Program-made: the position numbers and the translations under genes
Shown here: positions 1 through 64,000 of the stretch, piece after piece
Layout of the letters: every line of letters begins with the position of its first letter
Position numbering within the stretch: the stretch's first letter is position 1
Notes under the pieces: model-generated
Told to the model about the DNA's origin: nothing
Seen by the model: only the letters and a program-made list of their open reading frames with translations
The model's database searches: none
DNA from: a virus
Taxonomy: Duplodnaviria; Heunggongvirae; Uroviricota; Caudoviricetes
Length of the DNA stretch: 64,000 nt
Strand: one strand, 5' to 3'
IMG/VR virus record: IMGVR_UViG_3300026484_000600

Positions 1-6
1 CATAAT

Positions 7-999
7 TTGATGGTGGATATATTTAAGTATATATCGGAAAGAATTCCAAGTAAAAGAGGGGTGGTAGCTTTAATATCATTTATTGGTGGTGTATTACCAA
101 TACCCGGTAGAGTAACTGTTTCTGCAGGCATTTTATCAAATTTAGCTCCATGTTGTAGTGAAAATGATTGTAATCAGGGAGAAAGAAATTGTAGGAAGTC
201 TAGGTCCAAATTCGGTATTATTGATTATTTATCAACACATCATTATTATTTGTGGTCGCCTTTAGAGAAAACGGTAATTTTACCAATGGCTGCATTAGGA
301 ATAAGCTGGGGTGTATTTATAGGTTACGTATGGCCCTTAATTATAATTACATTTGTGTATATTGGTTGGTATATATTTTGGAAATTTGATGAAGATGATA
401 TAATATTAGACATATCATTTTTTGATAACTATGATATTAAACGTTTTATAACTGGTGCACTACCCTTAATTTTAAGTATAGGTCTATTAGCATTTGGTTT
501 TAACGGTGCTATAATATTTGGTATCCTTACAATTTATTATATTATACTAACAAAATCATATAATATTAAAGAATTATTTGGATATGTAAATTGGTGGTTG
601 GTATTATTATTAAGTATGATATTAATATTATCGGTATTCTTTAAAAGTCATAATACAGAAATTATAGAATTTATTAATACTCATAAAAATATATTTGATA
701 TTAATACTATGTCTGGATTAATAGCGATAAGTAGTTTTGCATTTATTTCGAGTTGGTTAATGGGTAGTAGTGGAAAGTTTGCAGGGATTGTAGCATTATT
801 AACAACTATTTATGGTGTACAATATTTAGTATGGTTTTTAGTTCTTGAATTTTTTGCTTATAACATTTCGCCAATGCATAAATGTTTATCTATTGGTAGT
901 GGATATTTTGGTACTCCAATACGTCGTTATTTTGAAGCTATAATTGGTTGGCAAATTTTATTATTGATATGGGCATTTATTACAACATTCATTGTATAA
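7..999 (+). CDS. Multi-pass membrane protein of unknown function. The N-terminus may be slightly misplaced near the window edge.
   Basis: 330-aa ORF with several long hydrophobic segments and Trp/Tyr-rich TM helices. No recognisable catalytic motif. Confidence 0.45.
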   Translation: MMVDIFKYISERIPSKRGVVALISFIGGVLPIPGRVTVSAGILSNLAPCCSENDCNQGERNCRKSRSKFGIIDYLSTHHYYLWSPLEKTVILPMAALGISWGVFIGYVWPLIIITFVYIGWYIFWKFDEDDIILDISFFDNYDIKRFITGALPLILSIGLLAFGFNGAIIFGILTIYYIILTKSYNIKELFGYVNWWLVLLLSMILILSVFFKSHNTEIIEFINTHKNIFDINTMSGLIAISSFAFISSWLMGSSGKFAGIVALLTTIYGVQYLVWFLVLEFFAYNISPMHKCLSIGSGYFGTPIRRYFEAIIGWQILLLIWAFITTFIV

Positions 1000-1035
1000 T
1001 ATATATATATAATAAGTTTTTAATGGAGTTATTAA

Positions 1036-1325
1036 TGAAAGATTTTGAAATAGGTATGCAAGTTTGGTATCAAGATGAGTGGTCTGGAAAAATTTCTACT
1101 GGAATAATTTTAAGGATTACAAATAAATTTTGTATTATTGATGTTGGTCGAGGAAATACAAAAAGAAAATCTAAACACCTATTGAAAAAATCAGAAGATG
1201 AAGCTATGTTAAAAACTATATTGGATATTAACAAGGTTATTGAAGAACAATTTAGAGTAAATATTAATGAACTTTATAAAATGTTTACTAAAATGTTGGA
1301 AAAATATCCTGAAAAATTTGTATAA
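1036..1325 (+). CDS. Hypothetical small protein. The annotated 948 start is probably an upstream extension.
   Basis: The 948..1325 ORF has an internal ATG at about 1036 (MKDFEIG...) preceded by a GGAG at about 1024. The upstream part overlaps the end of the preceding gene. Confidence 0.4.
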
Positions 1326-1348
1326 TAAAATAAAAAAAAGGAATTAAA

Positions 1349-1624
1349 ATGAATTTTGAACCATTAGGAACTAGAGTAGCAGTAAAAGTAGAGGAAGCTC
1401 AAAAAACAACAGCAAGCGGTATTATTATCCCTGATTCATCAAAGGAAACTCCATCATTTGGTAAAATTGTAGCATGTAATGATGATACTAAAGAGGATTT
1501 TGGTGTTGATATTGGAACAACAGTTGTCTTTGGAAAATTTTCCGGTACTGAAATTGAATTAGATAAAGAAAAATTACTAATTATTGAAATGGATGAAATA
1601 TTTGGTATCATTCGTAATGATTAG
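1349..1624 (+). CDS. groES: GroES / T4 gp31-like co-chaperonin (Hsp10)
   Basis: The 91-aa product aligns by eye with E. coli GroES along its whole length (MNxxPLxxRVxVK...SGIIIPDS...G.VxA.G...VKVGDxVxF). RBS AAAGGA upstream. Confidence 0.85.
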   Translation: MNFEPLGTRVAVKVEEAQKTTASGIIIPDSSKETPSFGKIVACNDDTKEDFGVDIGTTVVFGKFSGTEIELDKEKLLIIEMDEIFGIIRND

Positions 1625-1632
1625 AAATAAGG

Positions 1633-1640
1633 TATAAATA
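1633..1640 (+). promoter_or_regulatory. TATAAATA element (T4 late-promoter consensus) 27 nt upstream of the 1667 ATG
   Basis: Exact TATAAATA at 1633-1640, followed by a GGAG RBS and ATG at 1667. Confidence 0.35.
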
Positions 1641-1666
1641 AGCATAATAACTTAAATGGAGATATT

Positions 1667-2497
1667 ATGCTTGAAATTAAAATTGTAAAATTTGAGGATT
1701 TGCCTCAAAAATTAAAAGATGAAGTGATTGCTAATTTTCAGGAGGATGAATTTTTAGTTCCTGAAGATTGGTATACGTGGATTTTTGATGATTTCGTTGA
1801 TAATTTAAAAAATACTTATGGAATTGATATTGATGATGATACTTTTACATTCGATCTTTATAGAAATGAATTAGAGTTTAGGGGTACAATCGATGATAGT
1901 CATAAATTTATTAAAGATATAATGTCATCAAGATTAAAAAAATATGAAGCTGATGAATGGGTATATGATTTACCATCATCTTTTGAAAATTATGAATTGG
2001 AAACTGAAGATTATTCTATTGATATTGATGTTATTGATGAATACATTAAATCTAATATTTTTTTAAATCCATTAGAAAATGATAGTAAAATAGAAATAGA
2101 GTTTGATATTGAACAGGCAATCGATAAATGGTTGAACGGATTAGATTATGAACCCGATTATAAAAACCTATTATTATCTGTTAAAACTGGAATTGCAGCT
2201 TCAAAAATGTTTTTCCAAGATGTTTATAATATGAATGTTAATGAATTTTATGATTTAACTTCTGAGATACATGCTGAAATAGAAAGTCAAATAGAAAATG
2301 AAATTGAGCTTTATGTTGAAGAAATTAATAAATTTTTAGAAGAAAAATATGATGAATTACAAACAGCATTACAATCATCATGGGATTATTTTTATAGTGA
2401 TGAATATGCAGAAGAAAATTTAAACGGTAGAGAATTTGAAGTTGAAGTTGATGAAGATGGTAATCAGGAATTAATTAGTTTTGATCCGATAAATTAG
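1667..2497 (+). CDS. Acidic hypothetical protein
   Basis: 276-aa ORF, strongly D/E-rich. Good RBS (AATGGAG). No known motif. Confidence 0.5.
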   Translation: MLEIKIVKFEDLPQKLKDEVIANFQEDEFLVPEDWYTWIFDDFVDNLKNTYGIDIDDDTFTFDLYRNELEFRGTIDDSHKFIKDIMSSRLKKYEADEWVYDLPSSFENYELETEDYSIDIDVIDEYIKSNIFLNPLENDSKIEIEFDIEQAIDKWLNGLDYEPDYKNLLLSVKTGIAASKMFFQDVYNMNVNEFYDLTSEIHAEIESQIENEIELYVEEINKFLEEKYDELQTALQSSWDYFYSDEYAEENLNGREFEVEVDEDGNQELISFDPIN

Positions 2498-2522
2498 AGA
2501 GGAATTATACCTCTCTAATTTT
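2496..2522. terminator. Bidirectional intrinsic terminator hairpin between convergent genes
   Basis: agagagg-aattata-cctctct, a perfect 7-bp GC-containing stem flanked by A/T runs. It sits exactly between the + gene ending at 2497 and the - gene ending at 2521. Confidence 0.6.
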
Positions 2523-4020
2523 AAAGTATGATTGATTCAATTTCTTTAATTAAAAAATCTTTATCATCCCATAATTTTGGTATGATTTGAAGCATACTAT
2601 CTGAAAAACCAGCTACTTCAAAAATATCAGATGTTTTTTCAATATCCAATGGTGAACCACCGCCATATCCTTCTAAATTCCAAAATAAAACTTTTACATT
2701 TGGATTGATTTCTTTACGATATGTTTTTAAATAATTTTTGAGTTGGTCACCAATATTACCCCAACTACCATACATTTGCATGTCACTAAAGACCACAATT
2801 TTATCAACATATGTTTTTGTTTTGATTAGTTCTTTTAGTGGAGCAGAAACATCAGTACCACCACCTCTAGTATTTAAATTATTGATAAAATCAAAAGATG
2901 ATAGACCTTTTATATCTCTTCTTGTACATGTATCAGCCCAAGTATAAAACAAACATTTATCATCATTCATACCTACTTTCATAGCAGCTGATAAAACTTT
3001 ACCAATATAAAATGGTGTTTTACGGTCATTACTTGAATAGCCACCCATAGAGCCTGATTCGTCAAGTAAAATAGCCACTTTTTCATCATCGGAAACAATA
3101 TTTGTATTTCCAGCTGAAAGGGCAAATGCTCTTTCAAGTGCCTTTTTAACGATATTCTTCTTAAATTCATCAATAGATAAATCTCTTACTGCATTCCATG
3201 CATCAATAAATCTAAATGGTAATACCATTGATTTTTGTACTCTTTTAGGATCAGTTATAAAATTAGACCAATGTTTTAGGTTATCTTCTGAAATATTACT
3301 TTCCATCAATGTTCTAATATTTTTTAACGCTGCCATATAACCCATTTTACCAGATTTAATTTCTTTCATATACGCTTTAACCCTATCTTCACCAGTTTTA
3401 GAGGCATTGATAGTTTGTGCTGTTTCAACGGCTTTTAATTGGTCTTCAATAACTCTTTTAAAGATAGTTTCATCATCAAAATTTTTAGGTGATGGATGTG
3501 CTAATTTAACTACATCTTTTAATTTCACTTTTGATTTTGGTTGTGCATATTTACGAAATTGATATTCATCAAATTTGGTTTCTAATGCTTTCTTAAAGGC
3601 TCTTCTAAGTGAATTTGGTACCATTTTATTTGGGTTTCTTGTATCCCAGAGTGCTAGCATTTCTGTCATATCATCTGGTCTTACAATAGCTTTTGTTAAT
3701 GCTGGACGTAAAAAATCACTTCCTTTCACATTTTCCGCCAGAATATTAGCCATAAAATGTGAAATGCTTCTAAGTCGACCGTTAGTTCTAGTGAAAACCA
3801 TAGCTTTTGCTACAAATTCAGCATCAGATTTTGATGTAGTAATAAGAGTTTCAATTCTTTTTAAACGTTCGCCTTCTTTTTCATAATATGAATCACCATT
3901 AAGCATAGAGTTTAAAACAACAGTTGCAACTTCTTTTTTTATAGGTCTATCATACGAAACACCCCCAGCCATATTAGTATTAGTTGGAATACTTTTAGTA
4001 CCTTGGTTAAATTTTGCCAT
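2521..4020 (-). CDS. rsr: Ro60-like (TROVE domain + C-terminal vWA/MIDAS) RNA-binding protein, Rsr orthologue
   Basis: The N-terminal region parallels the Ro60 N-terminus (GDSYYEKEGERLKRIETLI vs the human GGTYYIKEQKL..AEALIRLI pattern). The C-terminal vWA has a MIDAS DxSxS motif (LLDESGSMGG). Length 499 aa, typical of bacterial Rsr. Confidence 0.7.
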   Translation of the reverse strand: MAKFNQGTKSIPTNTNMAGGVSYDRPIKKEVATVVLNSMLNGDSYYEKEGERLKRIETLITTSKSDAEFVAKAMVFTRTNGRLRSISHFMANILAENVKGSDFLRPALTKAIVRPDDMTEMLALWDTRNPNKMVPNSLRRAFKKALETKFDEYQFRKYAQPKSKVKLKDVVKLAHPSPKNFDDETIFKRVIEDQLKAVETAQTINASKTGEDRVKAYMKEIKSGKMGYMAALKNIRTLMESNISEDNLKHWSNFITDPKRVQKSMVLPFRFIDAWNAVRDLSIDEFKKNIVKKALERAFALSAGNTNIVSDDEKVAILLDESGSMGGYSSNDRKTPFYIGKVLSAAMKVGMNDDKCLFYTWADTCTRRDIKGLSSFDFINNLNTRGGGTDVSAPLKELIKTKTYVDKIVVFSDMQMYGSWGNIGDQLKNYLKTYRKEINPNVKVLFWNLEGYGGGSPLDIEKTSDIFEVAGFSDSMLQIIPKLWDDKDFLIKEIESIIL

Positions 4021-4334
4021 AGGACAATCTCCTTACTTATTTAAATTTTGTAATATATTATATCCAAAAATACCTTATAATTAAATTAAAAATTGTAAAA
4101 TAAATATATAAGAGATTTAAATTACTCTTTAAATTTTATCTTAGAGATTGACCTAGAGAAAATAACTCTTCTGAAATGTTTTTATCTTAATTGATAACGC
4201 TCTAAATTACTCTACAAGTAAAAAAGATAAATTAATATCATAATTGTTTTTATTTAAGAGGTTCTTTATTACCTTGGGTATAAAATAAAGGTATTATTAT
4301 ATCAGTATATATTTTTATATGCTGGTATTTTTAT

Positions 4335-4715
4335 GGGTCCGAATTGGGATCGATGTTGCTAAAAGAAATTTAAATTGCAAGTAGAGTGATGACTTAATCA
4401 TCAAAAAAGCTTAAATGCAAACACAAAACTTTATATTCCACAGACTGCGAGAGTAGCTGCTTAATCCTCCCTTTGGGAGCCTGGAATCACTCGGTTTATT
4501 AGTTGTCTATTTACTGATAAATAATGGGTGTATAATAAAAATAGATAAGCTGAAGTTAAACTTGATACCTTTAGACGAAAATTATATCGAGTACCTTTAA
4601 TACAGATTTGTTTGGTTATCTAAGTATTAAAGTATTAAGAATCAAACTAAACTTGTAAATGAGATTTAGATGGAAGTAGTGGCAGACCCGAGTTCAATTC
4701 TCGGCGGATCCACCA
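4335..4715 (+). ncRNA. ssrA: tmRNA (SsrA), one-piece, about 381 nt
   Basis: The 5' GGGUCCG pairs with the 3' CGGAUCC-A-CCA, giving a 7-bp acceptor stem with G3:U70 and a CCA end at 4713-4715. A T-arm lies at 4688-4704 (ccgag-UUCAAUU-cucgg). A GGAUCGAUG 5' element resembles the E. coli GGAUUCGACG. The internal tag ORF starts at resume codon GCA (4417) and runs to UAA (4462-4464), encoding ANTKLYIPQTARVAA, followed by a CUCCC...GGGAG hairpin. SmpB is encoded at 23006-23455. Confidence 0.8.
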
Positions 4716-4867
4716 TTAATAAAAATAACCTTATTATATATATTTTTATTATCATTTGTATTATTATTATTATTATTTGATAATTTAGGGATAGCAACTG
4801 TTGCTGAAATGCCTAATATTACAATTACAAAAATCAATTCAATCATACTAAATCCGTAAGATTTCAT
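4694..4867 (-). CDS. Small type IV prepilin-like peptide (57 aa) with a class III signal peptide
   Basis: Unlisted short ORF. MKSYG|FSMIELIFVIVILGISATVAIP carries a prepilin leader ending in Gly, Phe+1, Glu+5 and a hydrophobic helix, then a poly-Asn tail. GAGGA RBS. The ATG is 2 nt after the RnlA stop, suggesting translational coupling. The 3' end overlaps the tmRNA 3' end antisense. Confidence 0.4.
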   Translation of the reverse strand: MKSYGFSMIELIFVIVILGISATVAIPKLSNNNNNNTNDNKNIYNKVIFINGGSAEN

Positions 4868-4869
4868 AA

Positions 4870-6273
4870 TTAATCATCCTCAATTTTTATTTCAAGCTCT
4901 TTGTCAAAACCTAATTTTTTAAGGTATTGTTTAGCCATTTCTAAACGTCTACATTCAAATTTAACTCTATCTATAACTTGTTTTTCAACTTCTTCAATAT
5001 TTTTACCATTTGCGAAACTCATTATATATGGGAAAGAACCTTTATCATCCTTAAATTTTAATGCTAAATCCTTTTTATTTCCATTCCATGAATTTTTAAA
5101 TTTGGTTTCTGCATCAGACACTATATGATTGACATGATTAACTATAATTTCAGAGATGCTATCAATAAAATCCCGTTCTTCTACATTTTCTTCTGGTATC
5201 ATTGCTATAGTATCATCGATTGTTTCATCTAAAACTTTTTCAACAATTTTATGTTCTTTTAAACCATCAGTTAAAATACCATGTAGTGACATATACCAAT
5301 CAGTTTTTACTTTAGCCATCTTACCATTTTCAAATGTGATTACCCAACCTTCTTTATCTTCAACAGTTTCTTTTAATTTAAGTAACTCATCTAATGTATA
5401 TAAAGGTTCTTGTTCAGCTGTTAATACATTGAATGCTTTTACTAATGTATGATCATATATATTTAGATATAAACCGTCATTATTTTCATCCCGTAGTTGT
5501 AGTAATTTAAGTGATGTTTCAGGATATGATAACACTATCTTATTAAACGGAGAAACTATTTCAAAGATTGCAGCATAGCCAAATTCTAAGGTTGCTAAAA
5601 TAAATGCTTTAAGTTTAGGATCTTTTTCAACTATTTCCATAGCTAATTTACATTGTTCCGCTTCAAATGAAAATTTTGTTTTAGCTACTAATTCTCCTTC
5701 TATTAAAAGAAATCTAATTGCAGAACCATCCTCTTTATTTGCAACTCTCACTATTTCTAAATCTTTTACATCTTCATACATCCAAGAATTTTCAGGCTTC
5801 AATGTTGGTAACACCTTTTTATCTAATGATAAAATCTTAAAAAAGTCTCCGTGAGTCTCGTTGTTTCTATCAAATTCAGCAACAGTCATATTTAATTTTA
5901 AATCTATTGCTCTATACGTTTTATCGTTTTCATCAACAAAAAGTTTATTAATATTACAAATTTCAGAATGATTATTAATAGAAAGTTCCATATTTGTTAT
6001 ATTAGTTCCATTTGTTTGACCAATATTAAAAAATTTATCGATGAATAGATATGTTTTCCAATCGGAATTTTGAGCTTTTACAAATGTTATACCTCTTAAT
6101 TCTGTGGCTCTAACCATAGAACCATCTAATTTTGCATCAAAAAAATCACCTGCATTTGCTAAAAAATAAGTACACATTGCAATTTCTGTATTGCCTATTT
6201 TTTGATGTTTCATTTTGAAAGTTTCATTTATTTTTGTGATTTCTAATACTTCATTGTAAGTTAATAAAGCCAT
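4870..6273 (-). CDS. rnlA: RNA ligase 1 (T4 RnlA family, tRNA repair ligase)
   Basis: ELRGITF and KFFNIGQ match T4 Rnl1 ECRGIMF and KFFNLNE. Nucleotidyltransferase motif I KEDGS (T4 K99 EDGSL). 467 aa. Confidence 0.75.
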   Translation of the reverse strand: MALLTYNEVLEITKINETFKMKHQKIGNTEIAMCTYFLANAGDFFDAKLDGSMVRATELRGITFVKAQNSDWKTYLFIDKFFNIGQTNGTNITNMELSINNHSEICNINKLFVDENDKTYRAIDLKLNMTVAEFDRNNETHGDFFKILSLDKKVLPTLKPENSWMYEDVKDLEIVRVANKEDGSAIRFLLIEGELVAKTKFSFEAEQCKLAMEIVEKDPKLKAFILATLEFGYAAIFEIVSPFNKIVLSYPETSLKLLQLRDENNDGLYLNIYDHTLVKAFNVLTAEQEPLYTLDELLKLKETVEDKEGWVITFENGKMAKVKTDWYMSLHGILTDGLKEHKIVEKVLDETIDDTIAMIPEENVEERDFIDSISEIIVNHVNHIVSDAETKFKNSWNGNKKDLALKFKDDKGSFPYIMSFANGKNIEEVEKQVIDRVKFECRRLEMAKQYLKKLGFDKELEIKIEDD

Positions 6274-6358
6274 TTTTAAGACCCTTTATTTTAAATATAT
6301 ATGAATTATATCTAAAAAAGTCTTAAAAAAATATAAAAGGGTGATAATTTTTTAGTGT

Positions 6359-7510
6359 TTATTCGGTTCTGTAAATATAAAAATTTTCAGTTTCTCCGTT
6401 TAATGATACGGTTTCTTCATATTCCTCACCGTCATATGATGCAATATTAGTACCTCTACCATCTGTATCGACAATCCATTCTATAAAAGCATCTTCGTCT
6501 AATAATCCATGTTCTTTTACTATATCAGAAATATCACCGATATTATTTTTCCAGTATTCAACACCATCTTCATCATCAACTCGTGTTTCTGCAAATTCTT
6601 CAATATTATTATCAATATCATCTTCTAAATCTGATTTATATTCTTCTTTTTCACGTTCCCAAGCTTCAATCGCATCATCATATTCCTCTTGAGCTTCTTC
6701 TTCTAAACGATCTTGTTCTTCTTCCCACTCTTCTTCTGCATTTGATAATTCATCTTCCCATTTACTATGCGCTTCTTCCCACTCTTCTTCAGTTTCATAA
6801 TCATTTTTTACCGGTTCATTATCATAAAAATCTGAACTATCAAATTCCTCTCTTTCATAGGTATAATCTGATTCATCTGGTTCTTCGGGCCATTCTGGTT
6901 CAGAAAGAATGCCTAACTCTACCATTTCCTCATGTAATCTATTAATGTATTCATCGGAATTTGTACCTTCGTGTTTGATATCTTCAGCATAACTCATACT
7001 CATTTCAATTTTTGCATCATCAAACCAATCAGTATCAATAAAATTATCTAATGCATGATCCCTAGCCCATTCACTAAATCCATCAAATCCCACATCATCT
7101 AATAAATTTTCAACTCGTTCTTTAGCTATTTCATCAGCTTCATCATCAGTTAAAACTAAATATTTTTCTCTTCCAGATGTAAAAGTATATGGGTCTCTAT
7201 CTTCTTCTATATCTACAAAATCATATCCAGAATATTGATGTAATGCTAAGGCTCTCATAGGATCTGAAAAATCACTTAATGTAACAAAATTTTTTAATTC
7301 ATCAACTAAATCATCATCAATATTGTGGTCAGTCATATCAATTTCATCATCTGAAAAAAATAATTTTCCGGCTTCAATCCATTTTCCTAAAAATTCACCT
7401 AATTCTGTTGAAATTTCTAAATCATCAGGAATAAACTCGCCTTTATCTATTCTTCCTGATACTTCTATATCCCCATACTCTGTTTTTATTAATATATTAT
7501 CAACTCGCAT
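6359..7510 (-). CDS. Highly acidic hypothetical protein
   Basis: 383 aa, extremely D/E-rich with repeated EEWEE/DDxDD segments. No catalytic motif. Confidence 0.5.
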   Translation of the reverse strand: MRVDNILIKTEYGDIEVSGRIDKGEFIPDDLEISTELGEFLGKWIEAGKLFFSDDEIDMTDHNIDDDLVDELKNFVTLSDFSDPMRALALHQYSGYDFVDIEEDRDPYTFTSGREKYLVLTDDEADEIAKERVENLLDDVGFDGFSEWARDHALDNFIDTDWFDDAKIEMSMSYAEDIKHEGTNSDEYINRLHEEMVELGILSEPEWPEEPDESDYTYEREEFDSSDFYDNEPVKNDYETEEEWEEAHSKWEDELSNAEEEWEEEQDRLEEEAQEEYDDAIEAWEREKEEYKSDLEDDIDNNIEEFAETRVDDEDGVEYWKNNIGDISDIVKEHGLLDEDAFIEWIVDTDGRGTNIASYDGEEYEETVSLNGETENFYIYRTE

Positions 7511-7769
7511 CGTATTGATCTCTATTTAAAGAATATTCTAAGATATTAATTGAATCGCCGCCATTATCATCAAATGAAACTCTTAGATTATCTGATGTCT
7601 CTCTACCAATCCATATCGCATCTTTAAGATTCTGTCTTGGTCCTTCGCCTATAAACTCAAGAAAAATTTCTTCACCCTGGCTTCTAAATGATATATCTTG
7701 AGATAATTCTTTTTTTGATTTAATTTTTTTTAATGTCTCTTCCATTTCTTTTACTGTTGAAAATTTCAT
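7500..7769 (-). CDS. Hypothetical protein
   Basis: 89-aa ORF in the operon, overlapping its upstream neighbour by 11 nt. Confidence 0.4.
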   Translation of the reverse strand: MKFSTVKEMEETLKKIKSKKELSQDISFRSQGEEIFLEFIGEGPRQNLKDAIWIGRETSDNLRVSFDDNGGDSINILEYSLNRDQYDAS

Positions 7770-7807
7770 AAATATTCTCCATATTCTATTTTTAATATAT
7801 TTATACT

Positions 7808-8329
7808 CTAAATCATAAAATGGTTTAATCTTTTTAAAATTTTAGAGACTGTCTTTTCAGTTAGACCTATGTATGGATTTGTTTCAAAAACTCTATCTCT
7901 AAATATTTCCCTCATATTATTACTAACAAATTCAGAATTTCCAGTAATATCAAATAATTCATCATCTAAAATAATAAAATCTTTCACTTTGAAATATTCA
8001 ACAGCATCTAAAATTTGTTTGCCCCTACCATAAGATTTTCTATCTGTTCCACCAATAATTCTATTAGTATATTTAAATCCAAAGTTTTCTAAAGCTTTAA
8101 CTGTATTAACTGAATAATACCACGAACTCGAGATTATTACTTTCCAATCATTATTTTCAAGGATTTTATTTAATAAAGTGACTTTATCATAATCCATACC
8201 CATTAATCCATTCCATTTATTTTGAGTACCTTTAACTGGATTTTGTATATATCCATTTGGAAAAGTAAATGATTTTTGAAGATGATAATTATTTAAAACG
8301 CCGTCAATATCTAAAAATAACGCGTTCAT
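7808..8329 (-). CDS. HAD-superfamily phosphatase (possible polynucleotide/nucleotide phosphatase)
   Basis: HAD motif I FLDIDGVL, motif II IISSS, motif IV ILDDE. 173 aa. Confidence 0.55.
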   Translation of the reverse strand: MNALFLDIDGVLNNYHLQKSFTFPNGYIQNPVKGTQNKWNGLMGMDYDKVTLLNKILENNDWKVIISSSWYYSVNTVKALENFGFKYTNRIIGGTDRKSYGRGKQILDAVEYFKVKDFIILDDELFDITGNSEFVSNNMREIFRDRVFETNPYIGLTEKTVSKILKRLNHFMI

Positions 8330-8475
8330 TCAACTACTTCAATAGTAAAATCTTTATGATTTTCATAAAATGCTGATATGATGTTTAAGTCATGAACAGA
8401 CAAACCACATTCCCAAATGTTAAGTATTTTAAATTCGCCTGTTTTAATACAAGTTATTTTTAATTCATCAAACAT
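8326..8475 (-). CDS. Small hypothetical protein (49 aa)
   Basis: Unlisted short ORF with a strong TAAGGAG RBS. Its stop overlaps the ATG of the HAD phosphatase gene (ATGA). Confidence 0.35.
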   Translation of the reverse strand: MFDELKITCIKTGEFKILNIWECGLSVHDLNIISAFYENHKDFTIEVVE

Positions 8476-8917
8476 AGTTGCTCCTTAGTAATTGATTTAT
8501 TTTATTGAATCTATCATTGATTTTTGTAACAATCAAACGTTGGTTTTGAGAAATTGGTGGTATTTCATTTAAATTAAACCATTTCAATTCAAAAACCTCT
8601 CGTTTATCTAATTTAATTCGATTATATAAATATTTATCCCAATGAATAAAGTATAGTTCAATATTTTTCTTTTTATTATTTTGTTTGACGGAAAAATCTA
8701 AATCTTCTTTAGCGATCGATATACCTATTTCTTCCTGAACTTCTCTCAAACAACATTCAATTTTAGTTTCGTTTGGTTCAATTTTTCCTTTAATGAAATC
8801 AAAATTGTCATTTTTTCTAGATGATTTCATTAAAAGAATAGAGACGCCGTTGTTAGATAGTAAATAAGGTATAATTCCAATGGATATAGGTTTCATATGG
8901 TTCACTTTATATAGCAT
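8468..8917 (-). CDS. Nudix hydrolase
   Basis: Nudix box GKIEPNETKIECCLREVQEEIGI (Gx5Ex7REUxEExGU). Confidence 0.7.
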   Translation of the reverse strand: MLYKVNHMKPISIGIIPYLLSNNGVSILLMKSSRKNDNFDFIKGKIEPNETKIECCLREVQEEIGISIAKEDLDFSVKQNNKKKNIELYFIHWDKYLYNRIKLDKREVFELKWFNLNEIPPISQNQRLIVTKINDRFNKINQLLRSNYV

Positions 8918-9185
8918 TATTAGTACGGTTTAATGTTTTGTGCGCAAGTTTTATAAACTCAAATGACACATCATCAGGATGAATTTTAAAACCATATTCA
9001 TCTTCAAATTTTTTAGTCCATAAACTATAATGATTTCTTAATTCCATACCTAAACTAAAATGGTATATTATTAAATCGTTTTCATCGGTATTAATAAAAT
9101 CATTTAGTGGTTTAAAATCTTTAAGGTCATCTGATAGTAGAAGTTTCACAACCTCTACTAAATCTTCTGGAGGATTAGAAATCAT
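8907..9185 (-). CDS. Hypothetical protein
   Basis: 92-aa ORF, operon context. Confidence 0.4.
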   Translation of the reverse strand: MISNPPEDLVEVVKLLLSDDLKDFKPLNDFINTDENDLIIYHFSLGMELRNHYSLWTKKFEDEYGFKIHPDDVSFEFIKLAHKTLNRTNNAI

Positions 9186-10324
9186 TTATATTTCCTAGTA
9201 ATAATTTCCACTTTGTCGTCTGAAAATTGAGTAAGTTTTTCAGTCCAAGTAATAATTCTAGAGCGTTCTACAAATTCATTTTGAGCATAATCCATAGTTC
9301 CTTCAGAAATAGGTTTCAGGTATTTTTCTTTTTTAACTAAAATACCGTATTTAAATTTATCTTCGACTTCTTCCCAATCTTTACCAGTAGTTTCTTTACA
9401 GTATTTGACCTGTTCAAGACCATTTTTTCCTAATAGAGATTTATGAGAACAGTATGTTTGAGCATACATTGATCTAGAGTTCTTCTCAGAATCTCGAATT
9501 CGCCACATGATACTATTAAATGCTTCTTCTTTGGATGATACACCATAAACTCTGGCATCAAACCATGCATTGCCTACTTTTTCTTCCATAGTTTTAATGT
9601 ATTTCATAATATCTGGATTATTGGTATCAATTTCTCTATTTTCTAATTTTTGATCATATTCTTCAAACTTTTTTTCTAAAAAATTAGAAAAATGCTTATT
9701 AAACTGCATAGTAGTATAGGCCGCTATTAAAGAAGTTAATTTCTGAATTCTACCACCAAAAATCTGTTCATTTGTTGTCTCTACTTTTTTAATAATATAT
9801 TTTGATAGTACTTCTAATGATTTAGTTTCTGTTTGTATGTTTCTATTTTGCCAACAACATCGATCTATAATTTCGTCATTAGTATCAGAAACTATCCAAA
9901 AGTTGATACTAAAATATTTATCCTCCGTATCTTCATAAATTATATCTAATGAGCCAAGTAAGTTATACTCTTTATCATAAACTTTATATGATACTTCTTC
10001 TTCATCATTAAGAAAAAATAAATCTTTAACTTCAATAGGTATTAATCTTTCTTTGAATTGAGGAGCAAATACTAATGAAATTTCATCTGATTGTGTGTAA
10101 CCTGTTACTGCTCCAAATTTTTCAACGAGATTTTTGGTTGTTTCTTCCATTGTATTAGATAATATGTCATCAAATGGTTTTTTCATACCTTTTGTGTATT
10201 TACTAAATTTATGACCATCGATTCTACAAATGATAAAATCTCTTGGATCAATTACTGATTCAAATTCTTTTTCATAACCTTTAAGCCTAGTTCCTAAAGA
10301 TTCCTCTCTCATACTTTTTTTCAC
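9182..10324 (-). CDS. Thg1-like protein (tRNA-His guanylyltransferase family, 3'-5' polymerase) with a C-terminal extension
   Basis: The N-terminal 250 aa track Thg1: FIICRIDGHKFSKYTK (the RIDGxxFxxF motif), KPFDD, GYTQSDEISLVF (Thg1 GESDEYSF). 380 aa total, about 130 aa longer than Thg1. Confidence 0.7.
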   Translation of the reverse strand: MKKSMREESLGTRLKGYEKEFESVIDPRDFIICRIDGHKFSKYTKGMKKPFDDILSNTMEETTKNLVEKFGAVTGYTQSDEISLVFAPQFKERLIPIEVKDLFFLNDEEEVSYKVYDKEYNLLGSLDIIYEDTEDKYFSINFWIVSDTNDEIIDRCCWQNRNIQTETKSLEVLSKYIIKKVETTNEQIFGGRIQKLTSLIAAYTTMQFNKHFSNFLEKKFEEYDQKLENREIDTNNPDIMKYIKTMEEKVGNAWFDARVYGVSSKEEAFNSIMWRIRDSEKNSRSMYAQTYCSHKSLLGKNGLEQVKYCKETTGKDWEEVEDKFKYGILVKKEKYLKPISEGTMDYAQNEFVERSRIITWTEKLTQFSDDKVEIITRKYK

Positions 10325-10333
10325 AGTTATCCT

Positions 10334-10537
10334 TTACCAAGTATTTTCTTCTTGTTCCTCTAAAAGACGTTCATACATTAAATCTATCTCATCTTTAACT
10401 TGTTTAAATGAAACCTTTTCAACCATATTAATTTTTTTTGTAAAACGTATAAAACCTTCTAGGGTTTTATATTCGTTAAATTTTGTATTTAGGTTTTCTA
10501 CTAAATTGTTTAATTTTGTCAATTCATTATGTGTCAT
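10334..10537 (-). CDS. Hypothetical protein
   Basis: 67-aa ORF, operon context. Confidence 0.35.
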   Translation of the reverse strand: MTHNELTKLNNLVENLNTKFNEYKTLEGFIRFTKKINMVEKVSFKQVKDEIDLMYERLLEEQEENTW

Positions 10538-10550
10538 ACTATTTCCTTTT

Positions 10551-10871
10551 TTATATAATTATTTTTAATAATTTTGATATTTTATTTGAAATTTCTATTT
10601 TATTATTTTCAACAAATTCAAATATTAGGATATTCAGCCACGTTTTGCTGGTTTCCACCTCATTTATTTTTATAAATGATTTATTATCTTCTTCTATTAA
10701 TTCATAAGATTTAATATCAATATCTAAGGGTTTATCTTCACCAAGTAATAAAATGGATAATTTTATGGATTTACTATCTGGATCTATTTTGATATTTAAC
10801 ATATGTCCTATCCTTTGTATTTTAAAATTAATAAACGTAGATATAAATTTTAATTTTAAATTATTTAACAT
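10551..10871 (-). CDS. Hypothetical protein
   Basis: 106-aa ORF. Confidence 0.35.
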   Translation of the reverse strand: MLNNLKLKFISTFINFKIQRIGHMLNIKIDPDSKSIKLSILLLGEDKPLDIDIKSYELIEEDNKSFIKINEVETSKTWLNILIFEFVENNKIEISNKISKLLKIII

Positions 10872-10900
10872 AATGTATTATAATGTAATTATACTTAAAA

Positions 10901-11239
10901 TTATATAAAAAGTTCTGGATTTGATTTTGAAAGAGAATTTAATATAGATTCTGCCGTTGTTAATTTTTGTATTTCTGATTTATATTGGTCTTCAATAAAT
11001 TTTTTCCGTTTATTATAAATATCTTTATAAATTTTCCAACCTTCACTTAAACTATCAGTTAAGATATACCCAGATGCTTTACTAGGATATGGGTGTTTAC
11101 TGTCATCATCCCAATATACAAATTTTTTACTTAGTTTTTTAATTTTAAAAACTGGTAAAGCTAAATGTGAATATACGGCATATAACTCAATATTTTCTCT
11201 ACGAGCAATAGTTAATTTTTCTCTATCAGTATAAATCAT
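10901..11239 (-). CDS. Hypothetical protein
   Basis: 112-aa ORF. Confidence 0.35.
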   Translation of the reverse strand: MIYTDREKLTIARRENIELYAVYSHLALPVFKIKKLSKKFVYWDDDSKHPYPSKASGYILTDSLSEGWKIYKDIYNKRKKFIEDQYKSEIQKLTTAESILNSLSKSNPELFI

Positions 11240-11408
11240 TATTTTTTTCAGATTTTTTTCTTGGGTCTAAATTAAACAATAAGTTGTCATATGCATTTTG
11301 TAAACTTTCAGCATAGCTATCCCATACATCTAAAGAATTTATTTTATTATTAAGTGATAAAAGTTTCTCTTCCCATTCTTTATATTCTTTTGTATCTTCA
11401 ATTTTCAT
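11226..11408 (-). CDS. Hypothetical protein
   Basis: 60-aa ORF overlapping its downstream neighbour. Confidence 0.3.
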   Translation of the reverse strand: MKIEDTKEYKEWEEKLLSLNNKINSLDVWDSYAESLQNAYDNLLFNLDPRKKSEKNNDLY

Positions 11409-11559
11409 AATGTCCTCTTTTTATTTTATTTTTGATTAAATTCATTTCTAAACCGATGATCAATCCATTAAAATCAGTAACTATTCTACCACTAGAATCT
11501 TCTAGTGGCGATAAATATAATTTTTTATTATCAAATTTATCTATCATGACCGTAATGTA

Positions 11560-12534
11560 TTAATAGATACCTATTTGAGTACGAGTAAGATTTGTTGTTC
11601 CGTTTCTCTTGTAACCAAGACTTTCATATCTACTAATTACATTGGCTACTTTTTGAGCACTATCAATATCAGTTGCAACCATACTAAAAAGTTTAGATTT
11701 GAACCAAGCTTTTCTCTCATCTGGAACATTAAGTGTGCCAAGGTAAATACCCATAATAGTATCTACTTCTTTGTAACTTGCTCCTAGTTGAGCTTCATCA
11801 GTATCATCTTCAGTAACCATAAGACCATCTGATGGTGGTTGGGAAATAATATCTTCTCTAACTCCAAGAGCTTTAGCGATTGCTGGAAGCTCAAAACCCT
11901 TACCAATATTTTGGATTGGTCCAAAGTCACCAACATCACCACAAATAGTCCAAAAACCCATTTGAAATTCTGAAAGGTTGTCTGTTGAAAGTACCATACC
12001 ATTTGTCTTTCTAGCAAGGTCATAAAGAGTAATCATTCTAAGTCTTGCTTTAATATTACCTTCAAGTATATTAGTTGGAAACTCTTTCGTTTTAAACCCC
12101 GCTTTCTCAGCAAGTTTATCGGTCATTGAAACGGTATTAAATACTTCCGACATCATATTAGTAGGGTCATCAAATGCTTCTGCTTCTCCACTTGTAAAGT
12201 AATCTGCATCCCAACTTTTGAATTCTTCAAAAGCCGTACAATAGTTATCTCCAACCCATTGAGCTTGTTCTTTGTGTTCATTACTTGAACTCATTGGAAT
12301 AGATATACCAATTAGAGGTACTCCTGTAAATTCTTCTTGACAAAGTGCTGCAACAACGGCACTATCAAGACCACCACTTACTCCAAGAACAAGTGATTTA
12401 AGGTTGTTCCTTTTAACATAATTTTTAACTTGTGCTCTAATATTTGAAATGACCATATTCGCCTTTTGTGTACTAGGCGTAGTTATTTCGTCTATTTTAG
12501 TTACTAGATCATTAAACGATTTGATATTATTCAT
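11560..12534 (-). CDS. nadE: NH3-dependent NAD+ synthetase
   Basis: PP-loop ATP pyrophosphatase motif LVLGVSGGLDSAVVAALC. Length and overall pattern match NadE. Confidence 0.8.
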   Translation of the reverse strand: MNNIKSFNDLVTKIDEITTPSTQKANMVISNIRAQVKNYVKRNNLKSLVLGVSGGLDSAVVAALCQEEFTGVPLIGISIPMSSSNEHKEQAQWVGDNYCTAFEEFKSWDADYFTSGEAEAFDDPTNMMSEVFNTVSMTDKLAEKAGFKTKEFPTNILEGNIKARLRMITLYDLARKTNGMVLSTDNLSEFQMGFWTICGDVGDFGPIQNIGKGFELPAIAKALGVREDIISQPPSDGLMVTEDDTDEAQLGASYKEVDTIMGIYLGTLNVPDERKAWFKSKLFSMVATDIDSAQKVANVISRYESLGYKRNGTTNLTRTQIGIY

Positions 12535-13435
12535 AATTCTGTACCTCTACTTTTTGTTTTTTGTTTTTAAGATAATCTTGCACAAACCATAATTGCCCAC
12601 ATCCGCCGCCAATATCATCTTGTCCAGCAGGATCAAATATTCTAGTATTATATCCGTCCGTTAAAAATGATTTTTCAAAATCTCTAATAGTATCTAAATT
12701 TCTACATGCACTATCTTTCATTGTTTCATCAGCTTCACAAATAACACTAAATGTGAAATTAAAAACAACTGGTGAAAATAAGTTTTTGAGATTATCTATA
12801 TCTGAAATAGAATTATTTGTTCCATCAACACAATAATTCAGATAAACTTTTCTACCTGTTTCTTTATTCCAAAGAATACCTCTATCTCTGATTTCTCTAA
12901 GAGTGTATTTCTTTTTAAATGGAATCAAGTCATTTCTTTCATCGTCATTTGATTTATGAATGCTAAACTGCAAACCCACTTTGTTAATTTCGGTTGATAA
13001 TTCGATAAAATCATTAAAAACCTCATCATTATCAATACCGATAGTTGAAATTAATAGATCGGCATTAGGATAAAGTTTATTCAATTTAATGATAGCCTCT
13101 TTAACGTTTTCATAATTAAGAAATGGTTCTCCCATACTCATAAACATTATTTGTAGTTTTTCACATCGACTGTTTATATCTTCAATATTTTTATCTTTAA
13201 AAATAGTTGTTATCTGTTCAACTATTTGATCCGACGAAATATTTTTTAAGAAATTTTTACCAGTCCCACAAAAGGTACATCCAACAGGACAACCACTTTG
13301 TACAGAACAACAAATAACAGTTCTTTTATCGAATGAACCATATTTATATAGCACACTTTCTAAAACTATTTCATCATCATTAAAAATATATTTCCAAACA
13401 TTCTCTTCTGAACTTTCTATTACTTTCATGATCAT
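12527..13435 (-). CDS. Radical SAM enzyme of the RlmN/Cfr family (rRNA/tRNA adenine C-methyltransferase-like), N-terminally truncated
   Basis: ICCSVQSGCPVGCTFCGTG matches RlmN CVSSQVGCALECKFCSTA (CxxxCxxC), with the following ISSDQIVEQI (RlmN VSEIIGQV). The C-terminal GGGCGQL matches the RlmN catalytic AACGQL. 302 aa versus about 380 for RlmN. Confidence 0.65.
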   Translation of the reverse strand: MIMKVIESSEENVWKYIFNDDEIVLESVLYKYGSFDKRTVICCSVQSGCPVGCTFCGTGKNFLKNISSDQIVEQITTIFKDKNIEDINSRCEKLQIMFMSMGEPFLNYENVKEAIIKLNKLYPNADLLISTIGIDNDEVFNDFIELSTEINKVGLQFSIHKSNDDERNDLIPFKKKYTLREIRDRGILWNKETGRKVYLNYCVDGTNNSISDIDNLKNLFSPVVFNFTFSVICEADETMKDSACRNLDTIRDFEKSFLTDGYNTRIFDPAGQDDIGGGCGQLWFVQDYLKNKKQKVEVQNYE

Positions 13436-14070
13436 TTTGCATCTCCAGAAAAGGTTACGCCTCTATTTTTCATAATATTAATATTTGTTTGGAAACTATC
13501 ATCTATTGATCCATCTGGAAATGATTTTATTCCTTCAACAGCATCCGAAAGAATATTAACTGTATAACCATTTTTGATTAAACCCATAACATTCATAAAT
13601 ACACAGTAATTTGTGGCTACACCCACAATGTCTATAATTGTTTCCTCTGGTTTAAAGGTATTTGTAAAAATAGATTTAAAGTTTGAATTTCCTTGCCAAA
13701 TATCAAAAACATCTTTTGTAAAAAACATTTCCGAATCAACTATAAATGTGTTAAATGGTATAGTTCCTTTATTGCCTCCACCATTTGCAATAAAGTTATC
13801 CCAATTTTTATATCTTGGTTTAATTTTATAAAAATTCCATCCAGTCGTCCCAAATTCACAATGAATTGAAGGAAAAATTTTAGATTCATCAGAACCACTA
13901 TATTTATCAGATGTGTGTGTATCAAAAGTATAAATTACATTTTCATATGATTCATCATGGATATAAGATTGGATATTATCAACTAATTTATCAGCATTAG
14001 GTACTGATAGAGCCCCTGTTGGGCTAGCAAAGTCAAATTGGTAGTCTACTACTATAAGTATTTTTTTCAT
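13432..14070 (-). CDS. pncA: Nicotinamidase / isochorismatase-family hydrolase (PncA-like)
   Basis: N-terminal IVVDYQFDF (catalytic Asp). Catalytic Cys context VGVATNYCV. Confidence 0.65.
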   Translation of the reverse strand: MKKILIVVDYQFDFASPTGALSVPNADKLVDNIQSYIHDESYENVIYTFDTHTSDKYSGSDESKIFPSIHCEFGTTGWNFYKIKPRYKNWDNFIANGGGNKGTIPFNTFIVDSEMFFTKDVFDIWQGNSNFKSIFTNTFKPEETIIDIVGVATNYCVFMNVMGLIKNGYTVNILSDAVEGIKSFPDGSIDDSFQTNINIMKNRGVTFSGDAK

Positions 14071-14151
14071 ATTAGTTCTCCTTAGTTATTCGTTCTAACT
14101 TATGTTAGATTCAATAACAGTTTTAATAATACACTAAGTGTGTTTTTATTT

Positions 14152-14171
14152 ATATTATATTATACAAAAAA
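14152..14171 (-). promoter_or_regulatory. Recurring extended -10 promoter-like motif (TTTTTGTATAATA on the minus strand)
   Basis: + strand tattatattatacaaaaaat equals minus-strand TTTTTGTATAATATAATA, upstream of the pncA-nadE operon. Confidence 0.35.
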
Positions 14172-14204
14172 TATACTTAAATATAAATAAAGAAAAATAA
14201 GTGA

Positions 14205-14597
14205 GTGAGTAATAAAATGTCTAAAAATAAAGAAATTAGTGATTCATTATTTGATAAATTTAATAAAATGACAAATACGGTTGTTGCCTTATATAGTTTT
14301 TTATCTTTTATTATTACGATTGGTATTGGTGGATATATTAGTTATGAAGGGATATTAGATAGTATATCGGAAAATACTGAACGAATAGAAATCACCCAAA
14401 TGATGATATTAAAAGATATAGTGCGTCGTTCTGAACATAATCCTTGTGCAGTAAGTGATACGGAATGGGATGAGTATTTGGAAAATTATAGTACTTTACA
14501 GTCTCTTAAAAAAAAATATAAAAAAATAAGTAGGAACGCTAAATGGGAACCGATAGAAAGATTAATGGAGGATACTGAACAATGCAAAAGATACTAG
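14205..14597 (+). CDS. Hypothetical membrane protein
   Basis: 130 aa with one TM segment (VVALYSFLSFIITIGIGGYISY). Confidence 0.4.
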   Translation: MSNKMSKNKEISDSLFDKFNKMTNTVVALYSFLSFIITIGIGGYISYEGILDSISENTERIEITQMMILKDIVRRSEHNPCAVSDTEWDEYLENYSTLQSLKKKYKKISRNAKWEPIERLMEDTEQCKRY

Positions 14598-14920
14598 TAA
14601 TATTACTTAGTATAACAATTTTAAATGCTGATAATCATTGGAGTAATATATCCGATGAGATTTCATACATCGAAAATAAAATATTGATAGTTGATCAAAG
14701 AAATATTAAGCAAACATGTTTGACATATAAAAAAGAAGTAATACGTTTTTTATATAAAATCAATAATGTAAAATCGTATGAATTACAAAATAGATATTTA
14801 GAAATATCAAATCAATTTTTAAAAAAGTATGATACTTGTGTGAATGATTCGTTAAAAAATAAAGTTTACAAAGGTTATCGAATAAACCCTTTAATATCGG
14901 ATGATAATCATATTAGATGA
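14582..14920 (+). CDS. Hypothetical secreted or lipo-protein
   Basis: The N-terminus MQKILVILLSITILNA looks like a signal peptide. 112 aa. Confidence 0.4.
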   Translation: MQKILVILLSITILNADNHWSNISDEISYIENKILIVDQRNIKQTCLTYKKEVIRFLYKINNVKSYELQNRYLEISNQFLKKYDTCVNDSLKNKVYKGYRINPLISDDNHIR

Positions 14921-15195
14921 AATTTCATCCGATAAATATACAAATCATGTTACCATAGTGATTTGACTTCTATTTTTTCTTTTTATACCATTTTATTATA
15001 TAGGAGATTATTATTAAACTCATAAATCGCCTCCTAAATCAAAGATATTTTTTATAGAAGATTCAATAAATGAATTTACGTAAATAATATCCGAGTAAAA
15101 ATAAAATTTAAATAAGATCTACTAATTGAATGTAACATAATTATCTCCTTCTGTCGATATGACTAATTATTTATTAAAATTATACAAAAATGTTA

Positions 15196-17886
15196 TTATA
15201 ATCTTGGGTCGACACTTTCTTCTTTTTCATTTTCAAATAATAGATTGGCTATAATTTGTATTTGTTCTTTACTACCCATAGGAGCTTTAAGCATTTCTTC
15301 TCCTAATTTATACTCTGATATAGAAAGTCTTAATTTTTTAGAAATATTTTTTTGATTTAATAATCTATTAAATTTAATAGGGAATTTATAATCGTATCCA
15401 TAAATAATAGAAAGATATTCTTCATTTCTCACTTTTAAATATGGTGCAATCCAAGACTCTAATAATTTCACTTCGGGTTTTATTACGCAACCCTCCATAT
15501 TTTGATTTCGCACCAAATTATCATACCATTTTTCAGCTTTAATCAAATAATTTTTATCATCAAAATCAACAATATGTATATTATCTGAATTTAATAATTT
15601 AAAGTGTTTACTAGGAGTTAAATCCAAATTAATTATATTATTGTTTGATATTGCTTTCAATAATCTAAAACCTTTAAAATCAGTATTTGTATCTTCTCCA
15701 TAAAGGGTTATTTGTTTATTAAAAATTTTCCAAGCTTTTTTGTGGTCACTTAAAGGTATAAATCTATCAATTTCAAATTTTAAATCTTTATAAGAGTGAT
15801 ACTTGTGTCCATATTTTTTAACCAACTCTTTTTTAGCTAAAATATTCTTATCTTTTAAAAATTCTGATTTGTTAAATTCATCCTTTAAACTTATAAAAGC
15901 CTTATCAAATCCATTATCAAACAGAAAGTCAATTTCTGTTTGAATAGCTATATCCGCAGTCTTAAAATGGGTATCAATCAAACCTTTTCCTAAAAGAGCC
16001 CATGGTAATAATTCGCCATCTATAATTATCTCATCAGCATTATACATATCAAAAATATGCTTGTATTCTACTAATTTAGATGAGAATAATTCGGTTAAAT
16101 CTTCTCTTATTTTATATCCATTTCTACTTGTAGCATAACATTTTTTAATATTATCTTTAAAGAGATATAGTTGTGCTCTGGAACCCATATATTTAGGTTG
16201 TAGCACTACACTATCTACTTTATCCTTAAAATAATTGAGACCCATTTCTAAAGATTCTAGTGAATTATTTTCGATATTTTTATTTGTAGGGGAAATAGTA
16301 CCTCCTATATAACCTATACCATTTTTTACTATGTAATCTAATCTTCTTTGGTTATATGGATTTAAATCTTCAATAGATACTTCTTTCATAGCTTTACCTA
16401 TATCTTCAAACAGATTATTTCCAAAGTCGTTTCTTGCACTCTTAGGAGATAATGATTTTACACTTTGAATAAATGCTTTGCCATAACCTATACTATATCC
16501 AGTTAATTTTCCACCATATACACAACCTGTATCAATACAAACCTTATTTTTAAAAGATCTAACAGATGACTGACCCATATGACCGAATATATGAACCGGA
16601 TGGTTATTAATTGCTTCTTCTTTCAAATATGATGTTAATTCATCATTAGTCTTATCTTTGTTTTTACTTCTACTAGCACATTTATATTGGTGTTTTAATG
16701 AAATTCGATCCATCTTTTCAAGATATTTAACTTCACATGGTGCATGAGTAACTATAAAGCCTCTTTTATTTAATCCTATAAATTTAACCCATCCTTTCAT
16801 ATTATGAAAAATATCTAAAAACATAGATTTTAGCTCTTCATTTTTCTCTAGTAAAATTGCTGTATTATAGTATCTTTTTTTCTGATCTAATCGTTCTGGA
16901 GTAATTTCTAAATCTTTGTGATTTGTTATCCATTTCCAAACCATCTCTTCATGATTGCCCAATATTAATTGAAATCGATCTTGAAATTTTATCATATTTT
17001 TGTGTATGAATTTTATAGTTTCAGTTAAATCTTCTTCTGATGATTTATCTATTAAATCACCTGCAAAAATTAGTCCTATATTTTTTGTTTTAACAGTATC
17101 TATAATTTCATTGTCTTTAATTATAAAACCATATTTTTCAAGTAATTGTTTTAATTCTTGAATACATCCATGAACATCACCAATAGTAATCCAATCATAA
17201 GTACTATTTACTATTCTGTCAGTATATTTTTTCCAATCCCATACATCTACACTATAAACAGGCTTTAACATTGTAGGTGTTAAATCATATCGATTTTCCT
17301 GTTCCACTTCCAAAAGAAAATCTTTATTTTTAATTTTATGAATATTTTTATATATCCCTTTTTTTAATGTTTTTAATGTCTCCGTTTTTAATCTTTTTAT
17401 ATGTTTAGAAATAATTTTCCCATTGGTACTTGGACGTTGATATAGGCTTTCAGAAAAATTCTTTTGGTATTCATCAATATTTTTATAATCGAAAACTATA
17501 ATATCTACATTATAATTATTATCTTTTGCTATATCTAACACGTCGTTTCTAAATTTTTCGCTTAATCCGGTTGTATCTAAAATAACAAATTCTGCATTGA
17601 TTGGATAACTGGTAACAGCTCTTAATTTTGTAAATAGTATTTCGAATGCTTGTGTTGAACTCTCAGTCATAATTTCATCTATTTTACCATAGTTATAACC
17701 CAAAATATCTTTTCTAATATTATCGGAACTAATATATTGTATATTTGTCTTTAAATTATTATTAACATTGCCTTTATATTTTTGTAATGAAGGTATTAGA
17801 ATTTCATTAGCAAACGTCGTTTTACCAGAACCACTAGGTCCGACAAGCATTATTATGGTATGTACTTGGGTTTTAATTTTATTCAT
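15196..17886 (-). CDS. pnkp: Bacterial-type polynucleotide kinase-phosphatase Pnkp (kinase + metallophosphoesterase + ligase domains)
   Basis: N-terminal P-loop kinase (VGPSGSGKTTFAN). Central calcineurin-like phosphatase motifs (GDVHG, GDLIDKS, GNHE). C-terminal about 450 aa with a KYMGSR lysine motif, consistent with the Pnkp ligase domain. 896 aa. Confidence 0.7.
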   Translation of the reverse strand: MNKIKTQVHTIIMLVGPSGSGKTTFANEILIPSLQKYKGNVNNNLKTNIQYISSDNIRKDILGYNYGKIDEIMTESSTQAFEILFTKLRAVTSYPINAEFVILDTTGLSEKFRNDVLDIAKDNNYNVDIIVFDYKNIDEYQKNFSESLYQRPSTNGKIISKHIKRLKTETLKTLKKGIYKNIHKIKNKDFLLEVEQENRYDLTPTMLKPVYSVDVWDWKKYTDRIVNSTYDWITIGDVHGCIQELKQLLEKYGFIIKDNEIIDTVKTKNIGLIFAGDLIDKSSEEDLTETIKFIHKNMIKFQDRFQLILGNHEEMVWKWITNHKDLEITPERLDQKKRYYNTAILLEKNEELKSMFLDIFHNMKGWVKFIGLNKRGFIVTHAPCEVKYLEKMDRISLKHQYKCASRSKNKDKTNDELTSYLKEEAINNHPVHIFGHMGQSSVRSFKNKVCIDTGCVYGGKLTGYSIGYGKAFIQSVKSLSPKSARNDFGNNLFEDIGKAMKEVSIEDLNPYNQRRLDYIVKNGIGYIGGTISPTNKNIENNSLESLEMGLNYFKDKVDSVVLQPKYMGSRAQLYLFKDNIKKCYATSRNGYKIREDLTELFSSKLVEYKHIFDMYNADEIIIDGELLPWALLGKGLIDTHFKTADIAIQTEIDFLFDNGFDKAFISLKDEFNKSEFLKDKNILAKKELVKKYGHKYHSYKDLKFEIDRFIPLSDHKKAWKIFNKQITLYGEDTNTDFKGFRLLKAISNNNIINLDLTPSKHFKLLNSDNIHIVDFDDKNYLIKAEKWYDNLVRNQNMEGCVIKPEVKLLESWIAPYLKVRNEEYLSIIYGYDYKFPIKFNRLLNQKNISKKLRLSISEYKLGEEMLKAPMGSKEQIQIIANLLFENEKEESVDPRL

Positions 17887-17895
17887 AAGAATCCT

Positions 17896-18489
17896 TTATT
17901 TGAATGTATAACCATCTAACTGATAAATCGTTTGTATTTCGTCATCAGTCCATGATTTATATCTTTTCTTTACTACTTTTATTTTTTTATCAAGGTAGCT
18001 AGCTTTCATACTATTATAAGAATCACTAGAACCGCCTCTATCGATTAGAAGAGGTTGTTTTTCACCTTCTACTATCAAAATAAATATACTGTGGTTGTCA
18101 TTATACATAAGAGAAACATTTTTATCAAATGGTATTTCTTCATCAATTCGTTCTGAATGATAATAGTCATGAATTGCAGGGGATATAGCAAATGGGTAAA
18201 AAATCCCAATTAATATTATTGGCAAACCAATAATAGCAAACCAATTATAATATGCTTCATTATCCCAATGTAAATCATAATTATATTTTGAGTGTTCATT
18301 TATTCCCACATAAATAAAATGTGCAATAACGCCTATAATTAGGAATGATAAATATACTCCCCAACTACCATCCGAAAACCATGTTATAATGCCTATAACC
18401 AATGTTATGATAAATGGTATTGTGTATAGTTTTGTTCTTAGTAACGATTTGGTTTTAAACTTAGATGTTACATTGCTTTTGATATTCAT
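17896..18489 (-). CDS. Membrane protein of unknown function, encoded between hen1 and pnkp
   Basis: 197 aa with three to four predicted TM helices. Confidence 0.45.
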   Translation of the reverse strand: MNIKSNVTSKFKTKSLLRTKLYTIPFIITLVIGIITWFSDGSWGVYLSFLIIGVIAHFIYVGINEHSKYNYDLHWDNEAYYNWFAIIGLPIILIGIFYPFAISPAIHDYYHSERIDEEIPFDKNVSLMYNDNHSIFILIVEGEKQPLLIDRGGSSDSYNSMKASYLDKKIKVVKKRYKSWTDDEIQTIYQLDGYTFK

Positions 18490-18498
18490 TACAAGCCT

Positions 18499-18795
18499 TT
18501 ATATAAATTTTTCTGGAAACATCTCAATAGCTTTATCAAATGCTATCTGTGCTTCTTCAATTGTGATATTATATTTAATAGCAACTTTATCTATACTTAA
18601 ATGATTTTTCTTATTTCTAAAAATTGATATATTTCTTTCTTCGGCGGTTTTATACAGTTTATGTTCCAACGGTACTATGATATTGGTATCTTGACCTTCT
18701 ATTGAAATTGATTTCAGAAAAGAATTTCCGCTATTTTCTTCAATACCCTCAAAGAGTTCATTCTTTATAGTAATACCATAAACTAAATCAGCCAT
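18499..18795 (-). CDS. Hypothetical protein
   Basis: 98-aa ORF between hen1 and pnkp. Confidence 0.4.
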   Translation of the reverse strand: MADLVYGITIKNELFEGIEENSGNSFLKSISIEGQDTNIIVPLEHKLYKTAEERNISIFRNKKNHLSIDKVAIKYNITIEEAQIAFDKAIEMFPEKFI

Positions 18796-19673
18796 TCTGG
18801 AAATCTCCTAATAATTCTTTCCCAAACATCTTCAGGAATCTCTGATTGAAAATCATTTTTTAATGCGAATTTAATATTCTTTTCAGTCATCCATAAAAGA
18901 TCTACATCTTCTTTTTCAAAGCGCTCATATAAGAATGGACTAGCCCAAACTATAATTCGATCATCTTTTATTAAATATCCATTATTTGCAGCTTCTATAT
19001 ATTCTAAATATTCAAAAATTATATCTTCACGATCTATTCCTTTTATTTCAAGAATATTAAAAGAGTTTTTAAAATGTCCTAAAAGTTTTTCTTTTCCATC
19101 ATATTGTATCTTATCTTCAACATAGAAAATACTTTGATGGAACCCTTTACCATAGGTATCCATAACATCATAATTCATTTCGAGGGGTATATTATTGTAA
19201 AAAATATCAGTAATTACAATGTCTCCAGTACCGATATAATCTGTATCTTTTGCCTCTATTACTAATAAATCTTTATTAAAATCGTCGGTATTTTTTAAAA
19301 TTTCTGTTTCAAAAAAAATACCTTTTTCTATTGATACTGATGAAATATACCAACCATCAGATAAAAAATTATCATCATTAATATTAAGGGTTAAATCACT
19401 AATATTAATAGTATCATATTTTGAATATTCGTATTCATTAACATTAATAGAAATACTACCATCAATAGCACAACTGGAAATATGTTCTATATCATCAAAA
19501 TCATAATATTGTCTTTCCCATCCACTACTACTGAATAATGTATCAAAATGGCCAATAATTTCATTGTAATCAAAACGTCTAAGAAGTTCTTTTATATTGT
19601 TGATATGGAGCTTATTGAGCTTACCACAGCAATATTCTCCACCATATCCACCAAATGTTAATACCATTTTCAT
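18783..19673 (-). CDS. Hypothetical protein
   Basis: 296-aa ORF between hen1 and pnkp. No motif recognised. Confidence 0.45.
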   Translation of the reverse strand: MKMVLTFGGYGGEYCCGKLNKLHINNIKELLRRFDYNEIIGHFDTLFSSSGWERQYYDFDDIEHISSCAIDGSISINVNEYEYSKYDTINISDLTLNINDDNFLSDGWYISSVSIEKGIFFETEILKNTDDFNKDLLVIEAKDTDYIGTGDIVITDIFYNNIPLEMNYDVMDTYGKGFHQSIFYVEDKIQYDGKEKLLGHFKNSFNILEIKGIDREDIIFEYLEYIEAANNGYLIKDDRIIVWASPFLYERFEKEDVDLLWMTEKNIKFALKNDFQSEIPEDVWERIIRRFPEWLI

Positions 19674-20923
19674 ACCCTTTTAATTATACAACCAATACTT
19701 GTAGATATACCATTGATATTATCGCCTATTTCTATAAATTCAAAGGATAGGTTATCATTATTAAAATTAGACATAAAACTTTTAAATTCATCAAATGTAG
19801 GTTCCCAATCATGATCATCATGTCGCATTTCTCCACCTAATTCGTAAAATACGTTAAAGTCTTTATTTGGTACTGTAATGATAAACGTATCAAAATTAAT
19901 AGATGTTAGCACTAATTCTATTAATCTTTTTGATTCAACTTTTGGCATATGTTCGATAACTTCGGTTAGTATTACATCTACTAACTCATTATCGTAATCT
20001 TTTATAAAATCTTCTAGACTATTAAAGAGATTAATATTTGTAATTTCTTTTTTTGAAGCTTTTATCTTGACTGACTCTAATAGATTAGGATTAATATCAA
20101 TGGCGTTATAAAAATATTTTTCTATTTTTTTAGAAAAATCTATTGCATAAAATCCTTCTCCACACCCAATATCAATAATCGATTTATTAAATGATAATAA
20201 ACGCTCTATTCTATCTTTTCGTTGCATAGCCGTATTACCATAAGCCATATTGATATTATATCTTTTTGATTCTTCAAGTAATTGTTTATATTTTTTAAAT
20301 TGATTTTTACTTTTAATAAGATTTCTACTTACTAAATAACGTATAAAGAATGGTGCATCTAATCGATTCATAGCATTTAGGTATTTTTCAATATTTGAAT
20401 TATCTAAATGTACATAGTCGTTACTTGATAATGCAATAAAAATCATCATAAGATTAATATAATTTAATAACATGAACCAACTATTTTCAGTTGTCACCTT
20501 AATAGTATAGTTTTTCCCTACTTGTTCAGTAATTTCAATTTCAAAATCAGGGAAATATTTCTTAAAATCCATTAACTGTTTTATTCTTTTAATTTCGAGT
20601 AAATTAATATAAAAATATTTCGGGTTTTTTATATCTAATTCTGATTCTTCTCTAACAGTACTTGAAAAAAATTCACTTATTGCATTGATAATAAACATGG
20701 GCGAGTTGTATTTAGAAATATTTAGATAATCAAATTCTTGTGATCCAAAGGATACATCATTATCAGCATCCTTAAAATAGATATTAAAGTCGGTACCATT
20801 ATGAGAGTACCAGGTAAATGCAGTACCTTTACGTATACTTCTTATTTGCATAGATGAATTTGGATTTTTTTTAATAATGTATCCAAAATTTGGATCATCA
20901 GAATGTAGCTGTAAAATAGCCAT
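19670..20923 (-). CDS. hen1: Hen1-like RNA 3'-terminal 2'-O-methyltransferase (C-terminal Rossmann MTase)
   Basis: SAM-binding motif I IIDIGCGEGFYAIDF in the C-terminal half of a 417-aa protein. Bacterial Hen1 has the same architecture and partners with Pnkp, which lies 1.8 kb downstream in the same orientation. Confidence 0.55.
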   Translation of the reverse strand: MAILQLHSDDPNFGYIIKKNPNSSMQIRSIRKGTAFTWYSHNGTDFNIYFKDADNDVSFGSQEFDYLNISKYNSPMFIINAISEFFSSTVREESELDIKNPKYFYINLLEIKRIKQLMDFKKYFPDFEIEITEQVGKNYTIKVTTENSWFMLLNYINLMMIFIALSSNDYVHLDNSNIEKYLNAMNRLDAPFFIRYLVSRNLIKSKNQFKKYKQLLEESKRYNINMAYGNTAMQRKDRIERLLSFNKSIIDIGCGEGFYAIDFSKKIEKYFYNAIDINPNLLESVKIKASKKEITNINLFNSLEDFIKDYDNELVDVILTEVIEHMPKVESKRLIELVLTSINFDTFIITVPNKDFNVFYELGGEMRHDDHDWEPTFDEFKSFMSNFNNDNLSFEFIEIGDNINGISTSIGCIIKRV

Positions 20924-20977
20924 ATAATATTCCTTGTATAATTTTATACATAATTATAAAAGAAATAAACTTAAAAA

Positions 20978-21397
20978 TTAATTAACAAACCATTTATAAC
21001 CAGATTCTAATTCTTTTAATATTTTATCTGGATTATTTTCAATTATATTTGTAAATTTTTCATTAATTTTATTATTTAAAACATAATCATTTAATGGTTT
21101 AAAGACTTGCATCAAGCTGAAAATAATAAAATTTTCAGCTTCTTCTTTTGTCCAGAAACGTTTTAATTCAGTACTATAAACCGCATTATCAAAAGTTACG
21201 TTATTTGTATTATCGGAATATAAAGCAAAATTGATTTTTGGTTCTATAATTTCAAAATTGAAATTAGAATTTTTTAAATTGAATCTAACATCACATTCCC
21301 AAAATTCTAATTTCTGTTTGTATGGCTGTTTTTTAGCAATTTTACTAATTGTGGCTAACGATATTTGTGAATAAAACTGATTTTGTATTAAAGCCAT
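20978..21397 (-). CDS. Hypothetical protein
   Basis: 139-aa ORF. Confidence 0.4.
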   Translation of the reverse strand: MALIQNQFYSQISLATISKIAKKQPYKQKLEFWECDVRFNLKNSNFNFEIIEPKINFALYSDNTNNVTFDNAVYSTELKRFWTKEEAENFIIFSLMQVFKPLNDYVLNNKINEKFTNIIENNPDKILKELESGYKWFVN

Positions 21398-21405
21398 GTT
21401 AGGTT

Positions 21406-21672
21406 TTACTTATTCAATTTATTTTTAATCAATTGTTCTAAAGAATACCAAAATTCATTAAATTGACACAAATATTTGATATTTTTTTCACACATTACTT
21501 GACTAATTACAATAAATATCATATAAGCAGTATATAATACTATAGCAGTTACCATTTGGTTAGACAATACTAAATTAAACATTAAACTTAGAATACATCC
21601 TAAAACGGCTGCACCAATATAACCCAAAAAACTATTATTCGTAGAATTTAATAAATCTGATTTATAACTCAT
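21406..21672 (-). CDS. Small hydrophobic membrane protein
   Basis: 88 aa, two hydrophobic helices. Confidence 0.4.
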   Translation of the reverse strand: MSYKSDLLNSTNNSFLGYIGAAVLGCILSLMFNLVLSNQMVTAIVLYTAYMIFIVISQVMCEKNIKYLCQFNEFWYSLEQLIKNKLNK

Positions 21673-21699
21673 TTTGATCCTTTTTATATATTATACAAA

Positions 21700-22485
21700 T
21701 TATCTTAAATATGTTCCATCTTGTGGACAATATTGAAATGAACTTTTATATTTTCGTCCACAAGATGGGCATTGCTTTTTTGTTTTAACGGTTATAGGCT
21801 CGGAGATCTTTTCATTATTATTTATGCCAACTAGTTTAAGAATTATTGAATATGATTCTTTTTCCAAATAACCAATATTACCTTCTTGGAACTTTTGATT
21901 AGTAGCACTTCCCTCTACTGTAATTCCCAAATCAATATTGCCTAAAGAATTTGTAGTGATAGTATTAGATAATTTAGTACTACAAAATACTTCATTTGAT
22001 GAAACACTTGTTGTACCGTATGTAGGTATAGGTGGTGTTTCAATAAATCCCGGTCCAAAATTTTGGTTAGTATGATTTGTATAAATTGTATCATCAGAAT
22101 ACCAAAAATCTCTAAGTTTATTAGTGATAGATTCTTCTTCAAATTGATATGTAATTTTAACAAGACCATCTTCTGGTTTATCACCTCTAAATTCACTAAT
22201 CTCTTGAGTTTTTTCTATAAATTTAAAAGCTCTATTATCTTTACTACCATTTATATCTCTGACAAAACCTTTTAGTTCCATATTTTTACCTGGAGACAAT
22301 AATAGTTTACTACCATTTAAGACATCTTCACCATCAATAGAAATAGATATTTCAACCTTTTTATCATTTTCATTTTTAAGAAAAATTTGGTACTCTGTAC
22401 CAAATGGAAGATATACATTATCCCCTTGTTCTCTTAAAATTTTACCGTCAGCTTTTATACAAGCTATTAATTTTTTGTTATACAT
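21700..22485 (-). CDS. Hypothetical protein with a C-terminal zinc ribbon
   Basis: C-terminal CPSCGRKYKSSFQYCPQDG (CxxC...CxxD). Confidence 0.45.
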   Translation of the reverse strand: MYNKKLIACIKADGKILREQGDNVYLPFGTEYQIFLKNENDKKVEISISIDGEDVLNGSKLLLSPGKNMELKGFVRDINGSKDNRAFKFIEKTQEISEFRGDKPEDGLVKITYQFEEESITNKLRDFWYSDDTIYTNHTNQNFGPGFIETPPIPTYGTTSVSSNEVFCSTKLSNTITTNSLGNIDLGITVEGSATNQKFQEGNIGYLEKESYSIILKLVGINNNEKISEPITVKTKKQCPSCGRKYKSSFQYCPQDGTYLR

Positions 22486-22698
22486 GATTTTTTCCTTTGT
22501 GATAGACTAACACAATTATTTTTTAAAGTCTATAAAAATATTTTTGAGGATTAACCTCCGTATATTAATGGATATACTTTGATATTAACATACGGAGATC
22601 AATATAATATATTGTTGATTTAATGAAGTGATGACTGAACACTTAAAATTTTTAAAGTCATTTTTTTATTTAATATGATTTTATTTTACAATAAAAAA

Positions 22699-22965
22699 TT
22701 ATTTTTTTAATGGTTTCATATGAAAGCTAGATTGAACATCCTCTGGCTCTTCAAATAAAACTTTTTTACCTTTTTTCTCAAGTATTTTTCTTGCTAAATC
22801 ATTTGATACCATAGCATAATCTGTAATTGCAATATTATCAAAATTATTAGTTACCTCTTCTTCAGTTACTTCAACAACTGGTACTTCTACTTCTTCTTGA
22901 ACTTCTTCAGTTACTTCAACAACTGGTACTTCTACTTCTTCTTGAACTTTTTTCTTTCTTGCCAT
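22699..22965 (-). CDS. Hypothetical acidic protein containing an in-frame 45-nt tandem repeat
   Basis: 88 aa. The 15-aa unit VQEEVEVPVVEVTEE is duplicated. Confidence 0.4.
   Translation of the reverse strand: MARKKKVQEEVEVPVVEVTEEVQEEVEVPVVEVTEEEVTNNFDNIAITDYAMVSNDLARKILEKKGKKVLFEEPEDVQSSFHMKPLKK
22863..22952. repeat. 45-nt direct tandem repeat, 2 near-identical copies
   Basis: cagttacttcaacaactggtacttctacttcttcttgaactt repeated head-to-tail. Confidence 0.7.
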
Positions 22966-23005
22966 TTTATTGCTCCTAAGATTATTTTATAATTATTTAT
23001 ACCTA

Positions 23006-23455
23006 TTAGAATTTTTTTAATGTTCTTTCCATATCTCGCTTGATATCACGCTCTTTAATAGTTTGTTTTTTATTATATGTTTTTTTGCCCTTAGCTAATG
23101 CCAACTGTACTTTTATTTTTTTTGTACCTTCTCGTTGATAAATTGATAAAATAATTAAAGTCAGTCCCTGTTCTTTTAATTTGCTTTTGAGTTTTAAAAT
23201 CTCTTTCTTATGCATTAATAATTTTCTATCTTGCACTTCATCAAATATTGCATAGGATGGTATGTATGTTGGATTTGAAATATGAGCTTGAGTTAAAAAT
23301 AACTCATTATTTTTCATTTTGACGTAGCTTTCTTTAAGAGAAATCGTACTATCTCTTACAGCTTTTACTTCACCACCCGACAGTACAATCCCTGCTTCAA
23401 ATGTTTCTATGATTTCATAATTAAATCTAGCTTTTTTATTTTGAGCATAAGTCAT
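23006..23455 (-). CDS. smpB: SsrA-binding protein SmpB
   Basis: NKKARFNYEIIETFEAGIVLSGGEVKAVR matches E. coli SmpB [29 protein letters not shown]. The C-terminal LALAKGKKTYNKKQTIKERD matches VAKGKKQHDKRSDIKERE. 149 aa. Confidence 0.85.
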   Translation of the reverse strand: MTYAQNKKARFNYEIIETFEAGIVLSGGEVKAVRDSTISLKESYVKMKNNELFLTQAHISNPTYIPSYAIFDEVQDRKLLMHKKEILKLKSKLKEQGLTLIILSIYQREGTKKIKVQLALAKGKKTYNKKQTIKERDIKRDMERTLKKF

Positions 23456-23655
23456 TTTTCTACCTTTTTCACTTTTGTTATGATAGTACTAGTACTTCCA
23501 GCAGCCCACTTACAACTTTCAACATATACTTCAGTATCTTCTAAAATAAGTGTGCCATGAGTTTTGTATTCTAATAATAAATCATCAGGAGTTATATTAA
23601 TATATTTATTTACCTTTAATACATGACAATTAAATCTTATAATTTCAGTAATCAT
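23452..23655 (-). CDS. Hypothetical protein
   Basis: 67-aa ORF. Confidence 0.35.
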   Translation of the reverse strand: MITEIIRFNCHVLKVNKYINITPDDLLLEYKTHGTLILEDTEVYVESCKWAAGSTSTIITKVKKVEK

Positions 23656-23945
23656 TAATCTAATTCCACCGAGAAATAATTTAATAGATATACCATATAT
23701 TCAGCTTCAAATTCATATTTATCATCGGAATGAATTAATTGATATAGCTTCTTAAATGGCAATTCATTTTTATTTGTCTTTATTTTATGTAAATCCTTAA
23801 ATTTATCTCTGTGCGTTAATTGAAATAAACTAAAAATTTTATTTGTCAAGAATGCTTGTTCTTCATATGATAAAATTCTATTTTTATAGATTATTTGTGG
23901 AAAATCATCTATGGATTTATCATAGCCATTTGTCCATAACTTCAT
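23655..23945 (-). CDS. Hypothetical protein
   Basis: 96-aa ORF. Confidence 0.4.
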   Translation of the reverse strand: MKLWTNGYDKSIDDFPQIIYKNRILSYEEQAFLTNKIFSLFQLTHRDKFKDLHKIKTNKNELPFKKLYQLIHSDDKYEFEAEYMVYLLNYFSVELD

Positions 23946-24490
23946 AATTCACCTTTTATAATGTCTTTATATTTTTTAATTAACTTACTATCTAATTTCA
24001 CTCGTATTTTAGTTTCGCCACCTAGACACTTACCTGCACCAGTCGATAAATTTAATAAGCCATTTCTATTTTCAAAAGCAGCTTCAACAGCACCCAATTG
24101 ATAATCTCTTAATATTACAGGATTACCATCAAATTCATAGTCTGAGAATATATCGTCTTTTATACCATCTTCAAAAAAATCATTTAATGGTAAAAAATGT
24201 TCCATTACTTCACTACTCATAGTAACTTTCTTTTTTTGTACTTCTGTTAAATATTCTACAACTTCTGAGAATAAACCCATTGGGAATGATCCATCGGCCT
24301 GTACTAATTTAACTTGAACTCCTTTGATTCCCATAAGCCTAAACCTAGGCTGAAATTTATAACCCGGTGGTAAGAATGCAAATTTTTGTTGGACATGATA
24401 TAACATACTAGACGAAATTTTATTTAATACAAATGTTGCTGAATCTCTTTTTGTGATATGGATTGGAATATTTTTCTTTTTTTTAGCCAT
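23942..24490 (-). CDS. uvsW: UvsW-like SF2 helicase N-terminal fragment (N-extein ending in Walker A GAGK) fused to a 28-aa split-intein N-fragment
   Basis: GYKFQPRFR matches T4 UvsW GYRFNPRFR. LRDYQ...GLLNLSTGAGK matches UvsW HWYQ...ILNLPTSAGKS. The ORF then continues CLGGETKIRVKL... (intein block A, Cys1) for 28 aa and stops. Confidence 0.75.
   Translation of the reverse strand: MAKKKKNIPIHITKRDSATFVLNKISSSMLYHVQQKFAFLPPGYKFQPRFRLMGIKGVQVKLVQADGSFPMGLFSEVVEYLTEVQKKKVTMSSEVMEHFLPLNDFFEDGIKDDIFSDYEFDGNPVILRDYQLGAVEAAFENRNGLLNLSTGAGKCLGGETKIRVKLDSKLIKKYKDIIKGEL
23945..24028 (-). mobile_element. Short IntN (block A only) of an atypically split intein inserted in the helicase P-loop
   Basis: CLGGETKIRVKLDSKLIKKYKDIIKGEL immediately after GAGK. 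The partner IntC is at 41995-42414. Confidence 0.65.
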
Positions 24491-25091
24491 TTTTCTCTCT
24501 CCATTTCTTAATATCTATAAAACATTTATTTAAAATCGCTCTACGTTTTAAATTTATATCTAAATTTTTATTAGCTATTCTAATTGCATTTTCAATGCAT
24601 TCCTGAATACTCGAACTATCTTTACACCAATCTACAAAATAGTTAGATGACAATTTGATACTCTGTTCCCACGAAACTTTATTAAATTTATTATCGTATG
24701 ATGTATATTTTTTATGTATTTGTTCCTCAGAAGATATTATATAATCCTTTAATAATTTTTTTTCTTCTGAAGAAAGAAATTTATACTCTATTATAAAATC
24801 TTTATTAATTAATATATCGGGCAAAATACTATTTAATAATCTTAATTTTTTATTTTTTAATACTGATTTTATAAATTTATTATTTAAAATTCCAACTAAT
24901 TTTATATTACTATTTTTATTATTAAACCATTCCCCAAATAATATATCTGATTGTTTATTTAATAAAAAGATTATTGTACCTTTGTTTAAAATTTTTTGCT
25001 TTGGAATATTAATAATAATAATAGACTGATAAAAATCCATTTTATATATGATTTTATCTTTGACTGTTGAAATTAATGTTTTGAGTTTCAT
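24483..25091 (-). CDS. Hypothetical protein
   Basis: 202-aa ORF. Confidence 0.4.
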   Translation of the reverse strand: MKLKTLISTVKDKIIYKMDFYQSIIIINIPKQKILNKGTIIFLLNKQSDILFGEWFNNKNSNIKLVGILNNKFIKSVLKNKKLRLLNSILPDILINKDFIIEYKFLSSEEKKLLKDYIISSEEQIHKKYTSYDNKFNKVSWEQSIKLSSNYFVDWCKDSSSIQECIENAIRIANKNLDINLKRRAILNKCFIDIKKWREKNG

Positions 25092-26113
25092 TCTTTATTT
25101 CGACCTTTTCTGATTTTATTTAAGAAAGCAGTATTTTTAGAACTTGATTTATTTTTTTTGGGTGTACCTCTTGCTGCAGAAAATATTTCTTCTTTAGTTA
25201 TTTCTCTCGGATTTTTATCTGCTGGAATGCCTAAACATAATTCTTTAAAATCACACCATGCACAAAGTTGCGATAATGTTTTATTAAAAGTTGTGTCTTT
25301 CTCAATACTATTTATTTTATTTAAAAACTTTTTTTTGAGTATAGGAATATCTTTAGATTCAAAGGTATATTTAGCCATATGATTATGCTCCACATAAACA
25401 AATGCAGTTTCTATGTAGTCAGCGCCATAAACTTCATGAGCCCAAATAGCATATAATTCTAATTGATCTTTTGATTTAGGCCATTTTTTGAGAGCCTCTT
25501 TAGATTTACCACCAGTTTTCCAATCGAAAATATAACATGCACCAGCTTCTGAATCCCAAATTATCAAGTCTATAAAGCCCCGTATTAAAGAATCTTCTAA
25601 ACATTTTACTGGTTCAAGATTTGGTCCAAGAAACATTTCTTGTTCTGGTACTTTTTCACCTTTTAAACTTTTAATCCAATGGTAAATCTCTGAATTTTCT
25701 GAAAATTCTAATGCTTGGGTAATAATTTTTCCACAATCATCACGAGTTAATGCTTCAAAATTATCAGGAATATCAAAATCATCAAGTTTATCCACCATAT
25801 CAAATTCTAATACGGCGTGAAATAAAGTTCCTTTTTCTAAAATAGGACTGGGTGTAGATTCTCTAGGAGGACGAATAATATAATTAAATTCAAATTTTTT
25901 AGGACAACTAACCCATGTTTCCATTTTTGAATGACTGAATGGGGCATGGTTAAAACCTGGGATTTTTCTTTTTTTAAAATGTTTATAGGTTGTTCCGGAA
26001 TCCATTACCCCAACACCATCAATTATATAACCGTCATTTGTTTTTTCAATATTTATTATATCGCCTACTTTACTTCCTGTTGGTGGAAAATCCAATATAC
26101 ATTCATATTTCAT
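25088..26113 (-). CDS. Cas4/RecB-like PD-(D/E)XK exonuclease with a four-Cys cluster
   Basis: Nuclease motifs GFIDLII / IFDWKTG / QLELYA (QxxxY). One N-terminal Cys (WVSCPKKF) plus C-terminal CAWCDFKELC (CxxCx5C), as in Cas4. Confidence 0.6.
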   Translation of the reverse strand: MKYECILDFPPTGSKVGDIINIEKTNDGYIIDGVGVMDSGTTYKHFKKRKIPGFNHAPFSHSKMETWVSCPKKFEFNYIIRPPRESTPSPILEKGTLFHAVLEFDMVDKLDDFDIPDNFEALTRDDCGKIITQALEFSENSEIYHWIKSLKGEKVPEQEMFLGPNLEPVKCLEDSLIRGFIDLIIWDSEAGACYIFDWKTGGKSKEALKKWPKSKDQLELYAIWAHEVYGADYIETAFVYVEHNHMAKYTFESKDIPILKKKFLNKINSIEKDTTFNKTLSQLCAWCDFKELCLGIPADKNPREITKEEIFSAARGTPKKNKSSSKNTAFLNKIRKGRNKE

Positions 26114-26161
26114 TTTAAGCCTTCATTTGATTATAATAATATTTTACATTTTATTTAAAAA

Positions 26162-26716
26162 TTATCGAACACGCTTATAATCGATTTCAGTTTGTAATAG
26201 TGGTAATGTTTTATGCTTGTCATAATACTGTTGTAATAAATCCGTTTCAGCTTCAAGACAGAATTCTGGTGATACAACATGAAATTTATGTGTTACATTT
26301 TTTAATTCATCCACTCCAAACTTTTCTAGAAATGATAAAGCGTTACCGTATGGATTTTTAACGGTTCCATTGCTTAATGCTGTACTTCTAAAATCTCCTC
26401 TTCTTGCCCACATACCATTTCTAACTTTATGGTCTTTGGTACTTAATGAACCATCACATCTAGTTTCTCCAATATATATAAGTTTTTTCTTATGGTATAT
26501 TTTATATACGCCTGAACGTTTAAATTCAGAAATATCATCCAAAGAATTAGCATGATCCATAATATTAATATGATCACTCCATTTATCCCATGTTGGGTAT
26601 TCTTCTATTTTAAGTGAAGTATCCATATCATTTTCTAAAAAAGTAAGTATCTTTTCCATTTCTTCTTTAGAGCAGTTCAATAGATTTAAATTATTTCTAT
26701 GTTTTTTAATTGTCAT
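26162..26716 (-). CDS. GIY-YIG nuclease family protein
   Basis: GVYKIYHKKKLIYIGET (the GIY...YIG motif), with downstream conserved Arg and Glu (EAETDLL). Confidence 0.55.
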   Translation of the reverse strand: MTIKKHRNNLNLLNCSKEEMEKILTFLENDMDTSLKIEEYPTWDKWSDHINIMDHANSLDDISEFKRSGVYKIYHKKKLIYIGETRCDGSLSTKDHKVRNGMWARRGDFRSTALSNGTVKNPYGNALSFLEKFGVDELKNVTHKFHVVSPEFCLEAETDLLQQYYDKHKTLPLLQTEIDYKRVR

Positions 26717-26822
26717 ATTATGCCTTTAAAATATAGTTCTTTTAGATTACTTTACAAAAAAATAAACTTTTTTAGCATTAAAACATATTTTTTTAATAAA
26801 TAAAAGAAAAATAGGATTAAAA

Positions 26823-27065
26823 ATGTTATTAAAAGATATATTGATATTAGATGAGTCTAAAATAAACGACATTGAACATTATTTCACTAATAATGGTTTG
26901 AAAGTTAAATATTTTAAAAAGCGAGACGGTTATGAAATTGATGTGTCATTACCATCAAATAAAGTTAAAAATATAGTTGATGATATGAATTCCATTCCAT
27001 CATTAATAAAAAAATATAATATTTCGTATATGGGCAGTAATAGTATAATAATACAGGAAATATAA
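26823..27065 (+). CDS. Hypothetical protein
   Basis: 80-aa ORF. Its stop overlaps the next start (ATAATG). Confidence 0.4.
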   Translation: MLLKDILILDESKINDIEHYFTNNGLKVKYFKKRDGYEIDVSLPSNKVKNIVDDMNSIPSLIKKYNISYMGSNSIIIQEI

Positions 27066-27619
27066 TGGAAATTATCAATAATTTAGGTACGTTTCCTAGT
27101 AAAAATATACAAGACTTTTATTTGAAAAAATCAAAAGAGGAATTTTTAGTTCAAGTAGATAATGCTTTTAAAGATTATAATATTAGTATTGAAGAAATAG
27201 AACTTAGAACAGGTTGGAATGATACATTAGATATAATTTATGAATTTTCAGCATTTTCAGATAATAATACATTAGAAATATATTTTAAGTTTGGTATATC
27301 AGTTACTAGGATGGGGTCAGCCTTTAGATTGCCTGGAGAAAGATATTTAAAAGGGTCATTGATGTTTGGATCTAAATTAGGTTCAAGATCAAATAATCAA
27401 ATTATGAATGCTATTTATAATAAACTAGATACAGAATCTCTTTATTTATTTGAAGGTATAGAAGATAGACCTGAAGAAGAACAAGTAAACAAAATGATTG
27501 CTGAATCAAAAATACAGATAGATAAATTTACAAGTCTGGTATATGAAAATTTAAATATTCTTATTTCTGATGATATTGCAGAGTTAATACCAGAAATTAA
27601 AGAAATATTTATATTTTAG
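27065..27619 (+). CDS. Hypothetical protein
   Basis: 184-aa ORF. Confidence 0.45.
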   Translation: MEIINNLGTFPSKNIQDFYLKKSKEEFLVQVDNAFKDYNISIEEIELRTGWNDTLDIIYEFSAFSDNNTLEIYFKFGISVTRMGSAFRLPGERYLKGSLMFGSKLGSRSNNQIMNAIYNKLDTESLYLFEGIEDRPEEEQVNKMIAESKIQIDKFTSLVYENLNILISDDIAELIPEIKEIFIF

Positions 27620-27647
27620 GAGTACAAAATGAAATTACAATAATTAA

Positions 27648-27809
27648 ATGAGTGTGGTGGGCGGGTGGGCTCAAGACATATCCAAATCTATGAAAAAGAA
27701 AGGTACCGTTGGAGCTTTCACTCAACAATGTAAGGATATGGGTTTTAGAAAAGCATCTTATAATTGTATTAAAGCAGCTATTGAAAAAGCTGATAAAATT
27801 ATAAAATGA
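27648..27809 (+). CDS. Small hypothetical protein (53 aa) with an unusually GC-rich 5' codon run
   Basis: Unlisted ORF MSVVGGWAQDISKSMKKKGT.... The DNA segment gtgtggtgggcgggtgggctc stands out in this AT-rich window. Confidence 0.3.
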   Translation: MSVVGGWAQDISKSMKKKGTVGAFTQQCKDMGFRKASYNCIKAAIEKADKIIK

Positions 27810-27927
27810 TCCTAAAGCTTTAAAGAAAAATTATGATGAAGCCGTTTTGTTAAAAAAAAGAGCAACATTAGCTAAATCATTTAAGAAAATGAGTAAAAAA
27901 AAGAAAATTAAATAAGGAGAAGAAGAA

Positions 27928-28209
27928 ATGAAATTAAAAGATTTACTAGAGAATACTGGTGTAGAAGTTGAAAATGACTATGAGGGAGTAGAAGAGGTTA
28001 AGGCTGATATAAAAGATAGTTTGACTGAGTATGCTGAAGAATTAGGTATCGAAATTAAAAATTTGAAATTTAAAACTAAAGGTAATACATTAAGATGGAC
28101 ATTTATTCAAGATGGTGAATATAAAGAGGATTCATTATTTGCAGGTGATACAGATTCATCTGAAGGGACAATAACGATTGATTGCATGCCATTCAGATAT
28201 AATGGATAA
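27928..28209 (+). CDS. Hypothetical protein
   Basis: 93 aa, GGAG RBS (AAGGAGAAGAAGAAATG). Confidence 0.5.
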   Translation: MKLKDLLENTGVEVENDYEGVEEVKADIKDSLTEYAEELGIEIKNLKFKTKGNTLRWTFIQDGEYKEDSLFAGDTDSSEGTITIDCMPFRYNG

Positions 28210-28227
28210 AGGTTTTATGCCTTTATC
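28205..28227. terminator. Bidirectional terminator hairpin between convergent genes
   Basis: gataaagg-ttttatg-cctttatc, a perfect 8-bp stem spanning the + gene stop. Confidence 0.5.
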
Positions 28228-29137
28228 CTAATAATATTATTTTATGTTGATAATCTGAAAGATTTTCTTCTTTCATAATGTCAATAAGTTCGTTTACTGT
28301 ATCTGATTTTTCTACTTCAATTCTACATCCCATCAATTCATAACCAAAATCTGTTGCGATATATTCTTCATATTTTTCAAGAGCTTCGATAACTTGACTA
28401 GCTTTGTGTACTGCCGGAACAATAAAACCGTTATCTTTAAGTATCTGATAAGTTTTTGAAGTATTTTGCCATTTACCATCAGTAGTAAGCCATTCATACG
28501 GTATAAATACTAAATTACTATCATCTTTATTATCCGCAAACATTATTGAATTAACGGCTGATGTAACGGTTTGACCTTTATTCTTTTTTGAAGGATCTTT
28601 AAGAGAAACTACACCTCTAACAGCTATATTTTTCTTAACTGAAATTTCTTGGGGAATAGATGATAAGTCCATCATATTAATAATCATTTCTGCATCATCA
28701 CCATCACCTTTATTAAGTACTCTTACGAGTTTCCCTTTTTCATATTCGCAAGAAATCATAGATCCCTCAATAGCTGGTGTTACTACTAATCCACCTAATA
28801 AACCTTCTTGAAGCCCTTCAAAATGGTCGAATACATTATTTACCCAATCAATAAAACCTGATACATCATCCACCGTATTTTCAATATAAAATGGGTGAGA
28901 GTGTTTAAATTTTTGCTGCATAGCGGAATATTTTAGATAATCAATTGGATAATTTAATTCTAAAATTTGTTCTGCTGCTTTAACAATAACGGCTTCCGGT
29001 GAATATTGTTCATTCCAATCCATTAGTTCTGCTAATTTTTCTTTGATATTTTTATTTGACCATTTGAAAAGCTTAATTTCTTCTGTCATATTTAATTTGT
29101 ATTCAAGATTTTTGAATATGTTTTGAATTACTGCCAT
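28223..29137 (-). CDS. Hypothetical protein (contains a KGDGD element; nucleotidyltransferase identity not established)
   Basis: 304-aa ORF. Only a weak KxDG-like motif. No supporting downstream ligase motifs seen. Confidence 0.4.
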   Translation of the reverse strand: MAVIQNIFKNLEYKLNMTEEIKLFKWSNKNIKEKLAELMDWNEQYSPEAVIVKAAEQILELNYPIDYLKYSAMQQKFKHSHPFYIENTVDDVSGFIDWVNNVFDHFEGLQEGLLGGLVVTPAIEGSMISCEYEKGKLVRVLNKGDGDDAEMIINMMDLSSIPQEISVKKNIAVRGVVSLKDPSKKNKGQTVTSAVNSIMFADNKDDSNLVFIPYEWLTTDGKWQNTSKTYQILKDNGFIVPAVHKASQVIEALEKYEEYIATDFGYELMGCRIEVEKSDTVNELIDIMKEENLSDYQHKIILLG

Positions 29138-29173
29138 AGTAAGTCTCCTTTTATAGTATGTTTTTTAATTTAT

Positions 29174-29785
29174 TTATTTAAAATCTAAATAAGATTTTGA
29201 TTTTTGTGGGCCTTTTTGATTTGTATATTTGCCTTGATAGTATTTTTTCATACCAATTAATTTGTTTCTGTCATTTTCATCAACTTGATGAAAATAGACT
29301 TGTCCTATTCTACAATTTGGATATATTTTTGTCTTATGTATTACAGTTATTTCTAACGTCCAATAACTTTTAAAGAAAATATCACCAAAACCGGCTGAAA
29401 CATGAGATTGAATACCTAATCGTGCCATAGAACTACGACCTTCATACATAGGGATATAAAAATCGCTTCCTGCTTTTTCATTTGTACATCCCAAATATAA
29501 TATATTTGGTGAAAGTACTAATCCCTCTTCTGGAATTTCTAATTCGTATATTATATTTTCTTTAGCCATATCGATGATAGGTTCCCGATACCCAAATATT
29601 TTTGCAGGTACAACTGTATATTCTCCATCAATTTTTCTGATTTCACAATGCTCATAAGTAATTAATTTGTTTGCTAATGTTATATCGATAGAATTTGGTC
29701 CTACAAAAGATTCATTAAATGGTTCTATAATGATTTTCCCATTAGATACCTCTTTTATAATTTTACTTCCAAGTAAAACACTCAT
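29174..29785 (-). CDS. dcd: dCTP deaminase / dUTPase-superfamily protein (Dcd-like)
   Basis: IIIEPFNE...PNSIDITLANKLITY and GRSSMARLGIQSHVSAGFGD align with E. coli Dcd (LSINPRP...ATVDVRLGNKFRTF; GRSSLARLGLMVHVTAH). Confidence 0.65.
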   Translation of the reverse strand: MSVLLGSKIIKEVSNGKIIIEPFNESFVGPNSIDITLANKLITYEHCEIRKIDGEYTVVPAKIFGYREPIIDMAKENIIYELEIPEEGLVLSPNILYLGCTNEKAGSDFYIPMYEGRSSMARLGIQSHVSAGFGDIFFKSYWTLEITVIHKTKIYPNCRIGQVYFHQVDENDRNKLIGMKKYYQGKYTNQKGPQKSKSYLDFK

Positions 29786-29787
29786 AG

Positions 29788-30060
29788 TTACAAACCTATT
29801 TTATTAATTATTGGTGCAAGATATTTTGCTATTATTGATTCTGTAAATGGAAATGGAGAGTTATTATCAGAAAGTAATTTATATTGGTCAATTACTTTCA
29901 ATGCTTTTAATCCTGCATTTTTCCCATCGCAAATAGCTGATTGAGTTGTATCATCAATAGTACTTATAATAACTTCATAATCACATTTAGTTGCTAAAAA
30001 ATCCAATGATGAATCATCATCATATTTTGAAATTATCTTGACCATATTTTTATCCTTCAT
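29788..30060 (-). CDS. Hypothetical protein
   Basis: 90-aa ORF. Confidence 0.4.
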   Translation of the reverse strand: MKDKNMVKIISKYDDDSSLDFLATKCDYEVIISTIDDTTQSAICDGKNAGLKALKVIDQYKLLSDNNSPFPFTESIIAKYLAPIINKIGL

Positions 30061-31165
30061 ATGAATTTATTAAATCATCGATTGATGTGCCCAAATCTTT
30101 ATCTTTCTTTTTTTGAGCTGATGCTACTAGTTCATCACAAAGATGACAGTCCCAACATTCAAATTGACAGGTTCTAATATGTTTTCGCCATAATTGTAAC
30201 TTATTTTGGTCAACTTTTAAATCTTCAATTTGCCCTCTAATCGAAATATCATGTAATTCTTCATCGCCGTTAATATAACTTTCAATAAATTTTATAGTAT
30301 CATTTAATAAACCAAAGCCTTCTCTACCATGTGTTTTTATTACATCTACATACTCTAAAAGTCTTTCAAAGTCTTCCCGATATGGTGGTATATTGCCTAT
30401 TTTAAATGAATAAGCTGGGTCTTCTAATCTCCATTTTGGACAACTAACTTCACTAATTTTTTGATAAAAATACGGTTTATCCGTTCCTGGTTGTTTACTA
30501 CCACTAGCATTATTAATTGTATAATGTTCGTTCATTACCGGGCATTTACCTCTACATCCTTCATTAGCAAGTAATGCAATAGGTACATATTTTCCAGTTT
30601 CTTTTTCAAATTTAAGTTGAGCTTTTTTAATTCTCTTTAGCATTTCTTCATCGCGCAAAAGAATTCTATCAATGTTAATATAATCGTATCCTGCTTCACA
30701 TGCAGTCCAAAAGTCTTGAGCTGTTGCTACTCTTTTTAAAACCGTATTTTTTACTTGTAATTCTGGAAATTTTTCTTTAAATACACCAGTCATCATCCAA
30801 TGATTATGGGGTTGTGTCATGCTTCTCAGACCAGCATCATATAAAAATTGTAAGTTAGAACAAAAGATTTCTAAATTTTCAGCAGTAGGCGGTACATTTA
30901 CATTATTAAAAGTAGCAGAAACTCTAACTCCAGTCGCTTGTTCTAAGGCTAAAGCATTATTAAACATTTGAACTAATGCATCATTATCAAAATTTGCTCC
31001 CATCGCATCTTGCATGAATGGTGGAATTCTACTTGTAAAATAAACATCATAAATCCAATCAGCATTCTTTTTTAAGAATGGTACAAAAATATTTTCAAAG
31101 TCTTCTTTTGAAGTGTATGGGTTAAGTGGGATAGAAAAAATTTTTTTCTTTTTTGGTATTGCCAA
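30050..31165 (-). CDS. Cys-rich protein with a peptidase U32-like N-terminal region (RlhA/TrhP-like RNA hydroxylation family candidate)
   Basis: The N-terminal pattern (SIPLNP...NADWIYDVY...RVSATFNNVNVP...KEKFPELQVKNTV) parallels the U32/YhbU ELLSPAG...GADAVY...KFYVVVN...REHFPEMPIHLSVQANAVN. There are multiple Cys clusters (CRGKCPV, CQFECWDCHLC), but the canonical U32 Cys signature is not exact. Confidence 0.35.
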   Translation of the reverse strand: MAIPKKKKIFSIPLNPYTSKEDFENIFVPFLKKNADWIYDVYFTSRIPPFMQDAMGANFDNDALVQMFNNALALEQATGVRVSATFNNVNVPPTAENLEIFCSNLQFLYDAGLRSMTQPHNHWMMTGVFKEKFPELQVKNTVLKRVATAQDFWTACEAGYDYINIDRILLRDEEMLKRIKKAQLKFEKETGKYVPIALLANEGCRGKCPVMNEHYTINNASGSKQPGTDKPYFYQKISEVSCPKWRLEDPAYSFKIGNIPPYREDFERLLEYVDVIKTHGREGFGLLNDTIKFIESYINGDEELHDISIRGQIEDLKVDQNKLQLWRKHIRTCQFECWDCHLCDELVASAQKKKDKDLGTSIDDLINSYEG

Positions 31166-31204
31166 AATATACTCCTTATTTGTTTCTCTTTATTATACAA
31201 TTTT

Positions 31205-31399
31205 TTACGTTAAATATTGTCTAATTTGAGAAGCAGACCATTGAGGAATTTCGCTATAACCAATTTTAATCATTTCTTCAAATTCATTTTCTAATTTAAA
31301 AATTTTATAAATATTCTTGAGTTTCTGTTTGTTGATTTCTACTTCAATACCGCAAGGAAATGTTAAAATATTATTTTTGTATGTGAATTGTTTTTTCAT
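31205..31399 (-). CDS. Hypothetical protein
   Basis: 64-aa ORF. Confidence 0.3.
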   Translation of the reverse strand: MKKQFTYKNNILTFPCGIEVEINKQKLKNIYKIFKLENEFEEMIKIGYSEIPQWSASQIRQYLT

Positions 31400-31508
31400 T
31401 CTATATGTCCATATTTTTAATTTATTTATATAGAATTATTAGGGTGTATAAAGATAAAAAGAGAGAGGATTTATCTAGGTTAAAAACCTAGATATTTAGT
31501 TATAAGGA

Positions 31509-32471
31509 TTATTTCATATCCATAATAAATTGTGATTTTTCTCCACCAACATAAGTAGGTACCGATCCATTCCATTTTTCAACAGTTTGAATTTTGATAA
31601 CCTTGTCAGTTAATGATGAACTAAGTAATTTGTTTGCTTTTGATTGTGCGTTTGCTTCAACCAAAATAGCATCAGCTCTACCTTGAGCAGCAATTTTAAC
31701 TGCATTAGCTTCACCGTGTGCTTTAGCTTCTCTTGCTTTGGCTTCGTTTTGTGCTTTCTTAATCAGCTCTTCCGATTTTAGAGCATCTTGTTTGGCTGCC
31801 TGCACTTCCAACATTTTATTAGCAATTTCCTTTGGTACTATAATATCTTTAAGATTGATATTTACCAATTTAAAATAAGGATTTTTAGAGTAACTTTCAT
31901 TAAGTTTTTCTGTAAGATATTTTTCCACTTCTGGTCTTTTATCCATAATGGTGTCAACACTAAATCTCGAAATTGTAGCCTGAACTGCTTCTCTGTTTAC
32001 CTGCTTAACTTTCTTATAAAAAGCATTTTCAAAATCACCATCATTTTTGTACATTTCAGCTAATTGGTCTGCTACAGGTTTTACCTCAATGCTCAATGCT
32101 AACTTAATTGGAATACCTTTTTTATCTAAGCCCTGCAATACTGGCTCAAAAATAAGTAATTCAGAATCCTCTTTATTTGCTTCTGTTCTTGAATAATTGA
32201 TAAGCTTTGGACGAATTGTGTCTATCTCAATACTCTGATAGATTGGTATAAAGAAATGATAACCGGGTTGTATTTCCGTCATATCATATTTTGTACCTGT
32301 CTTCATAACGCCCCGTTCACCGTCATTTACGATTGCAAATCCAGTTTTTGTGACTGCCATAAATCCTAAGATTATAACAAGTCCAATACCAATAACTACT
32401 GTCCAACCAGCCGTCTTCATAAGCTTTTCCATTTTAACTCCTAAATTTTTATTAGGATTTATTATACACAA
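31509..32471 (-). CDS. SPFH/band-7 (HflC/stomatin-like) membrane protein
   Basis: N-terminal TM helix, then the SPFH core (GERGVMKTGTKYDMTEIQPGYHFFIPIYQSIEIDTIRP) and a coiled-coil Ala/Lys/Glu-rich tail. Confidence 0.6.
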   Translation of the reverse strand: MCIINPNKNLGVKMEKLMKTAGWTVVIGIGLVIILGFMAVTKTGFAIVNDGERGVMKTGTKYDMTEIQPGYHFFIPIYQSIEIDTIRPKLINYSRTEANKEDSELLIFEPVLQGLDKKGIPIKLALSIEVKPVADQLAEMYKNDGDFENAFYKKVKQVNREAVQATISRFSVDTIMDKRPEVEKYLTEKLNESYSKNPYFKLVNINLKDIIVPKEIANKMLEVQAAKQDALKSEELIKKAQNEAKAREAKAHGEANAVKIAAQGRADAILVEANAQSKANKLLSSSLTDKVIKIQTVEKWNGSVPTYVGGEKSQFIMDMK

Positions 32472-32489
32472 AAAAAACTTATAATCAAC

Positions 32490-34667
32490 TTAAATATTAT
32501 TTTTTATGAATTTTTTAAGATTATCTAATGTTAAGGGTTTTGAAAAATAATAACCTTGATAAAAATCACAACCTAATCTATCAAGAATTTCTTTTTGTTT
32601 TGAATTTTCAATTCCTTCCGCTATAATAATAGTGTTGAAAATTTTACTCATTTTAATAATTACTTCAGCCATACTTTTAGAGATATTATCATGTACAATA
32701 TCATCAACAAATGCTTTATCAATCTTTATTTCATCAATAGTTAAATTTTTAACAGATGATAATGATGAGTATCCTGTTCCGAAATCATCAATAGATATTT
32801 TCACTCCTAATTGATGTAACCCATCTATTATTTGTTCCATATGAGTTAAATCCAAAATAAATAGATTTTCGGTTACTTCTAATGTAATATTATGTGGGTT
32901 AATATTAAATTGATTCATTTTATTTTTAATTTTTTGGACAAAACCATCTTCCATAAATTGTTTGATTGAAATATTGATTGAAATATTAAAATCCTTTGGA
33001 ACTATTTTTTTAAATTTATTAATATCATTAAATACATAATCTAAAATATAATCACCCAAAATAATTATATTTTCATTCTTTTCAGCAATTTTAATAAATG
33101 TTTCAGGACTTATTTGACCTAATTTTGAATTGTTCCATCGAACTAATGCTTCTACACCCACTATTTTATTTTTAGTATTTAGTTGTGGTTGATACACCAT
33201 GAATATCTCTTTTAAAATAATACCTTCCAATAATTTATTTTCTATTAAATGTTCTTCTTTAAAGGTTTCTTCTATATTTTTATCATAGAATACAATAGTA
33301 TTTTGTTTTTCTTTTGCTTTATATAAAGCTAAATCAGCTTTATATTTTACACTATGAAGATCTTCAAATCCCTCACATTGTGCAATACCAATACTCATAG
33401 TAGTTTTATGTTCATATTTGAATTTATCATTAGTTATATTTAATAAACTTTTAGCAAAACTTATCACCTTTTCTTTGTTCATTTCTCTAGTAATAATTAT
33501 AAATTCATCTCCACTAAAACGTATCAGCAAATCATCAGAAGAAATATTTTTTTTAAGTTCTGTTGCTATGGAAATCAAGAAATTATCACCGTAATTGTGT
33601 CCAAAGTTATCATTTATAAATTTAAAATTATCTAAATCTAAAAACAACATACTATAATGTTTATAATTGACTATTTTTTTATTTAGGTAATATCTATTTC
33701 CAACGTGTGTTAATGGATCATGAATAGAAATATATTCTAATTCATTTTTTCGTTCATTATTAATTTTATTAATAATGAACATCATTATAATAAAACTTAT
33801 ATTAAAAGCAAACCAAATAGATACTGCATTTATTAACCAATCATTTTTTAAAGAATCTATAATTTTTGAAGGGAACCCTATAACGAGCCATAGATCATAT
33901 CTTTCAATAAATTTTACACCGACCTTATATTTTGTATTATTTAATGATGTAGTGGTTAATGATATTTGATTTGTTTTTTTAAATAAATTATGTACATCGA
34001 TTTTTATAATAGAATCTATTTTAAAATCATTAATATTTGAATATTGAATTCTAGAGGAATTATTTTTAATTAATAAAATTATAGAATCATTGTGTATTTT
34101 ATTTGTAAATAAATTAGAAAATGACTTATTTATATTAATATCTACTGCAAGTACACCATACACTTTTGAATTTTTCCTAATACTTTTTCTTATTGGGATT
34201 ATTAGTTGGTTTGTTGGTCTAAATAAATATGAACGTCCTAAAATTGATGACTTGCATTTTAACGTTTTAAGAAATGACTCTTTAGTTTTTGGATTGGAGA
34301 TAAAATTAGGTATCTTTTTTACATCAACATTCGACGAATTTATTAATATGTCTCCATCGGGCGATATAAAACCATACCCTACTGCATCAGGTTCCAATTC
34401 TAACGCCATATTCAAATATTTTTGCTTATTGGGATAGGTTAAAATATTATTTCCTAACATTGTAAGTATGTTATTATATTTGTTAAATACATCTTCGGAT
34501 GCAATAGACAAAATACTTAGTTCGTGAAGAATCTTATTATCAATTTCATCCATAATATCTTTATTATTTGATTTATAACTAAAATAAAATATAATAGAAG
34601 TAGATATAATAACAAAAGCGATAACTAATAAACTTCCTAATTTTTCTAAAAAATATTTAATATTCAT
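32490..34667 (-). CDS. Membrane sensor protein with GGDEF (degenerate SGDEF) and EAL domains (c-di-GMP phosphodiesterase, possibly also cyclase)
   Basis: N-terminal TM, a periplasmic-like region and a second TM. The GGDEF region carries LFLDLDNFKFINDNFGH and RFSGDEFIII. The EAL domain carries YQPQ, EALVRW, DDFGTGYSSL and KIDKAFV signatures. Confidence 0.75.
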   Translation of the reverse strand: MNIKYFLEKLGSLLVIAFVIISTSIIFYFSYKSNNKDIMDEIDNKILHELSILSIASEDVFNKYNNILTMLGNNILTYPNKQKYLNMALELEPDAVGYGFISPDGDILINSSNVDVKKIPNFISNPKTKESFLKTLKCKSSILGRSYLFRPTNQLIIPIRKSIRKNSKVYGVLAVDININKSFSNLFTNKIHNDSIILLIKNNSSRIQYSNINDFKIDSIIKIDVHNLFKKTNQISLTTTSLNNTKYKVGVKFIERYDLWLVIGFPSKIIDSLKNDWLINAVSIWFAFNISFIIMMFIINKINNERKNELEYISIHDPLTHVGNRYYLNKKIVNYKHYSMLFLDLDNFKFINDNFGHNYGDNFLISIATELKKNISSDDLLIRFSGDEFIIITREMNKEKVISFAKSLLNITNDKFKYEHKTTMSIGIAQCEGFEDLHSVKYKADLALYKAKEKQNTIVFYDKNIEETFKEEHLIENKLLEGIILKEIFMVYQPQLNTKNKIVGVEALVRWNNSKLGQISPETFIKIAEKNENIIILGDYILDYVFNDINKFKKIVPKDFNISINISIKQFMEDGFVQKIKNKMNQFNINPHNITLEVTENLFILDLTHMEQIIDGLHQLGVKISIDDFGTGYSSLSSVKNLTIDEIKIDKAFVDDIVHDNISKSMAEVIIKMSKIFNTIIIAEGIENSKQKEILDRLGCDFYQGYYFSKPLTLDNLKKFIKNNI

Positions 34668-34704
34668 ATTTAATTAAGCCCACTTTTTAAAATATTTATA
34701 GTTA

Positions 34705-35223
34705 TTAAATAAATAATTGGGGGTTTACAAATGAAAAATTTTTAGTATTTAGTTGCATAATTTTATCGTCATATTCAAATAAAAATTCTTGTGGGTTTTT
34801 AATATAATACCAAATCCCCAACCAATAAATATCATTTAAAATTTGTGTTTGGAATTGTTCAATATAGGTACTACCATATTTATTAGATTGTCGTAATTTA
34901 CTAAAATATATAGCAGCTTTAAATTCTATATAATTTTTTGGGCGAATCTGATTTATCATTTCAACTGCAGACATTACTTCTTCATCAAAGTCTTCTGAAG
35001 TTAAGTGATTATTTTTTATAAGTGTCCATAAAATAAATCCAAGATCATTTTTTAGTGATTTAATATTTGATTCTTTAATGTCAAACCCAAATTTCATGGG
35101 CATTTTGAATTCTTGACCTATTAAATATTCAAATCCTTGTATATTTTTTAATTGATTTAACTCATTTTTGGTTTTTTTCAGTTCATGTTCTAATAGCTGA
35201 TATTCAAATTTACTCACACTCAT
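34705..35223 (-). CDS. Hypothetical protein
   Basis: 172-aa ORF overlapping the SAH gene by 14 nt. Confidence 0.4.
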   Translation of the reverse strand: MSVSKFEYQLLEHELKKTKNELNQLKNIQGFEYLIGQEFKMPMKFGFDIKESNIKSLKNDLGFILWTLIKNNHLTSEDFDEEVMSAVEMINQIRPKNYIEFKAAIYFSKLRQSNKYGSTYIEQFQTQILNDIYWLGIWYYIKNPQEFLFEYDDKIMQLNTKNFSFVNPQLFI

Positions 35224-35734
35224 TTTTTTGAAACTCCATACATGCGTTTTCTATCTCATTTATAATTTTTAATTGTCGTTCGGTTATATCGGGGCGATTT
35301 TTTTTAAGAAAATCCATCATATTTAATGTTTTTTTAACATATGATATCCCTGGTTTATCTAAAATATTTGAAAGTCGATCTATTAATTTTATTATAAAAG
35401 CATATTTAGACATTTTAATCATTTTTTGTTTTAAGTATTCATTCTTACCCAATTGTTTGATTGCTATAGGATCTGATGTTAATTCCACAACTATTGATGC
35501 TACTAAGGGACCAAATTCTCGTTCTAATTCAGAATATGTACACTCCGTATCTTCTAAAACATCATGTAGTAAACCAGCACATTGTAATTCATCTAACTTT
35601 TTAGAACCATTTTTATATTTAGCAATAAGTTGAGATACGATAATTGGGTGTGTTACGTAGGGTAATCCAGAACCTCTCCGTTCTTGACCTTTGTGCTTTT
35701 CAGCTGCAAATTGTATGGCTTTAATAACTAACAT
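35210..35734 (-). CDS. Small alarmone hydrolase (RelA/SpoT-type HD-domain (p)ppGpp hydrolase)
   Basis: AIQFAAEKHKGQERRGSGLPYVTHPIIVSQLI...AGLLHDVLEDT aligns with the SpoT hydrolase-domain core (AHEGQTRSSGEPYITHP...AALLHDVIEDT). 174 aa, hydrolase-only. Confidence 0.7.
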   Translation of the reverse strand: MLVIKAIQFAAEKHKGQERRGSGLPYVTHPIIVSQLIAKYKNGSKKLDELQCAGLLHDVLEDTECTYSELEREFGPLVASIVVELTSDPIAIKQLGKNEYLKQKMIKMSKYAFIIKLIDRLSNILDKPGISYVKKTLNMMDFLKKNRPDITERQLKIINEIENACMEFQKNECE

Positions 35735-35785
35735 ACTCTGCTCCTTGTATTATATTTAAAAATAATATCCAAAATATACTTAAAA

Positions 35786-35974
35786 TCATATTAATTTTTC
35801 TATCTGATCAACCCAACAATAATTTTCCCAGCATGCGAAGTCTGGTTCTTCATAATTAACATAATCTTTCCAAAAACGTTGATAAACTTTTTGTATTCCC
35901 CATTTCTTAATACCAAAGAATGTTTTTGGAAAGATAAATAATCTAGTTTTTAATCTAAAAGTTCCATTTTTCAT
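35786..35974 (-). CDS. Hypothetical protein
   Basis: 62-aa ORF, downstream of an extended -10-like motif. Confidence 0.3.
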   Translation of the reverse strand: MKNGTFRLKTRLFIFPKTFFGIKKWGIQKVYQRFWKDYVNYEEPDFACWENYCWVDQIEKLI

Positions 35975-36129
35975 TTAAATAAATAACTCAGGATTACTAT
36001 TTAATAAGTGTTCTTCAAAACGTTTAAGTAATTTATTATTCATAATTTTATTATACAATTAACTAAATTAATAAAAAATACCTTTTTATACTATAAATAA
36101 TATAGTAATAAAGAAGATAGGAAATAATT

Positions 36130-37866
36130 ATGAAAATAAAAGATATATTGGATATATTTTATCCTAATGGACTTGATAGACCCTATAACAAGAATGTATT
36201 GAGAAAACAACCAGAATTAAAACAAATATTAATTAAGAAAACTGATTTTTTAAAAAAGGAAGCGACTATTTCAGAACGTCTTTATGTTTTAAGACATAAT
36301 ATTTGTGTATCGCCAATATGTCTTGAGTGTGGATCACCAGTAAAATTCAAAAGTCCTAAAGAAGGTTATGCAAAATTCTGTTCTAAGAAATGTACTTCAA
36401 AATCATCAATAACTAAAATAAAAAGAAATAATACGTTTAACGAAAAATATGGTGGTATTGGTTTTGGGTCAAAAGAAATTTTAGATAAAGTATATGAAAC
36501 CAATTTAGATAGATTTGGGACATCTATTCCACAACAAACAAATATAATAAAAGATAAAATTAAAAATTCCTGGAAGGATTTAGATAAAGAAATTATTTTA
36601 AAAAAGAGAAGAGAAACTAACTTAGAAAAATACGGGACAGAATATCATCAACAGAATAGTGACCAAAAAGAAAAATTACTTAAATCAATGATTAAAAATA
36701 ATGGTGGTATTGGTCTTTCTTCAGATAAAATCAAATCTAAAGTTAAAGCGACAATGCAAAAAAAATATGGTGTAGACAATCCCATGCAGTCGGATAAAAT
36801 CAAATCTAAAGTTAAAGCGACAATGCAAAAAAAATATGGTGTGGATAATTACAAAGAATTAGATAATGATGCATGGAATAATTTTAAAAAATATTTTGAT
36901 CCAGAAACATTTCAATTAGACTTATCTTTGCAAGAAATGGAAGAAAAATATCAAGTGCGATATTACACCATATCTAATTTTTTGCAGAAGTATGGTTTTG
37001 AATTTTCAAAAATATCATCATATGAACAATCATTACGTAATATATTACCTGATGATTTTGAATTTAATAACCGAACAATTTTAGATGGTAGAGAACTAGA
37101 TTTTTATTCAAAAAGTCGAAATTTAGCTATTGAATTTAACGGACTTTTATATCATTCTGAAAAATATGGAAAAGACAAGAATTATCATAAATCAAAGACG
37201 GATGGATGTATATCTAAGGATATATCATTGATACACATATTTGAAAATGAATGGTTGTTTAAACGTAATATCGTAGAATCTATAATTAATACCAAGTTGA
37301 ATAATTTTTCTCATAGAATTTATGCTAGAAAATGTCAAATTAAAGAACTCGATACCAAGATTAAAAATGATTTTTTAGAAGAAAATCATATTCAAGGAAA
37401 AGATAGCTCCAAAGTAAAATTAGGATTATTTTATGAGGGTGATTTAGTACAAGTTATGACATTTGGTCATTCTCGATTTAATAAAAAATATCAATATGAA
37501 ATGCATAGATCTTGTTCAAGAATTGGTTATCAAATAATCGGCGGATTAAATAAATTGTGGTCATACTTCATTAAAAATTATAAACCTAAATCTGTTGTTA
37601 CGTATGCTGATAGAAGATATTTTGATGGGAGGAGTTATTTAAAATTAGGGTTTAATTTTTCTCATACCTCACCATCTAATTTTTGGATATTTGGTCCTGG
37701 TATAAAAGGTGTTGATTCAAGATTAAATTGGCAAAAACACAAGCAGAAAGATAAATTAAAAAAGTTTGACCCAACTTTAACAGCATGGGAAAATATGATT
37801 GATAATGGTTATAATAGAATATGGGATAGTGGGAATAATGTATATATTTGGAAAGCGGAAGAGTAA
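36130..37866 (+). CDS. Putative free-standing homing-endonuclease-like protein (Zn-ribbon, tandem KYG repeats, C-terminal Vsr/DUF559-like PD-(D/E)XK domain)
   Basis: N-terminal CLECGSPVKF...FCSKKC. Repeated KYGG/KYGV modules, including an exact 23-aa duplication. A C-terminal RELDFYSKSRNLAIEFNGLLYHSE motif (the DF...AIEFNG..H endonuclease signature). Convergent with and abutting the intein-bearing gp41 gene. Confidence 0.45.
   Translation: MKIKDILDIFYPNGLDRPYNKNVLRKQPELKQILIKKTDFLKKEATISERLYVLRHNICVSPICLECGSPVKFKSPKEGYAKFCSKKCTSKSSITKIKRNNTFNEKYGGIGFGSKEILDKVYETNLDRFGTSIPQQTNIIKDKIKNSWKDLDKEIILKKRRETNLEKYGTEYHQQNSDQKEKLLKSMIKNNGGIGLSSDKIKSKVKATMQKKYGVDNPMQSDKIKSKVKATMQKKYGVDNYKELDNDAWNNFKKYFDPETFQLDLSLQEMEEKYQVRYYTISNFLQKYGFEFSKISSYEQSLRNILPDDFEFNNRTILDGRELDFYSKSRNLAIEFNGLLYHSEKYGKDKNYHKSKTDGCISKDISLIHIFENEWLFKRNIVESIINTKLNNFSHRIYARKCQIKELDTKIKNDFLEENHIQGKDSSKVKLGLFYEGDLVQVMTFGHSRFNKKYQYEMHRSCSRIGYQIIGGLNKLWSYFIKNYKPKSVVTYADRRYFDGRSYLKLGFNFSHTSPSNFWIFGPGIKGVDSRLNWQKHKQKDKLKKFDPTLTAWENMIDNGYNRIWDSGNNVYIWKAEE
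36721..36858. repeat. 69-nt direct tandem repeat (2 copies) inside the homing-endonuclease-like gene
   Basis: gataaaatcaaatctaaagttaaagcgacaatgcaaaaaaaatatggtgt occurs twice with a 69-nt period. It encodes SDKIKSKVKATMQKKYGVDN twice. Confidence 0.75.
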
Positions 37867-37877
37867 TCTACTCTTCC
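37857..37877. terminator. Perfect 9-bp hairpin spanning both stop codons of convergent genes
   Basis: ggaagagta-atc-tactcttcc. The + gene stop TAA and the - gene stop (CTA on +) both lie inside the stem. Confidence 0.4.
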
Positions 37878-39289
37878 TTCGATGTAATTAATTTATCGCC
37901 AACTTTAAGTGAAGCCATAATACAGTCTTCCACTATTTTTCCATCATCTAAGACTTTTGGAAAAATATGTCTTCCAGACACTTTGATAGTTTTTCCACTT
38001 TTTAAAGTGATTTCATATACTTCTTGTTCTTCTGGTTCAGTAACGGCTGTTACAGTTCTAAATTCATTATTAGTTCCAAGAACTTTATCACCTACATTGA
38101 TTTCTTCAATATTTATTTTACCGCTTGGGGTTGTTACTTTTTCTCCAAATGCTAGACATCGGTTGTATTGGTCTGCCGTCCATACAATAGTGTCAAAGAG
38201 TGTTGCTACAGCTCTTAATTCTTCAGATACATATTTATCTTTTTCAAACATTCCCTGCCAATTTTTCCCATTTGGTGTCATTAGACCCGCATAATCTAGA
38301 ATAATAATAGGGACAGTATTATATTTTTGTAGATAATTTCTTACAAATAATTCCAATTTCATTGCACTTAGTGTATTGGGTTGATAAAAATGAACGGTAA
38401 ATCTACCATAGCCTTTATTATCACATTTCTTTAGATGATTATAAATTTCCATTTCAGATTTTTCAATTTGGTGTGTTGGTATTTTAGTCGAATGTGTTAT
38501 ATATCTTTTCATGATTTTTTCTTCTTTTAGTTCCAACGAAATATATATAACATCTCTTTTCATTTGGATATAATTCCATGCTAAATTTATTAATCCTATT
38601 GATTTACCACCGCCTGATTTAGCTAGTAAATAATTTAAACTAGGAATTGTTACACCTCCATCTAATTTATCATCTACGTTCCACCATCCAGTAGGAATTG
38701 TAGCTTCAGTTGATGTCAGCATTTTAAATAAATCTCGAAAATTATCTTTATCAGTATCTATGGTTACACCTAGTTTTGTATCGATATCAACATTTACTGC
38801 TTCTTTAATTTTCTTTTCAATAGTTCCATAATCTTCTTCTTCTAAAAGCTCGATACTATCTTCGATTGCACCTTTCATACTCATATTTTTTATAAATGCA
38901 TTTAGATAATCTTCAAGATATTCTGTTGGCCAAGGTTTATTTATATCTAACCAGTCATCATGCACATTATCTAAGTTTAACTCTAATAATATAGCATCTT
39001 CTGGAGGAATACTTTTATATAAATCATAATAATCGATCATGAAATCAACTATTAATTTATTGATTTTTGACTCAAAAAAATCTTTATCTAAAAATGTTAT
39101 ACCCTTAACAAATAACTCTGGATTATTAATAAGTTGAGCAAGTAAAACCCGTTCTTTATCTTCAATATCTAATAGTTTACCTTCCGAACGTTCAACATTC
39201 TTTTTTTTCTTTTTCTTTTTCGATGATGATTCTGCTTCTAATTCGGCTAAAGCGTCTTCATATTCTGTATCATCTATTTGCTCATCCAT
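37868..39289 (-). CDS. gp41/DnaB-family replicative helicase whose ORF terminates in a 96-aa split-intein N-fragment
   Basis: DnaB motifs IPTGWWNVDDKLDGG, Walker A LAKSGGGKSIGL and the arginine-finger region DQYNR. Then CLAFGEKVTTPSGKINIEEINVGDKV (intein block A, Cys1) and a SGRHIFP block-B-like segment, followed by a stop. No C-extein follows. Confidence 0.75.
   Translation of the reverse strand: MDEQIDDTEYEDALAELEAESSSKKKKKKKNVERSEGKLLDIEDKERVLLAQLINNPELFVKGITFLDKDFFESKINKLIVDFMIDYYDLYKSIPPEDAILLELNLDNVHDDWLDINKPWPTEYLEDYLNAFIKNMSMKGAIEDSIELLEEEDYGTIEKKIKEAVNVDIDTKLGVTIDTDKDNFRDLFKMLTSTEATIPTGWWNVDDKLDGGVTIPSLNYLLAKSGGGKSIGLINLAWNYIQMKRDVIYISLELKEEKIMKRYITHSTKIPTHQIEKSEMEIYNHLKKCDNKGYGRFTVHFYQPNTLSAMKLELFVRNYLQKYNTVPIIILDYAGLMTPNGKNWQGMFEKDKYVSEELRAVATLFDTIVWTADQYNRCLAFGEKVTTPSGKINIEEINVGDKVLGTNNEFRTVTAVTEPEEQEVYEITLKSGKTIKVSGRHIFPKVLDDGKIVEDCIMASLKVGDKLITSKEE
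37871..38158 (-). mobile_element. Split-intein IntN (blocks A and B) at the end of the gp41/DnaB gene
   Basis: 96 aa starting with Cys directly after the helicase QYNR motif. The gene ends without blocks F/G or a C-extein. Confidence 0.6.
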
Positions 39290-39345
39290 TACAAAACCTT
39301 ATTTTTTTATATCAATTTTACAATTTTTATTACATAAATAAAAGT

Positions 39346-39876
39346 ATGAAACAATTAATACAATTAAAACAAAAAAATATAAAAGAATTAAAAGAAAAAT
39401 TATGGTTGGAAAATAATAAAATCTGTCCATTATTAGGAATTGAGGTTGAACTTGATAAAATGGTGTTAGATCATATTCATAAATTAAAAAATGAAGAATG
39501 TTCTGAACAAAAAGGAACGATTAGGAATGCTTTAGAGTTCAGAGCGAATGCAATGGAAGGAAAAATCACGAATAATTGGAAAAGGTATTTTGGTTCAAAT
39601 GAAACTAATCACCCAATTAGTTTACCAGATTTTTTACGAAATTTAGCAGATTATTTAGAAGCTGGAGCATATCAAGATAAAGAAGGGAATTTTTATATAC
39701 ATCCTTCAGAAGAACCAAAAGCTCAAAAAGTATCTAAACGAAATTATAATAAATTAAAAAAAGAATATGATTTGAGTGGTCGAAAGAAAAAATTTCCTGA
39801 ATTTCCAAAGTCAGGAAAATTAACAGTAGGATTAAAGGCTCTATTTGAAGAATTCAGCATAGAGCCTTATAATTGA
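39346..39876 (+). CDS. Recombination endonuclease VII (T4 gp49 family, Holliday junction resolvase)
   Basis: NKICPLLGIEVELDKMVLDHIHKL...KGTIRNALEFRANAMEG parallels T4 EndoVII GKCLICQREL...LDHDHEL...VRGLLCNLCNAAEG. Start chosen at the internal ATG (MKQLIQL) to avoid overlap with the DnaB gene start. Confidence 0.6.
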   Translation: MKQLIQLKQKNIKELKEKLWLENNKICPLLGIEVELDKMVLDHIHKLKNEECSEQKGTIRNALEFRANAMEGKITNNWKRYFGSNETNHPISLPDFLRNLADYLEAGAYQDKEGNFYIHPSEEPKAQKVSKRNYNKLKKEYDLSGRKKKFPEFPKSGKLTVGLKALFEEFSIEPYN

Positions 39877-39878
39877 AA

Positions 39879-40088
39879 TTAATAATCTAGAGTTGTTCTA
39901 AACTCTTTTACAATAGCTGTTAGTTCTTTAGCTGTAAAGGGCATATCAGGAAATTTATGTTTCAAGTATGCTTTTAAGTCGTTTGCTCTAGTTTTACCTG
40001 ATTCTGCCATTGCTTGTCGTAATACATCTTCTGTGATGTTTGAATTTTCATTTAATGCGTTTTTATTTAATAGTTCACTTAATTTCAT
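39879..40088 (-). CDS. Hypothetical protein
   Basis: 69-aa ORF. Confidence 0.4.
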   Translation of the reverse strand: MKLSELLNKNALNENSNITEDVLRQAMAESGKTRANDLKAYLKHKFPDMPFTAKELTAIVKEFRTTLDY

Positions 40089-40131
40089 AGTAACTCCTTA
40101 TTTTTTTATATTTTTATTTATATTTAAAATA

Positions 40132-40512
40132 TTAATTTATTAGATCTTTTTCAATGTCAGTATCTGTATATGCATGTGATTGAATACCCTCTGTTTTATC
40201 TCTGCTTGCTACATCCCAAGTTGGAGTTTTTAAACCGTTAGTTCCAGGGTTGAAAACTTCACCATCAAACATATCAATTTGTTCAAGATATGGAGTCATA
40301 TTTTCGATTTCCTCAAACACAATAATATATCCAGCTATTTCTATAGCTTTTAGTTCATAATTAATACCAATTGGTGAAAAACTTAAAGCGTTAATTCTTA
40401 CTAAATTAACATCTTCAATATCCTCGAGAGCATCTCTATCTACGGTTCTTAAATTACCATTGATGATGTTTGATATACCTGCTTTACCTTTTTCAAATTC
40501 TATCCGTACCAT
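40132..40512 (-). CDS. Hypothetical protein, paralogue of the next gene
   Basis: 126 aa. C-terminal motif HAYTDTDIEKDLIN is shared with the 40512..40868 product (HTYEDTNVEQDLIN). Confidence 0.45.
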   Translation of the reverse strand: MVRIEFEKGKAGISNIINGNLRTVDRDALEDIEDVNLVRINALSFSPIGINYELKAIEIAGYIIVFEEIENMTPYLEQIDMFDGEVFNPGTNGLKTPTWDVASRDKTEGIQSHAYTDTDIEKDLIN

Positions 40513-40868
40513 TATGCGTCACCATTAATTAAATCTTGTTCGACATTAGTATCTTCATATGTATGATTCATAATTTTACCTGTAGGTATTTTATCATAAT
40601 GCGGATCTTCGGCAAGACCACTAACATAAGGATTATATGGGTTTGACGTTGCTAATTCCATTTGTGTAGAATATATATGTAAACTATCAAGAGATGAAAA
40701 ACTGATTTTAATATCAGTTGTACCTAAAAAAGTTAGAATATTATTATCTCTGTCAATACTCCATCCCATAGATCCTGTCGTCACAACATTAATCATTTCA
40801 AATTCAATATTTGATGTTTTAATTGATTCAATATTTGGATCCAGGTCTTTATCAAAATTTATAACCAT
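40512..40868 (-). CDS. Hypothetical protein, paralogue of the previous gene
   Basis: 118 aa. Shares the conserved C-terminal YxDT[DN][IV]E[KQ]DLIN motif. Confidence 0.45.
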   Translation of the reverse strand: MVINFDKDLDPNIESIKTSNIEFEMINVVTTGSMGWSIDRDNNILTFLGTTDIKISFSSLDSLHIYSTQMELATSNPYNPYVSGLAEDPHYDKIPTGKIMNHTYEDTNVEQDLINGDA

Positions 40869-40890
40869 GAAAACCGTCCTTATTTTTCTT

Positions 40891-41835
40891 TTATTTATTC
40901 AATGTAATTAAATTATTATTAATAATTTTTTTAACGACTTTCATACGTTCTTTAACTTTTGTATAATATTGTGTGTTGTTCCAACCACCATTATATCGAC
41001 CTATTGCCTTTTTAAGGGGGTTTTTAAAATGTTTTTTCTTAGCTTGTTCATAGCATAAAAGAAGATAATGTCCTGCAATCTCAGCACCAAAATTAAAATC
41101 GCTCAATAATTTATTAACTATTAATACATCTTTATCTACTTTTCTCTTCATTTTTATATATTGTTTTTTTACCTCTTTAAGATATACTAAATCTTTTGGA
41201 TATTTTTCTTTTAATTTGAGTGTTAATTTTTTAATATTATTTTTATGAATTGTTTTATGATATTTTAACTCTTTTTTAGCCCATTTAAAAGTTCTTATTG
41301 CTCTTTTTTCTCCGGCTTTATACCTTTTAATCCAAATAGGATTATTTAAAATTGATTCATAATATAATATTTTATCATAATTTTTATTATTTAGTAGGCA
41401 TGAAGCTTTGGCTTCAAGATAGCTATTGAAACCATCTGACGTAATAGATTTTAGATAAATATAATCTGATTTGTATTTTGCAAACTTATCATAATCTATT
41501 TTTCCATCATAAATTAAATATGAGTATTTCTTTTTTAAATGTTGAAATTTTTTAATTGTGATTTTTGCTGTTTCTAATTTTACCTGGAAATTTCCTAATG
41601 ATGAATCATAAAGTGGTTTTAATTTTCCATTCTCCCACTTATCGCCAACAACATATCGTCCCCAAGAACTTTCTTGACCCATAATACTTGCTAAACTATA
41701 ACCAAAAGTCATCCCATCTTTAGCTTTTATATTTTTACCTGTTTTATACGCTGATTGTATTTTGTTTATTTGTTCTACATTTAATGCTTGTAGAGAAGAT
41801 AATATGATAAATAAAAAAGTAATCATAAATTTCAA
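40891..41835 (-). CDS. Secreted lytic transglycosylase (SLT domain)
   Basis: Signal peptide MKFMITFLFIILSSLQA. SLT catalytic region LASIMGQESSWG (the ES motif) and GNFQV (GLMQ-like). Confidence 0.5.
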   Translation of the reverse strand: MKFMITFLFIILSSLQALNVEQINKIQSAYKTGKNIKAKDGMTFGYSLASIMGQESSWGRYVVGDKWENGKLKPLYDSSLGNFQVKLETAKITIKKFQHLKKKYSYLIYDGKIDYDKFAKYKSDYIYLKSITSDGFNSYLEAKASCLLNNKNYDKILYYESILNNPIWIKRYKAGEKRAIRTFKWAKKELKYHKTIHKNNIKKLTLKLKEKYPKDLVYLKEVKKQYIKMKRKVDKDVLIVNKLLSDFNFGAEIAGHYLLLCYEQAKKKHFKNPLKKAIGRYNGGWNNTQYYTKVKERMKVVKKIINNNLITLNK

Positions 41836-41994
41836 TTTGAATTCCTTTTAATGGTGTATTTCATATTTATTATACCTAATTATAATTTAAATATAAATTA
41901 AGAAAAAATGTATAATTAATATATTATGTGATAACCAATCGTCTTTAGTGGTTGGGTTTTCTCAGTTAGGTATATAACAATTTTAGGAAAGTAA

Positions 41995-42414
41995 ATGGAA
42001 GAAATAGAATTAACTTTTGAACAATTATTTAAAATAATATCATTAGAAGAAAATATTGCGTTTCGTAGAGATGAAGAATATTTTCAACAAACACCAATAC
42101 AGATTCAAAATGAATATGGTGAGTGGATTGATATAAAAGGTCTTATTGTAAAAGAAGATAATTTAATAAAATTAGAAATTAATGCGACAGAGTATATAAT
42201 AACTACTGACAATCATATTTTGATGCTTGATGACCACACCTTAAAAAAGGTCAATAAATTGTCTATAGGTGATAGATTATATAATATTGATGAAAATCAT
42301 ATGGCTGTAGTTACAAATATAGAGAATTTGTATGAACAGGGCTTATTATATGATGTTGAAGTTGATTCTGAAAATCATTTATATCAAATAGCAAATGGTA
42401 CCATTCATCACAAT
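41995..42414 (+). mobile_element. Long IntC of an atypically split intein
   Basis: 140 aa ending ...NGTIHHN|T. It complements the 28-aa IntN at 23945-24028. The reconstituted junction reads GAGK-T (Walker A). Confidence 0.65.
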
Positions 42415-43404
42415 ACGTTATTAACGTCGGCTATTGTTAAATATGCCAATAAACTAAATATGAAAACGATTGTTATTGTTCCATCATCATCATTATTAAA
42501 GCAAACTTATGATTATATAAAACAATTTGATATTCCAGTTGGTATGTTTGGTAGTGGTAAAAAAGATGATGAAGTTAATATTGTGGCTACCTGGCAAACG
42601 TTACAAAATAATAAACATTTTATTCGTGATTTTGAATGTGTTATATGGGATGAGTGTCATAATGCCAAAGCGTATGTAGCTCAACAAATTATGAATGAAG
42701 CAAAAAATTCATATCTTCGAATAGGTTTGACTGGTACCGTGCCGAAAGATCCATTAGATAAAGCTAATTTAACAGCTGGTTTTGGACCAGTAGTTTATGA
42801 TATAAAAGCTCATGAATTACAAAAGAGAAACATATTATCTTCAATAGATATTAATATTTTTGAACTAGTTTATCCTAAAGAATATTTGGGTTCATTTATT
42901 GATTGGCATGAAGAAACTGTTTTTTTACAAAGTAATGAAATGTTTCAAAAATTAATGAAAGCAATTGTTGACTCATTAGAGGGTAATACATTGATATTAA
43001 TGAAGAATATAGATCCAGCTGAGGATTTATCAGAATTTTTAGAGTGTGAATATATTAGCTCGAAATTATCCGTTAATAAAAGACAGGAAAAATTTAATGA
43101 ATTTGTTTATGGTGGTAATTTAATAACTGTTGGTACATATTCATTACTTAGTACTGGAATTGATATTGTTCATATTAATAATTTAATTCTTGCACCAACA
43201 CCTGGCAAAAGTTTTACTAAAGTTATACAATCGATTGGTAGGGGTCTTAGAAGAAAGGAGGGACAAAAAGAGCATGTTACTGTAATCGATATGACATCCA
43301 ATTTGAAATATGATAAAAAACATATAAAAGCTAGAAAAGATTTTTATAAAGAGGCTCAATATCCATTTGAAGTTGAAAAGATAGAATTAAAAAACTTTAA
43401 ATAA
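41995..43404 (+). CDS. uvsW: Split-intein C-fragment (about 140 aa, blocks B/F/G ending HHN) fused to the C-extein of the UvsW-like SF2 helicase
   Basis: The N-terminus carries TDNH (block B), LLYDVEVDSENHLYQIANG (block F) and IHHN (block G). After +1 Thr the sequence is TLLTSAIVKYANK...IVIVPSS (motif Ia), VIWDECHNA (motif II), LTGT (III), LLSTGIDIV (V) and QSIGRGLRR (VI). It aligns with T4 UvsW. Confidence 0.75.
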   Translation: MEEIELTFEQLFKIISLEENIAFRRDEEYFQQTPIQIQNEYGEWIDIKGLIVKEDNLIKLEINATEYIITTDNHILMLDDHTLKKVNKLSIGDRLYNIDENHMAVVTNIENLYEQGLLYDVEVDSENHLYQIANGTIHHNTLLTSAIVKYANKLNMKTIVIVPSSSLLKQTYDYIKQFDIPVGMFGSGKKDDEVNIVATWQTLQNNKHFIRDFECVIWDECHNAKAYVAQQIMNEAKNSYLRIGLTGTVPKDPLDKANLTAGFGPVVYDIKAHELQKRNILSSIDINIFELVYPKEYLGSFIDWHEETVFLQSNEMFQKLMKAIVDSLEGNTLILMKNIDPAEDLSEFLECEYISSKLSVNKRQEKFNEFVYGGNLITVGTYSLLSTGIDIVHINNLILAPTPGKSFTKVIQSIGRGLRRKEGQKEHVTVIDMTSNLKYDKKHIKARKDFYKEAQYPFEVEKIELKNFK

Positions 43405-43407
43405 AAT

Positions 43408-43848
43408 TTATTTAAAGTTTTCTTTTAAATCTATCACAGCTTTATTTATTTCATCAAATAAATTAGTATTTAATTTAATTAATTCATCGATAAAATCTTC
43501 ATTTACAGTATTTTTTTTTGGGTAAATTATTTGTTTATTAAATGTATCTGTTAATCTTTTAATTTTATTAAATAATTTATGACCATCAATACCGCTATTT
43601 ATTTTATTTGGTTGGATCTGAAATCCAATTTTTTTAGCATTGGGACTTATACCAAGATATATATAATATTTTGTACTATTTGGTCCGACTTTTATTGTCC
43701 AAATTTCGTTATCATCTTTTATATTGATTCTATATTTTCCAGAACCAGTTCCAAAACCTAATCTATTTGGCTGAATCTCTATAATATGGTTATTTAAACC
43801 TTTCCATCTTCTTTTTTTAGCTTCTAATAGAATATTTCTTATTTTCAT
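43408..43848 (-). CDS. Hypothetical protein
   Basis: 146-aa ORF convergent with the helicase fragment. No motif assigned. Confidence 0.4.
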   Translation of the reverse strand: MKIRNILLEAKKRRWKGLNNHIIEIQPNRLGFGTGSGKYRINIKDDNEIWTIKVGPNSTKYYIYLGISPNAKKIGFQIQPNKINSGIDGHKLFNKIKRLTDTFNKQIIYPKKNTVNEDFIDELIKLNTNLFDEINKAVIDLKENFK

Positions 43849-44018
43849 TATTAATGCCTTATCTTTCTTTTTATTTATATAATATACATAAAGTAATTTT
43901 TATTATTTGTTAATAGTCAAATATTTGAAAAAGATATAAATGGGGGAAATATTTCATAAATAAAAATGAGATTGGAATTATTCCTATCCGTTTAAATGTC
44001 AAAAAGGAGACTTTATTT

Positions 44019-45443
44019 ATGACTAAAAAATTTGAAAAAGTATTTTGTTTGGATACAAATATAATACTTGACGATGCAAAAAATCTATTTACATTATCGG
44101 ATAATGGTAAAAATCTTATTATTTTACCAGAAACGGTGCTAGATGAAATAGATAGTAAAAAAAGTGGTTGGGATGAAATAAATTTCCAAGCAAGAGAATT
44201 CGGTAGAATGTTATTTGATGCGGAAATTAAAGATAAAAGAGTTATAAAAGCAAACAATGACAACAATAAATCATTTGATATAGTTTTGATTGAAACTAAA
44301 GTAGATAATACTGTTATTCATATTATATCCAAAGAATTATATAAAGCTGATTCCGATAATACGAGTAATAGTATTAGAAATGATAGAAAGATTCTAGAAA
44401 TTACATTGGATTTAATACATAATACGGATGACATAAACTATGAACATATTAAATTTATATCATTAGATGTAATGGCTAGAACCAGAGCTATAAGTTTAGG
44501 ACTGGAGACAGAACCATTAAATTTAGGAAATAAAGAGGTTTCTTTAGATTTTATTAAAGAAATTGATTTAAATGGACAGGAAGTAAGAGAAGGAGATAAT
44601 ATTTTAGATTTTAACTCTGAACATAAACCAAATAATTTTAATTATATTTTTAACAAAGATGGGCAAAAAATACTTGCTTATATAATTAATAATAAAATAC
44701 AATTTTTAGATGAAAAAGAATTACGTAAACAGAATGTAAATCCTATGAATGTTGAACAATTATTTTTTAGTAATGCATTATTGGATGATCACTATAATAT
44801 TATTGTGGCTGAAGCAAAGGCTGGATCAGGTAAAACCCTTTTAGCTATTAGTGCAGCAATGGAATTGATTAAATGTAAAGAATATCAACGTATAGTTTAT
44901 ATTAGGAACTCAGTAGAATCCTTAGCTAAAGGAGAAGATGTAGGCTATCTTTCAACAAATGAGGCAAAATTTGAAATATATAATTTTCCATTGTTTGACA
45001 CCATTGCTTATATTGCAGGCCAAATGCTAAAAAAATCAAAAGAAAATAAGCCTGGTAAGGGAGAAACTGTAACTGAAGAACGAATATCTGAAAAAGTCCA
45101 AGAGTTAGTAGAACGTTATCAAGTTGAAACAATGTGGACAGGTAGTATGAGAGGACGGACACTTTCAAATGCTATCGTAATTATTGATGAAGCTCAAAAT
45201 ATGAGCAATTCTACATTACAGCTGGTACTAAGTCGAATAGACTCTTCTTGTAAAGTTATTGTACTAGGTTCAAATAGACAGATTGATAATCAATATATTA
45301 CACGATACACTAATGGTTTAACAACTCTTTTAAATGCCACAAAAGAAGACCATGAAGAAGTAAATTTATTTGGTATAGAATTACAAAAAGTTCTTAGAGG
45401 ACCTGTCACTCAATTTGCAGAACGAATTTTTTCAAAAGATTAA
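44019..45443 (+). CDS. phoH: PhoH-like ATPase with an N-terminal PIN domain (YlaK-like)
   Basis: N-terminal PIN signature VFCLDTNIILDD. P-loop AEAKAGSGKTLLAI and IIDEAQNMS Walker B. RBS AAAGGAG. Confidence 0.7.
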   Translation: MTKKFEKVFCLDTNIILDDAKNLFTLSDNGKNLIILPETVLDEIDSKKSGWDEINFQAREFGRMLFDAEIKDKRVIKANNDNNKSFDIVLIETKVDNTVIHIISKELYKADSDNTSNSIRNDRKILEITLDLIHNTDDINYEHIKFISLDVMARTRAISLGLETEPLNLGNKEVSLDFIKEIDLNGQEVREGDNILDFNSEHKPNNFNYIFNKDGQKILAYIINNKIQFLDEKELRKQNVNPMNVEQLFFSNALLDDHYNIIVAEAKAGSGKTLLAISAAMELIKCKEYQRIVYIRNSVESLAKGEDVGYLSTNEAKFEIYNFPLFDTIAYIAGQMLKKSKENKPGKGETVTEERISEKVQELVERYQVETMWTGSMRGRTLSNAIVIIDEAQNMSNSTLQLVLSRIDSSCKVIVLGSNRQIDNQYITRYTNGLTTLLNATKEDHEEVNLFGIELQKVLRGPVTQFAERIFSKD

Positions 45444-45501
45444 GGTGGGCTCCTTTACCTTGCCTATAAAAAGGAAAAAATTGAAATAGGATTCTCCTAT
45501 T

Positions 45502-45999
45502 TCAATTAATTTTTTCTGCATGACATTTTAATGTTTTGCCTAACATAATTGTATTGATTTCAATAGCATTAATGCATGTAAAACCAAATTTTTTAAATAT
45601 TTCTAAATTCTCTTCTTTATCATCAAAAGCAAGAAATGGTTTTAGGTCTGTAGAAGCAAATAATTCATCCAATTTTCTACTTTTAAGTATGTGGTCTAGC
45701 TCAATACTATCTTCTCTATGCAGGATCATATCAAAATGTAAGTCATGTTGTTTTAAAAATTCATAATCTGCATTAGTCATTTCTCTTGCAGTTACAGCGA
45801 TATTCGAAAAATTTGTTTTTTTAAATTCTTGAAAAACCTCTACTAAAGGTAAAAGTTTATCTTTGTTTATGAACTCTGATATTGAATGATCAACCCAATA
45901 GTCTAAATCTAAACCTTTATTTGGATCCCCAAATTTATTTAATCTGTGGGAGCTATCTATTAGTGTACAATCTAGATCAAATACATTTACGAATTGCAT
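45502..45999 (-). CDS. HAD-superfamily phosphatase
   Basis: Motif I VFDLDCTL, motif II IAVTARE, motif IV AFDDKEEN. Confidence 0.55.
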   Translation of the reverse strand: MQFVNVFDLDCTLIDSSHRLNKFGDPNKGLDLDYWVDHSISEFINKDKLLPLVEVFQEFKKTNFSNIAVTAREMTNADYEFLKQHDLHFDMILHREDSIELDHILKSRKLDELFASTDLKPFLAFDDKEENLEIFKKFGFTCINAIEINTIMLGKTLKCHAEKIN

Positions 46000-47036
46000 A
46001 ATAAATTCTTTTCATCTAATATTGAAACGCCGCCGATAACTTCATGTTCATCTTCATAGTATCCTTCTTCTTTTAAAATATCCCTTTTTCTATATAATTT
46101 TCTTAAAAATCTTTCTGTGAAATCAATAAGTTCTATAAGATTATCATCTTGTGAAGCGTGTCCTTGTGGTGCCCAATTTTTTCTAAAGATATTAAAAATT
46201 AGTAAGGTAATAATAAAATCTGATATAGTTTTATTTATTTCATCATTAGAGCTTAGAGTGTATGATGATCTCACTATCTTTTCTAGTTTGCCAAATGCGT
46301 GTCGATCAACACTTTCATAACTTCTTAGATATGATAACATGTTGCCCCACTTAGATGCTTTAGATTTTAATTTTTCACCACCCCATAATGAGTTTCTATC
46401 TTGAAATAAAAGTTCTATGAGTGTATCTTTTTCTTCATCACTTAGATTATCATCTTTTAATTTTTCTCTTATTTCGGTTTTATTTAAATTAGAATTATTA
46501 TTTACTAAAGTATTTAAAAATTCTTGTACATCATATTGTAAGTCTATATATTTTACTTCTCTATATTCGATTACTTCTTTCATAGCATCATAGGCATCAC
46601 AATCAAAAAGCATAAATGAAAATGTTTGTTCAGATTTTCCACTGCCAAAAGAATTTGTACTTAGACTTAAATAACCCCGTTCAATGAATTTTAAAATGGC
46701 TTCAGCACTAGTAAATTTTTCACCGTCATAACCTATTTCTTCATTATTAAAATAATTTTGTTTTGCAACTTCTTCCGATATAACAAGTTTATTTTCATTT
46801 ATTAATTCATTGAATAATAATATCAAAGATTTTGTTGCAAACGTATCTTTGATATTTTCGATAGAACCATAATCATCATAAGTACCTTCTATTAAAAAAG
46901 AAAAAGGTTTAGCCATTCCATTAGCATAGCATGATTTATATACTGCATTTTCATTTAAAATAATTACAGCATATACTAGTTCACCATAGCTAATAGATTT
47001 TTGTGATAACCCGCAAGTTTCATTCCAACATCCCAT
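45987..47036 (-). CDS. Hypothetical protein
   Basis: 349-aa ORF. Confidence 0.45.
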   Translation of the reverse strand: MGCWNETCGLSQKSISYGELVYAVIILNENAVYKSCYANGMAKPFSFLIEGTYDDYGSIENIKDTFATKSLILLFNELINENKLVISEEVAKQNYFNNEEIGYDGEKFTSAEAILKFIERGYLSLSTNSFGSGKSEQTFSFMLFDCDAYDAMKEVIEYREVKYIDLQYDVQEFLNTLVNNNSNLNKTEIREKLKDDNLSDEEKDTLIELLFQDRNSLWGGEKLKSKASKWGNMLSYLRSYESVDRHAFGKLEKIVRSSYTLSSNDEINKTISDFIITLLIFNIFRKNWAPQGHASQDDNLIELIDFTERFLRKLYRKRDILKEEGYYEDEHEVIGGVSILDEKNLLCNS

Positions 47037-47045
47037 AAGTTTCCT

Positions 47046-47414
47046 TTAATCAATTTTTATAAATTCATTAGGCATTGAATGATTTATTTGTGAACTAAAT
47101 TCTATCACTTTAAATGGTAAATTTTCAAAGTCACTTTTTTTGAGTGTTAATGATGCTCCATCTATACGAGATAATACGATTAAACCATCTTTACTATTGA
47201 GCTCTAAATTCTTTTCCATATCATCAGAATAATCTAGTCGAGCTCCATCAATTAACATGCATTTTGTATCAAAATAATGTTCGTTTTCGTCATCATCATT
47301 TTCTTTTACAATAGATTCAAAGAAAAATAACCCTTCTTTGTTGTGTAATCTAGCATGTGTAAAAATCCAATTTGGATCTATATTATTTTCATTCATAATT
47401 TCTAAAAGTGTCAT
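47046..47414 (-). CDS. Hypothetical protein
   Basis: 122-aa ORF. Confidence 0.4.
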   Translation of the reverse strand: MTLLEIMNENNIDPNWIFTHARLHNKEGLFFFESIVKENDDDENEHYFDTKCMLIDGARLDYSDDMEKNLELNSKDGLIVLSRIDGASLTLKKSDFENLPFKVIEFSSQINHSMPNEFIKID

Positions 47415-47809
47415 TGGTTATCCTTAATTTCAATAGGTATTGATAGTTTTCTAATTTTAAGTTTATCTGCTCCAATTTTAAGAGCTATTTCCGGATATTC
47501 ATCATTAATCTTATCCATTATTTTTTTATGTAATTCATCTTTACTTAAAATATCTTTTTTTAATGATATTATTAAATCATCATCAATAATAATTGGTGAT
47601 TTAGTTTGCCATTTTTCTACAATGTAAATTTCCTGTTCATTTGGATCTTTATCTCCAATAATTAACGGATTGCCATTATTCGATACAATAGTTGAATTAT
47701 CAAATGATGGATCTTGGCAAGATCCATCATGTAAATTACTACTTAAAATGTTTAAATCACCATCTATCGTATAGTCTGGAGTATTGATAGTTACAATATT
47801 ATCCATCAT
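47411..47809 (-). CDS. Hypothetical protein
   Basis: 132-aa ORF. Confidence 0.4.
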   Translation of the reverse strand: MMDNIVTINTPDYTIDGDLNILSSNLHDGSCQDPSFDNSTIVSNNGNPLIIGDKDPNEQEIYIVEKWQTKSPIIIDDDLIISLKKDILSKDELHKKIMDKINDEYPEIALKIGADKLKIRKLSIPIEIKDNQ

Positions 47810-48044
47810 TTTCCTTTTTAAACATCATAGATTTATACAGTATCCAAGTAACTACATTATCTAGTTCTACTAAGTTTGCATCTGGGAATTTATTAGAAAA
47901 TTTTTCTATTAAATCCGGTTGTAGAGTAAATTTTATTGAGTCTTTATTTTCATTTAATTCTGTATGTGAAATAAGGTCATTTAGCCCATTTTTAACTAAA
48001 CTTAATACAAAATCAGCTTGATTTTCATTTATAGACGGCAACAT
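47799..48044 (-). CDS. Hypothetical protein
   Basis: 81-aa ORF. Confidence 0.35.
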   Translation of the reverse strand: MLPSINENQADFVLSLVKNGLNDLISHTELNENKDSIKFTLQPDLIEKFSNKFPDANLVELDNVVTWILYKSMMFKKENDG

Positions 48045-48829
48045 TAAATTTCCTTTACACCTGCTAAATTTATTAATTTAGCTTTTGAAACGCCAAATTT
48101 TTTAGCAATTTCTTGAATTGAATAGCCTTCAAGAATCATAGAAGCTATTTCTTTTTGTGTTATATCTTCTAATTCATTAATATCAAATTCTTCTTCTATA
48201 TCAATATTATCAGCATCATCATTTAAGGCATCAAAGATATTAAAATCTTCATTGTCGCCGTTTTGAAAGCCACTTGCTGATGTAACAATTAGGTGTTGGC
48301 CATTATTGTACAGTTTATTAGCCATTTTTTGGGTGTATAAATTATATAATTCTTTAGTAAATTCTTTTTCACCATCTAAACTGTGTAATTCATTAAATTC
48401 CGGATCTTTAGTTACTTTTCTTTCTTGGAGTTGTTTGAAACTTTCATCATTCTTTCTTCTAAGCCAATTTTTTGCATCTACATTATTTTTGTATTTTGGT
48501 AACATTTCACACAAGTATAGATCGATTTGTCTTTCAATTCTGTTATGCGAGAAAGTAGTAAATTTTGCAGTATTAGCATCCCAATCTCTATATGCCCATG
48601 CAAGACCTATGTTTGCTGCTCCGATCAAATCTTCATATGAAACGCTTGCATTACAAAAAACTTTATATTTGTTCGCTATTTTATACTTCATACCTTCAAC
48701 AGATTTGTAAGCCTCCTCCATACTCATAGTTTTATAACCACTAGCAGTAACTTTTTCCCCTTTTTTTAAACGTCCTCTTCTTTTCTTTGGAGGTGTATTT
48801 AAATTAGGTTCGGGTTGAGTAATATTCAT
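48044..48829 (-). CDS. Sigma-70 family RNA polymerase sigma factor (regions 2 and 4)
   Basis: Region 2 DLIGAANIGLAWAYRDWDANTAKFTTFSHNRIERQI (DLIQEGxxGLxxAxxxFDP..FSTYAxxxI pattern). C-terminal HTH ILEGYSIQEIAKKFGVSKAKL. Confidence 0.6.
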   Translation of the reverse strand: MNITQPEPNLNTPPKKRRGRLKKGEKVTASGYKTMSMEEAYKSVEGMKYKIANKYKVFCNASVSYEDLIGAANIGLAWAYRDWDANTAKFTTFSHNRIERQIDLYLCEMLPKYKNNVDAKNWLRRKNDESFKQLQERKVTKDPEFNELHSLDGEKEFTKELYNLYTQKMANKLYNNGQHLIVTSASGFQNGDNEDFNIFDALNDDADNIDIEEEFDINELEDITQKEIASMILEGYSIQEIAKKFGVSKAKLINLAGVKEI

Positions 48830-48895
48830 AATTGATTCTATCCATTTGTATTTTTTCCATATATAAAGTTATATGGTACTTTTTTAGTAGTAATT

Positions 48896-48915
48896 TAATT
48901 ATTATACAAAATTAA
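48896..48915 (-). promoter_or_regulatory. Extended -10 promoter-like motif (minus strand TTTTGTATAATAAT) upstream of the sigma-factor gene
   Basis: + strand ttaattattatacaaaatta. Same motif family as at 14152, 15177, 36046, 55099, 60871 and 63636. Confidence 0.35.
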
Positions 48916-48940
48916 TAATTAAAGGTAAACGAAAAGGTTT

Positions 48941-49126
48941 TTATCTTAAAGAAGGTGGGACCAAATCCTTAACTTGCTTTAAATATCGTTCATCAAATAA
49001 AATTGATGATGCTGTTAAACGATGGGAAATATTACGTTTTTTAAGTTCTTTAACTAAATCAGTTTTCTCATTATCAGAAAACTTATTAAGTGAAATTTTT
49101 TGAAATCTTATATTTTCTAAAGACAT
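48941..49126 (-). CDS. Hypothetical protein
   Basis: 61-aa ORF. Confidence 0.3.
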   Translation of the reverse strand: MSLENIRFQKISLNKFSDNEKTDLVKELKKRNISHRLTASSILFDERYLKQVKDLVPPSLR

Positions 49127-49189
49127 AATGCTATCTCCTATTGGTCTATACTTATTTATGTGGGGAATATCCCCACTATTAAAAAAATC

Positions 49190-50404
49190 CTAGTCGATTG
49201 AGAGTTTTTTAACTCTTTTTACGATTCTTCTAAAGATTTCTTTTTGAGGTGTAATTTCTGCAAGATTATCGTATCTTTTAGAATTATTCTCTTCATCCTC
49301 AACTTGAATTTCTTTAATAACTGCTGCCAACTGTTCAATTGGTAATGCATGTAGATAACAAATTAAAGGTTTTGCATCTTCAAACTTAACTTTGCCTTCA
49401 TCATTAAGATATTTTTCTACTAAGTTGGCACTTAATTCTTTTAGAAGTGGAATTTCCAATTCATTAATCTCTTTTGCAATTTTTTTAGCTACCATATCAC
49501 ATGCTTCAACTGTAGCATCGCCATATTTTTTAACAGCTGAAGGCCATGCTTTTTTAGTAATTTTTTCAATATCTTCAACAGAAACAATTACAGAGTTTTC
49601 TTTATAATATGTCATAAATTGAGCACCAACTGTATAACCGATTTTACCAGTAATAAGATTATGCATCAATGCTTGATTGTCAATATTTTTATCTTCATAT
49701 GAAAGAAGGAGCTCACTTAATTTTGTCCAACTTCTTGGTGTTGGAAAGATTGCCGCATTTTCATCACGTACATACAACTTATCTTTACTATTGGCGATAT
49801 AACTGATAATAGTTTTATGTACTCCATTTTCAGAAGCCCAATCTAACCAACTATCGGCATTTACTGTAAGTTTAAAATGTAAAAATCTATCCATTAGTGC
49901 TGGATCAAGTTCATCAACTTGATAGAAACCATCTGCAGGATTAACTGCTGCAACGACAAATGATTGGAAAGCTACCCCATTTACAACGGTGTCTGGCAGT
50001 TTATGTTCATGAATCATTTTATCAAGTACAAGTTGTAGAGCAGCTTGTCTTACTTCAGTTTGTGCTCTATTTAATTCGTCTAAGAATAGAATAGTTCTTT
50101 GTCCTCTTGCAGCTGCTTCTTCCATTCTATGAAGCCAAATAGGTTTTGACCATGTTGTAAGTGGTTGTCCATTTTCATCTCTCTCAAGTGTTGGAATACC
50201 AATTAAATCGGCAACTTCTTGGTGTGATAGAAATAAAGGTTCCACATGAAAATTGTTTTTCTTAGCAAATGCATAAACACTTTCAGATTTACCAATACCA
50301 TGATCACCTTCAACAATAACAGATACACTTGTATCACACGCTACTTTATACAGATTCTCTAATTGAGAACTATTTTCAAACTTACTTGCATTTAATTGAC
50401 TCAT
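49190..50404 (-). CDS. AAA+ ATPase (MoxR/AAA_5-like)
   Basis: Walker A VEGDHGIGKSE. Walker B ILFLDELNRA. Sensor region QAALQLVLDK. Confidence 0.55.
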   Translation of the reverse strand: MSQLNASKFENSSQLENLYKVACDTSVSVIVEGDHGIGKSESVYAFAKKNNFHVEPLFLSHQEVADLIGIPTLERDENGQPLTTWSKPIWLHRMEEAAARGQRTILFLDELNRAQTEVRQAALQLVLDKMIHEHKLPDTVVNGVAFQSFVVAAVNPADGFYQVDELDPALMDRFLHFKLTVNADSWLDWASENGVHKTIISYIANSKDKLYVRDENAAIFPTPRSWTKLSELLLSYEDKNIDNQALMHNLITGKIGYTVGAQFMTYYKENSVIVSVEDIEKITKKAWPSAVKKYGDATVEACDMVAKKIAKEINELEIPLLKELSANLVEKYLNDEGKVKFEDAKPLICYLHALPIEQLAAVIKEIQVEDEENNSKRYDNLAEITPQKEIFRRIVKRVKKLSID

Positions 50405-50466
50405 TTTTTAATTCCTTATATTGTTTTTGAATAATGTATTATAATCTAAACTATCTTAATTTAAGA

Positions 50467-50913
50467 TTAAAATTTATCTTTGTTTTTTTTGATATATATC
50501 AATAATTCATTAAGAATATCTTGCTGGTTTCTAAAAATCATAGGTAAATCGTCTATATCAAAGAATTGAATATAATCATTTTCATCATCATGGTATTCAA
50601 CAACCCCATCATTTCTAATTTTTGATTTATTATGGTCTGTATCAAGAACTGTTGCAGGCCAAATATGAATTAATTTTTTTGGATTATTCTGTGTAAAAAA
50701 CAACTCTTTATCTATCAATTCAATATCTAGATCGCCGCTTTCTTCTGCAAATTCACGTAATGCGGCATTTAAATCCGTTTCATTATTTTCTACCTGGCCT
50801 TTTAAAAACCCCATACCATAGAAACCACCATTGATTGGTTGTCCTAAAAGAATTTCTATGTGTCCATTATTATTTCTTATTGGTACAATACCACAAGATG
50901 TCACCTTAACCAT
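50467..50913 (-). CDS. Nudix hydrolase (second copy)
   Basis: Nudix box GFLKGQVENNETDLNAALREFAEESG. Confidence 0.65.
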   Translation of the reverse strand: MVKVTSCGIVPIRNNNGHIEILLGQPINGGFYGMGFLKGQVENNETDLNAALREFAEESGDLDIELIDKELFFTQNNPKKLIHIWPATVLDTDHNKSKIRNDGVVEYHDDENDYIQFFDIDDLPMIFRNQQDILNELLIYIKKNKDKF

Positions 50914-50922
50914 TTTATCTCC

Positions 50923-51570
50923 TTATTTTGTTGCTAAATCTGGATTTTCAATTTGTATATCTTCTAATTTAGTAAAGTAATCAGTATTTTGGATTTCTTC
51001 AAAATATTTTTTAACTTCATCTATGCTAAACGCCACTTTATTAGTAATACCCGACTTAATATCATCTTCTGCCTCTTTAGATATAACTTCACCTTTATCA
51101 CTTGTATCCGTTTTTTTCTTTTTAAAATTTGAAGATTTGTCATCATTTGAGTTTTTAATTTCATTATTTTTTAAAGCCTTATAGACACCGGCCATTTTTT
51201 CTGCTAATCTATGTAGTCTAATTAGTTTGTTGTATGTAGCCATTTGTGCATCGATAAAAATACCATACGAAATATATTCCTCAGGTTTATTTTTTGCTTT
51301 TGAAACCTTTTCAACGTATACTTCATTTTCAGCATCAGGGTAACGTTTATCAAAAGATATAATGTCTGCAAACCGTTTATTTTTAAGTTTATTTACCTTT
51401 TCGAATCTTATAACTTTATTATCCCAATCTTTAACACGATATTCTACGTATTTAATACTTAAACCTAATATTTTCTGCTTTGATCTATCTATTTTTGGAT
51501 TTTGTATAACGAAGTAAGATTTAAATGGATCTTGTTTCCAAGCATTTTCAATTGTAAGCTTATTAACCAT
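50923..51570 (-). CDS. Hypothetical protein
   Basis: 215-aa ORF. Confidence 0.4.
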   Translation of the reverse strand: MVNKLTIENAWKQDPFKSYFVIQNPKIDRSKQKILGLSIKYVEYRVKDWDNKVIRFEKVNKLKNKRFADIISFDKRYPDAENEVYVEKVSKAKNKPEEYISYGIFIDAQMATYNKLIRLHRLAEKMAGVYKALKNNEIKNSNDDKSSNFKKKKTDTSDKGEVISKEAEDDIKSGITNKVAFSIDEVKKYFEEIQNTDYFTKLEDIQIENPDLATK

Positions 51571-51627
51571 AATTATCCTTTTATTTTTGATAATTATATT
51601 AAAATAAAACTTAATTTTAAATAAATA

Positions 51628-52065
51628 TTAATCTACATTACATATTTTAGCTATTAATTGAGGATTTGACCATTTCGATCGAGCTAATGGTGAAAATGTA
51701 ATATCTTTTATAGAATTAAGATATATTTCATAGCCATAAGCTAATATTTCAGTATCATTTTGTACAATGATACTTTCGATTATAAAATCATGAGCTTGAT
51801 TAGTAACTCTTAGAAAGTTATTTAACATTTTTATCATAATACGTATATTATCTAATGGTTTTGTATTATAAGGTATTAAAATATGTCTAGGGTTTTTTTG
51901 CTGTAATTTAATCAGCTCATTGAATTCAATGTTTTTATTTAGTAAAATTGTTTCCTCAAAGGTACATACTATATCAAAAATAACTGATTCATGCTTAATC
52001 ATTGTATTGTCATTAATAGTCTCGAAAATCACAGTTACATTATTGTAATATTTTTTCAATCTCAT
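51628..52065 (-). CDS. Hypothetical protein
   Basis: 145-aa ORF. Confidence 0.4.
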   Translation of the reverse strand: MRLKKYYNNVTVIFETINDNTMIKHESVIFDIVCTFEETILLNKNIEFNELIKLQQKNPRHILIPYNTKPLDNIRIMIKMLNNFLRVTNQAHDFIIESIIVQNDTEILAYGYEIYLNSIKDITFSPLARSKWSNPQLIAKICNVD

Positions 52066-52074
52066 AATTTACCT

Positions 52075-53262
52075 TTAAGGAGTATTATCAATACAAATAA
52101 AAATTTTTTTGTTTGGGTCATTGAATACTCTAACATATATATCATTTAAACTACTAAATGGCGAGTTATTAGCTATATCACATAGATAATCTTTAAACTC
52201 ATTGTCATAAATCGATTGATCAATAGCATTATTACTATATCCTTCTTTACCAAAATATCCACCAATAAGTTCAAATCCATACGTCTGAGGATTTTTAAGA
52301 ATAGTATTAAGAAGTATTGGTAAACGTTCTTTATACATAGTTAATTCCTCATATTCAGTATTTAGACGTAGAGTATCATTATATTTTTCAGCTTCTTCAA
52401 CATTTGCATATCTATTAGAAATTGAAAATATTGTGTTGAATCTATATGAAACTAAGGCAGATTTTAGATTTTTTTCAACCCAATCTGTAATTTTTTGAAA
52501 ATTATCAAACCAATAGTAGTAGTTTATTTTTATTATTATTTCATCGAAATAACCATTAGTAAAGTATTCGTTTGCTATAATGTTTAGATACCTATCATTA
52601 TTAGAATCATAAATATCATAATCATTAATAGTCAACGCGAATGAAAATTTTTCCCAATATTTACTAGATATAGAATTAAATGGTTCAAACCAAAAAGTAT
52701 TAGTATCGTATGATATGTTGTTGCTTGCATTATACGCTTTTAGCATCTCTTTTTGATTTGTATTTGATGTATCATTCCATAATTTAAATATTGATATAAT
52801 ATCTTCAATTATAATTTTATGAACTGGATTATTTGTATCGTCAGCATAGTATAAAAAAATATCATCTAAATATTGATCCCATAATTCTTCAGTAACGGTA
52901 TTGTATGATAGAGCTTCAACTACTAATGGTAATTTATATTCTAATTCATTGATTTGGTTATTTAATATACTCAAATTGGTAGCATTAGGAATTATTATCG
53001 AGTCAGTAATATAATCTTTAATATTATCATAGTTATATTCGCCACTTGTTAAGTAATGCATAATAGGATCTGTTGAAAATTCCCTAATATTAATCATATC
53101 TTCAGAATCAACAAAGCTCTTAATAGTATTTAAAAAAAAACTTCTAATTAATATTGTATTGGACAAAATACTATCTGCGTTATCTCCATAAAGAGGTATT
53201 AAAACCTCTTCGTACAATGTACTTGTATTATTATTTGAGTCTGCTATCTGTGTAATTGCCAT
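52075..53262 (-). CDS. Hypothetical protein
   Basis: 395-aa ORF, Asn/Tyr-rich. Confidence 0.45.
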   Translation of the reverse strand: MAITQIADSNNNTSTLYEEVLIPLYGDNADSILSNTILIRSFFLNTIKSFVDSEDMINIREFSTDPIMHYLTSGEYNYDNIKDYITDSIIIPNATNLSILNNQINELEYKLPLVVEALSYNTVTEELWDQYLDDIFLYYADDTNNPVHKIIIEDIISIFKLWNDTSNTNQKEMLKAYNASNNISYDTNTFWFEPFNSISSKYWEKFSFALTINDYDIYDSNNDRYLNIIANEYFTNGYFDEIIIKINYYYWFDNFQKITDWVEKNLKSALVSYRFNTIFSISNRYANVEEAEKYNDTLRLNTEYEELTMYKERLPILLNTILKNPQTYGFELIGGYFGKEGYSNNAIDQSIYDNEFKDYLCDIANNSPFSSLNDIYVRVFNDPNKKIFICIDNTP

Positions 53263-53310
53263 TTATAATCCTACTGATATTTTTACTTTATTTATTCCTA
53301 CGATCAAATA

Positions 53311-54684
53311 TTATTTGGCAAATTTCTTTTTGACTTCTTTTAGTTCATTTATAAAAATATTTTTTTGAAGATCTACATCATCTATAATTTTGTTATATTC
53401 TGTATTTTGTTCTTCTAATTCAGCAATTTTTGTTTTAGCTTTATCATATTCTTCTTCTGTAAATCTATAAACTGGTAAAGATGCGATATATTCTATATCA
53501 ACAACATCGATACTTTCAATAAATTTTATTAAATCTGCTTTATTTTTAATATTTTTAGCTTGTCCACCTAAATTATTATCGATTGCCAAAACTATATCAT
53601 TTAATCTACTAATTTCTGCTAGATTTAGTTGTATAAATCGTTCATATCTTCTTGGAAAAAAGCTCAATCTCCATTCTGTATAATCTTTAATAAATTGTGC
53701 AGCATCATCATATTCTACTACGGCTTTAGATTCTTCTGAATCTAAAACAATTATTCTTTCAGTCATTCCTGCAGAAAGTTTTAATTTTCTTGCAGCAAAC
53801 TCACCATTTTTATTTTTAAGAGCTGCACGTTTAAAGTTTACTGTTATGTCAATATCAGTTTTAGATTTATCTGTGTAGTCAACAATTTGCCCTTTATCAA
53901 CCATTTTCGCTAATGATTCAACAACCTTAGCATGTGTCATCCCAAATGGCAATTTAGTAATTTTTGCACTACTAGTATCAATAATTTCACACTCACCTAA
54001 GAATGTATATTTATTAGGGTTATCCTCATGTCGAATAGCCCAGTTATCAATGGGTTTAGAGTATGGTAAAGGATTATCAATCTTTTGACCTTTTAATACT
54101 TTTATTTGTCTATCAATTACGTCTTTAGGGTCTCTAGGTAAAATCGTTGTAGAATAACCTGTGGCAATACCCTGAATACCATTCAATAATAGAAGAGGAA
54201 TTAATGGAAGTAGTAACGTTGGTTCCATATCCGTTTCATCATATGTTGGTTGTAATTCTACAATCTCCCAATCTTTAAATATTACTTCTTTTGCAAATGA
54301 ACTAAATTTCGCTGATACATATCTTGGACTACCAAATGCTGTTGGATTAATTCTTGTTCCAAATGCACCATGACCATCAAAAAATGAAATATTATTACAG
54401 TATGGTCCAGCCATCTGATTTATTGAATCTGCTATTGAAGCGTCACCGTGTGGGTGAATACTCATAACTTGACCGGTTAGTTTTGCAACTTTTTCATATT
54501 TGCTAGTTCCTCTTAATTGCCAAAGACATCTTTGTTGAACAGGTTTCATTCCATTAAAGAAAGGTATTGCTCTTTGCTGTAATGTATAAATTGCAAAACT
54601 TCTATGTTCTGCTTCAAGATAGGAACTTACTTTTTCACTACCTATATTTTCTATTATTTCTGGTACATTAAAAATTTCACTCAC
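53311..54684 (-). CDS. DNA topoisomerase II medium subunit (T4 gp52 / GyrA-ParC N-terminal breakage-reunion domain)
   Basis: NGMKPVQQRCLW matches gp52 DGFKPVQRFVI. FFDGHGAFGTR...PRYVSAKFS...LLLNGIQGIATGYSTTILPR matches gp52 LLDGQGNFGSR...SRYIFARVS...VLLNGVSGIATGYATYILPH. 457 aa. Confidence 0.8.
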   Translation of the reverse strand: MSEIFNVPEIIENIGSEKVSSYLEAEHRSFAIYTLQQRAIPFFNGMKPVQQRCLWQLRGTSKYEKVAKLTGQVMSIHPHGDASIADSINQMAGPYCNNISFFDGHGAFGTRINPTAFGSPRYVSAKFSSFAKEVIFKDWEIVELQPTYDETDMEPTLLLPLIPLLLLNGIQGIATGYSTTILPRDPKDVIDRQIKVLKGQKIDNPLPYSKPIDNWAIRHEDNPNKYTFLGECEIIDTSSAKITKLPFGMTHAKVVESLAKMVDKGQIVDYTDKSKTDIDITVNFKRAALKNKNGEFAARKLKLSAGMTERIIVLDSEESKAVVEYDDAAQFIKDYTEWRLSFFPRRYERFIQLNLAEISRLNDIVLAIDNNLGGQAKNIKNKADLIKFIESIDVVDIEYIASLPVYRFTEEEYDKAKTKIAELEEQNTEYNKIIDDVDLQKNIFINELKEVKKKFAK

Positions 54685-54727
54685 TTTTACTCCTTGTGAT
54701 ATATTATAGTTATTTTACAATTTTTTT

Positions 54728-55081
54728 TTAAATGGCGTATTCGGGATAATCAATTATAAGTTTTTCAAAGGTTTGTTTGATATTTTTAAATGTATTTGGA
54801 AAGAAGAATTCACCACCATTCTCTTTCAATTCGGCTAATTTTAAAGAATTAAGGATTATTGCAGCATGATTTTTATTTTTAAATTTTAATTTTTTATCAA
54901 TCTTGAATCTATTACCCTCAAATTCGATATAATTAGATGACTCATTAATCCAAAAATTTATAGATTTGTCGCTGTCATCAAATAAAAAATATCCTTCCTT
55001 AAAGGGTAGAGTGGTGCCATTGGCATAAGATATTTCCGGGGATTTATTTATTGTTTTGTTTGAGCATAGAATATAAAACAT
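54728..55081 (-). CDS. Hypothetical protein
   Basis: 117-aa ORF immediately downstream of an extended -10-like motif. Confidence 0.4.
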   Translation of the reverse strand: MFYILCSNKTINKSPEISYANGTTLPFKEGYFLFDDSDKSINFWINESSNYIEFEGNRFKIDKKLKFKNKNHAAIILNSLKLAELKENGGEFFFPNTFKNIKQTFEKLIIDYPEYAI

Positions 55082-55131
55082 TAATAACCTTTTTATATTT
55101 ATTATACAAAAAGGTAAGAAATGTTTAATGA

Positions 55132-55932
55132 TTAAACTGCAGAAAGAAGCATTAAAATTATAGATTGAGTTCCAGCACCTAATGTACTCAAACGTTTTTG
55201 ATTTTTATTTTTATCAATATAATATAGTTCAGATTTTTCATGATCCATTTTTATATCAACTAACTCATCATCTAACAACTCGTTACCACCAGGCATTTGA
55301 TTTATAAAGTTTATTAAATTCTTTGCATCATTGAATTTTTGTAGAAGTGATTCAATAGCCAAAATATCATAGATTTTAAAATAATCGGATAAAGCAGTAA
55401 TACTATTCCAAGATTCTATTTCTTGAAGATTTAATAATTTTTTAATTTTTAAATATTTTTCAATATTAGAAAAATCTCTTGCTTCTTTTGATAGGTAGAT
55501 GATCGGTCCCATTGGCTTAGCTTTATTAGGAAAATCAATAACAAGATCATATACTTTTCCATTTTCTAATCTATATTCTAATTTGTAAAATGCAACTTTT
55601 ACAATTTCATCTCTTGATGAATAAGTAATATTACCTTCAAATGTTTGATCATCAAAAGTATTATTTAGGATTGTTTCTAAAATTTCTTCATCGGACATTT
55701 CTTCATCGGGTAATGAATTGAATTTTTGAATAATTTTTAAATTCATAAAAAAAGTACTAGCCCATAGAAGTTTATTTGTCAGACTTTTACCAACATTATT
55801 TTCGCCCGATATTAGATTTAATGCTCTCATTTCCATTTTAGCTGTTAAATTCATAGGTTTAGTTAAATTATAATCGGCTTCACTAAAGCCAGAAAATTCA
55901 CCAATTTCTTCATCAAAAGTTTTATCGCTCAT
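55132..55932 (-). CDS. P-loop NTPase-like protein (AAA_15/ABC-like Walker A only; possibly degenerate or fragmentary)
   Basis: ALNLISGENNVGKSLT Walker-A-like element. No clear Walker B or D-loop. 266 aa. Confidence 0.35.
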   Translation of the reverse strand: MSDKTFDEEIGEFSGFSEADYNLTKPMNLTAKMEMRALNLISGENNVGKSLTNKLLWASTFFMNLKIIQKFNSLPDEEMSDEEILETILNNTFDDQTFEGNITYSSRDEIVKVAFYKLEYRLENGKVYDLVIDFPNKAKPMGPIIYLSKEARDFSNIEKYLKIKKLLNLQEIESWNSITALSDYFKIYDILAIESLLQKFNDAKNLINFINQMPGGNELLDDELVDIKMDHEKSELYYIDKNKNQKRLSTLGAGTQSIILMLLSAV

Positions 55933-55986
55933 TTTAATACCTTTTTTAATTCAATAATGTAATTATATCTGAACGAAACTTAATAT

Positions 55987-56880
55987 TTAATAAAGGTTAT
56001 TTAAATCTATTATTTCGATAGAAACATTGGTATTTTCAGATTTATATCCTAATGGATTTGATACCATCCATGTATTATTAACTTTCCATTCATATTTTGT
56101 ATGAGTGTGTCCAAAAATCCATAATTTAGGAGCTTTTTCATTCCAGAGGTAATGTTCCCCATCAAAATAATAAAAACCTGTATCAATATTCATATATTTT
56201 GATTCTAAATTGGGTGGAATAGCTGGACCGAAATGTGAAACAAAAATATCAACCTCATCAATTATTTTTAACAATTTGTCTTTTTCTGATTCAAAAAATA
56301 GTAGTGGATCGAAAGTATAAATTTTAGTTTTCCCGTATGAATACATCGATCTAACTTCATTCAAACCTAAGTGGTCAGTACCATAAATATAGTTGGCATC
56401 ATTCATAACCTGTTTCCATTTTTGTAACATATGAAAATCATTCATATTAAAATTTTTTTTGCCATATGAATAGTCATACCACATTGCACACCCACCTATT
56501 TTAATTCCGTCTACATCAATTATATTACCATCTAAAAATTCAACATCATCAATATCATTGCATATTTGTTTCATTTCAGCAATTTTATTAATAGAAATCT
56601 TATAATCATGGATTTGTTTATTTGAAATTAAATATAAATCGTGATTGCCATACGTAACAAATATCTTTTTAAATAATTTTAATTCTGTTAGTTTCATAAG
56701 GAGTTTTTTAAATTGTTGATTGTAATGTGAGTTATCCCCAGCAATAATAAGGATGTCGGCTTTTTTAGGCTTTAAAACATATGATATAAATTCATCTAAT
56801 TGTTTATTTTCTTTTTGTCCAGTTAATTTAATAGAAATCCAAAAATCGAGATGTATATCTGAAATAAATGCTATTGTCAT
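55987..56880 (-). CDS. Calcineurin-like metallophosphoesterase
   Basis: Motifs SDIHLD, IIAGDNSH, GNHDLY and IFGHTH. Confidence 0.6.
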   Translation of the reverse strand: MTIAFISDIHLDFWISIKLTGQKENKQLDEFISYVLKPKKADILIIAGDNSHYNQQFKKLLMKLTELKLFKKIFVTYGNHDLYLISNKQIHDYKISINKIAEMKQICNDIDDVEFLDGNIIDVDGIKIGGCAMWYDYSYGKKNFNMNDFHMLQKWKQVMNDANYIYGTDHLGLNEVRSMYSYGKTKIYTFDPLLFFESEKDKLLKIIDEVDIFVSHFGPAIPPNLESKYMNIDTGFYYFDGEHYLWNEKAPKLWIFGHTHTKYEWKVNNTWMVSNPLGYKSENTNVSIEIIDLNNLY

Positions 56881-56931
56881 AGTCGTCTCCTGTATAATTG
56901 TAATTATACAGAAACCAACCTTAAACTATTA

Positions 56932-57993
56932 TTATTTAGTGAATCTAATAGTAATCCAACCACCAGCATTACCGATTGAAACTGTAGCATTTGATCCAGC
57001 TATTGATTCAATTTTATCTTGAATTTCTGCCTTGTACTGTTTTACTTGTTTCCCCCATGCAGTTTTAGTTCCTGTCCATGAATCCGGTACTTCACTTGCT
57101 TTTAATCCCTCTAAACCTAATGATTTAACTACTTTATCAAGGTGTAACTGAACAAGAACTGTAACTTTACCATGTCTGTAAGAATCAATTTTAATTACAT
57201 AATCATTTTTTGGTAATGATTCCCCGGCCATTTTACGATTTAACATTTCTTTAGCTTTTTCTTTAGCATTTCTTGCTGCTTTAGACATAGGCTTAATTAA
57301 TACATCGATAATATATTTTTTAGCTTCTTCCTCTGATTTTGGAATGAATGGTTCTTTTAATCCAAATTCTTTACAAATTTTCGCAGTTTTATTTCTAGCT
57401 TCAACTACAACTTTTGCTGCATCAGTTGCATATTTTTCTATTTTATTTTCTGCCGATTTAACTGTGTAAACTTTATCTTTAATTTTTATAGCAAAAAGAT
57501 TAGTTAAAGTTAATGTTTTATAGTCGCCAGGTGTTTGACTAGCTTTATAAGTAATTTGGTTGGGCGATAATGTTTTAGGTTTAGATTTACCTTCTGCTTC
57601 ATTTTTCTTTATAATTTCTAAATCTGCTTTAGTAATATTATAAACGCTGTCTTCAATAGGTTTACCGCCTTTATATATTCCTTTTGCAGTATCTTTAATA
57701 CGTTGTTCTTTTTTGCCTCTACCTGTTAAATATCTTACTTTTGCTATTAATTCGGCTCTAGTTTTTGGATTTTTTTTCATAGCATCCTTAATGATTTTTC
57801 TTGCTTTTTCACGTAATACTTTAAGTGATTTAACGTACACTATGTTTTCATTACTTGTAGTTGCAATATTTCTAGCCTCTAATAATTCTAATTCGTCTAC
57901 TATATTTTCAAGTAAATCCGATTCCTCAAGTTCTAAGATAAATCCTTCATCAATTTCCAATGAGTTATCCATAATGACATCTATCAATTTCAT
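56932..57993 (-). CDS. Lys-rich hypothetical protein
   Basis: 353-aa ORF. Confidence 0.45.
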   Translation of the reverse strand: MKLIDVIMDNSLEIDEGFILELEESDLLENIVDELELLEARNIATTSNENIVYVKSLKVLREKARKIIKDAMKKNPKTRAELIAKVRYLTGRGKKEQRIKDTAKGIYKGGKPIEDSVYNITKADLEIIKKNEAEGKSKPKTLSPNQITYKASQTPGDYKTLTLTNLFAIKIKDKVYTVKSAENKIEKYATDAAKVVVEARNKTAKICKEFGLKEPFIPKSEEEAKKYIIDVLIKPMSKAARNAKEKAKEMLNRKMAGESLPKNDYVIKIDSYRHGKVTVLVQLHLDKVVKSLGLEGLKASEVPDSWTGTKTAWGKQVKQYKAEIQDKIESIAGSNATVSIGNAGGWITIRFTK

Positions 57994-58041
57994 TTTTAAC
58001 CTCTTTTTTATTTTTATTTTTATTTATATTATAAATTCAAA

Positions 58042-59352
58042 TTAAAATAAAATATTTGAGAAATCATTATCCTTCTCAAATATTTCTAATTTTATATTTT
58101 GTGTTTTATTTACATAATCTTGCCATTCATAGAAATCATCTATATCATCTATTTTTTCTAATTGACTGAATAATTCTAAATCCTTACCTTTAAATATATC
58201 TGATAATTCTATATTGTCCTCTAAAAAATCTTCAAGAACCATAGCATACTTATACACATTATAAAAAATAAAATACTGTTCCTGTGTTAAATATTTTAAT
58301 GATTCATTAATATCATCAGTTTCATCATGACGAGCTTTTGCACTTTTGATACCTCTACTATTCCATTGAGAGTTTTCTAATAAATCTTCCCAATCTTTAA
58401 AATTACAATTGGGTGCATCTTTCCAGAATTCATATAATTCTTTATAGTACTCTTCAACTTCTTTAGTTCTTTCTTTCCCCAATTCATATTTTCTATTATT
58501 GATTAAATCGTTAGTCGATTTTATAACATTGCCCATTACATATGTCATAGATATTGAGGAACTATCGAATGAAAGTATCTTCATATCTTTTATTAATCCA
58601 CTTTTAAGTATCATTATCATAGGTATTATTCTTTTATAACCACTCATACCAAGCATATGATAATGATTTAAAAATTGTTTTTTGAGTAATGGATTTGTAT
58701 ATATATCTATTGCTCTTTGTGCCGTTCCCCATATTGATGAACTTTGAAATCCTGCAGCCAACATATCAAATTCATTCCATATATTTTTACAACTTGTCAT
58801 TAAACCTTGAGTAAATAGATCTGTATCTTTGTATCCCCAGCCTTGAATAATTGGTACAATTTTTGTATTAGATTCAGCCTCTTTAAAAAAATTATATTGT
58901 TCAAGTAAATTCTCTCCAGAAATAATACCACACTTATATACTGTCTCAGGCTTATAATATTTTTTCTTATCTATGAAAATACCAGGAATTTCATCAAAAC
59001 TCATAGCATGGCTTGCATATTTTATTTGTGTATCATAAATTTTTTTTCTTTGTGATTCATCAACTGTATGTCCTAGTGTCATCATTTGTAATCCACCACT
59101 ATCAGCATAGAGGTTACTACCAATAATAGATTTCATACCTGTAAATCTATTAGATGCATTTCTAGCACAATCTTCCTCTGTATATGCATTAAATAAAGCA
59201 CTTACAGATACATTATCTTTAAGTTTTGATCTCATATATGCTATTGATGTTTGTACTGATTGTGCTGTTGCTTTATACATCTCACCTTGTTGTCTACACA
59301 TTTTCATATAATGAGGAAAAGCTGAAAAAACGAATTCTAAATTTGTCGTCAT
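58042..59352 (-). CDS. tRNA-guanine transglycosylase (TGT/DpdA)-superfamily protein, paralogue A
   Basis: YADSGGLQMM matches the TGT substrate motif TDSGGFQVF. AMSFDEIP matches IFDECT. HMLGMSGYKRII matches YLMGVGKPEDLV. No CxCxxC...H zinc motif visible. Confidence 0.5.
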   Translation of the reverse strand: MTTNLEFVFSAFPHYMKMCRQQGEMYKATAQSVQTSIAYMRSKLKDNVSVSALFNAYTEEDCARNASNRFTGMKSIIGSNLYADSGGLQMMTLGHTVDESQRKKIYDTQIKYASHAMSFDEIPGIFIDKKKYYKPETVYKCGIISGENLLEQYNFFKEAESNTKIVPIIQGWGYKDTDLFTQGLMTSCKNIWNEFDMLAAGFQSSSIWGTAQRAIDIYTNPLLKKQFLNHYHMLGMSGYKRIIPMIMILKSGLIKDMKILSFDSSSISMTYVMGNVIKSTNDLINNRKYELGKERTKEVEEYYKELYEFWKDAPNCNFKDWEDLLENSQWNSRGIKSAKARHDETDDINESLKYLTQEQYFIFYNVYKYAMVLEDFLEDNIELSDIFKGKDLELFSQLEKIDDIDDFYEWQDYVNKTQNIKLEIFEKDNDFSNILF

Positions 59353-59364
59353 ATTATATCCTAA

Positions 59365-60696
59365 TTAAAATAAAACATTAGCCACTTTATTAATATCAAA
59401 AGGTGATTCGTTAATAGTGGTGCTATTCTGAACTTTATAATTTGATGCAGCATAATTTTCCCAATCATATAATTCATCAAGAGTATATACGTTTTGTAAC
59501 GGTTGAAAAATTTTTAGAGTTTTTTTACTGTGTAGAATTTGCTCCATAGTAAGTTCATCAGTCATAAACTTATTTAAAACTTCAAAATATTTGTACATAT
59601 TTAAAAAAATATAATTTTGAATAATATTAACATTTTTTTTATAAGCTTCTACATCTCGTTCAGCTAGTTGTCTATTCGGTGTATTAATTTTATCTTTATC
59701 CCAAGATGAATATTTAAAATAATCATCAAATGTATCAATATTGTATGTAGGTGCATCCTTCCAAAAGTCATCTAATTCTTTAAAAAAGTCTTCCGTCATT
59801 TTATTGCGTTTTAAACCTAATTTATCATCTTGCATACCATTAATACACCAATCAACACTTTTTTGAAGATTTCCAAAAGCGTACGTTTTTGCATGGTAAC
59901 TACTATCAAATGAAATTTTTTCTGTATGCTTAAATAAACCATTTTTAACCAATTGAAGAATCGGAATCATTCTATCAAAACCCGTTACTCCAAGTAAGTG
60001 AATATGTTTTTTAAACTTGTTATCAATATTTTTCATAGATAAAAATGTACTAGTAGATTGTAATAAACCAAAACCATTTCCATGAGCATTACCCATAGCA
60101 AAAGCTTCAATATATTTTAAATCCTCTTTGGATATTTGGGATAACATGGCATTCGTAAACTCAGTTATTTGTTTTCTTCCTCTACCTTGAACAATAGGTA
60201 ATGCTTTTGTATGAGATTCACTATTCTTTATAACTTTCAACAGAGTATTTAAATTCTGACCTGTTTTTTCACCATATGGTTTTACCCATTCATTTACAAA
60301 AACTCTTGTATCATCGATATTATAAGATGGTATTTCATCAAAGATAAATGCAAAGTCTGCATATTTTGCTTGATTTTGCATTATATTTTTTTTAATCTCT
60401 TCAGTAATATTTAAATTTTGTTTCATCATCTGAAGACCACCACTATCAGCATAGACATGTTTGTGCCCACAACTTGGATCACTTAATCCACAATCTAAAA
60501 TACGTTCATACTGTTCAGGTTCATAAAATGCATTATAAAGTCCAGAAAATTCAAAAATATTATTTTCTAATTTACTCATCATATATTTTAAATTTGCAGT
60601 ATAATTTTCAGAAGCCCATTTTAATAATTCTGGGTCTTTTGAATTTAGGAAGTTAAAATTCATCCAAGCACTAGCAACATATTCTAATGTAATCAC
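59365..60696 (-). CDS. TGT/DpdA-superfamily protein, paralogue B (GTG start)
   Basis: Same motifs as its neighbour (YADSGGLQMM, FIFDEIP, HLLGVTGFDRMI), with about 30% identity by eye across the length. The ORF begins with GTG, which overlaps the stop of the upstream small ORF. Confidence 0.5.
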   Translation of the reverse strand: MITLEYVASAWMNFNFLNSKDPELLKWASENYTANLKYMMSKLENNIFEFSGLYNAFYEPEQYERILDCGLSDPSCGHKHVYADSGGLQMMKQNLNITEEIKKNIMQNQAKYADFAFIFDEIPSYNIDDTRVFVNEWVKPYGEKTGQNLNTLLKVIKNSESHTKALPIVQGRGRKQITEFTNAMLSQISKEDLKYIEAFAMGNAHGNGFGLLQSTSTFLSMKNIDNKFKKHIHLLGVTGFDRMIPILQLVKNGLFKHTEKISFDSSYHAKTYAFGNLQKSVDWCINGMQDDKLGLKRNKMTEDFFKELDDFWKDAPTYNIDTFDDYFKYSSWDKDKINTPNRQLAERDVEAYKKNVNIIQNYIFLNMYKYFEVLNKFMTDELTMEQILHSKKTLKIFQPLQNVYTLDELYDWENYAASNYKVQNSTTINESPFDINKVANVLF

Positions 60697-60857
60697 TCTT
60701 GCATCCCTTTTATTAGTAGTGCGATTTCAGAATTTAAACTAGAACTCAAATTAAAGAAAAAAGCAGCTTCATTATATTTTTCTTCTTGCAGTAAGCTTAC
60801 AGCTTTATTTGTAAAGTGCTGGATTTTTTCTAATAATTCTCGAATTTTATAATCCAT
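60693..60857 (-). CDS. Small hypothetical protein (54 aa)
   Basis: Unlisted ORF MDYKIRELLEKIQ.... It lies downstream of an extended -10-like motif, and its stop overlaps the GTG start of TGT paralogue B. Confidence 0.35.
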   Translation of the reverse strand: MDYKIRELLEKIQHFTNKAVSLLQEEKYNEAAFFFNLSSSLNSEIALLIKGMQE

Positions 60858-60905
60858 ATTATTCCTTTTTTATTATATTATACAAAATCAAATTATATTA
60901 ATTTA

Positions 60906-61853
60906 TTAACTTTCTAACCATTTTGAATCATGAGTGATTCTAGTATCATAAATGCTAAATTCTATTACTTCTTTTTCTAATTCAAAATTATCTGTAATTA
61001 GGCATTTTTTAATCCATTTCAAACTATCTTCAAAATCTTCAAACACCTGATCATAACTACGATAAGTCATCATAATTGTAAAGCTACCATCATCAAAAAC
61101 TTTAAATTTATTTTTAGATAAATGACAATTTGTATTTTTTGCAATAGTTGAAAGTAAAGGTAACTTTTCATCAGTACAAGCTACATTTAGGTGACATTCA
61201 AAGTAACACCCTTCAGGCATTTTAGTATCACCATCGGCTTTAAAAGGTGCTTTAGCGTGCCAATAACTAGCTTCAATCTTTTCTCTAATTACATTATAAC
61301 CATGCTGAGTTAATTCATTTGAAATCCTTTTCATCTCTTCAAATGCTTCACCATTGTTTCCTACAATTTTAGATGAAGTCATCACATCATCCATAACAGG
61401 TTTACCAGATTTATCTTGTAGATCGAGAATAATAGGTTTAACTCCAATATCTTTGCAATCTTGTTTGTATTTTTCTACATCAATACCATTTTCTGCATTA
61501 ACTGTAATATGGATTTCATAAGGCATTAAATCACTTTTTGCCAATGCTCTATCTTCTTTAACTTGTAACCCATTCCATACTTGAGCTTTCTTTAAAACCA
61601 TATCATTAAATTCTTCATCAGTAAATCCAGCACTATATAGAATACTTTGATTTACAAGAAAAACATCGGCGCATTCTTCAAGAATCTTTTGTTTATTAAT
61701 AACTCTATGATTAGTAGCATATGCACCTTCAAAAGGTAATACAACTTTAGCAAGTTCCCCACCTTCTTCAAATAGTTTTGTGACTTTTTGAATTAGTGTT
61801 TTTTTATCATTGATTGATAATTTTTTAATATAATTTAATAATTTTTCAGTCAT
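60906..61853 (-). CDS. Protein with an N-terminal MazG-like nucleotide pyrophosphohydrolase domain
   Basis: EEGGELAKVV ... EECADVFLV, the two EExxE/D helices of the MazG/HisE family. 315 aa. Confidence 0.45.
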   Translation of the reverse strand: MTEKLLNYIKKLSINDKKTLIQKVTKLFEEGGELAKVVLPFEGAYATNHRVINKQKILEECADVFLVNQSILYSAGFTDEEFNDMVLKKAQVWNGLQVKEDRALAKSDLMPYEIHITVNAENGIDVEKYKQDCKDIGVKPIILDLQDKSGKPVMDDVMTSSKIVGNNGEAFEEMKRISNELTQHGYNVIREKIEASYWHAKAPFKADGDTKMPEGCYFECHLNVACTDEKLPLLSTIAKNTNCHLSKNKFKVFDDGSFTIMMTYRSYDQVFEDFEDSLKWIKKCLITDNFELEKEVIEFSIYDTRITHDSKWLES

Positions 61854-62367
61854 TGTTATCCTCCCAATCTAAATTTAATTCTTCTTCATATTCTCTTGTT
61901 AAATAAATTTCTTTTGGTAATAATGATTTGAACTTCTCATTAATTGCTTGTTTTCTATCTTTTTCATTATTCATATAATCTTCTAAATCATAACTCAATG
62001 TAATGTGTGGTATGTATTCAGGAAAATCATAAGTTGCACCGTGTTCTTTCATTAATTCTTTGTGTCTTTTAACTAAATCAGGTGAATTCAATTTAAGAAC
62101 AAGAATATCTTTACCATCTTGTCCATTAAAAATATGAAATTCCGTTGGATAAGACCAAATATCTAAACTATCAGCAGGTTTATAATTTGGTAAAACTTTT
62201 CTGCTATATAGGAGAGTGATATGAATATCGTTTCGTGGAATAGGATTTGGGATTCCCATTTCTTTTACTATGGAGATGATTCTATCTTCATCATCTTGAC
62301 TCAATAGAACACCGGCATAAGTACCCTTAGCTTCTTTTTCTTCATTAATTAATTTTTTTAATTTCAT
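61846..62367 (-). CDS. 2H phosphoesterase superfamily protein (LigT-like 2',3'-cyclic phosphodiesterase / 2'-5' RNA ligase)
   Basis: Two HxT/Sx motifs (DIHITLLYS and IPHITLSYD) about 85 aa apart. 173 aa. Confidence 0.6.
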   Translation of the reverse strand: MKLKKLINEEKEAKGTYAGVLLSQDDEDRIISIVKEMGIPNPIPRNDIHITLLYSRKVLPNYKPADSLDIWSYPTEFHIFNGQDGKDILVLKLNSPDLVKRHKELMKEHGATYDFPEYIPHITLSYDLEDYMNNEKDRKQAINEKFKSLLPKEIYLTREYEEELNLDWEDNND

Positions 62368-62369
62368 TC

Positions 62370-62807
62370 TTATACATCCTTAACAAATTTAATAATTTTT
62401 TTAACTGTATTTGGGTTTAGTGATCCTCTACCTTTTTTCATCACTTCTCTCATTATCTCTGTACCATTTAAAGTTCGAACCTCCTTATTATTTTTTGAAG
62501 CTTCTTCAATAGCTTCAACCATAAATCCCAAAACATTATACACTAAATGTATCTCTGATTCTGGAAATGTACCTTTATGCTCAAAAAATATTGAAGATAA
62601 TTCATCAGATTTCTCTTGTAGTGTCGGAGCTTTAATTGTATTAATTTTTTCATCTGTACATTTAACAGAAATTTCTTTATAATCATGACTAAAGGCATGA
62701 TCGATCTTTGTTCCACAATCATAAACTATTGTATAAGCATGAGTTCCAGGCTGCGGTTGTTTTTCATCAGGTAACACTCTACCTTTATTACAAATTGGGC
62801 ATATCAT
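62370..62807 (-). CDS. Hypothetical protein with an N-terminal CxxC zinc-binding motif
   Basis: MICPICNKGRV...YDCGTKIDHAFSHD. Confidence 0.4.
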   Translation of the reverse strand: MICPICNKGRVLPDEKQPQPGTHAYTIVYDCGTKIDHAFSHDYKEISVKCTDEKINTIKAPTLQEKSDELSSIFFEHKGTFPESEIHLVYNVLGFMVEAIEEASKNNKEVRTLNGTEIMREVMKKGRGSLNPNTVKKIIKFVKDV

Positions 62808-63205
62808 TAATTACTTCCTTCAAAATTAAAATAATTTTCATCATTTAGAACCCTATTAGTGGCTTCTACGTCAAAAAGATCAAAAGTCAAATTGATAGTT
62901 TCTATCTCACTATCATATTCATACCCGTAATCTGTCCAAGATTTATTAGAGTGTAATTTGAATTCCCATAATACACCATACACTTCATTTTCTTTAGGAT
63001 TGATTGCCCAGTCAAAATCTTTTAAATCGTATTCAAGGCGAATATCAAAATCAGATTGAGATAAGAATTCCCCATTCTTTTCTAGGTAATTAAAAAAGAA
63101 TTCTTCTTGCAGAACTTCAAAATTTAATTCATTATCTGTAAAGTGAATAATCCCTTTTATAAACATAGATTTTGGTACTATATTTGTCGATAGTTTTTCA
63201 AACAT
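62807..63205 (-). CDS. Hypothetical protein
   Basis: 132-aa ORF. Confidence 0.4.
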   Translation of the reverse strand: MFEKLSTNIVPKSMFIKGIIHFTDNELNFEVLQEEFFFNYLEKNGEFLSQSDFDIRLEYDLKDFDWAINPKENEVYGVLWEFKLHSNKSWTDYGYEYDSEIETINLTFDLFDVEATNRVLNDENYFNFEGSN

Positions 63206-63626
63206 TATTAGCCTTTTTTAAATCTCCTGCGGTAATTTCTTTTTTTTCACCTGTATTAGAATCATATTGGATAATAATAGTATCATCGTAGTCATCCATA
63301 TTTACATTACAACTTTTTACTTGGTCAAATAATAAACTTATAGGAAAATGAGTTTTTTTCCCTGAAATAGGATCTATTTCATGATCAAATACATCATTTA
63401 CTTGTGTACCTACTAGATCTGGATTTTTAGCATAAACAATTTTTGCCTCAGAGCGCTCATTATAATCCCAATCAGATTCGTGTAAGTAATGACAATAACC
63501 ATCTTCTTGTGGAGGGTATTCGCCACTTTTTAATTCCCAAAATGGGCAGTTTGCATCGTTATAATAACAATAATCACCGTGTGGAATATATTTTTCTGGA
63601 GTTTCAAGCATTTCAATTATGGTCAT
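63198..63626 (-). CDS. Hypothetical Cys/His-containing protein (start moved to the ATG with an RBS)
   Basis: The listed ORF starts at TTG (63653). An ATG at 63624-63626 with AAAGGA spaced 6 nt upstream is the more likely start (MTIIEMLETPEKY...). Confidence 0.4.
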   Translation of the reverse strand: MTIIEMLETPEKYIPHGDYCYYNDANCPFWELKSGEYPPQEDGYCHYLHESDWDYNERSEAKIVYAKNPDLVGTQVNDVFDHEIDPISGKKTHFPISLLFDQVKSCNVNMDDYDDTIIIQYDSNTGEKKEITAGDLKKANNV

Positions 63627-63635
63627 TAATAATCC

Positions 63636-63653
63636 TTTTATAATATTATACAA
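63636..63653 (-). promoter_or_regulatory. Extended -10 promoter-like motif (minus strand TTGTATAATATTATA)
   Basis: TGTATAAT lies about 12 nt upstream of the RBS of the 63198-63626 gene, between groEL and that gene. Confidence 0.35.
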
Positions 63654-63680
63654 AAAGGATTATTAAATGAAAATTAATTA

Positions 63681-64000
63681 TTAGCCATGTACAGCTGTTG
63701 CTTGATTTTGTTTCATTAAGATAGTTTTTGATGTTAGTAATAATGTAGCAACCGATGCTGCATTTTTAAGAGCAGATTTAGTTACTTTTACTGGGTCAAT
63801 AATACCCATCTCAAAAAGATTACCATACTCTTCGGTTGCTGCATTGAAACCATATCCTTCTATATTAGTATTTCTAATAACAGTTTCGGAAACAAAATCT
63901 CCACTTCCTCCACCATTTTCAACAATTAATTTAAGCGGTTGTTTGATGGCTTCTAAAATAATTTGGACTCCAGCTGCTTCATCAGAATTAGCAATGTTTA
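63681..64000 (-). CDS. groEL: Chaperonin GroEL (Hsp60), C-terminal part; the gene continues beyond the window end
   Basis: The minus-strand translation ...[42 protein letters not shown]... matches the E. coli GroEL C-terminal equatorial domain ([41 protein letters not shown]). Confidence 0.8.
   Translation of the reverse strand, partial: [105 protein letters not shown]

What the first reader, a model, noticed from the sequence alone, without database searches (positions are those of the whole stretch)
2521..4334. Ro60 (TROVE+vWA) orthologue next to the tmRNA, with a 315-nt AT-rich spacer that could hold a Y-RNA-like partner
Bacterial Rsr acts with Y RNAs such as YrlA, which carry tRNA-like modules, and with exoribonucleases in structured-RNA decay and repair. 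Here the Ro60-like gene is immediately followed by a non-coding stretch at 4021-4334. The stretch contains a duplicated TAAATTACTCT motif at about 4121 and 4204 and several small hairpins. The tmRNA follows, and its tRNA-like domain is itself a candidate Ro ligand. I could not identify a canonical Y-RNA Ro-binding helix by eye.
Basis: partly seen in the sequence, partly recalled or inferred. Interest (0 to 1): 0.7.

Follow-up and report, generated by a model that had tools for sequence, protein, structure and literature searches.

The report
Phage Ro60 gene lacking its Y RNA
The Ro60-like gene and the tmRNA gene are real and sit in a phage RNA-repair gene cluster, but the spacer between them holds back-to-back promoter-like sequences and a conserved block, not a Y RNA, and the Y-RNA-like gene that nearly all close relatives carry at this spot is missing here.

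Summary
The genes are real. ORF 2521-4020 encodes a TROVE + vWA Ro60 homologue, and 4335-4715 is a tmRNA. The Ro60 gene lies on the minus strand, so the 314-nt spacer is upstream of both genes, which diverge from it.

No Y RNA was detected in the spacer or anywhere in the 64-kb window. Four tests agreed:
- Rfam (the YrlA model does find relatives' RNAs, below its cut-off).
- A covariance model built from this clade's own YrlA-like RNAs.
- An nhmmer profile of the closest relatives' ~290-nt Y-like RNA.
- A signature-motif search.

Nine of ten relatives at 68-79% Ro60 identity carry one Y-like RNA 284-417 nt upstream of Ro60, on the same strand. More distant relatives carry up to about seven. 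Alignment shows this lineage has a 314-nt spacer where tmRNA-linked relatives have about 1.1 kb. The Y-like gene is gone.

What remains is a Ro60 promoter-like site, an opposed TTGTAAAAT promoter-like site facing the tmRNA, and a block (4066-4170) under strong constraint. That block occurs only in relatives that also carry the tmRNA.

The duplicated 11-mer is at chance level, and its second copy is mutated in the 95% relative.

Verdict: an ordinary member of a known kind (phage Ro60 in an RNA-repair island) with one mildly interesting twist, a Ro60 without a nearby Y RNA.

The parts
2521..4020 (-). Ro60 homologue (TROVE/HEAT-repeat ring region plus vWA domain with DESGS MIDAS-type motif), 499 aa
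   Evidence: Pfam TROVE 3.8e-16 and vWA_Ro60 6.9e-5, below cut-off. Aligns with phiLo Ro60 9L5Y over residues 17-433, E 1.2e-14. 584 homologues at E<=1e-40. Under purifying selection against L003: codon positions 94.4/98.0/81.8% identical.
4057..4070 (-). Promoter-like TTTTTGGATATAAT, 36 nt upstream of the Ro60 ATG (inferred Ro60 promoter)
   Evidence: Read from the sequence. L003 has TTTTTTGATATAAT at the same place. It resembles the TTGTATAAT motif that precedes many genes of this phage. Function is inferred.
4093..4101 (+). Promoter-like TTGTAAAAT facing the tmRNA, back to back with the Ro60 promoter
   Evidence: TTGTATAAT occurs 15 times in the window against 4.6 expected, mostly about 20 nt upstream of start codons. 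A perfect TGTATAAT sits at the aligned position in L268, L278, L265 and L267. Function is inferred.
4066..4170 (.). Strongly constrained non-coding block
   Evidence: One 1-nt indel in 105 nt against L003, where third codon positions differ by 18-20%.
4110..4129 (+). Hairpin AAGAG-N10-CTCTT; contains the first TAAATTACTCT copy
   Evidence: Homologous hairpins with different stem sequences occur in L268, L265 and L267. Covariation is weak: 2 of 5 pairs.
4143..4203 (.). 61-nt element (Ro60-sense: AGAGCGTTATCAATTAAG...CAGAAGAGTTATTTTCTCTAGGTCAATCTCT), including hairpin AGAG-N7-CTCT at 4155-4169
   Evidence: About 92% identical in L268, whose Ro60 is only 77% identical. Recognisable in L278, L265 and L267. 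A regex for its core found no match near Ro60 in tmRNA-less relatives L266, L279, L281, L023.
4203..4213 (+). Second TAAATTACTCT copy; not conserved
   Evidence: Substitution at 4206 and deletion at 4212 in L003.
4263..4291 (+). Hairpin UCUUUAUU-N13-AAUAAAGG, conserved in L003 and L268
   Evidence: The substitution A4268G in L003 and the L268 version give G-U pairs on the + strand but A-C mismatches on the - strand. This favours a + strand RNA.
4335..4715 (+). tmRNA gene, tag ANTKLYIPQTARVAA
   Evidence: ARAGORN. Rfam RF00023 114.1 bits, E 8e-44. 96.1% identical in L003.
4717..4751 (+). A+T-only inverted repeat directly after the tmRNA CCA end (terminator-like)
   Evidence: the repeat finder I13: 11-nt arms, 100% complementary. 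Function is inferred.
4870..6273 (-). T4 Rnl1-type RNA ligase
   Evidence: Pfam RNA_lig_T4_1 1.9e-13. Same synteny (ligase, small N_methyl ORF, tmRNA, Ro60) in L268.
7808..8329 (-). HAD_SAK_2 phosphatase-type RNA-repair domain protein
   Evidence: Pfam 4.4e-18.
9182..10324 (-). Thg1-like 3'-5' nucleotidyltransferase
   Evidence: Pfam Thg1 2.9e-26.
15196..17886 (-). Bacterial-type Pnkp (kinase plus ligase domains)
   Evidence: Pfam PNKP_ligase 5.1e-31, AAA_33 5.1e-10.
19670..20923 (-). Hen1 RNA 2'-O-methyltransferase
   Evidence: Pfam Hen1_N 1.1e-65.

Best explanation
The window comes from an uncultured, A+T-rich (27% GC) phage. Its nearest relatives are assembled as contigs of about 220 kb.

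The left end of the window is an RNA-repair and RNA-quality-control island. It holds Ro60, a tmRNA, an Rnl1-type ligase, HAD_SAK_2, NUDIX, a Thg1-like enzyme and Pnkp/Hen1.

The 314-nt spacer is the shared upstream region of two divergent genes. I read it as follows:
- A Ro60 promoter at 4057-4070 on the minus strand.
- Back to back with it, a TTGTAAAAT promoter at 4093-4101 on the plus strand.
- A plus-strand transcript from about 4110 that begins with conserved short hairpins and runs toward the tmRNA. It is either a long 5' leader removed during tmRNA maturation or a separate short RNA.

The spacer does not encode a Y RNA. The ancestral arrangement, kept in relatives, is tmRNA (divergent), then about 700 nt of conserved non-coding DNA, then a ~290-nt Y-like RNA, then its promoter, then Ro60. 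This lineage has lost about 0.8 kb, including the Y-like RNA gene.

Its Ro60 is still under purifying selection. It therefore must act with an RNA encoded elsewhere (phage or host) or bind damaged or misfolded RNAs directly.

Shown: the gene identities, absence of any detectable Y RNA, presence of Y-like RNAs in relatives, the missing segment, and the constraint on 4066-4170.

Inferred: the promoter assignments, the strand and extent of the spacer transcript, and any statement about what Ro60 binds.
For: Gene identities.

Absence of a Y RNA:
- Rfam over 3900-4900 at E<=10 and over the whole window at E<=5 gives only the tmRNA plus noise.
- The YrlA model RF02553 is in the library and does hit relatives: L012 E 1.5e-5, L011 E 8e-4.
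- Model R1 was built from 8 clade YrlA-like units whose T-arm, acceptor and D-arm covary (13 of 16 pairs compensatory). It hits untrained relatives at 70.9 bits (L016-018) and 42.7 bits (L019). In the window, with filters off, it reaches only 16.8 bits, E 0.42, and nothing in the spacer.
- The nhmmer profile of nine ~290-nt Y-like RNAs finds nothing in the window or L003.
- The two-motif descriptor finds 16 hits against 16.1 in shuffles, none in the spacer.

Relatives:
- The signature GAATTACAnAAAyTGATTACATCG lies 284-417 nt upstream of Ro60, same strand, in 9 of 10 relatives at 68-79% identity.
- That RNA has a 14-bp basal stem and inner helices with 17 of 31 pairs compensatory.

Missing segment:
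- The spacer is 314 nt here. It is about 1.0-1.2 kb in L265, L267, L268 and L278, which share the divergent tmRNA.
- The flanks are alignable.

Constraint and orientation:
- 4066-4170 has one indel in 105 nt against 18-20% divergence at synonymous-type positions.
- A conserved TGTATAAT sits on the tmRNA-sense strand.
- TTGTATAAT is enriched (15 against 4.6) and precedes genes.
- The + strand folds with z = -2.06, the - strand with +0.14.
- G-U pairs in hairpin 4263-4291 exist only on the + strand.
Against: - Promoters and transcript ends are inferred from sequence only. The generic promoter scan finds no more sites than shuffles do (13 against 16.9).
- RNAalifold gives almost no support for a conserved fold of the 4103-4210 element: -1.09 kcal/mol, 2 compensatory pairs. 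A DNA-level regulatory role is equally possible.
- The tmRNA also has a nearer promoter-like sequence (about 4300-4312; perfect TATAAT in L003). The long-leader model is therefore not required.
- Only 64 kb of a genome of about 220 kb was searchable. A Y-like RNA could be encoded elsewhere. The check on the 224-kb relative used only an exact 19-base signature.
- A very divergent or very short Ro-binding RNA could escape all four searches.
Confidence: 0.6

Rival explanations
1. The conserved block 4066-4203 acts at the DNA level. It would be an operator or activator site (AGAG-N7-10-CTCT palindromes) for a phage or host regulator that controls the divergent Ro60 and tmRNA promoters. On this view it has no function as RNA.
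For: - The AGAG/CTCT cluster is the densest in the window: 8 against 1.65 expected.
- The block lies immediately upstream of the Ro60 promoter-like site and is highly constrained.
- RNAalifold support for an RNA fold is negligible.
Against: - Stem sequences of the homologous hairpins differ between relatives while keeping complementarity: AAGAG/CTCTT, CAAAGG/CCTTTG, ATGG/CCAT. A sequence-specific operator would keep its half-sites.
- The block co-occurs with the tmRNA, not with Ro60. No match to its core was found in Ro60 relatives that lack the tmRNA.
- Other AGAG...CTCT palindromes in the window lie in coding DNA or at convergent gene ends.
Confidence: 0.17
2. The spacer encodes an independent small RNA on the plus strand, about 4110 to 4295. 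It would be transcribed from TTGTAAAAT and end at hairpin 4263-4291 plus the following U-rich run. Its function would be separate from the tmRNA, possibly including binding to Ro60.
For: - Promoter-like site at 4093-4101.
- Plus-strand folding z = -2.06.
- Hairpin 4263-4291 has plus-strand-only G-U pairs and is followed by UAUUAUUAU.
- A second promoter-like site nearer the tmRNA would make the two units independent.
Against: - In L268 the homologous hairpin is not followed by a U-run, and the non-coding conservation continues to the tmRNA.
- The region 4171-4330 diverges at about 15% against L003, close to neutral.
- No Rfam family matches.
- No Ro-binding motif of either the GNCGAA type (PMC4201824) or the clade type is present.
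Confidence: 0.15
3. One reading: the spacer holds a Y-RNA-like partner of Ro60, too divergent for the models, and/or the adjacent tmRNA itself serves as the Ro60 ligand through its tRNA-like domain.
For: - Position: in this clade Y-like RNAs lie directly upstream of Ro60.
- Ro60-tmRNA adjacency recurs in 5 further relatives' loci (L004, L265, L267, L268, L278).
- The tmRNA begins GGGUCCGAA, which contains the GGUCCGA heptamer of metazoan Y RNAs (motif from PMC4201824).
- YrlA-type Y RNAs are tRNA mimics, and the tmRNA carries a tRNA-like domain.
Against: - All four searches were negative.
- The Ro60-sense strand folds like shuffles.
- The only CG dinucleotide in the spacer gives no CGAA-type motif.
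- Relatives with the tmRNA still keep a separate Y-like RNA (L004, L265, L267, L268, L278), so the tmRNA does not replace it there.
- Half of the close relatives have Ro60 and the Y-like RNA but no tmRNA nearby.
- GGUCCGA is not conserved in relatives' tmRNAs. It lies in a fully paired acceptor stem rather than a bulged Ro-binding helix.
Confidence: 0.05

Closest known systems
Thermus phage phiLo Ro60 with Yrl1/Yrl2 (Hu et al., NAR 2025, PMC12135203; PDB 9L5Y, 9KOP)
   Same: - A phage-encoded Ro60 homologue with a TROVE ring and vWA domain.
- It is the only solved structure that the window protein matches by sequence (E 1.2e-14).
- In phiLo the Y-RNA-like partners lie in the non-coding region upstream of the Ro60 gene, as in this window's relatives.
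   Different: - Only about 25% identity.
- The phiLo Yrl RNAs were picked through a CGAA motif. No such motif or structure exists in this spacer.
- phiLo was not reported with an adjacent tmRNA.
Bacterial Rsr with YrlA/YrlB Y RNAs, e.g. the Salmonella rsr-yrlBA-rtcBA RNA-repair operon (Chen et al., RNA 2014, PMC4201824; Hughes et al. 2020, PMC7790460)
   Same: - Ro60 is encoded together with RNA ligase and end-healing enzymes.
- In the window's relatives, tRNA-mimicking Y RNAs lie within 4 kb on the same strand. They have a permuted T-arm/acceptor/D-arm module and match RF02553 at E 1.5e-5 and 8e-4.
   Different: - The ligase here is Rnl1-type, plus Pnkp/Hen1, not RtcB/RtcA.
- The clade's Ro-proximal signature is GAUUACAUCG(N)A rather than GNCGAA(N)G, and Rfam scores stay below the gathering cut-off.
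- This particular lineage has no detectable YrlA at all.
Bacterial Pnkp/Hen1 and phage T4-type Pnkp/Rnl1 RNA repair (own knowledge of the families; Pfam PF16542, PF22032, PF09511)
   Same: Kinase-phosphatase-ligase, Hen1 methyltransferase and Rnl1-type ligase genes are all present within 20 kb of Ro60. They are consistent with repair of cleaved tRNA-like RNAs during infection.
   Different: The combination with Ro60, a Thg1-like enzyme and a phage tmRNA in one island is not the classical two-gene Pnkp/Hen1 operon.
Phage-encoded tmRNA genes (own knowledge: reported in some large phages)
   Same: A complete one-piece tmRNA with a tag reading frame.
   Different: Here and in five relatives' loci it is linked to Ro60 and an Rnl1 ligase. 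No functional link is shown.

Membership tests
Ro60 / Rsr (TROVE-domain RNA-binding proteins) | TROVE (HEAT-repeat ring) domain over the N-terminal ~300 residues | tested here: met
   Pfam PF05731, 59.7 bits against a cut-off of 23. Alignment to the solved phiLo Ro60 covers residues 17-433.
Ro60 / Rsr (TROVE-domain RNA-binding proteins) | C-terminal vWA domain with MIDAS DxSxS motif | tested here: met
   DESGS at 320-324, invariant in 16 relatives. PF25045 vWA_Ro60 scores 23.3 bits, below the 27.7 cut-off, but is recorded for several relatives.
Ro60 / Rsr (TROVE-domain RNA-binding proteins) | Closed ring architecture; binding of Y RNA on the outer surface and of misfolded RNA ends in the central hole | not tested
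   No structure prediction was run. RNA binding cannot be tested with these tools.
Y RNA / YrlA (Rfam RF02553, RF00019) | Match to the family covariance model near the Ro60 gene | tested here: not met
   No hit at E<=10 in 3900-4900 or E<=5 in the whole window. The model does hit relatives L012 and L011.
Y RNA / YrlA (Rfam RF02553, RF00019) | Encoded within 4 kb of Ro60 on the same strand (Chen et al. 2014, PMC4201824) | tested here: not met
   No candidate on the minus strand in the window or in the 6 kb beyond it held in L003.
Y RNA / YrlA (Rfam RF02553, RF00019) | Long stem formed by the 5' and 3' ends, carrying the Ro-binding motif (GNCGAA(N)G or GGUCCGA) | tested here: not met
   The spacer holds one CG dinucleotide and no CGAA on either strand. 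The Ro60-sense fold has z = +0.14.
Y RNA / YrlA (Rfam RF02553, RF00019) | tRNA-like module (T-arm, acceptor, D-arm) | tested here: not met
   ARAGORN and Rfam find only the tmRNA. R1 matches only the tmRNA 3' end, weakly: 16.7 bits, E 0.43.
Clade-specific Y-like RNAs of this phage Ro60 group (defined here) | 5' signature GAAUUAYA...GAUUACAUCG paired with a 3' CG(A/C)UUUYAUC, closed by a covarying basal stem | tested here: not met
   Present in 9 of 10 close relatives and in most distant ones. Absent from the window apart from one chance match inside coding DNA at 37886.
tmRNA (RF00023) | tRNA-like domain with G-U at acceptor position 3, tag reading frame, pseudoknot-rich body | tested here: met
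   Full-length match to model positions 1-374, 114.1 bits. Tag peptide ANTKLYIPQTARVAA*.

The most novel reading that the evidence does not exclude
In this lineage the dedicated Y-like RNA gene next to Ro60 has been lost, while Ro60 stays under purifying selection. Ro60 might then work without a cis-encoded Y RNA. It could instead use the neighbouring phage tmRNA precursor, or the conserved plus-strand spacer RNA at about 4110-4291, as its tether or substrate. That would link Ro60 quality control to trans-translation and RNA repair during infection.
Probability: 0.06. Interest if true: 0.7.

Novelty: new member of a known kind. Interest (0 to 1): 0.3.

Why it matters
Phage Ro60 homologues and their Y-RNA-like partners are already known (Chen et al. 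2014; the phiLo structure, 2025). The gene itself is therefore not news.

Three results are useful:
- A clear negative. The spacer is not a Y RNA locus and should not be annotated as one.
- A large environmental phage clade carries Y-like RNAs that Rfam does not capture at its cut-off. These are arrays of YrlA-like tRNA mimics and a ~290-nt long form. They share the signature GAUUACAUCG and could seed a better model.
- A natural comparison for asking what a phage Ro60 does with and without its Y RNA. The Y-less lineage here can be set against sister lineages that keep the Y-like RNA. All sit in an unusually complete RNA-repair island (Rnl1, Pnkp/Hen1, Thg1-like, HAD_SAK, tmRNA).

Tried and rejected
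- Rfam at permissive thresholds on the spacer, the whole window and the Vibrio phage relatives: no Y RNA. Rfam on the L268 spacer, including its long Y-like RNA: no family.
- Thermodynamic folding of the spacers of the window, Vibrio phage L001 and L004: z-scores between -2.1 and +0.1, not decisive.
- Local alignment of the spacer against relatives' Y-like regions: no score above the shuffled range, and only promoter-like A+T stretches align.
- A TACATCG match at 37886 (minus strand) with a neighbouring hairpin looked like a short Y-like unit. It lies at the stop codons of two convergent ORFs and was rejected as a terminator-like hairpin.
- AGAG-N5-12-CTCT palindromes are enriched in the window (12 against 2.7). 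The other copies lie in coding DNA or at convergent gene ends, so no regulon could be inferred.
Two earlier attempts were syntax errors.
- A stricter 19-base signature found only the L004 contig. This argues against, but does not exclude, a copy elsewhere in the 224-kb contig.
- A second IMG/VR protein scan added no close relatives.
- RNAalifold on the conserved spacer element gave essentially no structural support.
- No conserved ORF exists in the non-coding DNA between the tmRNA and the Y-like RNA in relatives.
Full report
**What is at the coordinates**

ORF 2521-4020 encodes 499 aa on the minus strand.
- It matches Pfam TROVE (59.7 bits, E 3.8e-16). It matches the Ro60-type vWA domain below the cut-off (23.3 bits).
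- By sequence it matches one solved protein only, the Ro60 homologue of Thermus phage phiLo (9L5Y/9KOP), over residues 17-433, E 1.2e-14. That protein is a TROVE ring capped by a vWA domain (PMC12135203).
- A DESGS (DxSxS) motif at 320-324 is invariant in 16 relatives.

ARAGORN and Rfam agree on a full-length tmRNA at 4335-4715 on the plus strand (114.1 bits against a cut-off of 47; tag ANTKLYIPQTARVAA).

The correction is orientation. Ro60 reads leftward, so 4021-4334 is upstream of both genes, which diverge from it.

**The repeat and the hairpins**

TAAATTACTCT occurs exactly at 4118 and 4203. This is not significant:
- 28% of Markov shuffles of the spacer and 15% of real 314-nt windows contain an exact 11-mer repeat.
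- With one mismatch allowed, the motif is at chance frequency in the window.
- The second copy is mutated in the 95% relative.

What stands out is a cluster of AGAG/CTCT tetramers, 8 against 1.65 expected, the densest in the 64 kb. They form two short palindromes at 4111-4128 and 4155-4169.

**Is there a Y RNA?**

Rfam finds none at E<=10 over 3900-4900 or at E<=5 over the whole window. The negative is meaningful. The YrlA model RF02553 is in the library and does hit two phage relatives below its cut-off: L012 at E 1.5e-5 and L011 at E 8e-4.

Those hits opened the comparative picture. In relatives with 42-53% identical Ro60, the DNA just upstream of Ro60, on the same strand, holds one to about seven repeated units.
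- Each unit starts with (A/G)AUUACAUCG and ends with CG(A/C)UUUYAUC.
- The long units contain a permuted tRNA-like module: T-arm, acceptor stem closed by a loop, then D-arm.
- In an alignment of eight units, 13 of 16 predicted pairs show compensatory changes.

This is the YrlA architecture described by Chen et al. (PMC4201824).

A covariance model built from these eight units (R1) recovers untrained members at 70.9 bits (L016-018) and 42.7 bits (L019). It also recovers many short forms. In the window, with filters off, its best score is 16.8 bits (E 0.42). Nothing falls in the spacer. One weak hit covers the tmRNA 3' end.

**The closest relatives**

A protein search found many relatives at 67-77% identity. 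I fetched the DNA around eight of them, plus L004 (68%) and L023 (79% over the aligned N-terminal part).
- Nine of the ten carry the signature GAATTACAnAAAyTGATTACATCG, 284-417 nt upstream of the Ro60 start on the same strand.
- It opens a ~290-nt RNA closed by a 14-bp basal stem. Of 31 predicted pairs, 17 show compensatory changes.
- Rfam does not recognise this long form.
- An nhmmer profile of the nine finds the 5' signature in many distant relatives. It finds nothing in the window or in L003 beyond one chance hit in coding DNA.
- A two-motif descriptor gives 16 hits in the window against 16.1 in shuffles.
- The exact signature is absent from the 224-kb IMG/VR contig that is 95% identical to the window at Ro60.

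**The missing segment**

L265, L267, L268 and L278 share the window's divergent tmRNA. L268 also shares the Rnl1 ligase and the small N_methyl ORF in the same order. Their tmRNA-to-Ro60 spacers are about 1.0-1.2 kb. Aligned with the window, they show that the window and L003 lack two segments:
- A ~300-nt conserved non-coding block next to the tmRNA.
- The segment with the Y-like RNA, its promoters and the proximal Ro60 promoter.

The simplest reading is loss of the Y-like gene in this lineage. One other relative, L280, also lacks it.

**What remains in the spacer**

Against L003, third codon positions of Ro60 and Rnl1 differ by 18-20%. In contrast, 4066-4170 shows a single 1-nt indel in 105 nt. 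The stretch 4171-4330 differs at about 15%.

A 61-nt element at 4143-4203 is about 92% identical in L268. It is recognisable in L278, L265 and L267. No match to its core was found in the four tmRNA-less relatives. It therefore travels with the tmRNA, not with Ro60.

On the tmRNA-sense strand, a TGTATAAT lies at the aligned position just before the element in all four relatives. The window has TTGTAAAAT at 4093-4101. TTGTATAAT is the phage's common promoter-like motif. It occurs 15 times against 4.6 expected, mostly about 20 nt upstream of start codons.

The Ro60 side has TTTTTGGATATAAT at 4057-4070, 36 nt from the ATG.

Two observations favour a plus-strand transcript:
- The plus strand folds with z = -2.06, the minus strand with +0.14.
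- Hairpin 4263-4291 keeps its pairing through G-U pairs that exist only on the plus strand, in L003 and in L268.

Support for a conserved RNA fold of the core element is negligible. A DNA-level role cannot be excluded.

**Context**

The neighbourhood is an RNA-repair island:
- Rnl1-type ligase, 4870-6273.
- HAD_SAK_2, 7808-8329.
- NUDIX, 8468-8917.
- DUF6794, 8907-9185.
- Thg1-like enzyme, 9182-10324.
- Bacterial-type Pnkp, 15196-17886.
- Hen1, 19670-20923.

In more distant relatives, Ro60 sits beside tRNA gene arrays. The tmRNA adjacency therefore fits a general habit of placing Ro60 in the phage's RNA-gene and RNA-repair region. It does not need a direct Ro60-tmRNA interaction. Relatives that have the tmRNA still keep a separate Y-like RNA.

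The tmRNA's 5' GGUCCGA heptamer lies in a fully paired acceptor stem and is not conserved in relatives: GGGTCTGAA in L267 and GGGGCTGAA in L004.

**Verdict**

The genes, the spacer and the repeat exist, but the strand relation was wrong and the repeat is at chance level.

Ro60 and the tmRNA are confirmed, the Y RNA in the spacer is not, and nothing supports the tmRNA as a ligand.

The finding is a new member of a known kind. Its most interesting aspect is that Ro60 has lost the cis-encoded Y-like RNA that its sister lineages keep.

Noticed in passing
L011 3718-4916; L021 3692-4907; L012 2584-4471: Arrays of about 5 to 7 YrlA-like and short Y-like genes in tandem upstream of one phage Ro60 gene. 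All share the signature (A/G)AUUACAUCG ... CG(A/C)UUUYAUC. Rfam RF02553 scores them only 33-40 bits against a cut-off of 69.
   Followed up: partly
L268 3571-3857; L278 2116-2402; L265 3593-3879; L023 2279-2561, and others: A ~290-nt structured RNA upstream of Ro60 in the 68-79% relatives. It has a 14-bp covarying basal stem and an invariant CCAATCTAATAATGGGC core in most. It matches no Rfam family.
   Followed up: partly
L268 2990-3230 and the aligned parts of L265, L267, L278: A ~300-nt highly conserved non-coding block between the tmRNA and the spacer element, with no conserved ORF on either strand. It is absent from the window and L003. Its function is unknown.
   Followed up: partly
window 15196-17886 and 19670-20923: A bacterial-type Pnkp (kinase plus ligase domains) and a Hen1 methyltransferase, i.e. 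the components of a Pnkp/Hen1 RNA-repair pair. They are separated by three small ORFs with no Pfam match.
   Followed up: partly
window 4694-4867 (minus strand): A 57-aa ORF with a prepilin-type N-terminal methylation motif (PF07963, E 7e-6). It overlaps the tmRNA 3' end by 22 nt. A similar small ORF is called at the same place in L268 and L278. The region is only 70.6% identical between the window and L003.
   Followed up: no
L004 1069-3387: The Rnl1-type ligase gene appears truncated to 280 aa. It is followed by a GIY-YIG SegE-like endonuclease ORF and a further 176-aa ORF. This suggests a ligase gene interrupted by a homing endonuclease.
   Followed up: no
window, 15 sites (e.g. 1318, 21698, 55109, 60885, 63653): TTGTATAAT is enriched threefold. 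It usually lies about 20 nt upstream of a Shine-Dalgarno sequence and ATG, and looks like the phage's main promoter -10 element.
   Followed up: partly
window 1349-1624: A phage-encoded GroES (Cpn10) homologue two genes from Ro60. It is conserved at the same relative position in several relatives (L266, L267, L280).
   Followed up: no
L003 around 5301-5310 (aligned to window 4710): The 95% relative's tmRNA 3' end carries a 6-nt duplication (CACCAT CACCAT), giving two possible CCA ends.
   Followed up: no

What the first reader, a model, noticed from the sequence alone, without database searches (positions are those of the whole stretch)
4335..4715. Phage-encoded trans-translation system: a tmRNA gene here and SmpB 18 kb away
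The sequence shows a one-piece tmRNA with a G3:U70 acceptor stem, a T-arm, a CCA end and a tag reading frame. The frame runs from GCA at 4417 to UAA at 4462 and encodes ANTKLYIPQTARVAA, with the usual AA C-terminus. A bona fide SmpB is at 23006-23455. tmRNA alone is known from a few large phages. A matched tmRNA plus SmpB pair in a T4-like genome would let the phage run, or retarget, ribosome rescue on its own. This matters if the host uses mRNA-cleaving toxins or tRNA depletion as defence. Whether the tag is a degron in the host is unknown.
Basis: seen in the sequence. Interest (0 to 1): 0.8.

Follow-up and report, generated by a model that had tools for sequence, protein, structure and literature searches.

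The report
Phage-encoded tmRNA and SmpB ribosome-rescue pair

Summary
ARAGORN and Rfam RF00023 (114 bits, gathering score 47) both call a full-length one-piece tmRNA at 4335-4715 (+), with the tag ANTKLYIPQTARVAA. A full-length SmpB (Pfam 165 bits) lies at 23006-23455, on the minus strand.

Seven related metagenomic contigs carry a homologous tmRNA. In the six whose neighbouring genes were seen, it sits in the same place. Across the eight sequences, 39 of 81 predicted pairs show compensatory changes and G3:U70 is invariant. The tag frame keeps its peptide through synonymous changes. SmpB is under purifying selection (pN/pS 0.125) and belongs to a clade of about 40 metagenomic homologues. The best bacterial match found was 54-56% identical.

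Both genes sit in a conserved RNA-repair region: Ro60, Rnl1, HAD, NUDIX, Thg1-like, Pnkp and Hen1. I read the pair as a working phage trans-translation system that keeps ribosomes available during infection, probably as part of a response to RNA damage. That role is inferred, not shown.

tmRNA and SmpB genes in huge phages were reported in 2020 (PMC7162821), and about 2% of phage genomes encode a tmRNA (PMC9004378). The pair is a new member of a known kind. "T4-like" holds only distantly, and the host is unknown.

The parts
4335..4715 (+). One-piece tmRNA (ssrA) gene, 381 nt, with encoded CCA
   Evidence: ARAGORN. Rfam RF00023 at 114.1 bits, full model. Homologues on 7 related contigs, with covariation.
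4335..4341 (+). Acceptor stem 5' strand GGGUCCG; G3 at 4337 pairs with U at 4709 (the alanine identity pair)
   Evidence: Sequence. G:U is kept in 8 of 8 sequences, and 4 of 7 acceptor pairs show compensatory changes (helix 1).
4417..4464 (+). Tag reading frame, GCA resume codon to UAA stop, encoding ANTKLYIPQTARVAA
   Evidence: ARAGORN. The frame is kept in all 8 relatives, with synonymous changes at Leu, Ile, Val and Ala codons.
4688..4704 (+). T-arm (CCGAG / UUCAAUU / CUCGG)
   Evidence: Sequence. All 5 pairs show compensatory changes and are 100% paired (helix 12).
4705..4715 (+). Acceptor stem 3' strand CGGAUCC, discriminator A (4712) and encoded CCA (4713-4715)
   Evidence: Sequence; Rfam alignment.
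4279..4286 (+). Possible -10 element TATAAAAT, 49 nt upstream of the mature 5' end (weak)
   Evidence: Six of 8 relatives have TGTATAAT 50-70 nt upstream of their tmRNA. TTGTATAAT is enriched in the window, 15 sites against 4.4 expected. The window's own variant is not enriched and the promoter scan did not call it.
23006..23455 (-). smpB, 149 aa, full length including the basic C-terminal tail
   Evidence: Pfam PF01668 at 165.4 bits. PDB 1p6v, E 4.9e-33. pN/pS 0.125 against the closest relative. Conserved position next to a UvsW_N gene in relatives.
2521..4020 (-). Ro60/Rsr-like protein (TROVE plus vWA), neighbour of the tmRNA gene
   Evidence: Pfam TROVE at 59.7 bits. The same neighbour is seen in L011, L012, L014, L161 and L162.
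4870..6273 (-). T4 Rnl1-family RNA ligase, neighbour of the tmRNA gene
   Evidence: Pfam RNA_lig_T4_1 at 51.2 bits; 85 homologues.
7808..10324 (-). HAD_SAK_2 phosphatase (7808-8329), NUDIX (8468-8917) and Thg1-like enzyme (9182-10324)
   Evidence: Pfam. The same genes in the same order are seen in L011; subsets appear in L012 and L014.
15196..17886 (-). Pnkp-like RNA repair enzyme (kinase, metallophosphoesterase and ligase domains)
   Evidence: Pfam PNKP_ligase at 108.7 bits and AAA_33. PHROG phosphatase and kinase hits. Conserved downstream of smpB in relatives.
19670..20923 (-). Hen1 RNA 3'-terminal 2'-O-methyltransferase
   Evidence: Pfam Hen1_N at 221.9 bits. Conserved between smpB and Pnkp in relatives.

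Best explanation
The window comes from a phage-like genome of about 221 kb that belongs to a family of uncultured jumbo phages with contigs of 221-496 kb. The genome encodes its own working trans-translation pair.

Proposed mechanism, by analogy with bacterial tmRNA-SmpB:
1. The tmRNA is transcribed, probably from a host-type promoter.
2. Host RNase P and exonucleases trim it.
3. Host AlaRS charges it with alanine through the G3:U70 pair.
4. The phage SmpB binds it, and EF-Tu delivers it to ribosomes stalled on broken or stop-less mRNAs.
5. Translation resumes at GCA (4417) and ends at UAA (4462). The ribosome is released and the truncated protein carries ANTKLYIPQTARVAA, whose ...VAA end probably makes it a substrate for host ClpXP-type proteases.

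The pair sits in a conserved block of RNA-repair genes: Ro60, Rnl1, HAD, NUDIX, Thg1-like, Pnkp and Hen1. The most likely role is therefore to keep translation going when RNA is being cut during infection, whether by host anticodon nucleases or mRNA-cleaving toxins, or by the phage's own shut-off of the host. In this view the repair enzymes mend tRNAs and tmRNA-SmpB clears ribosomes stranded on cut mRNAs.

Shown here: the gene identities, their completeness, conservation, covariation, purifying selection and synteny.
Inferred: expression, charging, pairing of the phage SmpB with the phage tmRNA, degron activity, and the link to defence.
For: Identity and completeness:
- tmRNA.
- SmpB. The C-terminal tail (GKKTYNKKQTIKERDIKRDMERTLKKF) is conserved across the clade.

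Fold under selection:
- Across 8 homologues, 93.5% of cells pair, against 38-44% when the partners are slid.
- 39 of 81 pairs show compensatory changes, and 0 of 500 shuffles reach the observed values.
- G3:U70 is kept in 8 of 8.

Tag under selection as a peptide:
- The pattern A-x-x-x-L-Y-[IV]-P-x-x-x-x-V-A-A is kept through synonymous codon changes.

Sequence conservation:
- The tmRNA differs at 15 of 382 positions (3.9%) from its closest relative, while synonymous sites of smpB differ by 31%.
- smpB has pN/pS 0.125 against that relative and 0.22 against a more distant one.

Co-occurrence and synteny:
- Both genes are seen on the window's genome, on the 224 kb IMG/VR contig and on the 496 kb NCBI contig.
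- The order smpB ... Hen1 ... Pnkp, and the order Thg1 - NUDIX - HAD - Rnl1 - tmRNA - Ro60, are conserved.

Not a recent capture from a host:
- About 40 metagenomic SmpB homologues are 56-92% identical. The best match in the sampled bacterial genomes is 54% or less, spread over many phyla.
- The 23 bacterial tags found next to those smpB genes do not resemble the phage tag.

Phage setting:
- The closest relative is an IMG/VR contig.
- PHROG families, UvsW, topoisomerase II, PhoH and homing endonucleases are present.
- The anti-CBASS gene Acb1 is at 61846-62367.

Precedent:
- Huge phages encode tmRNAs and SmpB (PMC7162821).
- The jumbo phage XacN1 encodes PNKP, Hen1 and Thg1 (PMC5852040).
- That T4 Pnk and Rnl1 repair tRNA cut by the host nuclease PrrC is established knowledge, not tested here.
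Against: - There is no expression or functional data.
- No structural genes lie in the window or in the about 10 kb seen beyond each end. The phage assignment therefore rests on a relative's listing in IMG/VR and on gene content.
- The window's own upstream -10-like motif departs from the TGTATAAT seen in relatives and was not called by the promoter scan. No terminator was found.
- The host is unknown, so recognition of the tag by host proteases and of the tmRNA by host AlaRS and EF-Tu is assumed.
- The SmpB tail has YNKK where most homologues, including some in its own clade, have YDK[KR]. The effect of this is unknown.
- The defence link rests only on gene neighbourhood. The genes are 18 kb apart and on opposite strands, so they are not one operon.
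Confidence: 0.72

Rival explanations
1. The pair redirects or blocks rescue instead of simply supplying it. The phage tmRNA-SmpB would compete with the host system. [quoted passage not shown]
For: - The tag pattern is conserved within the family and is unlike the 23 bacterial tags sampled.
- The SmpB clade is separate from the bacterial ones found, which would allow a private pairing.
- A phage tmRNA variant (DS6A, without a tag frame) is reported to inhibit the host tmRNA (PMC11915505).
- Selective tagging of host proteins has been suggested for phage Melnitz (PMC9004378).
Against: - The tag ends in V-A-A, and natural bacterial tags ending in AVAA were seen here. An Ala-Ala C-terminus is the usual ClpX signal; this is established knowledge, not tested here.
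- The tag frame, resume codon and stop codon are all canonical.
- Nothing in the sequence shows exclusivity between the phage SmpB and the phage tmRNA.
Confidence: 0.15
2. The genes are passive cargo. They were picked up from a bacterium and are carried with little benefit to the phage, as with the many ssrA fragments left by phage integration at tmRNA genes.
For: - ssrA is a common integration site, and fragments of it occur in prophages (PMC9004378; PMC11915505).
- Several 'phage' database records with smpB look like host DNA at prophage edges (for example smpB at positions 34-462 of StauST398-5).
Against: - The gene is full length, not a 3' fragment.
- No integrase turned up among the window ORFs that were annotated.
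- Both genes persist, in the same places, across relatives whose tmRNAs are only 64-72% identical.
- There is strong covariation, and smpB is under purifying selection.
- No close bacterial donor was found; the best match is 54% or less.
Confidence: 0.06
3. The contig is not a phage. It would be a large plasmid, another mobile element, or a tiny AT-rich symbiont genome, where tmRNA and SmpB would be ordinary housekeeping genes.
For: - No capsid, portal, tail or terminase genes were seen in 64 kb or in the about 10 kb flanks.
- Some large putative plasmids carry similar sets of translation genes (PMC7162821).
- GC content is 27% and the size of about 221 kb resembles reduced symbiont genomes.
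Against: - There are no ribosomal protein genes among the annotated ORFs, and no rRNA or tRNA gene in 64 kb.
- Gene content is typical of T4-superfamily and jumbo phages: UvsW, topoisomerase II, PhoH, dCTP deaminase, MazG-like, homing endonucleases, Acb1 and many phage-only PHROG families.
- The best protein matches are to jumbo and T4-like phages.
- The close relative is listed in IMG/VR.
Confidence: 0.05

Closest known systems
Bacterial tmRNA-SmpB trans-translation (Rfam RF00023, Pfam PF01668)
   Same: - The RNA has the same one-piece architecture: a tRNA-like domain with G3:U70, a T-arm and CCA, then a long helix 2, a tag frame opening with GCA, a stop codon in a hairpin, and pseudoknot-region hairpins.
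- SmpB has the same full-length fold and a basic C-terminal tail.
   Different: - The pair is encoded by a phage-like genome.
- SmpB is 54-56% identical at most to any bacterial homologue found.
- The 15-residue tag with an LY[IV]P core matches none of the bacterial tags sampled.
- The two genes are 18 kb apart and lie among RNA-repair genes.
tmRNA and SmpB genes of huge phages (Al-Shayeb et al. 2020, PMC7162821; Lak megaphages)
   Same: Large uncultured phage genomes carry translation-termination and rescue genes, including tmRNAs and SmpB. SmpB ORFs are present in at least 8 of the published genomes and in Lak phages.
   Different: - This is a different lineage. SmpB is 40-44% identical to those phage copies and there is no nucleotide match.
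- I could not confirm that any one published genome has both genes. No tmRNA lies within 20 kb of smpB in four of them.
- Here the pairing is shown in several related genomes, together with a conserved RNA-repair neighbourhood.
Phage tmRNAs without SmpB (Melnitz and pelagimyophages with two-piece tmRNA, phage G, mycobacteriophages)
   Same: A complete tmRNA gene in a lytic-type phage. It is often downstream of an early, host-type promoter, and its proposed role is to maintain the hijacked translation machinery (PMC9004378, PMC12484599).
   Different: - In the papers read here, those phages are described with a tmRNA gene but no phage smpB. This one also brings SmpB.
- This tmRNA is one-piece. 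No riboswitch was detected.
T4 Pnk/Rnl1 tRNA repair and bacterial Pnkp-Hen1 RNA repair
   Same: Rnl1-family ligase, Pnkp (kinase, phosphatase, ligase) and Hen1 are present and conserved. The jumbo phage XacN1 also has PNKP, Hen1 and Thg1 (PMC5852040).
   Different: Those systems mend cut tRNAs. tmRNA-SmpB deals with the ribosomes stranded as a consequence. I did not find a described case where the two are linked in one conserved phage region, but my literature search was limited.

Membership tests
tmRNA (standard one-piece form, RF00023) | Score above the curated covariance-model threshold over the whole model | tested here: met
   114.1 bits against a gathering score of 47, model positions 1-374. 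The permuted model stays below threshold, 29.7 against 47.
tmRNA (standard one-piece form, RF00023) | tRNA-like domain: 7-bp acceptor stem made by the 5' and 3' ends, with G3:U70, a T-arm, discriminator A and a CCA end | tested here: met
   Sequence. G:U is kept in 8 of 8 homologues. Acceptor and T-arm pairs show compensatory changes (helices 1 and 12).
tmRNA (standard one-piece form, RF00023) | Internal tag reading frame that starts with an alanine resume codon and ends ...AA plus a stop | tested here: met
   GCA at 4417 to UAA at 4462, encoding ANTKLYIPQTARVAA. The frame is conserved in 8 of 8, with synonymous changes.
tmRNA (standard one-piece form, RF00023) | Pseudoknot ring (PK1-PK4) between the tag and the tRNA-like domain | tested here: inconclusive
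   The hairpin parts of the pseudoknot regions are predicted and covary (helices 5 and 8-11). The second, knot-forming stems were not written out or tested.
tmRNA (standard one-piece form, RF00023) | Charged with alanine and active in trans-translation | not testable with these tools
   Needs aminoacylation and tagging assays.
SmpB (PF01668) | Full-length match to the family profile above the curated cut-off | tested here: met
   165.4 bits against a cut-off of 27; residues 4-148 match profile positions 2-143 of 143.
SmpB (PF01668) | Sequence similarity to solved SmpB structures, including the C-terminal tail needed for decoding-centre entry | tested here: met
   15 PDB sequences match. 1p6v aligns over query residues 3-147, E 4.9e-33. 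The tail IKERDIKR[DE]M is conserved in the clade. No 3D model was built.
SmpB (PF01668) | Binds its tmRNA partner | not testable with these tools
   The only evidence is co-occurrence on the window's genome and on three related contigs, the third inferred from matching contig lengths.
T4-like phage (Straboviridae or the wider T4 superfamily) | T4-type core structural and replication genes (gp23 capsid, gp20 portal, gp17 terminase, gp43 polymerase and others) | tested here: inconclusive
   Only accessory and replication genes are in view: UvsW_N, topoisomerase II, DnaB-like helicase, PhoH and Acb1. The best matches to T4-superfamily and jumbo phages are about 26-34% identical. No structural genes lie in the window or its flanks.
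Pnkp-Hen1 RNA repair system | A three-domain Pnkp (kinase, 2',3'-phosphatase, ligase) together with a Hen1 methyltransferase | tested here: met
   The 896-aa ORF has AAA_33 kinase and PNKP_ligase domains. Its phosphoesterase domain is seen by PHROGs and by tblastn. Hen1_N scores 221.9 bits and a methyltransferase domain is present. The two genes are about 1.8 kb apart, not adjacent.

The most novel reading that the evidence does not exclude
In this phage family, tmRNA-SmpB is not a spare copy of a host function. It would be a private, co-evolved rescue system forming one arm of a conserved defence against host RNA-cutting toxins. Pnkp-Hen1, Rnl1 and the Thg1-like enzyme would mend cut tRNAs, Ro60 would handle damaged structured RNAs, and the phage tmRNA-SmpB would clear ribosomes stranded on cut mRNAs. 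The family-specific tag (LY[IV]P...VAA) would let the phage control what happens to the truncated proteins.
Probability: 0.25. Interest if true: 0.65.

Novelty: new member of a known kind. Interest (0 to 1): 0.36.

Why it matters
If the pair works as inferred, some large phages bring ribosome rescue as well as tRNAs and RNA-repair enzymes. They could then keep translating while the host, or the phage itself, is cutting RNA. The family offers a clean test case: a complete tmRNA with a distinctive conserved tag, a matching SmpB, and a conserved repair neighbourhood. It could show whether trans-translation matters in the contest between phages and host RNA-targeting defences. It does not open a new category, because tmRNA and SmpB genes in huge phages are already on record.

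Tried and rejected
- **Nucleotide searches against deposited phages.** Searches with the tmRNA and with the first 25 kb of the window found nothing.
- **Short patterns in IMG/VR.** 14-16-base patterns gave mostly chance hits; only the known 224 kb relative was real.
- **Longer pattern in metagenomes.** A 29-nt pattern gave only four loci, representing three distinct tmRNA sequences, one of them new.
- **Host inference.**
  - Cluster names were empty.
It gave SmpB matches of 54% or less across many phyla and no member of the phage clade, so there was no host signal.
  - Bacterial tags near those genes do not resemble the phage tag.
  - From memory, the tag seemed to resemble Campylobacterota tags. 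I could not test this, so I do not rely on it.
- **Y RNA next to Ro60 in the window.** Rfam found nothing at a permissive threshold. The conserved non-coding blocks seen in relatives are missing from the window apart from a 64-nt remnant.
- **Both genes in one published huge-phage genome.** No tmRNA lies within 20 kb of smpB in LR756501, LR745206, LR756504 or Lak-A1. I did not scan the whole genomes.
- **Structural genes beyond the window ends.** None were found in the about 10 kb on each side.
- **Integration-site remnant.** Rejected, because the gene is full length and conserved.
- **Reduced symbiont genome.** Rejected on gene content.
- **3D model of SmpB.** I did not build one. The profile and PDB sequence matches were already decisive.
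Full report
**1. The observation**

ARAGORN finds one RNA gene in the 64 kb window: a tmRNA at exactly 4335-4715 (+) with the tag ANTKLYIPQTARVAA. Rfam's tmRNA model RF00023 matches the same coordinates from end to end (model positions 1-374) at 114.1 bits against a gathering score of 47, E 8e-44. The permuted-tmRNA model stays below its threshold, so this is the standard one-piece form.

Read directly from the sequence:
- The 5' strand GGGUCCG (4335-4341) pairs with CGGAUCC (4705-4711), placing G3 (4337) opposite U (4709).
- The T-arm is 4688-4704.
- The discriminator A is at 4712, and CCA is encoded at 4713-4715.
- The tag frame runs from GCA at 4417 to UAA at 4462-4464.

The ORF at 23006-23455 is a full-length SmpB. 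It scores 165.4 bits against Pfam PF01668 (E 9.5e-49). The best solved structure is Aquifex SmpB 1p6v at E 4.9e-33, aligned through the C-terminal tail. It lies on the minus strand, 18.3 kb from the tmRNA.

**2. What genome this is**

- GC content is about 27% throughout.
- Nothing in the deposited-phage collection matches at the nucleotide level.
- The exact SmpB and RNA ligase proteins are on record on a 221.5 kb contig.
- A relative with 92-94% protein identity is IMG/VR contig IMGVR_UViG_3300026521_000471, 224 kb.
- More distant relatives sit on contigs of 262 kb and 496 kb.

Gene content in the window is typical of phages:
- UvsW N-terminal domain, topoisomerase II, DnaB-like helicase, a second helicase and PhoH.
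- dCTP deaminase, a MazG-like protein, a sigma-factor-like protein and homing endonucleases.
- Several phage-only PHROG families.
- An Acb1 anti-CBASS gene at 61846-62367.

The best protein matches to isolated phages are about 26-34% identical. They go to jumbo and T4-superfamily phages: Atu_ph07, RaK2/K64-1, KVP40-like Vibrio phages, pf16 and XacN1. No structural genes lie in the window or in the roughly 10 kb beyond each end. "T4-like" is therefore only distantly supported, and the phage assignment is strong but indirect.

**3. Relatives and covariation**

I used the neighbouring RNA ligase as an anchor and also ran a 29-nt pattern scan. These gave seven further distinct tmRNA homologues: L002, L011, L012, L014, L161, L162 and L157.

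Five of them reach Rfam's threshold, at 77-115 bits, plus a second copy of the L014 sequence in L158. ARAGORN missed three (L161, L162, L157). I recognised L157 by eye; it has a 6-nt T-loop and was not called by Rfam.

Pairwise identity among the first five sequences aligned (window, L002, L011, L012, L014) is 64-84%, apart from the 96% window-L002 pair.

On the MAFFT alignment, RNAalifold predicts 81 pairs, and 39 of them have compensatory changes. Counting on that structure:

| Measure | Result |
|---|---|
| Cells that form a standard pair | 93.5% |
| Same, with the 3' partners slid by 1-3 columns | 38-44% |
| Shuffles (of 500) that reach the observed value, any measure | 0 |
| Acceptor stem pairs with compensatory changes | 4 of 7 |
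| G3:U kept | 8 of 8 sequences |
| T-arm pairs with compensatory changes | 5 of 5 |

The structure was derived from these same sequences, which flatters the slid-partner control. However, it agrees with the independent Rfam consensus.

**4. The tag**

The tags in the family are:
- ANTKLYIPQTARVAA
- ANTKLYIPQSARVAA
- AEAKLYIPQSTEVAA
- AEAKLYIPQSARVAA
- ANTNLYVPSAMKVAA
- ANAKLYVPTAMRVAA
- AKTTKLYIPQSAKVAA

Synonymous changes occur at Leu (CTT, CTA, TTA), Ile (ATT, ATC), Val (GTA, GTT) and Ala (GCT, GCC) codons. The peptide is therefore under selection, not only the RNA. The core L-Y-[IV]-P and the end V-A-A never change.

An Ala-Ala end is the usual ClpX signal. This is established knowledge and was not tested here. 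Natural bacterial tags ending in AVAA turned up in my own sample. None of the 23 bacterial tags recovered next to bacterial smpB genes resembles the phage tag.

**5. SmpB**

About 40 metagenomic homologues are 56-92% identical. Below that, the hits include MAGs labelled Bacilli or Mollicutes, at 56% identity or less. A scan of one genome per bacterial species found no clade member. Its best matches were 54% or less, spread over Spirochaetes, Desulfobacterota, Chlamydiae, Bacilli, Campylobacterales and others.

The clade shares the invariant residues of bacterial SmpB and a conserved tail, IKERDIKR[DE]M. Against the closest relative, pN/pS is 0.125 with pS 0.31; against the 496 kb relative it is 0.22. 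Over the same divergence the tmRNA changed at only 15 of 382 positions, which shows constraint on the RNA.

**6. Neighbourhood**

The tmRNA lies between a Ro60/TROVE gene (2521-4020) and an Rnl1-family RNA ligase (4870-6273). The order of features in the window, all on the minus strand except the tmRNA, is:
- Ro60 (TROVE plus vWA), 2521-4020
- tmRNA, 4335-4715 (+)
- Rnl1-family RNA ligase, 4870-6273
- HAD_SAK_2 phosphatase, 7808-8329
- NUDIX, 8468-8917
- Thg1-like enzyme, 9182-10324
- NAD synthase, a radical SAM enzyme and an isochorismatase-like protein, 11560-14070
- Pnkp with kinase, phosphatase and ligase domains, 15196-17886
- Hen1, 19670-20923
- smpB, 23006-23455
- a UvsW_N gene, 23942-24490

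The two sub-orders are conserved in relatives. One is UvsW_N ... smpB ... Hen1 ... Pnkp. The other is Thg1 - NUDIX - HAD - Rnl1 ... tmRNA - Ro60.

Both genes are seen directly on the window's genome and on the 224 kb and 496 kb contigs. For the 84.5 kb contig I infer co-occurrence from matching contig lengths of the SmpB and Rnl1 hits.

**7. Expression signals**

Six of the eight tmRNA genes have TGTATAAT 50-70 nt upstream of the mature 5' end. TTGTATAAT is enriched in the window, 15 sites against 4.4 expected with 0 of 100 shuffles reaching 15, and by inspection many sites lie just upstream of genes. This looks like the family's standard host-type extended -10 promoter.

The window's own tmRNA has a variant, GGGTATAAAAT (4276-4286). 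That variant is not enriched and the promoter scan did not call it, so evidence for transcription of this particular copy is weak. No intrinsic terminator was found.

**8. Mechanism**

Shown: a complete tmRNA and a complete SmpB that are constrained and inherited together within a family of jumbo phages, inside a conserved RNA-repair region.

Inferred, by analogy with bacterial trans-translation:
- Host enzymes process the tmRNA, and host AlaRS charges it through G3:U70.
- The phage SmpB binds it.
- The complex rescues ribosomes stalled on cut or stop-less mRNAs.
- The rescued proteins receive a tag that ends in VAA and is probably a degron.

Inferred from the neighbourhood and from T4 precedent (Pnk and Rnl1 repairing tRNA cut by PrrC, which is established knowledge): the pair is part of a response to RNA damage during infection.

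Rivals considered:
- redirecting or blocking host rescue;
- passive cargo;
- not a phage at all.

The last two are disfavoured by full-length genes, conservation, selection, the lack of a close bacterial donor, and gene content.

**9. What is known**

- Al-Shayeb et al. 2020 list tmRNAs and SmpB among the translation genes of huge phages (PMC7162821). At least eight of their deposited genomes annotate an SsrA-binding protein.
- SmpB ORFs are also present in Lak megaphages.
- Buchholz et al. 2022 counted tmRNA genes in 402 of 18,146 phage genomes (PMC9004378).
- Phage G has a tmRNA, and the paper mentions no SmpB (PMC12484599).
- Mycobacteriophage DS6A has a tag-less tmRNA that inhibits the host's (PMC11915505).
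- The jumbo phage XacN1 has PNKP, Hen1 and Thg1 (PMC5852040).

The kind is therefore known. What this case adds is a distinct lineage in which the pairing, a family-specific tag and an RNA-repair neighbourhood are all conserved. I could not confirm that any single published genome has both genes; no tmRNA lies within 20 kb of smpB in four of them.

**10. Verdict**

The pair is real and well supported, and it is a new member of a known kind. Interest is moderate to low, at 0.36.

The most interesting unresolved point lies in relatives, not in the window. Between the tmRNA gene and Ro60 they carry a conserved non-coding stretch of about 1 kb, which includes a candidate Y-RNA-like element. It is described under the things noticed in passing.

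Noticed in passing
Relatives: L011 9764-10797, L014 11089-12079, L012 8656-9798, L161 9232-10509. Window remnant at 4143-4203.: In relatives the space between the tmRNA gene and the Ro60 gene is 1.0-1.3 kb. It has no ORF over 50 aa, a higher GC content (about 31%) and many conserved blocks. Rfam finds nothing there. The window and L002 have only 314 nt here and keep a 64-nt remnant; the rest is absent from the whole window. This may be one or two unknown non-coding RNAs, lost in the window's lineage.
   Followed up: partly
L011 10418-10703, L014 11700-11980, L012 9356-9664, L161 10066-10332 (all + strand, just upstream of the Ro60 gene): This is a candidate RNA of about 270-310 nt. In three of the four loci a TTGTATAAT motif lies upstream of it. 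Its 5' and 3' ends form a 13 + 7 bp stem interrupted by an internal loop. The stem is 100% paired in 4 sequences, with 7 compensatory pairs, against 30-51% when the partners are slid. A long terminal stem next to a Ro60 gene is the layout of Y RNAs, so this may be a phage Y-RNA-like partner of Ro60. With only four sequences the evidence is thin.
   Followed up: partly
window 4694-4867 (-): A 57-aa ORF carries a type IV pilin-like N-terminal methylation motif (Pfam N_methyl, E 7e-6). Its last 22 nt overlap the 3' end of the tmRNA gene on the opposite strand. Similar small N_methyl ORFs lie beside the tmRNA in L011 and L014, the latter with two copies. Their function is unknown.
   Followed up: partly
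window 2521-20923 (-), plus 45502-45999 (-): RNA-repair and RNA-quality genes are unusually dense here: Ro60, Rnl1, HAD_SAK_2, NUDIX, Thg1-like, Pnkp and Hen1, plus a second polynucleotide kinase-like ORF at 45502-45999. RlaP and NADAR genes lie just beyond the right end of the window.
   Followed up: partly
window 11560-14070 (-); L248 1-1353: NAD-related genes sit side by side: NAD synthase, a radical SAM enzyme and an isochorismatase (nicotinamidase-like) protein. An NAPRTase lies just outside the window. This could be a phage pathway to rebuild NAD+ against NAD-depleting host defences. I did not test this.
   Followed up: no
window 61846-62367 (-): PHROGs labels this ORF 'RNA ligase' (phrog_755), but precomputed Pfam assigns it to Acb1, the anti-CBASS cyclic-nucleotide phosphodiesterase (PF23474). 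It is probably a counter-defence gene.
   Followed up: no
window 32490-34667 (-); also L007 19205-20459, L248 1405-2160, L249 2428-3006: The window ORF is a 725-aa protein that matches diguanylate-cyclase / signal-transduction (gmr-type) proteins. PAS, GGDEF and EAL domains are annotated on an ORF of relative L007. Further GGDEF genes lie nearby in this genome. Cyclic-di-GMP signalling genes are unusual in a phage.
   Followed up: no
window 1349-1624 (+); L248 7062-8687: The genome encodes a GroES-like Cpn10 in the window and a GroEL-like Cpn60 just outside it.
   Followed up: no
window, 15 sites (for example 1318, 14159, 31192, 48901, 60877): TTGTATAAT occurs 15 times against 4.4 expected. 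By inspection, many sites lie just upstream of genes on the matching strand. It is probably the family's host-type extended -10 promoter.
   Followed up: partly
L157 9790-10169 (identical sequence in L160); L161 8851-9231; L162 9838-10223: ARAGORN misses three of the eight tmRNA homologues. Rfam also fails to call L157, which has a 6-nt T-loop (CCGGC-UUCGAA-GCCGG). L161 does not encode the CCA end, and L162 starts with a G1:U pair. Surveys that rely on ARAGORN alone may undercount phage tmRNAs.
   Followed up: partly
L002 about 11547-11560 (3' end of its tmRNA): The closest relative has a 6-nt insertion at the 3' end that duplicates the acceptor end (…UCCACCAUCACCA…). Its meaning is unknown.
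   Followed up: no
window 23942-25091 (-): The UvsW N-terminal domain lies on a 182-aa ORF that is followed by a separate 202-aa ORF, and the same layout appears in relatives. No complete UvsW helicase gene is evident here; the second ORF was not annotated.
   Followed up: no

Follow-up and report, generated by a model that had tools for sequence, protein, structure and literature searches.

Why would a phage encode two unrelated RNA ligases together with enzymes that prepare RNA ends for sealing? The question arises from a 64,000-nucleotide stretch of viral DNA, the window, in which an RNA-repair arsenal of T4-type and bacterial-type enzymes had been predicted at positions 4870-20923. The multi-enzyme toolkit for healing and sealing RNA ends is real: ligases, Hen1 and a Thg1-like protein are present with intact catalytic motifs, and profile searches agree with the predicted families of Rnl1, the HAD phosphatase, one Nudix hydrolase, the Thg1-like protein, Pnkp and Hen1, all encoded on the minus strand. 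As a description of the interval, "RNA repair" covers these enzymes but not the NAD+ salvage genes and the RlmN/Cfr-like methylase that lie there too, and the functional block outreaches the interval, with the genes for tmRNA, Ro60 and SmpB just outside. The block of ~21 kb comprises genes for the mending of cut tRNAs, the release of stalled ribosomes and the rebuilding of NAD+. We consider it rather likely that positions 2521-23455 form a conserved counter-defence island that restores the translation apparatus after abortive-infection attacks by the host, and that its carrier is a T4-like jumbo phage of ~220 kb. The island does not represent a new type of system: giant phages are known to carry counter-defence kits of this sort, with precedents for every component (XacN1 2018; Al-Shayeb 2020; Iyer et al. 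2021), and the present one is unusually complete.

The two RNA ligases and their partners

The T4 RnlA-like ligase of the original prediction is encoded at 4870..6273 (minus strand, 467 aa) and was assigned to T4-type RNA ligase 1 (Rnl1/RnlA family) by profile matches (PF09511, 51 bits; phrog_562, 172 bits) and PDB matches, of which T4 Rnl1 ranked first (2c5u, 73 bits). All aligned nucleotidyl-transferase motifs of the T4 enzyme are present: KEDGS (180-184, with the lysine nucleophile), FEIVSP (237), EGWV (308) and KVKTDWY (321). The protein is, however, ~90 aa longer than T4 Rnl1, and its TIGR02308 score of 93.6 bits lies under the equivalog cut-off of 242; Pnkp and Hen1 likewise score far under their NCBIfam equivalog cut-offs, and the exact specificity of the three enzymes may differ.

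Upstream of rnl1 lie the gene of an acidic protein (6359-7510, minus strand, 383 aa, net charge -101, pI 4.05) and an overlapping 89-aa ORF (7500-7769, minus strand), and the two hold the same place directly upstream of rnl1 in the related phages L009, L013, L015 and L027. A profile search with the acidic protein yielded 1638 relatives, with single co-occurrences with the polyvalent-protein domains LPD11 and DarA_C, and a PDB fold search with its AF2 model (pLDDT 89) gave no match. The predicted HAD phosphatase is found at 7808..8329 (minus strand). It is a stand-alone protein of the RNA-repair-associated HAD_SAK_2 family (PF18143, 66.4 bits) with a DIDGV motif at residues 7-11 and is a candidate 3'-phosphatase; a tblastn comparison did not find its gene in L009, L013, L015 and L027.

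The tRNA repair pathway of T4, consisting of PseT/Pnkp and Rnl1, counters the anticodon nuclease PrrC. The island resembles it in its Rnl1 and in a nearby HAD-superfamily phosphatase gene but differs in lacking the kinase-HAD fusion, its HAD_SAK_2 protein being separate and lineage-specific. A T4-type Pnk kinase is absent and the sole P-loop kinase of the island resides in Pnkp, so that Rnl1 and the HAD protein would depend on the kinase of the bacterial-type enzyme. It is therefore inaccurate to speak of both a T4-type and a bacterial-type system; what the island does have is a pair of ATP-dependent RNA ligases unrelated to each other, one being Rnl1 and the other the ligase domain of Pnkp.

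Pnkp (15196..17886, minus strand, 896 aa) is trifunctional, as had been proposed. It consists of a 5'-kinase (residues ~1-200; AAA_33, 40 bits), a binuclear metallophosphatase (~230-480; phrog_246 phosphatase match) and an ATP-dependent RNA ligase (~510-896; PNKP_ligase, 108.7 bits). The ligase domain matches Rnl of the Capnocytophaga Pnkp1-Rnl-Hen1 complex over its full length (4xrp_B, 155 bits), and the phosphatase and kinase match the Clostridium thermocellum enzymes (4j6o, 57 bits, and 4gp6, E=8e-5, respectively). The catalytic motifs are intact, the lid arginines of the kinase aligning ambiguously. Against TIGR04075 the protein scores 193.6 bits (cut-off 750), and full-length homologues of 38-42% identity occur in Paenibacillus, Brevibacillus and Listeria.

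Hen1 (19670..20923, minus strand) was likewise correctly recognized as an RNA 3'-terminal 2'-O-methyltransferase. An N-terminal ligase-activating domain (Hen1_N, 221.9 bits) precedes the methyltransferase domain, and the motifs DIGCGEG (251), EVIEH (321) and RHDDHDWE (367) align with those of solved Hen1 enzymes; the match to Capnocytophaga Hen1 extends over the full length (4xrp_C, 133 bits). Pnkp and Hen1 together offer the same activities as the bacterial system, namely 5'-kinase, 2',3'-phosphatase, 2'-O-methyltransferase and ligase. In bacteria, pnkp and hen1 were described as one operon (PMC4411300), whereas in the phage hen1 is located upstream of pnkp and separated from it by three minus-strand ORFs of 296, 98 and 197 aa (17896..19673). 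The first overlaps the hen1 stop codon, and hydrophobic stretches seen by eye suggest that the 197-aa product is a membrane protein. Related phages arrange these enzymes differently. In L002, Pnkp is split into a kinase and a phosphatase-ligase with LAGLIDADG between them; in XacN1 the kinase, Hen1 and the ligase are separate genes; and a 717-aa ORF of Vibrio phage RYC, annotated as "polynucleotide kinase", appears to be a fusion of Rnl and Hen1.

The Thg1-like protein and the NAD+ salvage genes

The presumed Thg1-like polymerase is a 3'-5' nucleotidyltransferase of 380 aa (9182..10324, minus strand; PF04446, 92 bits; phrog_4717, 188 bits). It belongs to the bacterial TLP type, its best PDB match being Bacillus thuringiensis TLP (4kgk, 80 bits, versus 25 bits for tRNA-His guanylyltransferase). 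The motifs RIDGHKF (34-40) and SDEIS (79-83) are present, and two insertions cover residues ~88-183 and 212-240. A DUF6794 protein (8907-9185, minus strand) is encoded between the Thg1-like protein and a Nudix hydrolase (8468-8917, minus strand; PF00293, 56 bits), whose Nudix box, GKIEPNETKIECCLREVQEEIG, is perfect. A Nudix gene directly follows thg1 in L017, L027 and one JGI contig. Of the two Nudix enzymes expected in the interval, this is the only one; the only other Nudix box of the window (50734-50799) lies within an ORF at 50467-50913.

Besides the predicted enzymes, the interval contains two plus-strand ORFs, ~12 unannotated ORFs and three overlapping genes (11560..14070) that the original prediction had missed. 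These encode a PncA-like nicotinamidase (13432-14070, minus strand; Isochorismatase, 55.6 bits; motifs VDYQFDF, DTH and YCV), a short RlmN/Cfr-type radical-SAM RNA methylase (12527-13435, minus strand; Radical_SAM, 35.9 bits) and the NAD synthase NadE (11560-12534, minus strand; NAD_synthase, 145.6 bits). The methylase matches RlmN (6fz6, 81 bits) and Cfr (9p0p, 67 bits) and has the motifs CPVGCTFC, MGEP and CGQL; relative to RlmN it lacks ~100 aa at the N-terminus. All relatives retain PncA and NadE, whereas the radical-SAM gene is limited to L001/L004 and one JGI contig.

Family searches, including Pfam and PADLOC, assigned no function to ~12 ORFs of the island. Among them are four small minus-strand ORFs (67, 106, 112 and 60 aa; 10334..11408) without Pfam or PADLOC matches, the 112-aa member of which is kept in all relatives according to tblastn. 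The run of minus-strand genes is interrupted by two plus-strand ORFs of 130 and 112 aa (14205..14920) that had no matches in family searches. The 130-aa ORF, which by eye contains a hydrophobic segment, is also kept in all relatives; in L009, L013 and L015 tblastn gave 43-48% identity, and in each case it is flanked by pnkp and pncA and runs opposite to them.

tmRNA, SmpB and Ro60

Three genes that flank the interval had also gone unnoticed. The tmRNA gene ssrA (4335..4715) was identified by ARAGORN and by a match to the full Rfam model RF00023 (114 bits). It encodes the tag ANTKLYIPQTARVAA, the reading frame of which is kept across lineages as judged by eye, and lies on the plus strand, opposite to the protein genes. 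In six of six lineages for which DNA was available it is located between rnl1 and the Ro60 gene, in inverted orientation in L029. Its protein partner SmpB (23006..23455, minus strand; PF01668, 165.4 bits) is kept upstream of hen1 in L001, L030 and L032. Ro60 (2521..4020, minus strand) is a TROVE RNA-binding protein (PF05731, 59.7 bits, cut-off 23) with a C-terminal vWA-like region whose vWA_Ro60 score of 23.3 bits is under the cut-off. Its gene forms the conserved end of the island; the identity is 60-71% in L009, L013, L015, L027 and L029, and homologues occur in 92 phage records.

A 57-aa minus-strand ORF (4694..4867) carries a prepilin-type N-terminal methylation motif (PF07963 N_methyl, 25.8 bits). 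In comparison with L004 this region has gaps of 9 and 3 bases, multiples of three, which fits a coding sequence; the product probably does not take part in repair.

Proposed function of the island

The following scheme of substrates, sequence of steps and role in counter-defence is inferred from the biochemistry of the protein families. Host ribotoxins would cut tRNA or rRNA and leave 2',3'-cyclic phosphate and 5'-OH ends. The Pnkp kinase would phosphorylate the 5' end, and the Pnkp metallophosphatase, possibly helped by the HAD protein, would remove the 2',3'-cyclic or 3' phosphate. After 2'-O-methylation of the new 3' end by Hen1, the N-terminal domain of Hen1 would activate the ligase domain of Pnkp for sealing of the break, and the junction would then resist transesterifying nucleases. 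In vitro, the repair of colicin-cut tRNA by Pnkp1-Rnl-Hen1 needs all activities and yields a junction resistant to cleavage (PMC4411300). Rnl1, as the second ligase, would prefer tRNA anticodon loops as substrates and would join ends that the Pnkp kinase and the phosphatases named above have healed. The Thg1-like enzyme would refill 5'-truncated tRNAs, and the coupled Nudix hydrolase may trim a leftover 5' triphosphate. tmRNA and SmpB would free ribosomes stalled on broken RNA, and Ro60 would handle misfolded or damaged RNA. Once NADase defences have acted, PncA and NadE would accelerate the rebuilding of NAD+ from nicotinamide and also feed the NAD-dependent DNA ligase of the phage. RNA-repair and NAD+ counter-measures of giant phages have been described (PMC7824862, PMC5852040). 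The kit may plausibly act against several different tRNA nucleases, among them nucleases that cut the acceptor 5' end; a role of Thg1 in phage tRNA maturation is equally possible.

Maturation is part of a wider alternative, that the island serves the phage's own RNA housekeeping, which we regard as unlikely. Thg1 would add G-1 to a phage-encoded tRNA-His or mend 5' ends after processing, and Thg1 homologues do occur in 162 phage records, many from tRNA-rich jumbo phages (PMC5852040); however, ARAGORN found no tRNA genes within the 64-kb window. Rnl1 would mainly be a tail-fibre attachment factor, a role that T4 gp63 also has and that the phrog_562 label "RNA ligase and tail fiber protein attachment catalyst" includes. 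Pnkp/Hen1 and Ro60 would handle RNA damage that arises spontaneously in the course of a long infection cycle, but the only known biochemical consequence of Hen1 is protection from re-cleavage (PMC4411300). tmRNA/SmpB and the NAD genes would just boost the translation and ligase supply of a large phage, in agreement with the NAD-dependent DNA ligase domain encoded in the window and with the frequency of translation genes in huge phages (PMC7162821). Two ligases linked to end-healing enzymes and ribosome rescue are more readily explained by damage repair than by maturation, and the occurrence of Acb1 in the same genome also favors counter-defence.

Conservation of gene order

The order Hen1…Pnkp…PncA–NadE…(Thg1)…acidic protein–Rnl1–tmRNA–Ro60 is found, completely or partially, in six or more divergent lineages of phages (L001/L004, 89% nucleotide identity; L009; L013; L015; L027/L028; L029; and one JGI contig), which share 35-71% protein identity and range from 26 to 40% GC. 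Its retention across divergent lineages indicates that the clustering is not due to chance, and the synteny argues for joint working of the genes. The HAD gene, the Nudix gene at its position, the DUF6794 gene and the RlmN-like gene are lineage-specific and hence accessory.

These variable genes, together with the three ORFs that separate hen1 from pnkp, the many interspersed ORFs without assigned function and the homing endonucleases and interrupted genes of relatives, would suit a hyperplastic region that gathers unrelated accessory genes (morons) without functional meaning. We consider this quite improbable in view of the core of Pnkp, PncA, NadE, acidic protein, Rnl1, tmRNA and Ro60, the order of which is kept although protein identity is only 35-70% and GC ranges from 26 to 40%, and of the start/stop overlaps that couple functionally related genes. 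The genes are tightly packed, and such overlaps chain hen1 to the 296-aa and 98-aa ORFs, pncA to the radical-SAM gene and nadE, thg1 to the DUF6794 and Nudix genes (-4 and -11 nt), and the 89-aa ORF to the acidic-protein gene. That the window is bacterial, with cellular repair genes on a genomic island or prophage at a host ssrA gene, is hardly credible: tmRNA genes are classic integration sites, smpB of many "phage" records is flanking host DNA, and the window encodes the prepilin-like ORF and a GGDEF-EAL protein, but tmRNA keeps its place in six lineages with Ro60 beyond it in the same block, GC is uniform (~27%), the contigs measure 221-261 kb, one being an IMG/VR viral genome, and T4-like replication genes are present with no core bacterial housekeeping genes in the window.

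The proposed counter-defence island can be compared with jumbo-phage repertoires, which include combinations of several RNA ligases, kinases, phosphoesterases, TROVE, Thg1, NAD+ salvage, tmRNA and SmpB (PMC7824862; PMC5852040; PMC7162821); XacN1 carries two copies of Thg1 along with PNKP and Hen1 (PMC5852040). Hen1 and tmRNA are not mentioned by Iyer et al. 2021 (PMC7824862). The island differs from these repertoires in that most of the genes form one syntenic block of ~21 kb kept across a phage clade. In this block, tmRNA invariably separates rnl1 from the Ro60 gene, Rnl1 has an acidic partner, and a short enzyme resembling RlmN/Cfr is encoded as well.

Acb1 and the phage setting

An ORF at 61846..62367 (minus strand) had been read as a LigT-like 2H phosphoesterase and counted with RNA repair. 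Both LigT models score under cut-off (2_5_RNA_ligase2, 25.8 bits versus 27; LigT_PEase, 17.9 bits versus 23.3), in contrast to 126.3 bits for Acb1 (PF23474), and the reading was abandoned. The protein matches the model of Acb1, the product of T4 gene 57B, end to end and has two HxT motifs (HITL at residues 49 and 121); it is neither an RNA ligase nor a CPDase of the LigT type. Acb1 is a cyclic-nucleotide phosphodiesterase that breaks down CBASS signals (PMC9117128). Its gene is outside the island, ~40 kb away. An IMG/VR contig of 224 kb is closely related to the window, which also encodes a UvsW_N domain, a short topoisomerase II subunit and families represented only in PHROG.

Gene content of the repair island

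The interval 4870-20923 lies in DNA that has about 27% GC throughout the window and carries nearly every gene on the minus strand. When annotated by Pfam, PHROG and NCBIfam searches, it was found to encode, all on that strand, a T4-type RNA ligase 1 (Rnl1, 4870-6273), a HAD_SAK_2 phosphatase (7808-8329, 66 bits), a Nudix protein (8468-8917, 56 bits), a Thg1-like protein (9182-10324), a Pnkp of 896 residues with a P-loop kinase, a calcineurin-type phosphatase and a PNKP_ligase domain (15196-17886), and Hen1 (19670-20923). The profile searches thus agree with the families that the original prediction had named for these genes, including the trifunctional architecture of Pnkp. Of the two Nudix enzymes it had placed in the interval only this one was recovered, as a six-frame scan for the Nudix box gave a single occurrence there; elsewhere in the window a Nudix box occurs just once more, at 50734-50799, within an ORF at 50467-50913 (PF00293, 39 bits). 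Three minus-strand genes that overlap one another had not been listed: the NAD synthase gene nadE (11560-12534, 146 bits), a radical-SAM enzyme gene (12527-13435) and a gene for a PncA-like protein of the isochorismatase family (13432-14070). The remainder consists of a DUF6794 protein, two plus-strand ORFs (14205-14920) and about 12 ORFs without a family. The functional block exceeds the interval, with tmRNA and Ro60 beyond Rnl1 and SmpB upstream of Hen1.

T4-type and bacterial-type repair had been proposed to operate side by side. Two ligases and end-healing enzymes of both kinds are indeed present, but a T4-type kinase is absent: the HAD ORF encodes a stand-alone protein of 173 residues without a kinase domain, and a P-loop scan of the island for a bifunctional kinase/3'-phosphatase near Rnl1 or the HAD gene returned the Pnkp kinase only. 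Since the island contains two ligases, two to three end-healing phosphoesterases and a single kinase, the two routes cannot be independent.

Pnkp and Hen1

The kinase domain of Pnkp contains the P-loop GPSGSGKT (residues 16-23) and SSDNIR (53-58) with the catalytic Asp, while the lid arginines aligned ambiguously. The top PDB matches of residues 1-216 were to the kinase domain of Clostridium thermocellum Pnkp (E=8e-5), and the phosphatase domain matches that of the same Pnkp (4j6o, 57.5 bits; also phrog_246). The phosphatase motifs are GDVHG at 236, GDLIDKS at 276 (expected GDxxDR; Lys-Ser replaces Arg-Gly), GNHE at 310, THAP at 380 and GHMG at 435. The ligase domain (PF16542, 108.7 bits) resembles over its full length the Rnl chain of the Capnocytophaga Pnkp1-Rnl-Hen1 complex (155 bits); KYMGS at 565-569, with the lysine nucleophile, aligns to KYMGS of Capnocytophaga Rnl, and EGCVIKP at 798 and LKVRN at 817 align as well. 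An exact look-up of the protein gave no record. Full-length homologues in Firmicutes share 38-42% identity and bear the name polynucleotide kinase-phosphatase or metallophosphoesterase; they are frequent in Paenibacillus, Brevibacillus, Bacillus and Listeria, so that the fused trifunctional architecture is ordinary.

Hen1 is encoded 1.8 kb upstream of Pnkp on the same strand, and the pair is also linked in six further sequences (L001, L002, L003, L009, L030 and L031). The ligase-activating domain Hen1_N (PF22032, 221.9 bits) spans residues 3-220 and is followed at 246-336 by matches to Methyltransf_25 and Methyltransf_31. The SAM-binding motif DIGCGEG at 251 and the metal-binding motifs EVIEH at 321 and RHDDHDWE at 367 align with solved Hen1 enzymes, and the Hen1 chain of the Capnocytophaga complex (4xrp_C) matches over its full length with 133 bits. 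By its domains and motifs the protein is an RNA 3'-end 2'-O-methyltransferase of predicted activity. All three central enzymes fall far short of the equivalog thresholds of NCBIfam, Pnkp with 193.6 of 750 bits on TIGR04075, Hen1 with 64.8 of 340 bits on TIGR04074 and Rnl1 with 93.6 of 242 bits on TIGR02308, and are divergent viral members of their families.

The domain packaging of Pnkp/Hen1 systems varies among phages. In the related contig L002 (11354-15473) a kinase ORF and a phosphatase-ligase ORF are parted by a LAGLIDADG gene on the opposite strand. Vibrio phage RYC encodes a separate ligase and an apparent Hen1 fusion, a 717-aa ORF annotated as "polynucleotide kinase", and XacN1 encodes kinase, Hen1 and ligase separately and has a gene for nicotinate phosphoribosyltransferase at a distance of 4 kb.

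RNA ligase 1 and its acidic neighbour

Rnl1 matches RNA_lig_T4_1 (PF09511) with 51.2 bits versus a gathering cut-off of 28.3 and phrog_562 with 172 bits. Motifs I, III, IV and V are present as KEDGS, FEIVSP, EGWV and KVKTDWY in an alignment with T4 Rnl1 (2c5u). Directly upstream, at 6359-7769, lie a gene for an extremely acidic protein of 383 residues (6359-7510; net charge -101, pI 4.05) and an 89-aa ORF that overlaps it. An acidic protein and an ORF of about 85-89 residues occupy this position in every related lineage. The AF2 model of the acidic protein is confident (pLDDT 89); a fold search of the model against the PDB and a family search gave no match. Its profile collects 1638 unnamed relatives, and in a sample of 35 of these single members also bear the polyvalent-protein domain LPD11 or DarA_C. 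It is a speculation that the acidic protein and the 89-aa ORF serve as a nucleic-acid mimic or anti-restriction decoy which, like T4 Stp, would set off anticodon nucleases in some hosts. If true, this would account for the fixed linkage of the acidic protein with Rnl1.

In two related contigs (L027, 10001-11711 and 13235-14841; L029, 2884-5492) the match to Rnl1 is broken up into several pieces, as is that to Ro60 in L027, which suggests introns, inteins or frameshifts inside the repair genes.

Thg1-like protein, RlmN/Cfr-like enzyme and NAD+ recycling

The Thg1-like protein (PF04446, 92.4 bits; phrog_4717, 188 bits) has intact catalytic motifs, RIDGHKF and SDEIS. With 79.6 bits to the Bacillus thuringiensis TLP (4kgk) versus 25.5 bits to a tRNA-His guanylyltransferase (5xox), it is by these scores far nearer to the bacterial TLPs than to eukaryote-type Thg1, and its length of 380 residues compared to about 245 is due to two insertions.

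The radical-SAM enzyme (302 residues) probably belongs to the RlmN/Cfr family, with 81 bits to RlmN (6fz6) and 67 bits to Cfr. It retains the cluster cysteines in CPVGCTFC and both mechanistic cysteines, in an upstream CC at 42-43 and in the C-terminal CGQL, and lacks the N-terminal approximately 100 residues that form the RNA-binding domain. Homologues of similar length with 44-57% identity, mostly annotated as hypothetical, occur in about 12 other phage genomes. Candidate targets are A37 of tRNA and A2503 of rRNA, and the enzyme could re-modify A37 of tRNA, or rRNA, and thereby block toxins. The neighbouring PncA-like protein keeps the nicotinamidase-type motifs VDYQFDF, DTH and YCV and, together with NadE, is predicted to provide the first and last steps in the recycling of nicotinamide to NAD+. 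The adenylation domain of a NAD-dependent DNA ligase is also encoded in the window.

tmRNA, SmpB and Ro60

Directly beyond Rnl1, at 4335-4715 on the plus strand, lies a tmRNA gene that matches Rfam RF00023 over the full model (positions 1-374, 114 bits) and encodes the tag ANTKLYIPQTARVAA, the reading frame of which is conserved in four lineages. SmpB is encoded at 23006-23455 on the minus strand (PF01668, 165 bits). Model match, tag ORF and SmpB gene together indicate a complete trans-translation pair. The gene next after tmRNA, at 2521-4020 on the minus strand, specifies a Ro60/TROVE protein. A prepilin-type N-terminal methylation motif is present in a 57-aa ORF at 4694-4867, which shares 22 bases, on the opposite strand, with the 3' end of the tmRNA gene; gene calls in related contigs include this ORF.

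Searches of the window with Rfam at gathering and E-value thresholds gave no match to a Y RNA next to Ro60. In four relatives (L009, L013, L027 and L029) a noncoding element of 150-225 nt is conserved upstream of Ro60 on the same strand, in tandem in L009 (14199-14396 and 14484-14680) and as one copy each in L013 (20420-20606), L027 (12889-13114) and L029 (7863-8014). Its 5' hairpin block (GGUGUU-GGGAU..AUCC-A-ACC..GUUGAG) and its 3' block (GUUAGAGGAACCCCAAUU..GAUUUCAUCA) are conserved, in contrast to its terminal stem. The element is without a match in Rfam, and a search with nhmmer detected it neither in the window nor in L004 or L015. The placement recalls that of Y RNA genes, and the element could be a Y-RNA-like partner of Ro60. 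The RNA partner of the phage Ro60 could be the phage tmRNA or, in the relatives, this element. Between the starts of Ro60 and tmRNA lies a spacer (4021-4334, about 315 nt) that is approximately 97% identical to L004 versus 89% in the surrounding DNA, contains repeated AGAG/CTCT hairpins and folds weakly better than shuffled sequences, on the plus strand only (z = -2.2). This spacer may serve in regulation or encode a small RNA.

Conserved gene order

The window is part of a contig of about 221 kb, as revealed by a 100% identical protein on record. A close relative, an IMG/VR viral genome of 224 kb, is fully syntenic with 89% nucleotide identity; no near-identical genome was retrieved when the 16-kb interval was compared by megablast with 50,697 phage records. 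Distant relatives were retrieved via the acidic protein, Rnl1, Ro60 and a 296-aa ORF. They share the order Hen1 … Pnkp – plus-strand 130-aa ORF – PncA – NadE – 112-aa ORF … (Thg1, Nudix) – 89-aa ORF – acidic protein – Rnl1 – tmRNA – Ro60, which is whole or partial in L009 (a 261-kb contig), L013, L015, L027/L028, L029 and a JGI contig at protein identities of 35-71% and GC contents of 26-40%. In each of the six lineages for which DNA was available, tmRNA is flanked by Rnl1 and Ro60. SmpB and the arrangement of Hen1, ORFs of about 295, 100 and 200 residues and Pnkp recur in further contigs. Lineages differ in the HAD gene, in DUF6794, in the RlmN-like gene and in where Nudix is placed. Overlapping starts and stops link Hen1 to the 296-aa ORF, for which no fold match was obtained, and the latter to a 98-aa ORF; PncA to the radical-SAM gene and NadE; Thg1 to DUF6794 and Nudix; and the 89-aa ORF to the acidic protein. 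For operon boundaries, promoter and terminator scans of this AT-rich DNA performed no better than on shuffled sequence. Because the same gene order is found, whole or in part, in divergent relatives, the clustering exceeds chance.

Proposed mode of action

Gene identities, motifs and linkage are observed here; from the enzymology of the families, which is established, we infer the substrates, an order of action and a counter-defence purpose. Pnkp would act as both kinase and phosphatase on RNA that ribotoxins have cut to leave a 2',3'-cyclic phosphate and a 5'-OH, and the HAD protein may assist as an auxiliary 3'-phosphatase. The new 3' end would then be 2'-O-methylated by Hen1 and the break sealed by the Hen1-activated ligase of Pnkp, yielding a junction resistant to renewed cleavage. 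The Pnkp1-Rnl-Hen1 system has been reconstituted in vitro on colicin-cut tRNA (PMC4411300). Rnl1 would offer a second, tRNA-directed sealing of the same healed ends. Transfer RNAs truncated at the 5' end would be rebuilt by the Thg1-like enzyme through templated 3'-5' addition, and we suggest that the translationally coupled Nudix protein could strip off the resulting 5' pyrophosphate. Ribosomes stalled on damaged RNA would be freed by tmRNA and SmpB, misfolded RNA would be handled by Ro60, and NAD+ would be regenerated by PncA and NadE.

In an alternative, housekeeping interpretation, Thg1 would serve in the maturation of a phage tRNA-His, Rnl1 in tail-fibre attachment and the remaining genes in the general support of translation. 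We consider this interpretation less likely than counter-defence; the search for tRNA genes covered the 64-kb window of the larger genome and found none. With low probability, the block goes beyond a loose collection and forms, in one jumbo-phage clade, a supermodule for "translation-apparatus rescue" whose parts co-evolve and whose conserved uncharacterised members would have dedicated roles. Insertion of a bacterial island at ssrA is disfavoured, since the conserved block extends on both sides of tmRNA and the context is that of a T4-like jumbo phage, with a UvsW_N domain, a short topoisomerase subunit, intein-bearing helicases and PHROG-only families. A random build-up of accessory genes is disfavoured by the conserved gene order.

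Precedents and significance

Pnkp and Hen1 occur together in five of the 50,697 deposited phage genomes (XacN1, Vibrio RYC, vB_VpaM_sm033, Stenotrophomonas CM1 and RAS14), whereas 162 phage records contain Thg1-like genes and 92 contain Ro60. The co-occurrence of Thg1, PNKP and Hen1 was already noted for XacN1 (PMC5852040), multi-ligase RNA repair, kinases, phosphoesterases, TROVE, Thg1 and NAD+ salvage were catalogued in jumbo phages by Iyer et al. 2021 (PMC7824862), and tmRNA and SmpB were described in huge phages by Al-Shayeb et al. 2020 (PMC7162821). With these precedents and counts the kind of system is already known, and layered RNA repair in giant phages is a published concept. The present analysis adds that nearly all of these functions are gathered in a single conserved block of some 21 kb, with tmRNA constantly between Rnl1 and Ro60 and several conserved uncharacterised genes inside the block; the proteins encoded by the latter are candidates for new players. 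The island offers a natural and compact test bed: almost all known responses to RNA damage, namely two ligases, enzymes of end healing, methylation of the junction, refilling of 5' ends, Ro60, tmRNA/SmpB and NAD+ resynthesis, are encoded next to one another and held together by selection. It could help to find which substrates Pnkp/Hen1 and the bacterial-type TLPs act on in vivo, a question not yet answered (PMC4411300).

Acb1 and other genes in the window

The gene at 61846-62367 had been taken for a LigT-like 2H phosphoesterase and counted with RNA repair. It has the two HITL motifs of the 2H superfamily, but both LigT models remain below their cut-offs (PF13563, 25.8 versus 27; PF02834, 17.9 versus 23.3) and Acb1 (PF23474) matches end to end with 126.3 bits. 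On these scores it is an Acb1-family counter-defence gene and not an RNA-repair gene. Acb1 breaks down cyclic-nucleotide immune signals (PMC9117128), and with Acb1 in the same genome the phage seems well equipped against abortive-infection defences. The adjoining gene (60906-61853) encodes a member of phrog_1247 (MazG-like pyrophosphatase) with 315 residues. Motifs HITV and HLNV in its C-terminal half may make up a second 2H-like domain.

Intein motifs are found in helicase ORFs at 37868-39289 and at 41995-43404 (with 36130-37866). A DnaB-like helicase ORF carries intein/Hint N-terminal splicing motifs at its end and a ResIII/DEAD helicase ORF a C-terminal intein motif at its start, so that both replication helicase genes appear to be intein-interrupted or split. 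A full-length sensor GGDEF-EAL protein of cyclic-di-GMP turnover is encoded at 32490-34667, with similar genes in the related contig L015 (92-2152) and in a JGI contig, and a gene for an HD_4 protein (RelA/SpoT-type hydrolase-like) lies nearby at 35210-35734. Two adjacent paralogues of about 440 residues each, at 58042-59352 and 59365-60696, belong to the uncharacterised phage family phrog_10773.
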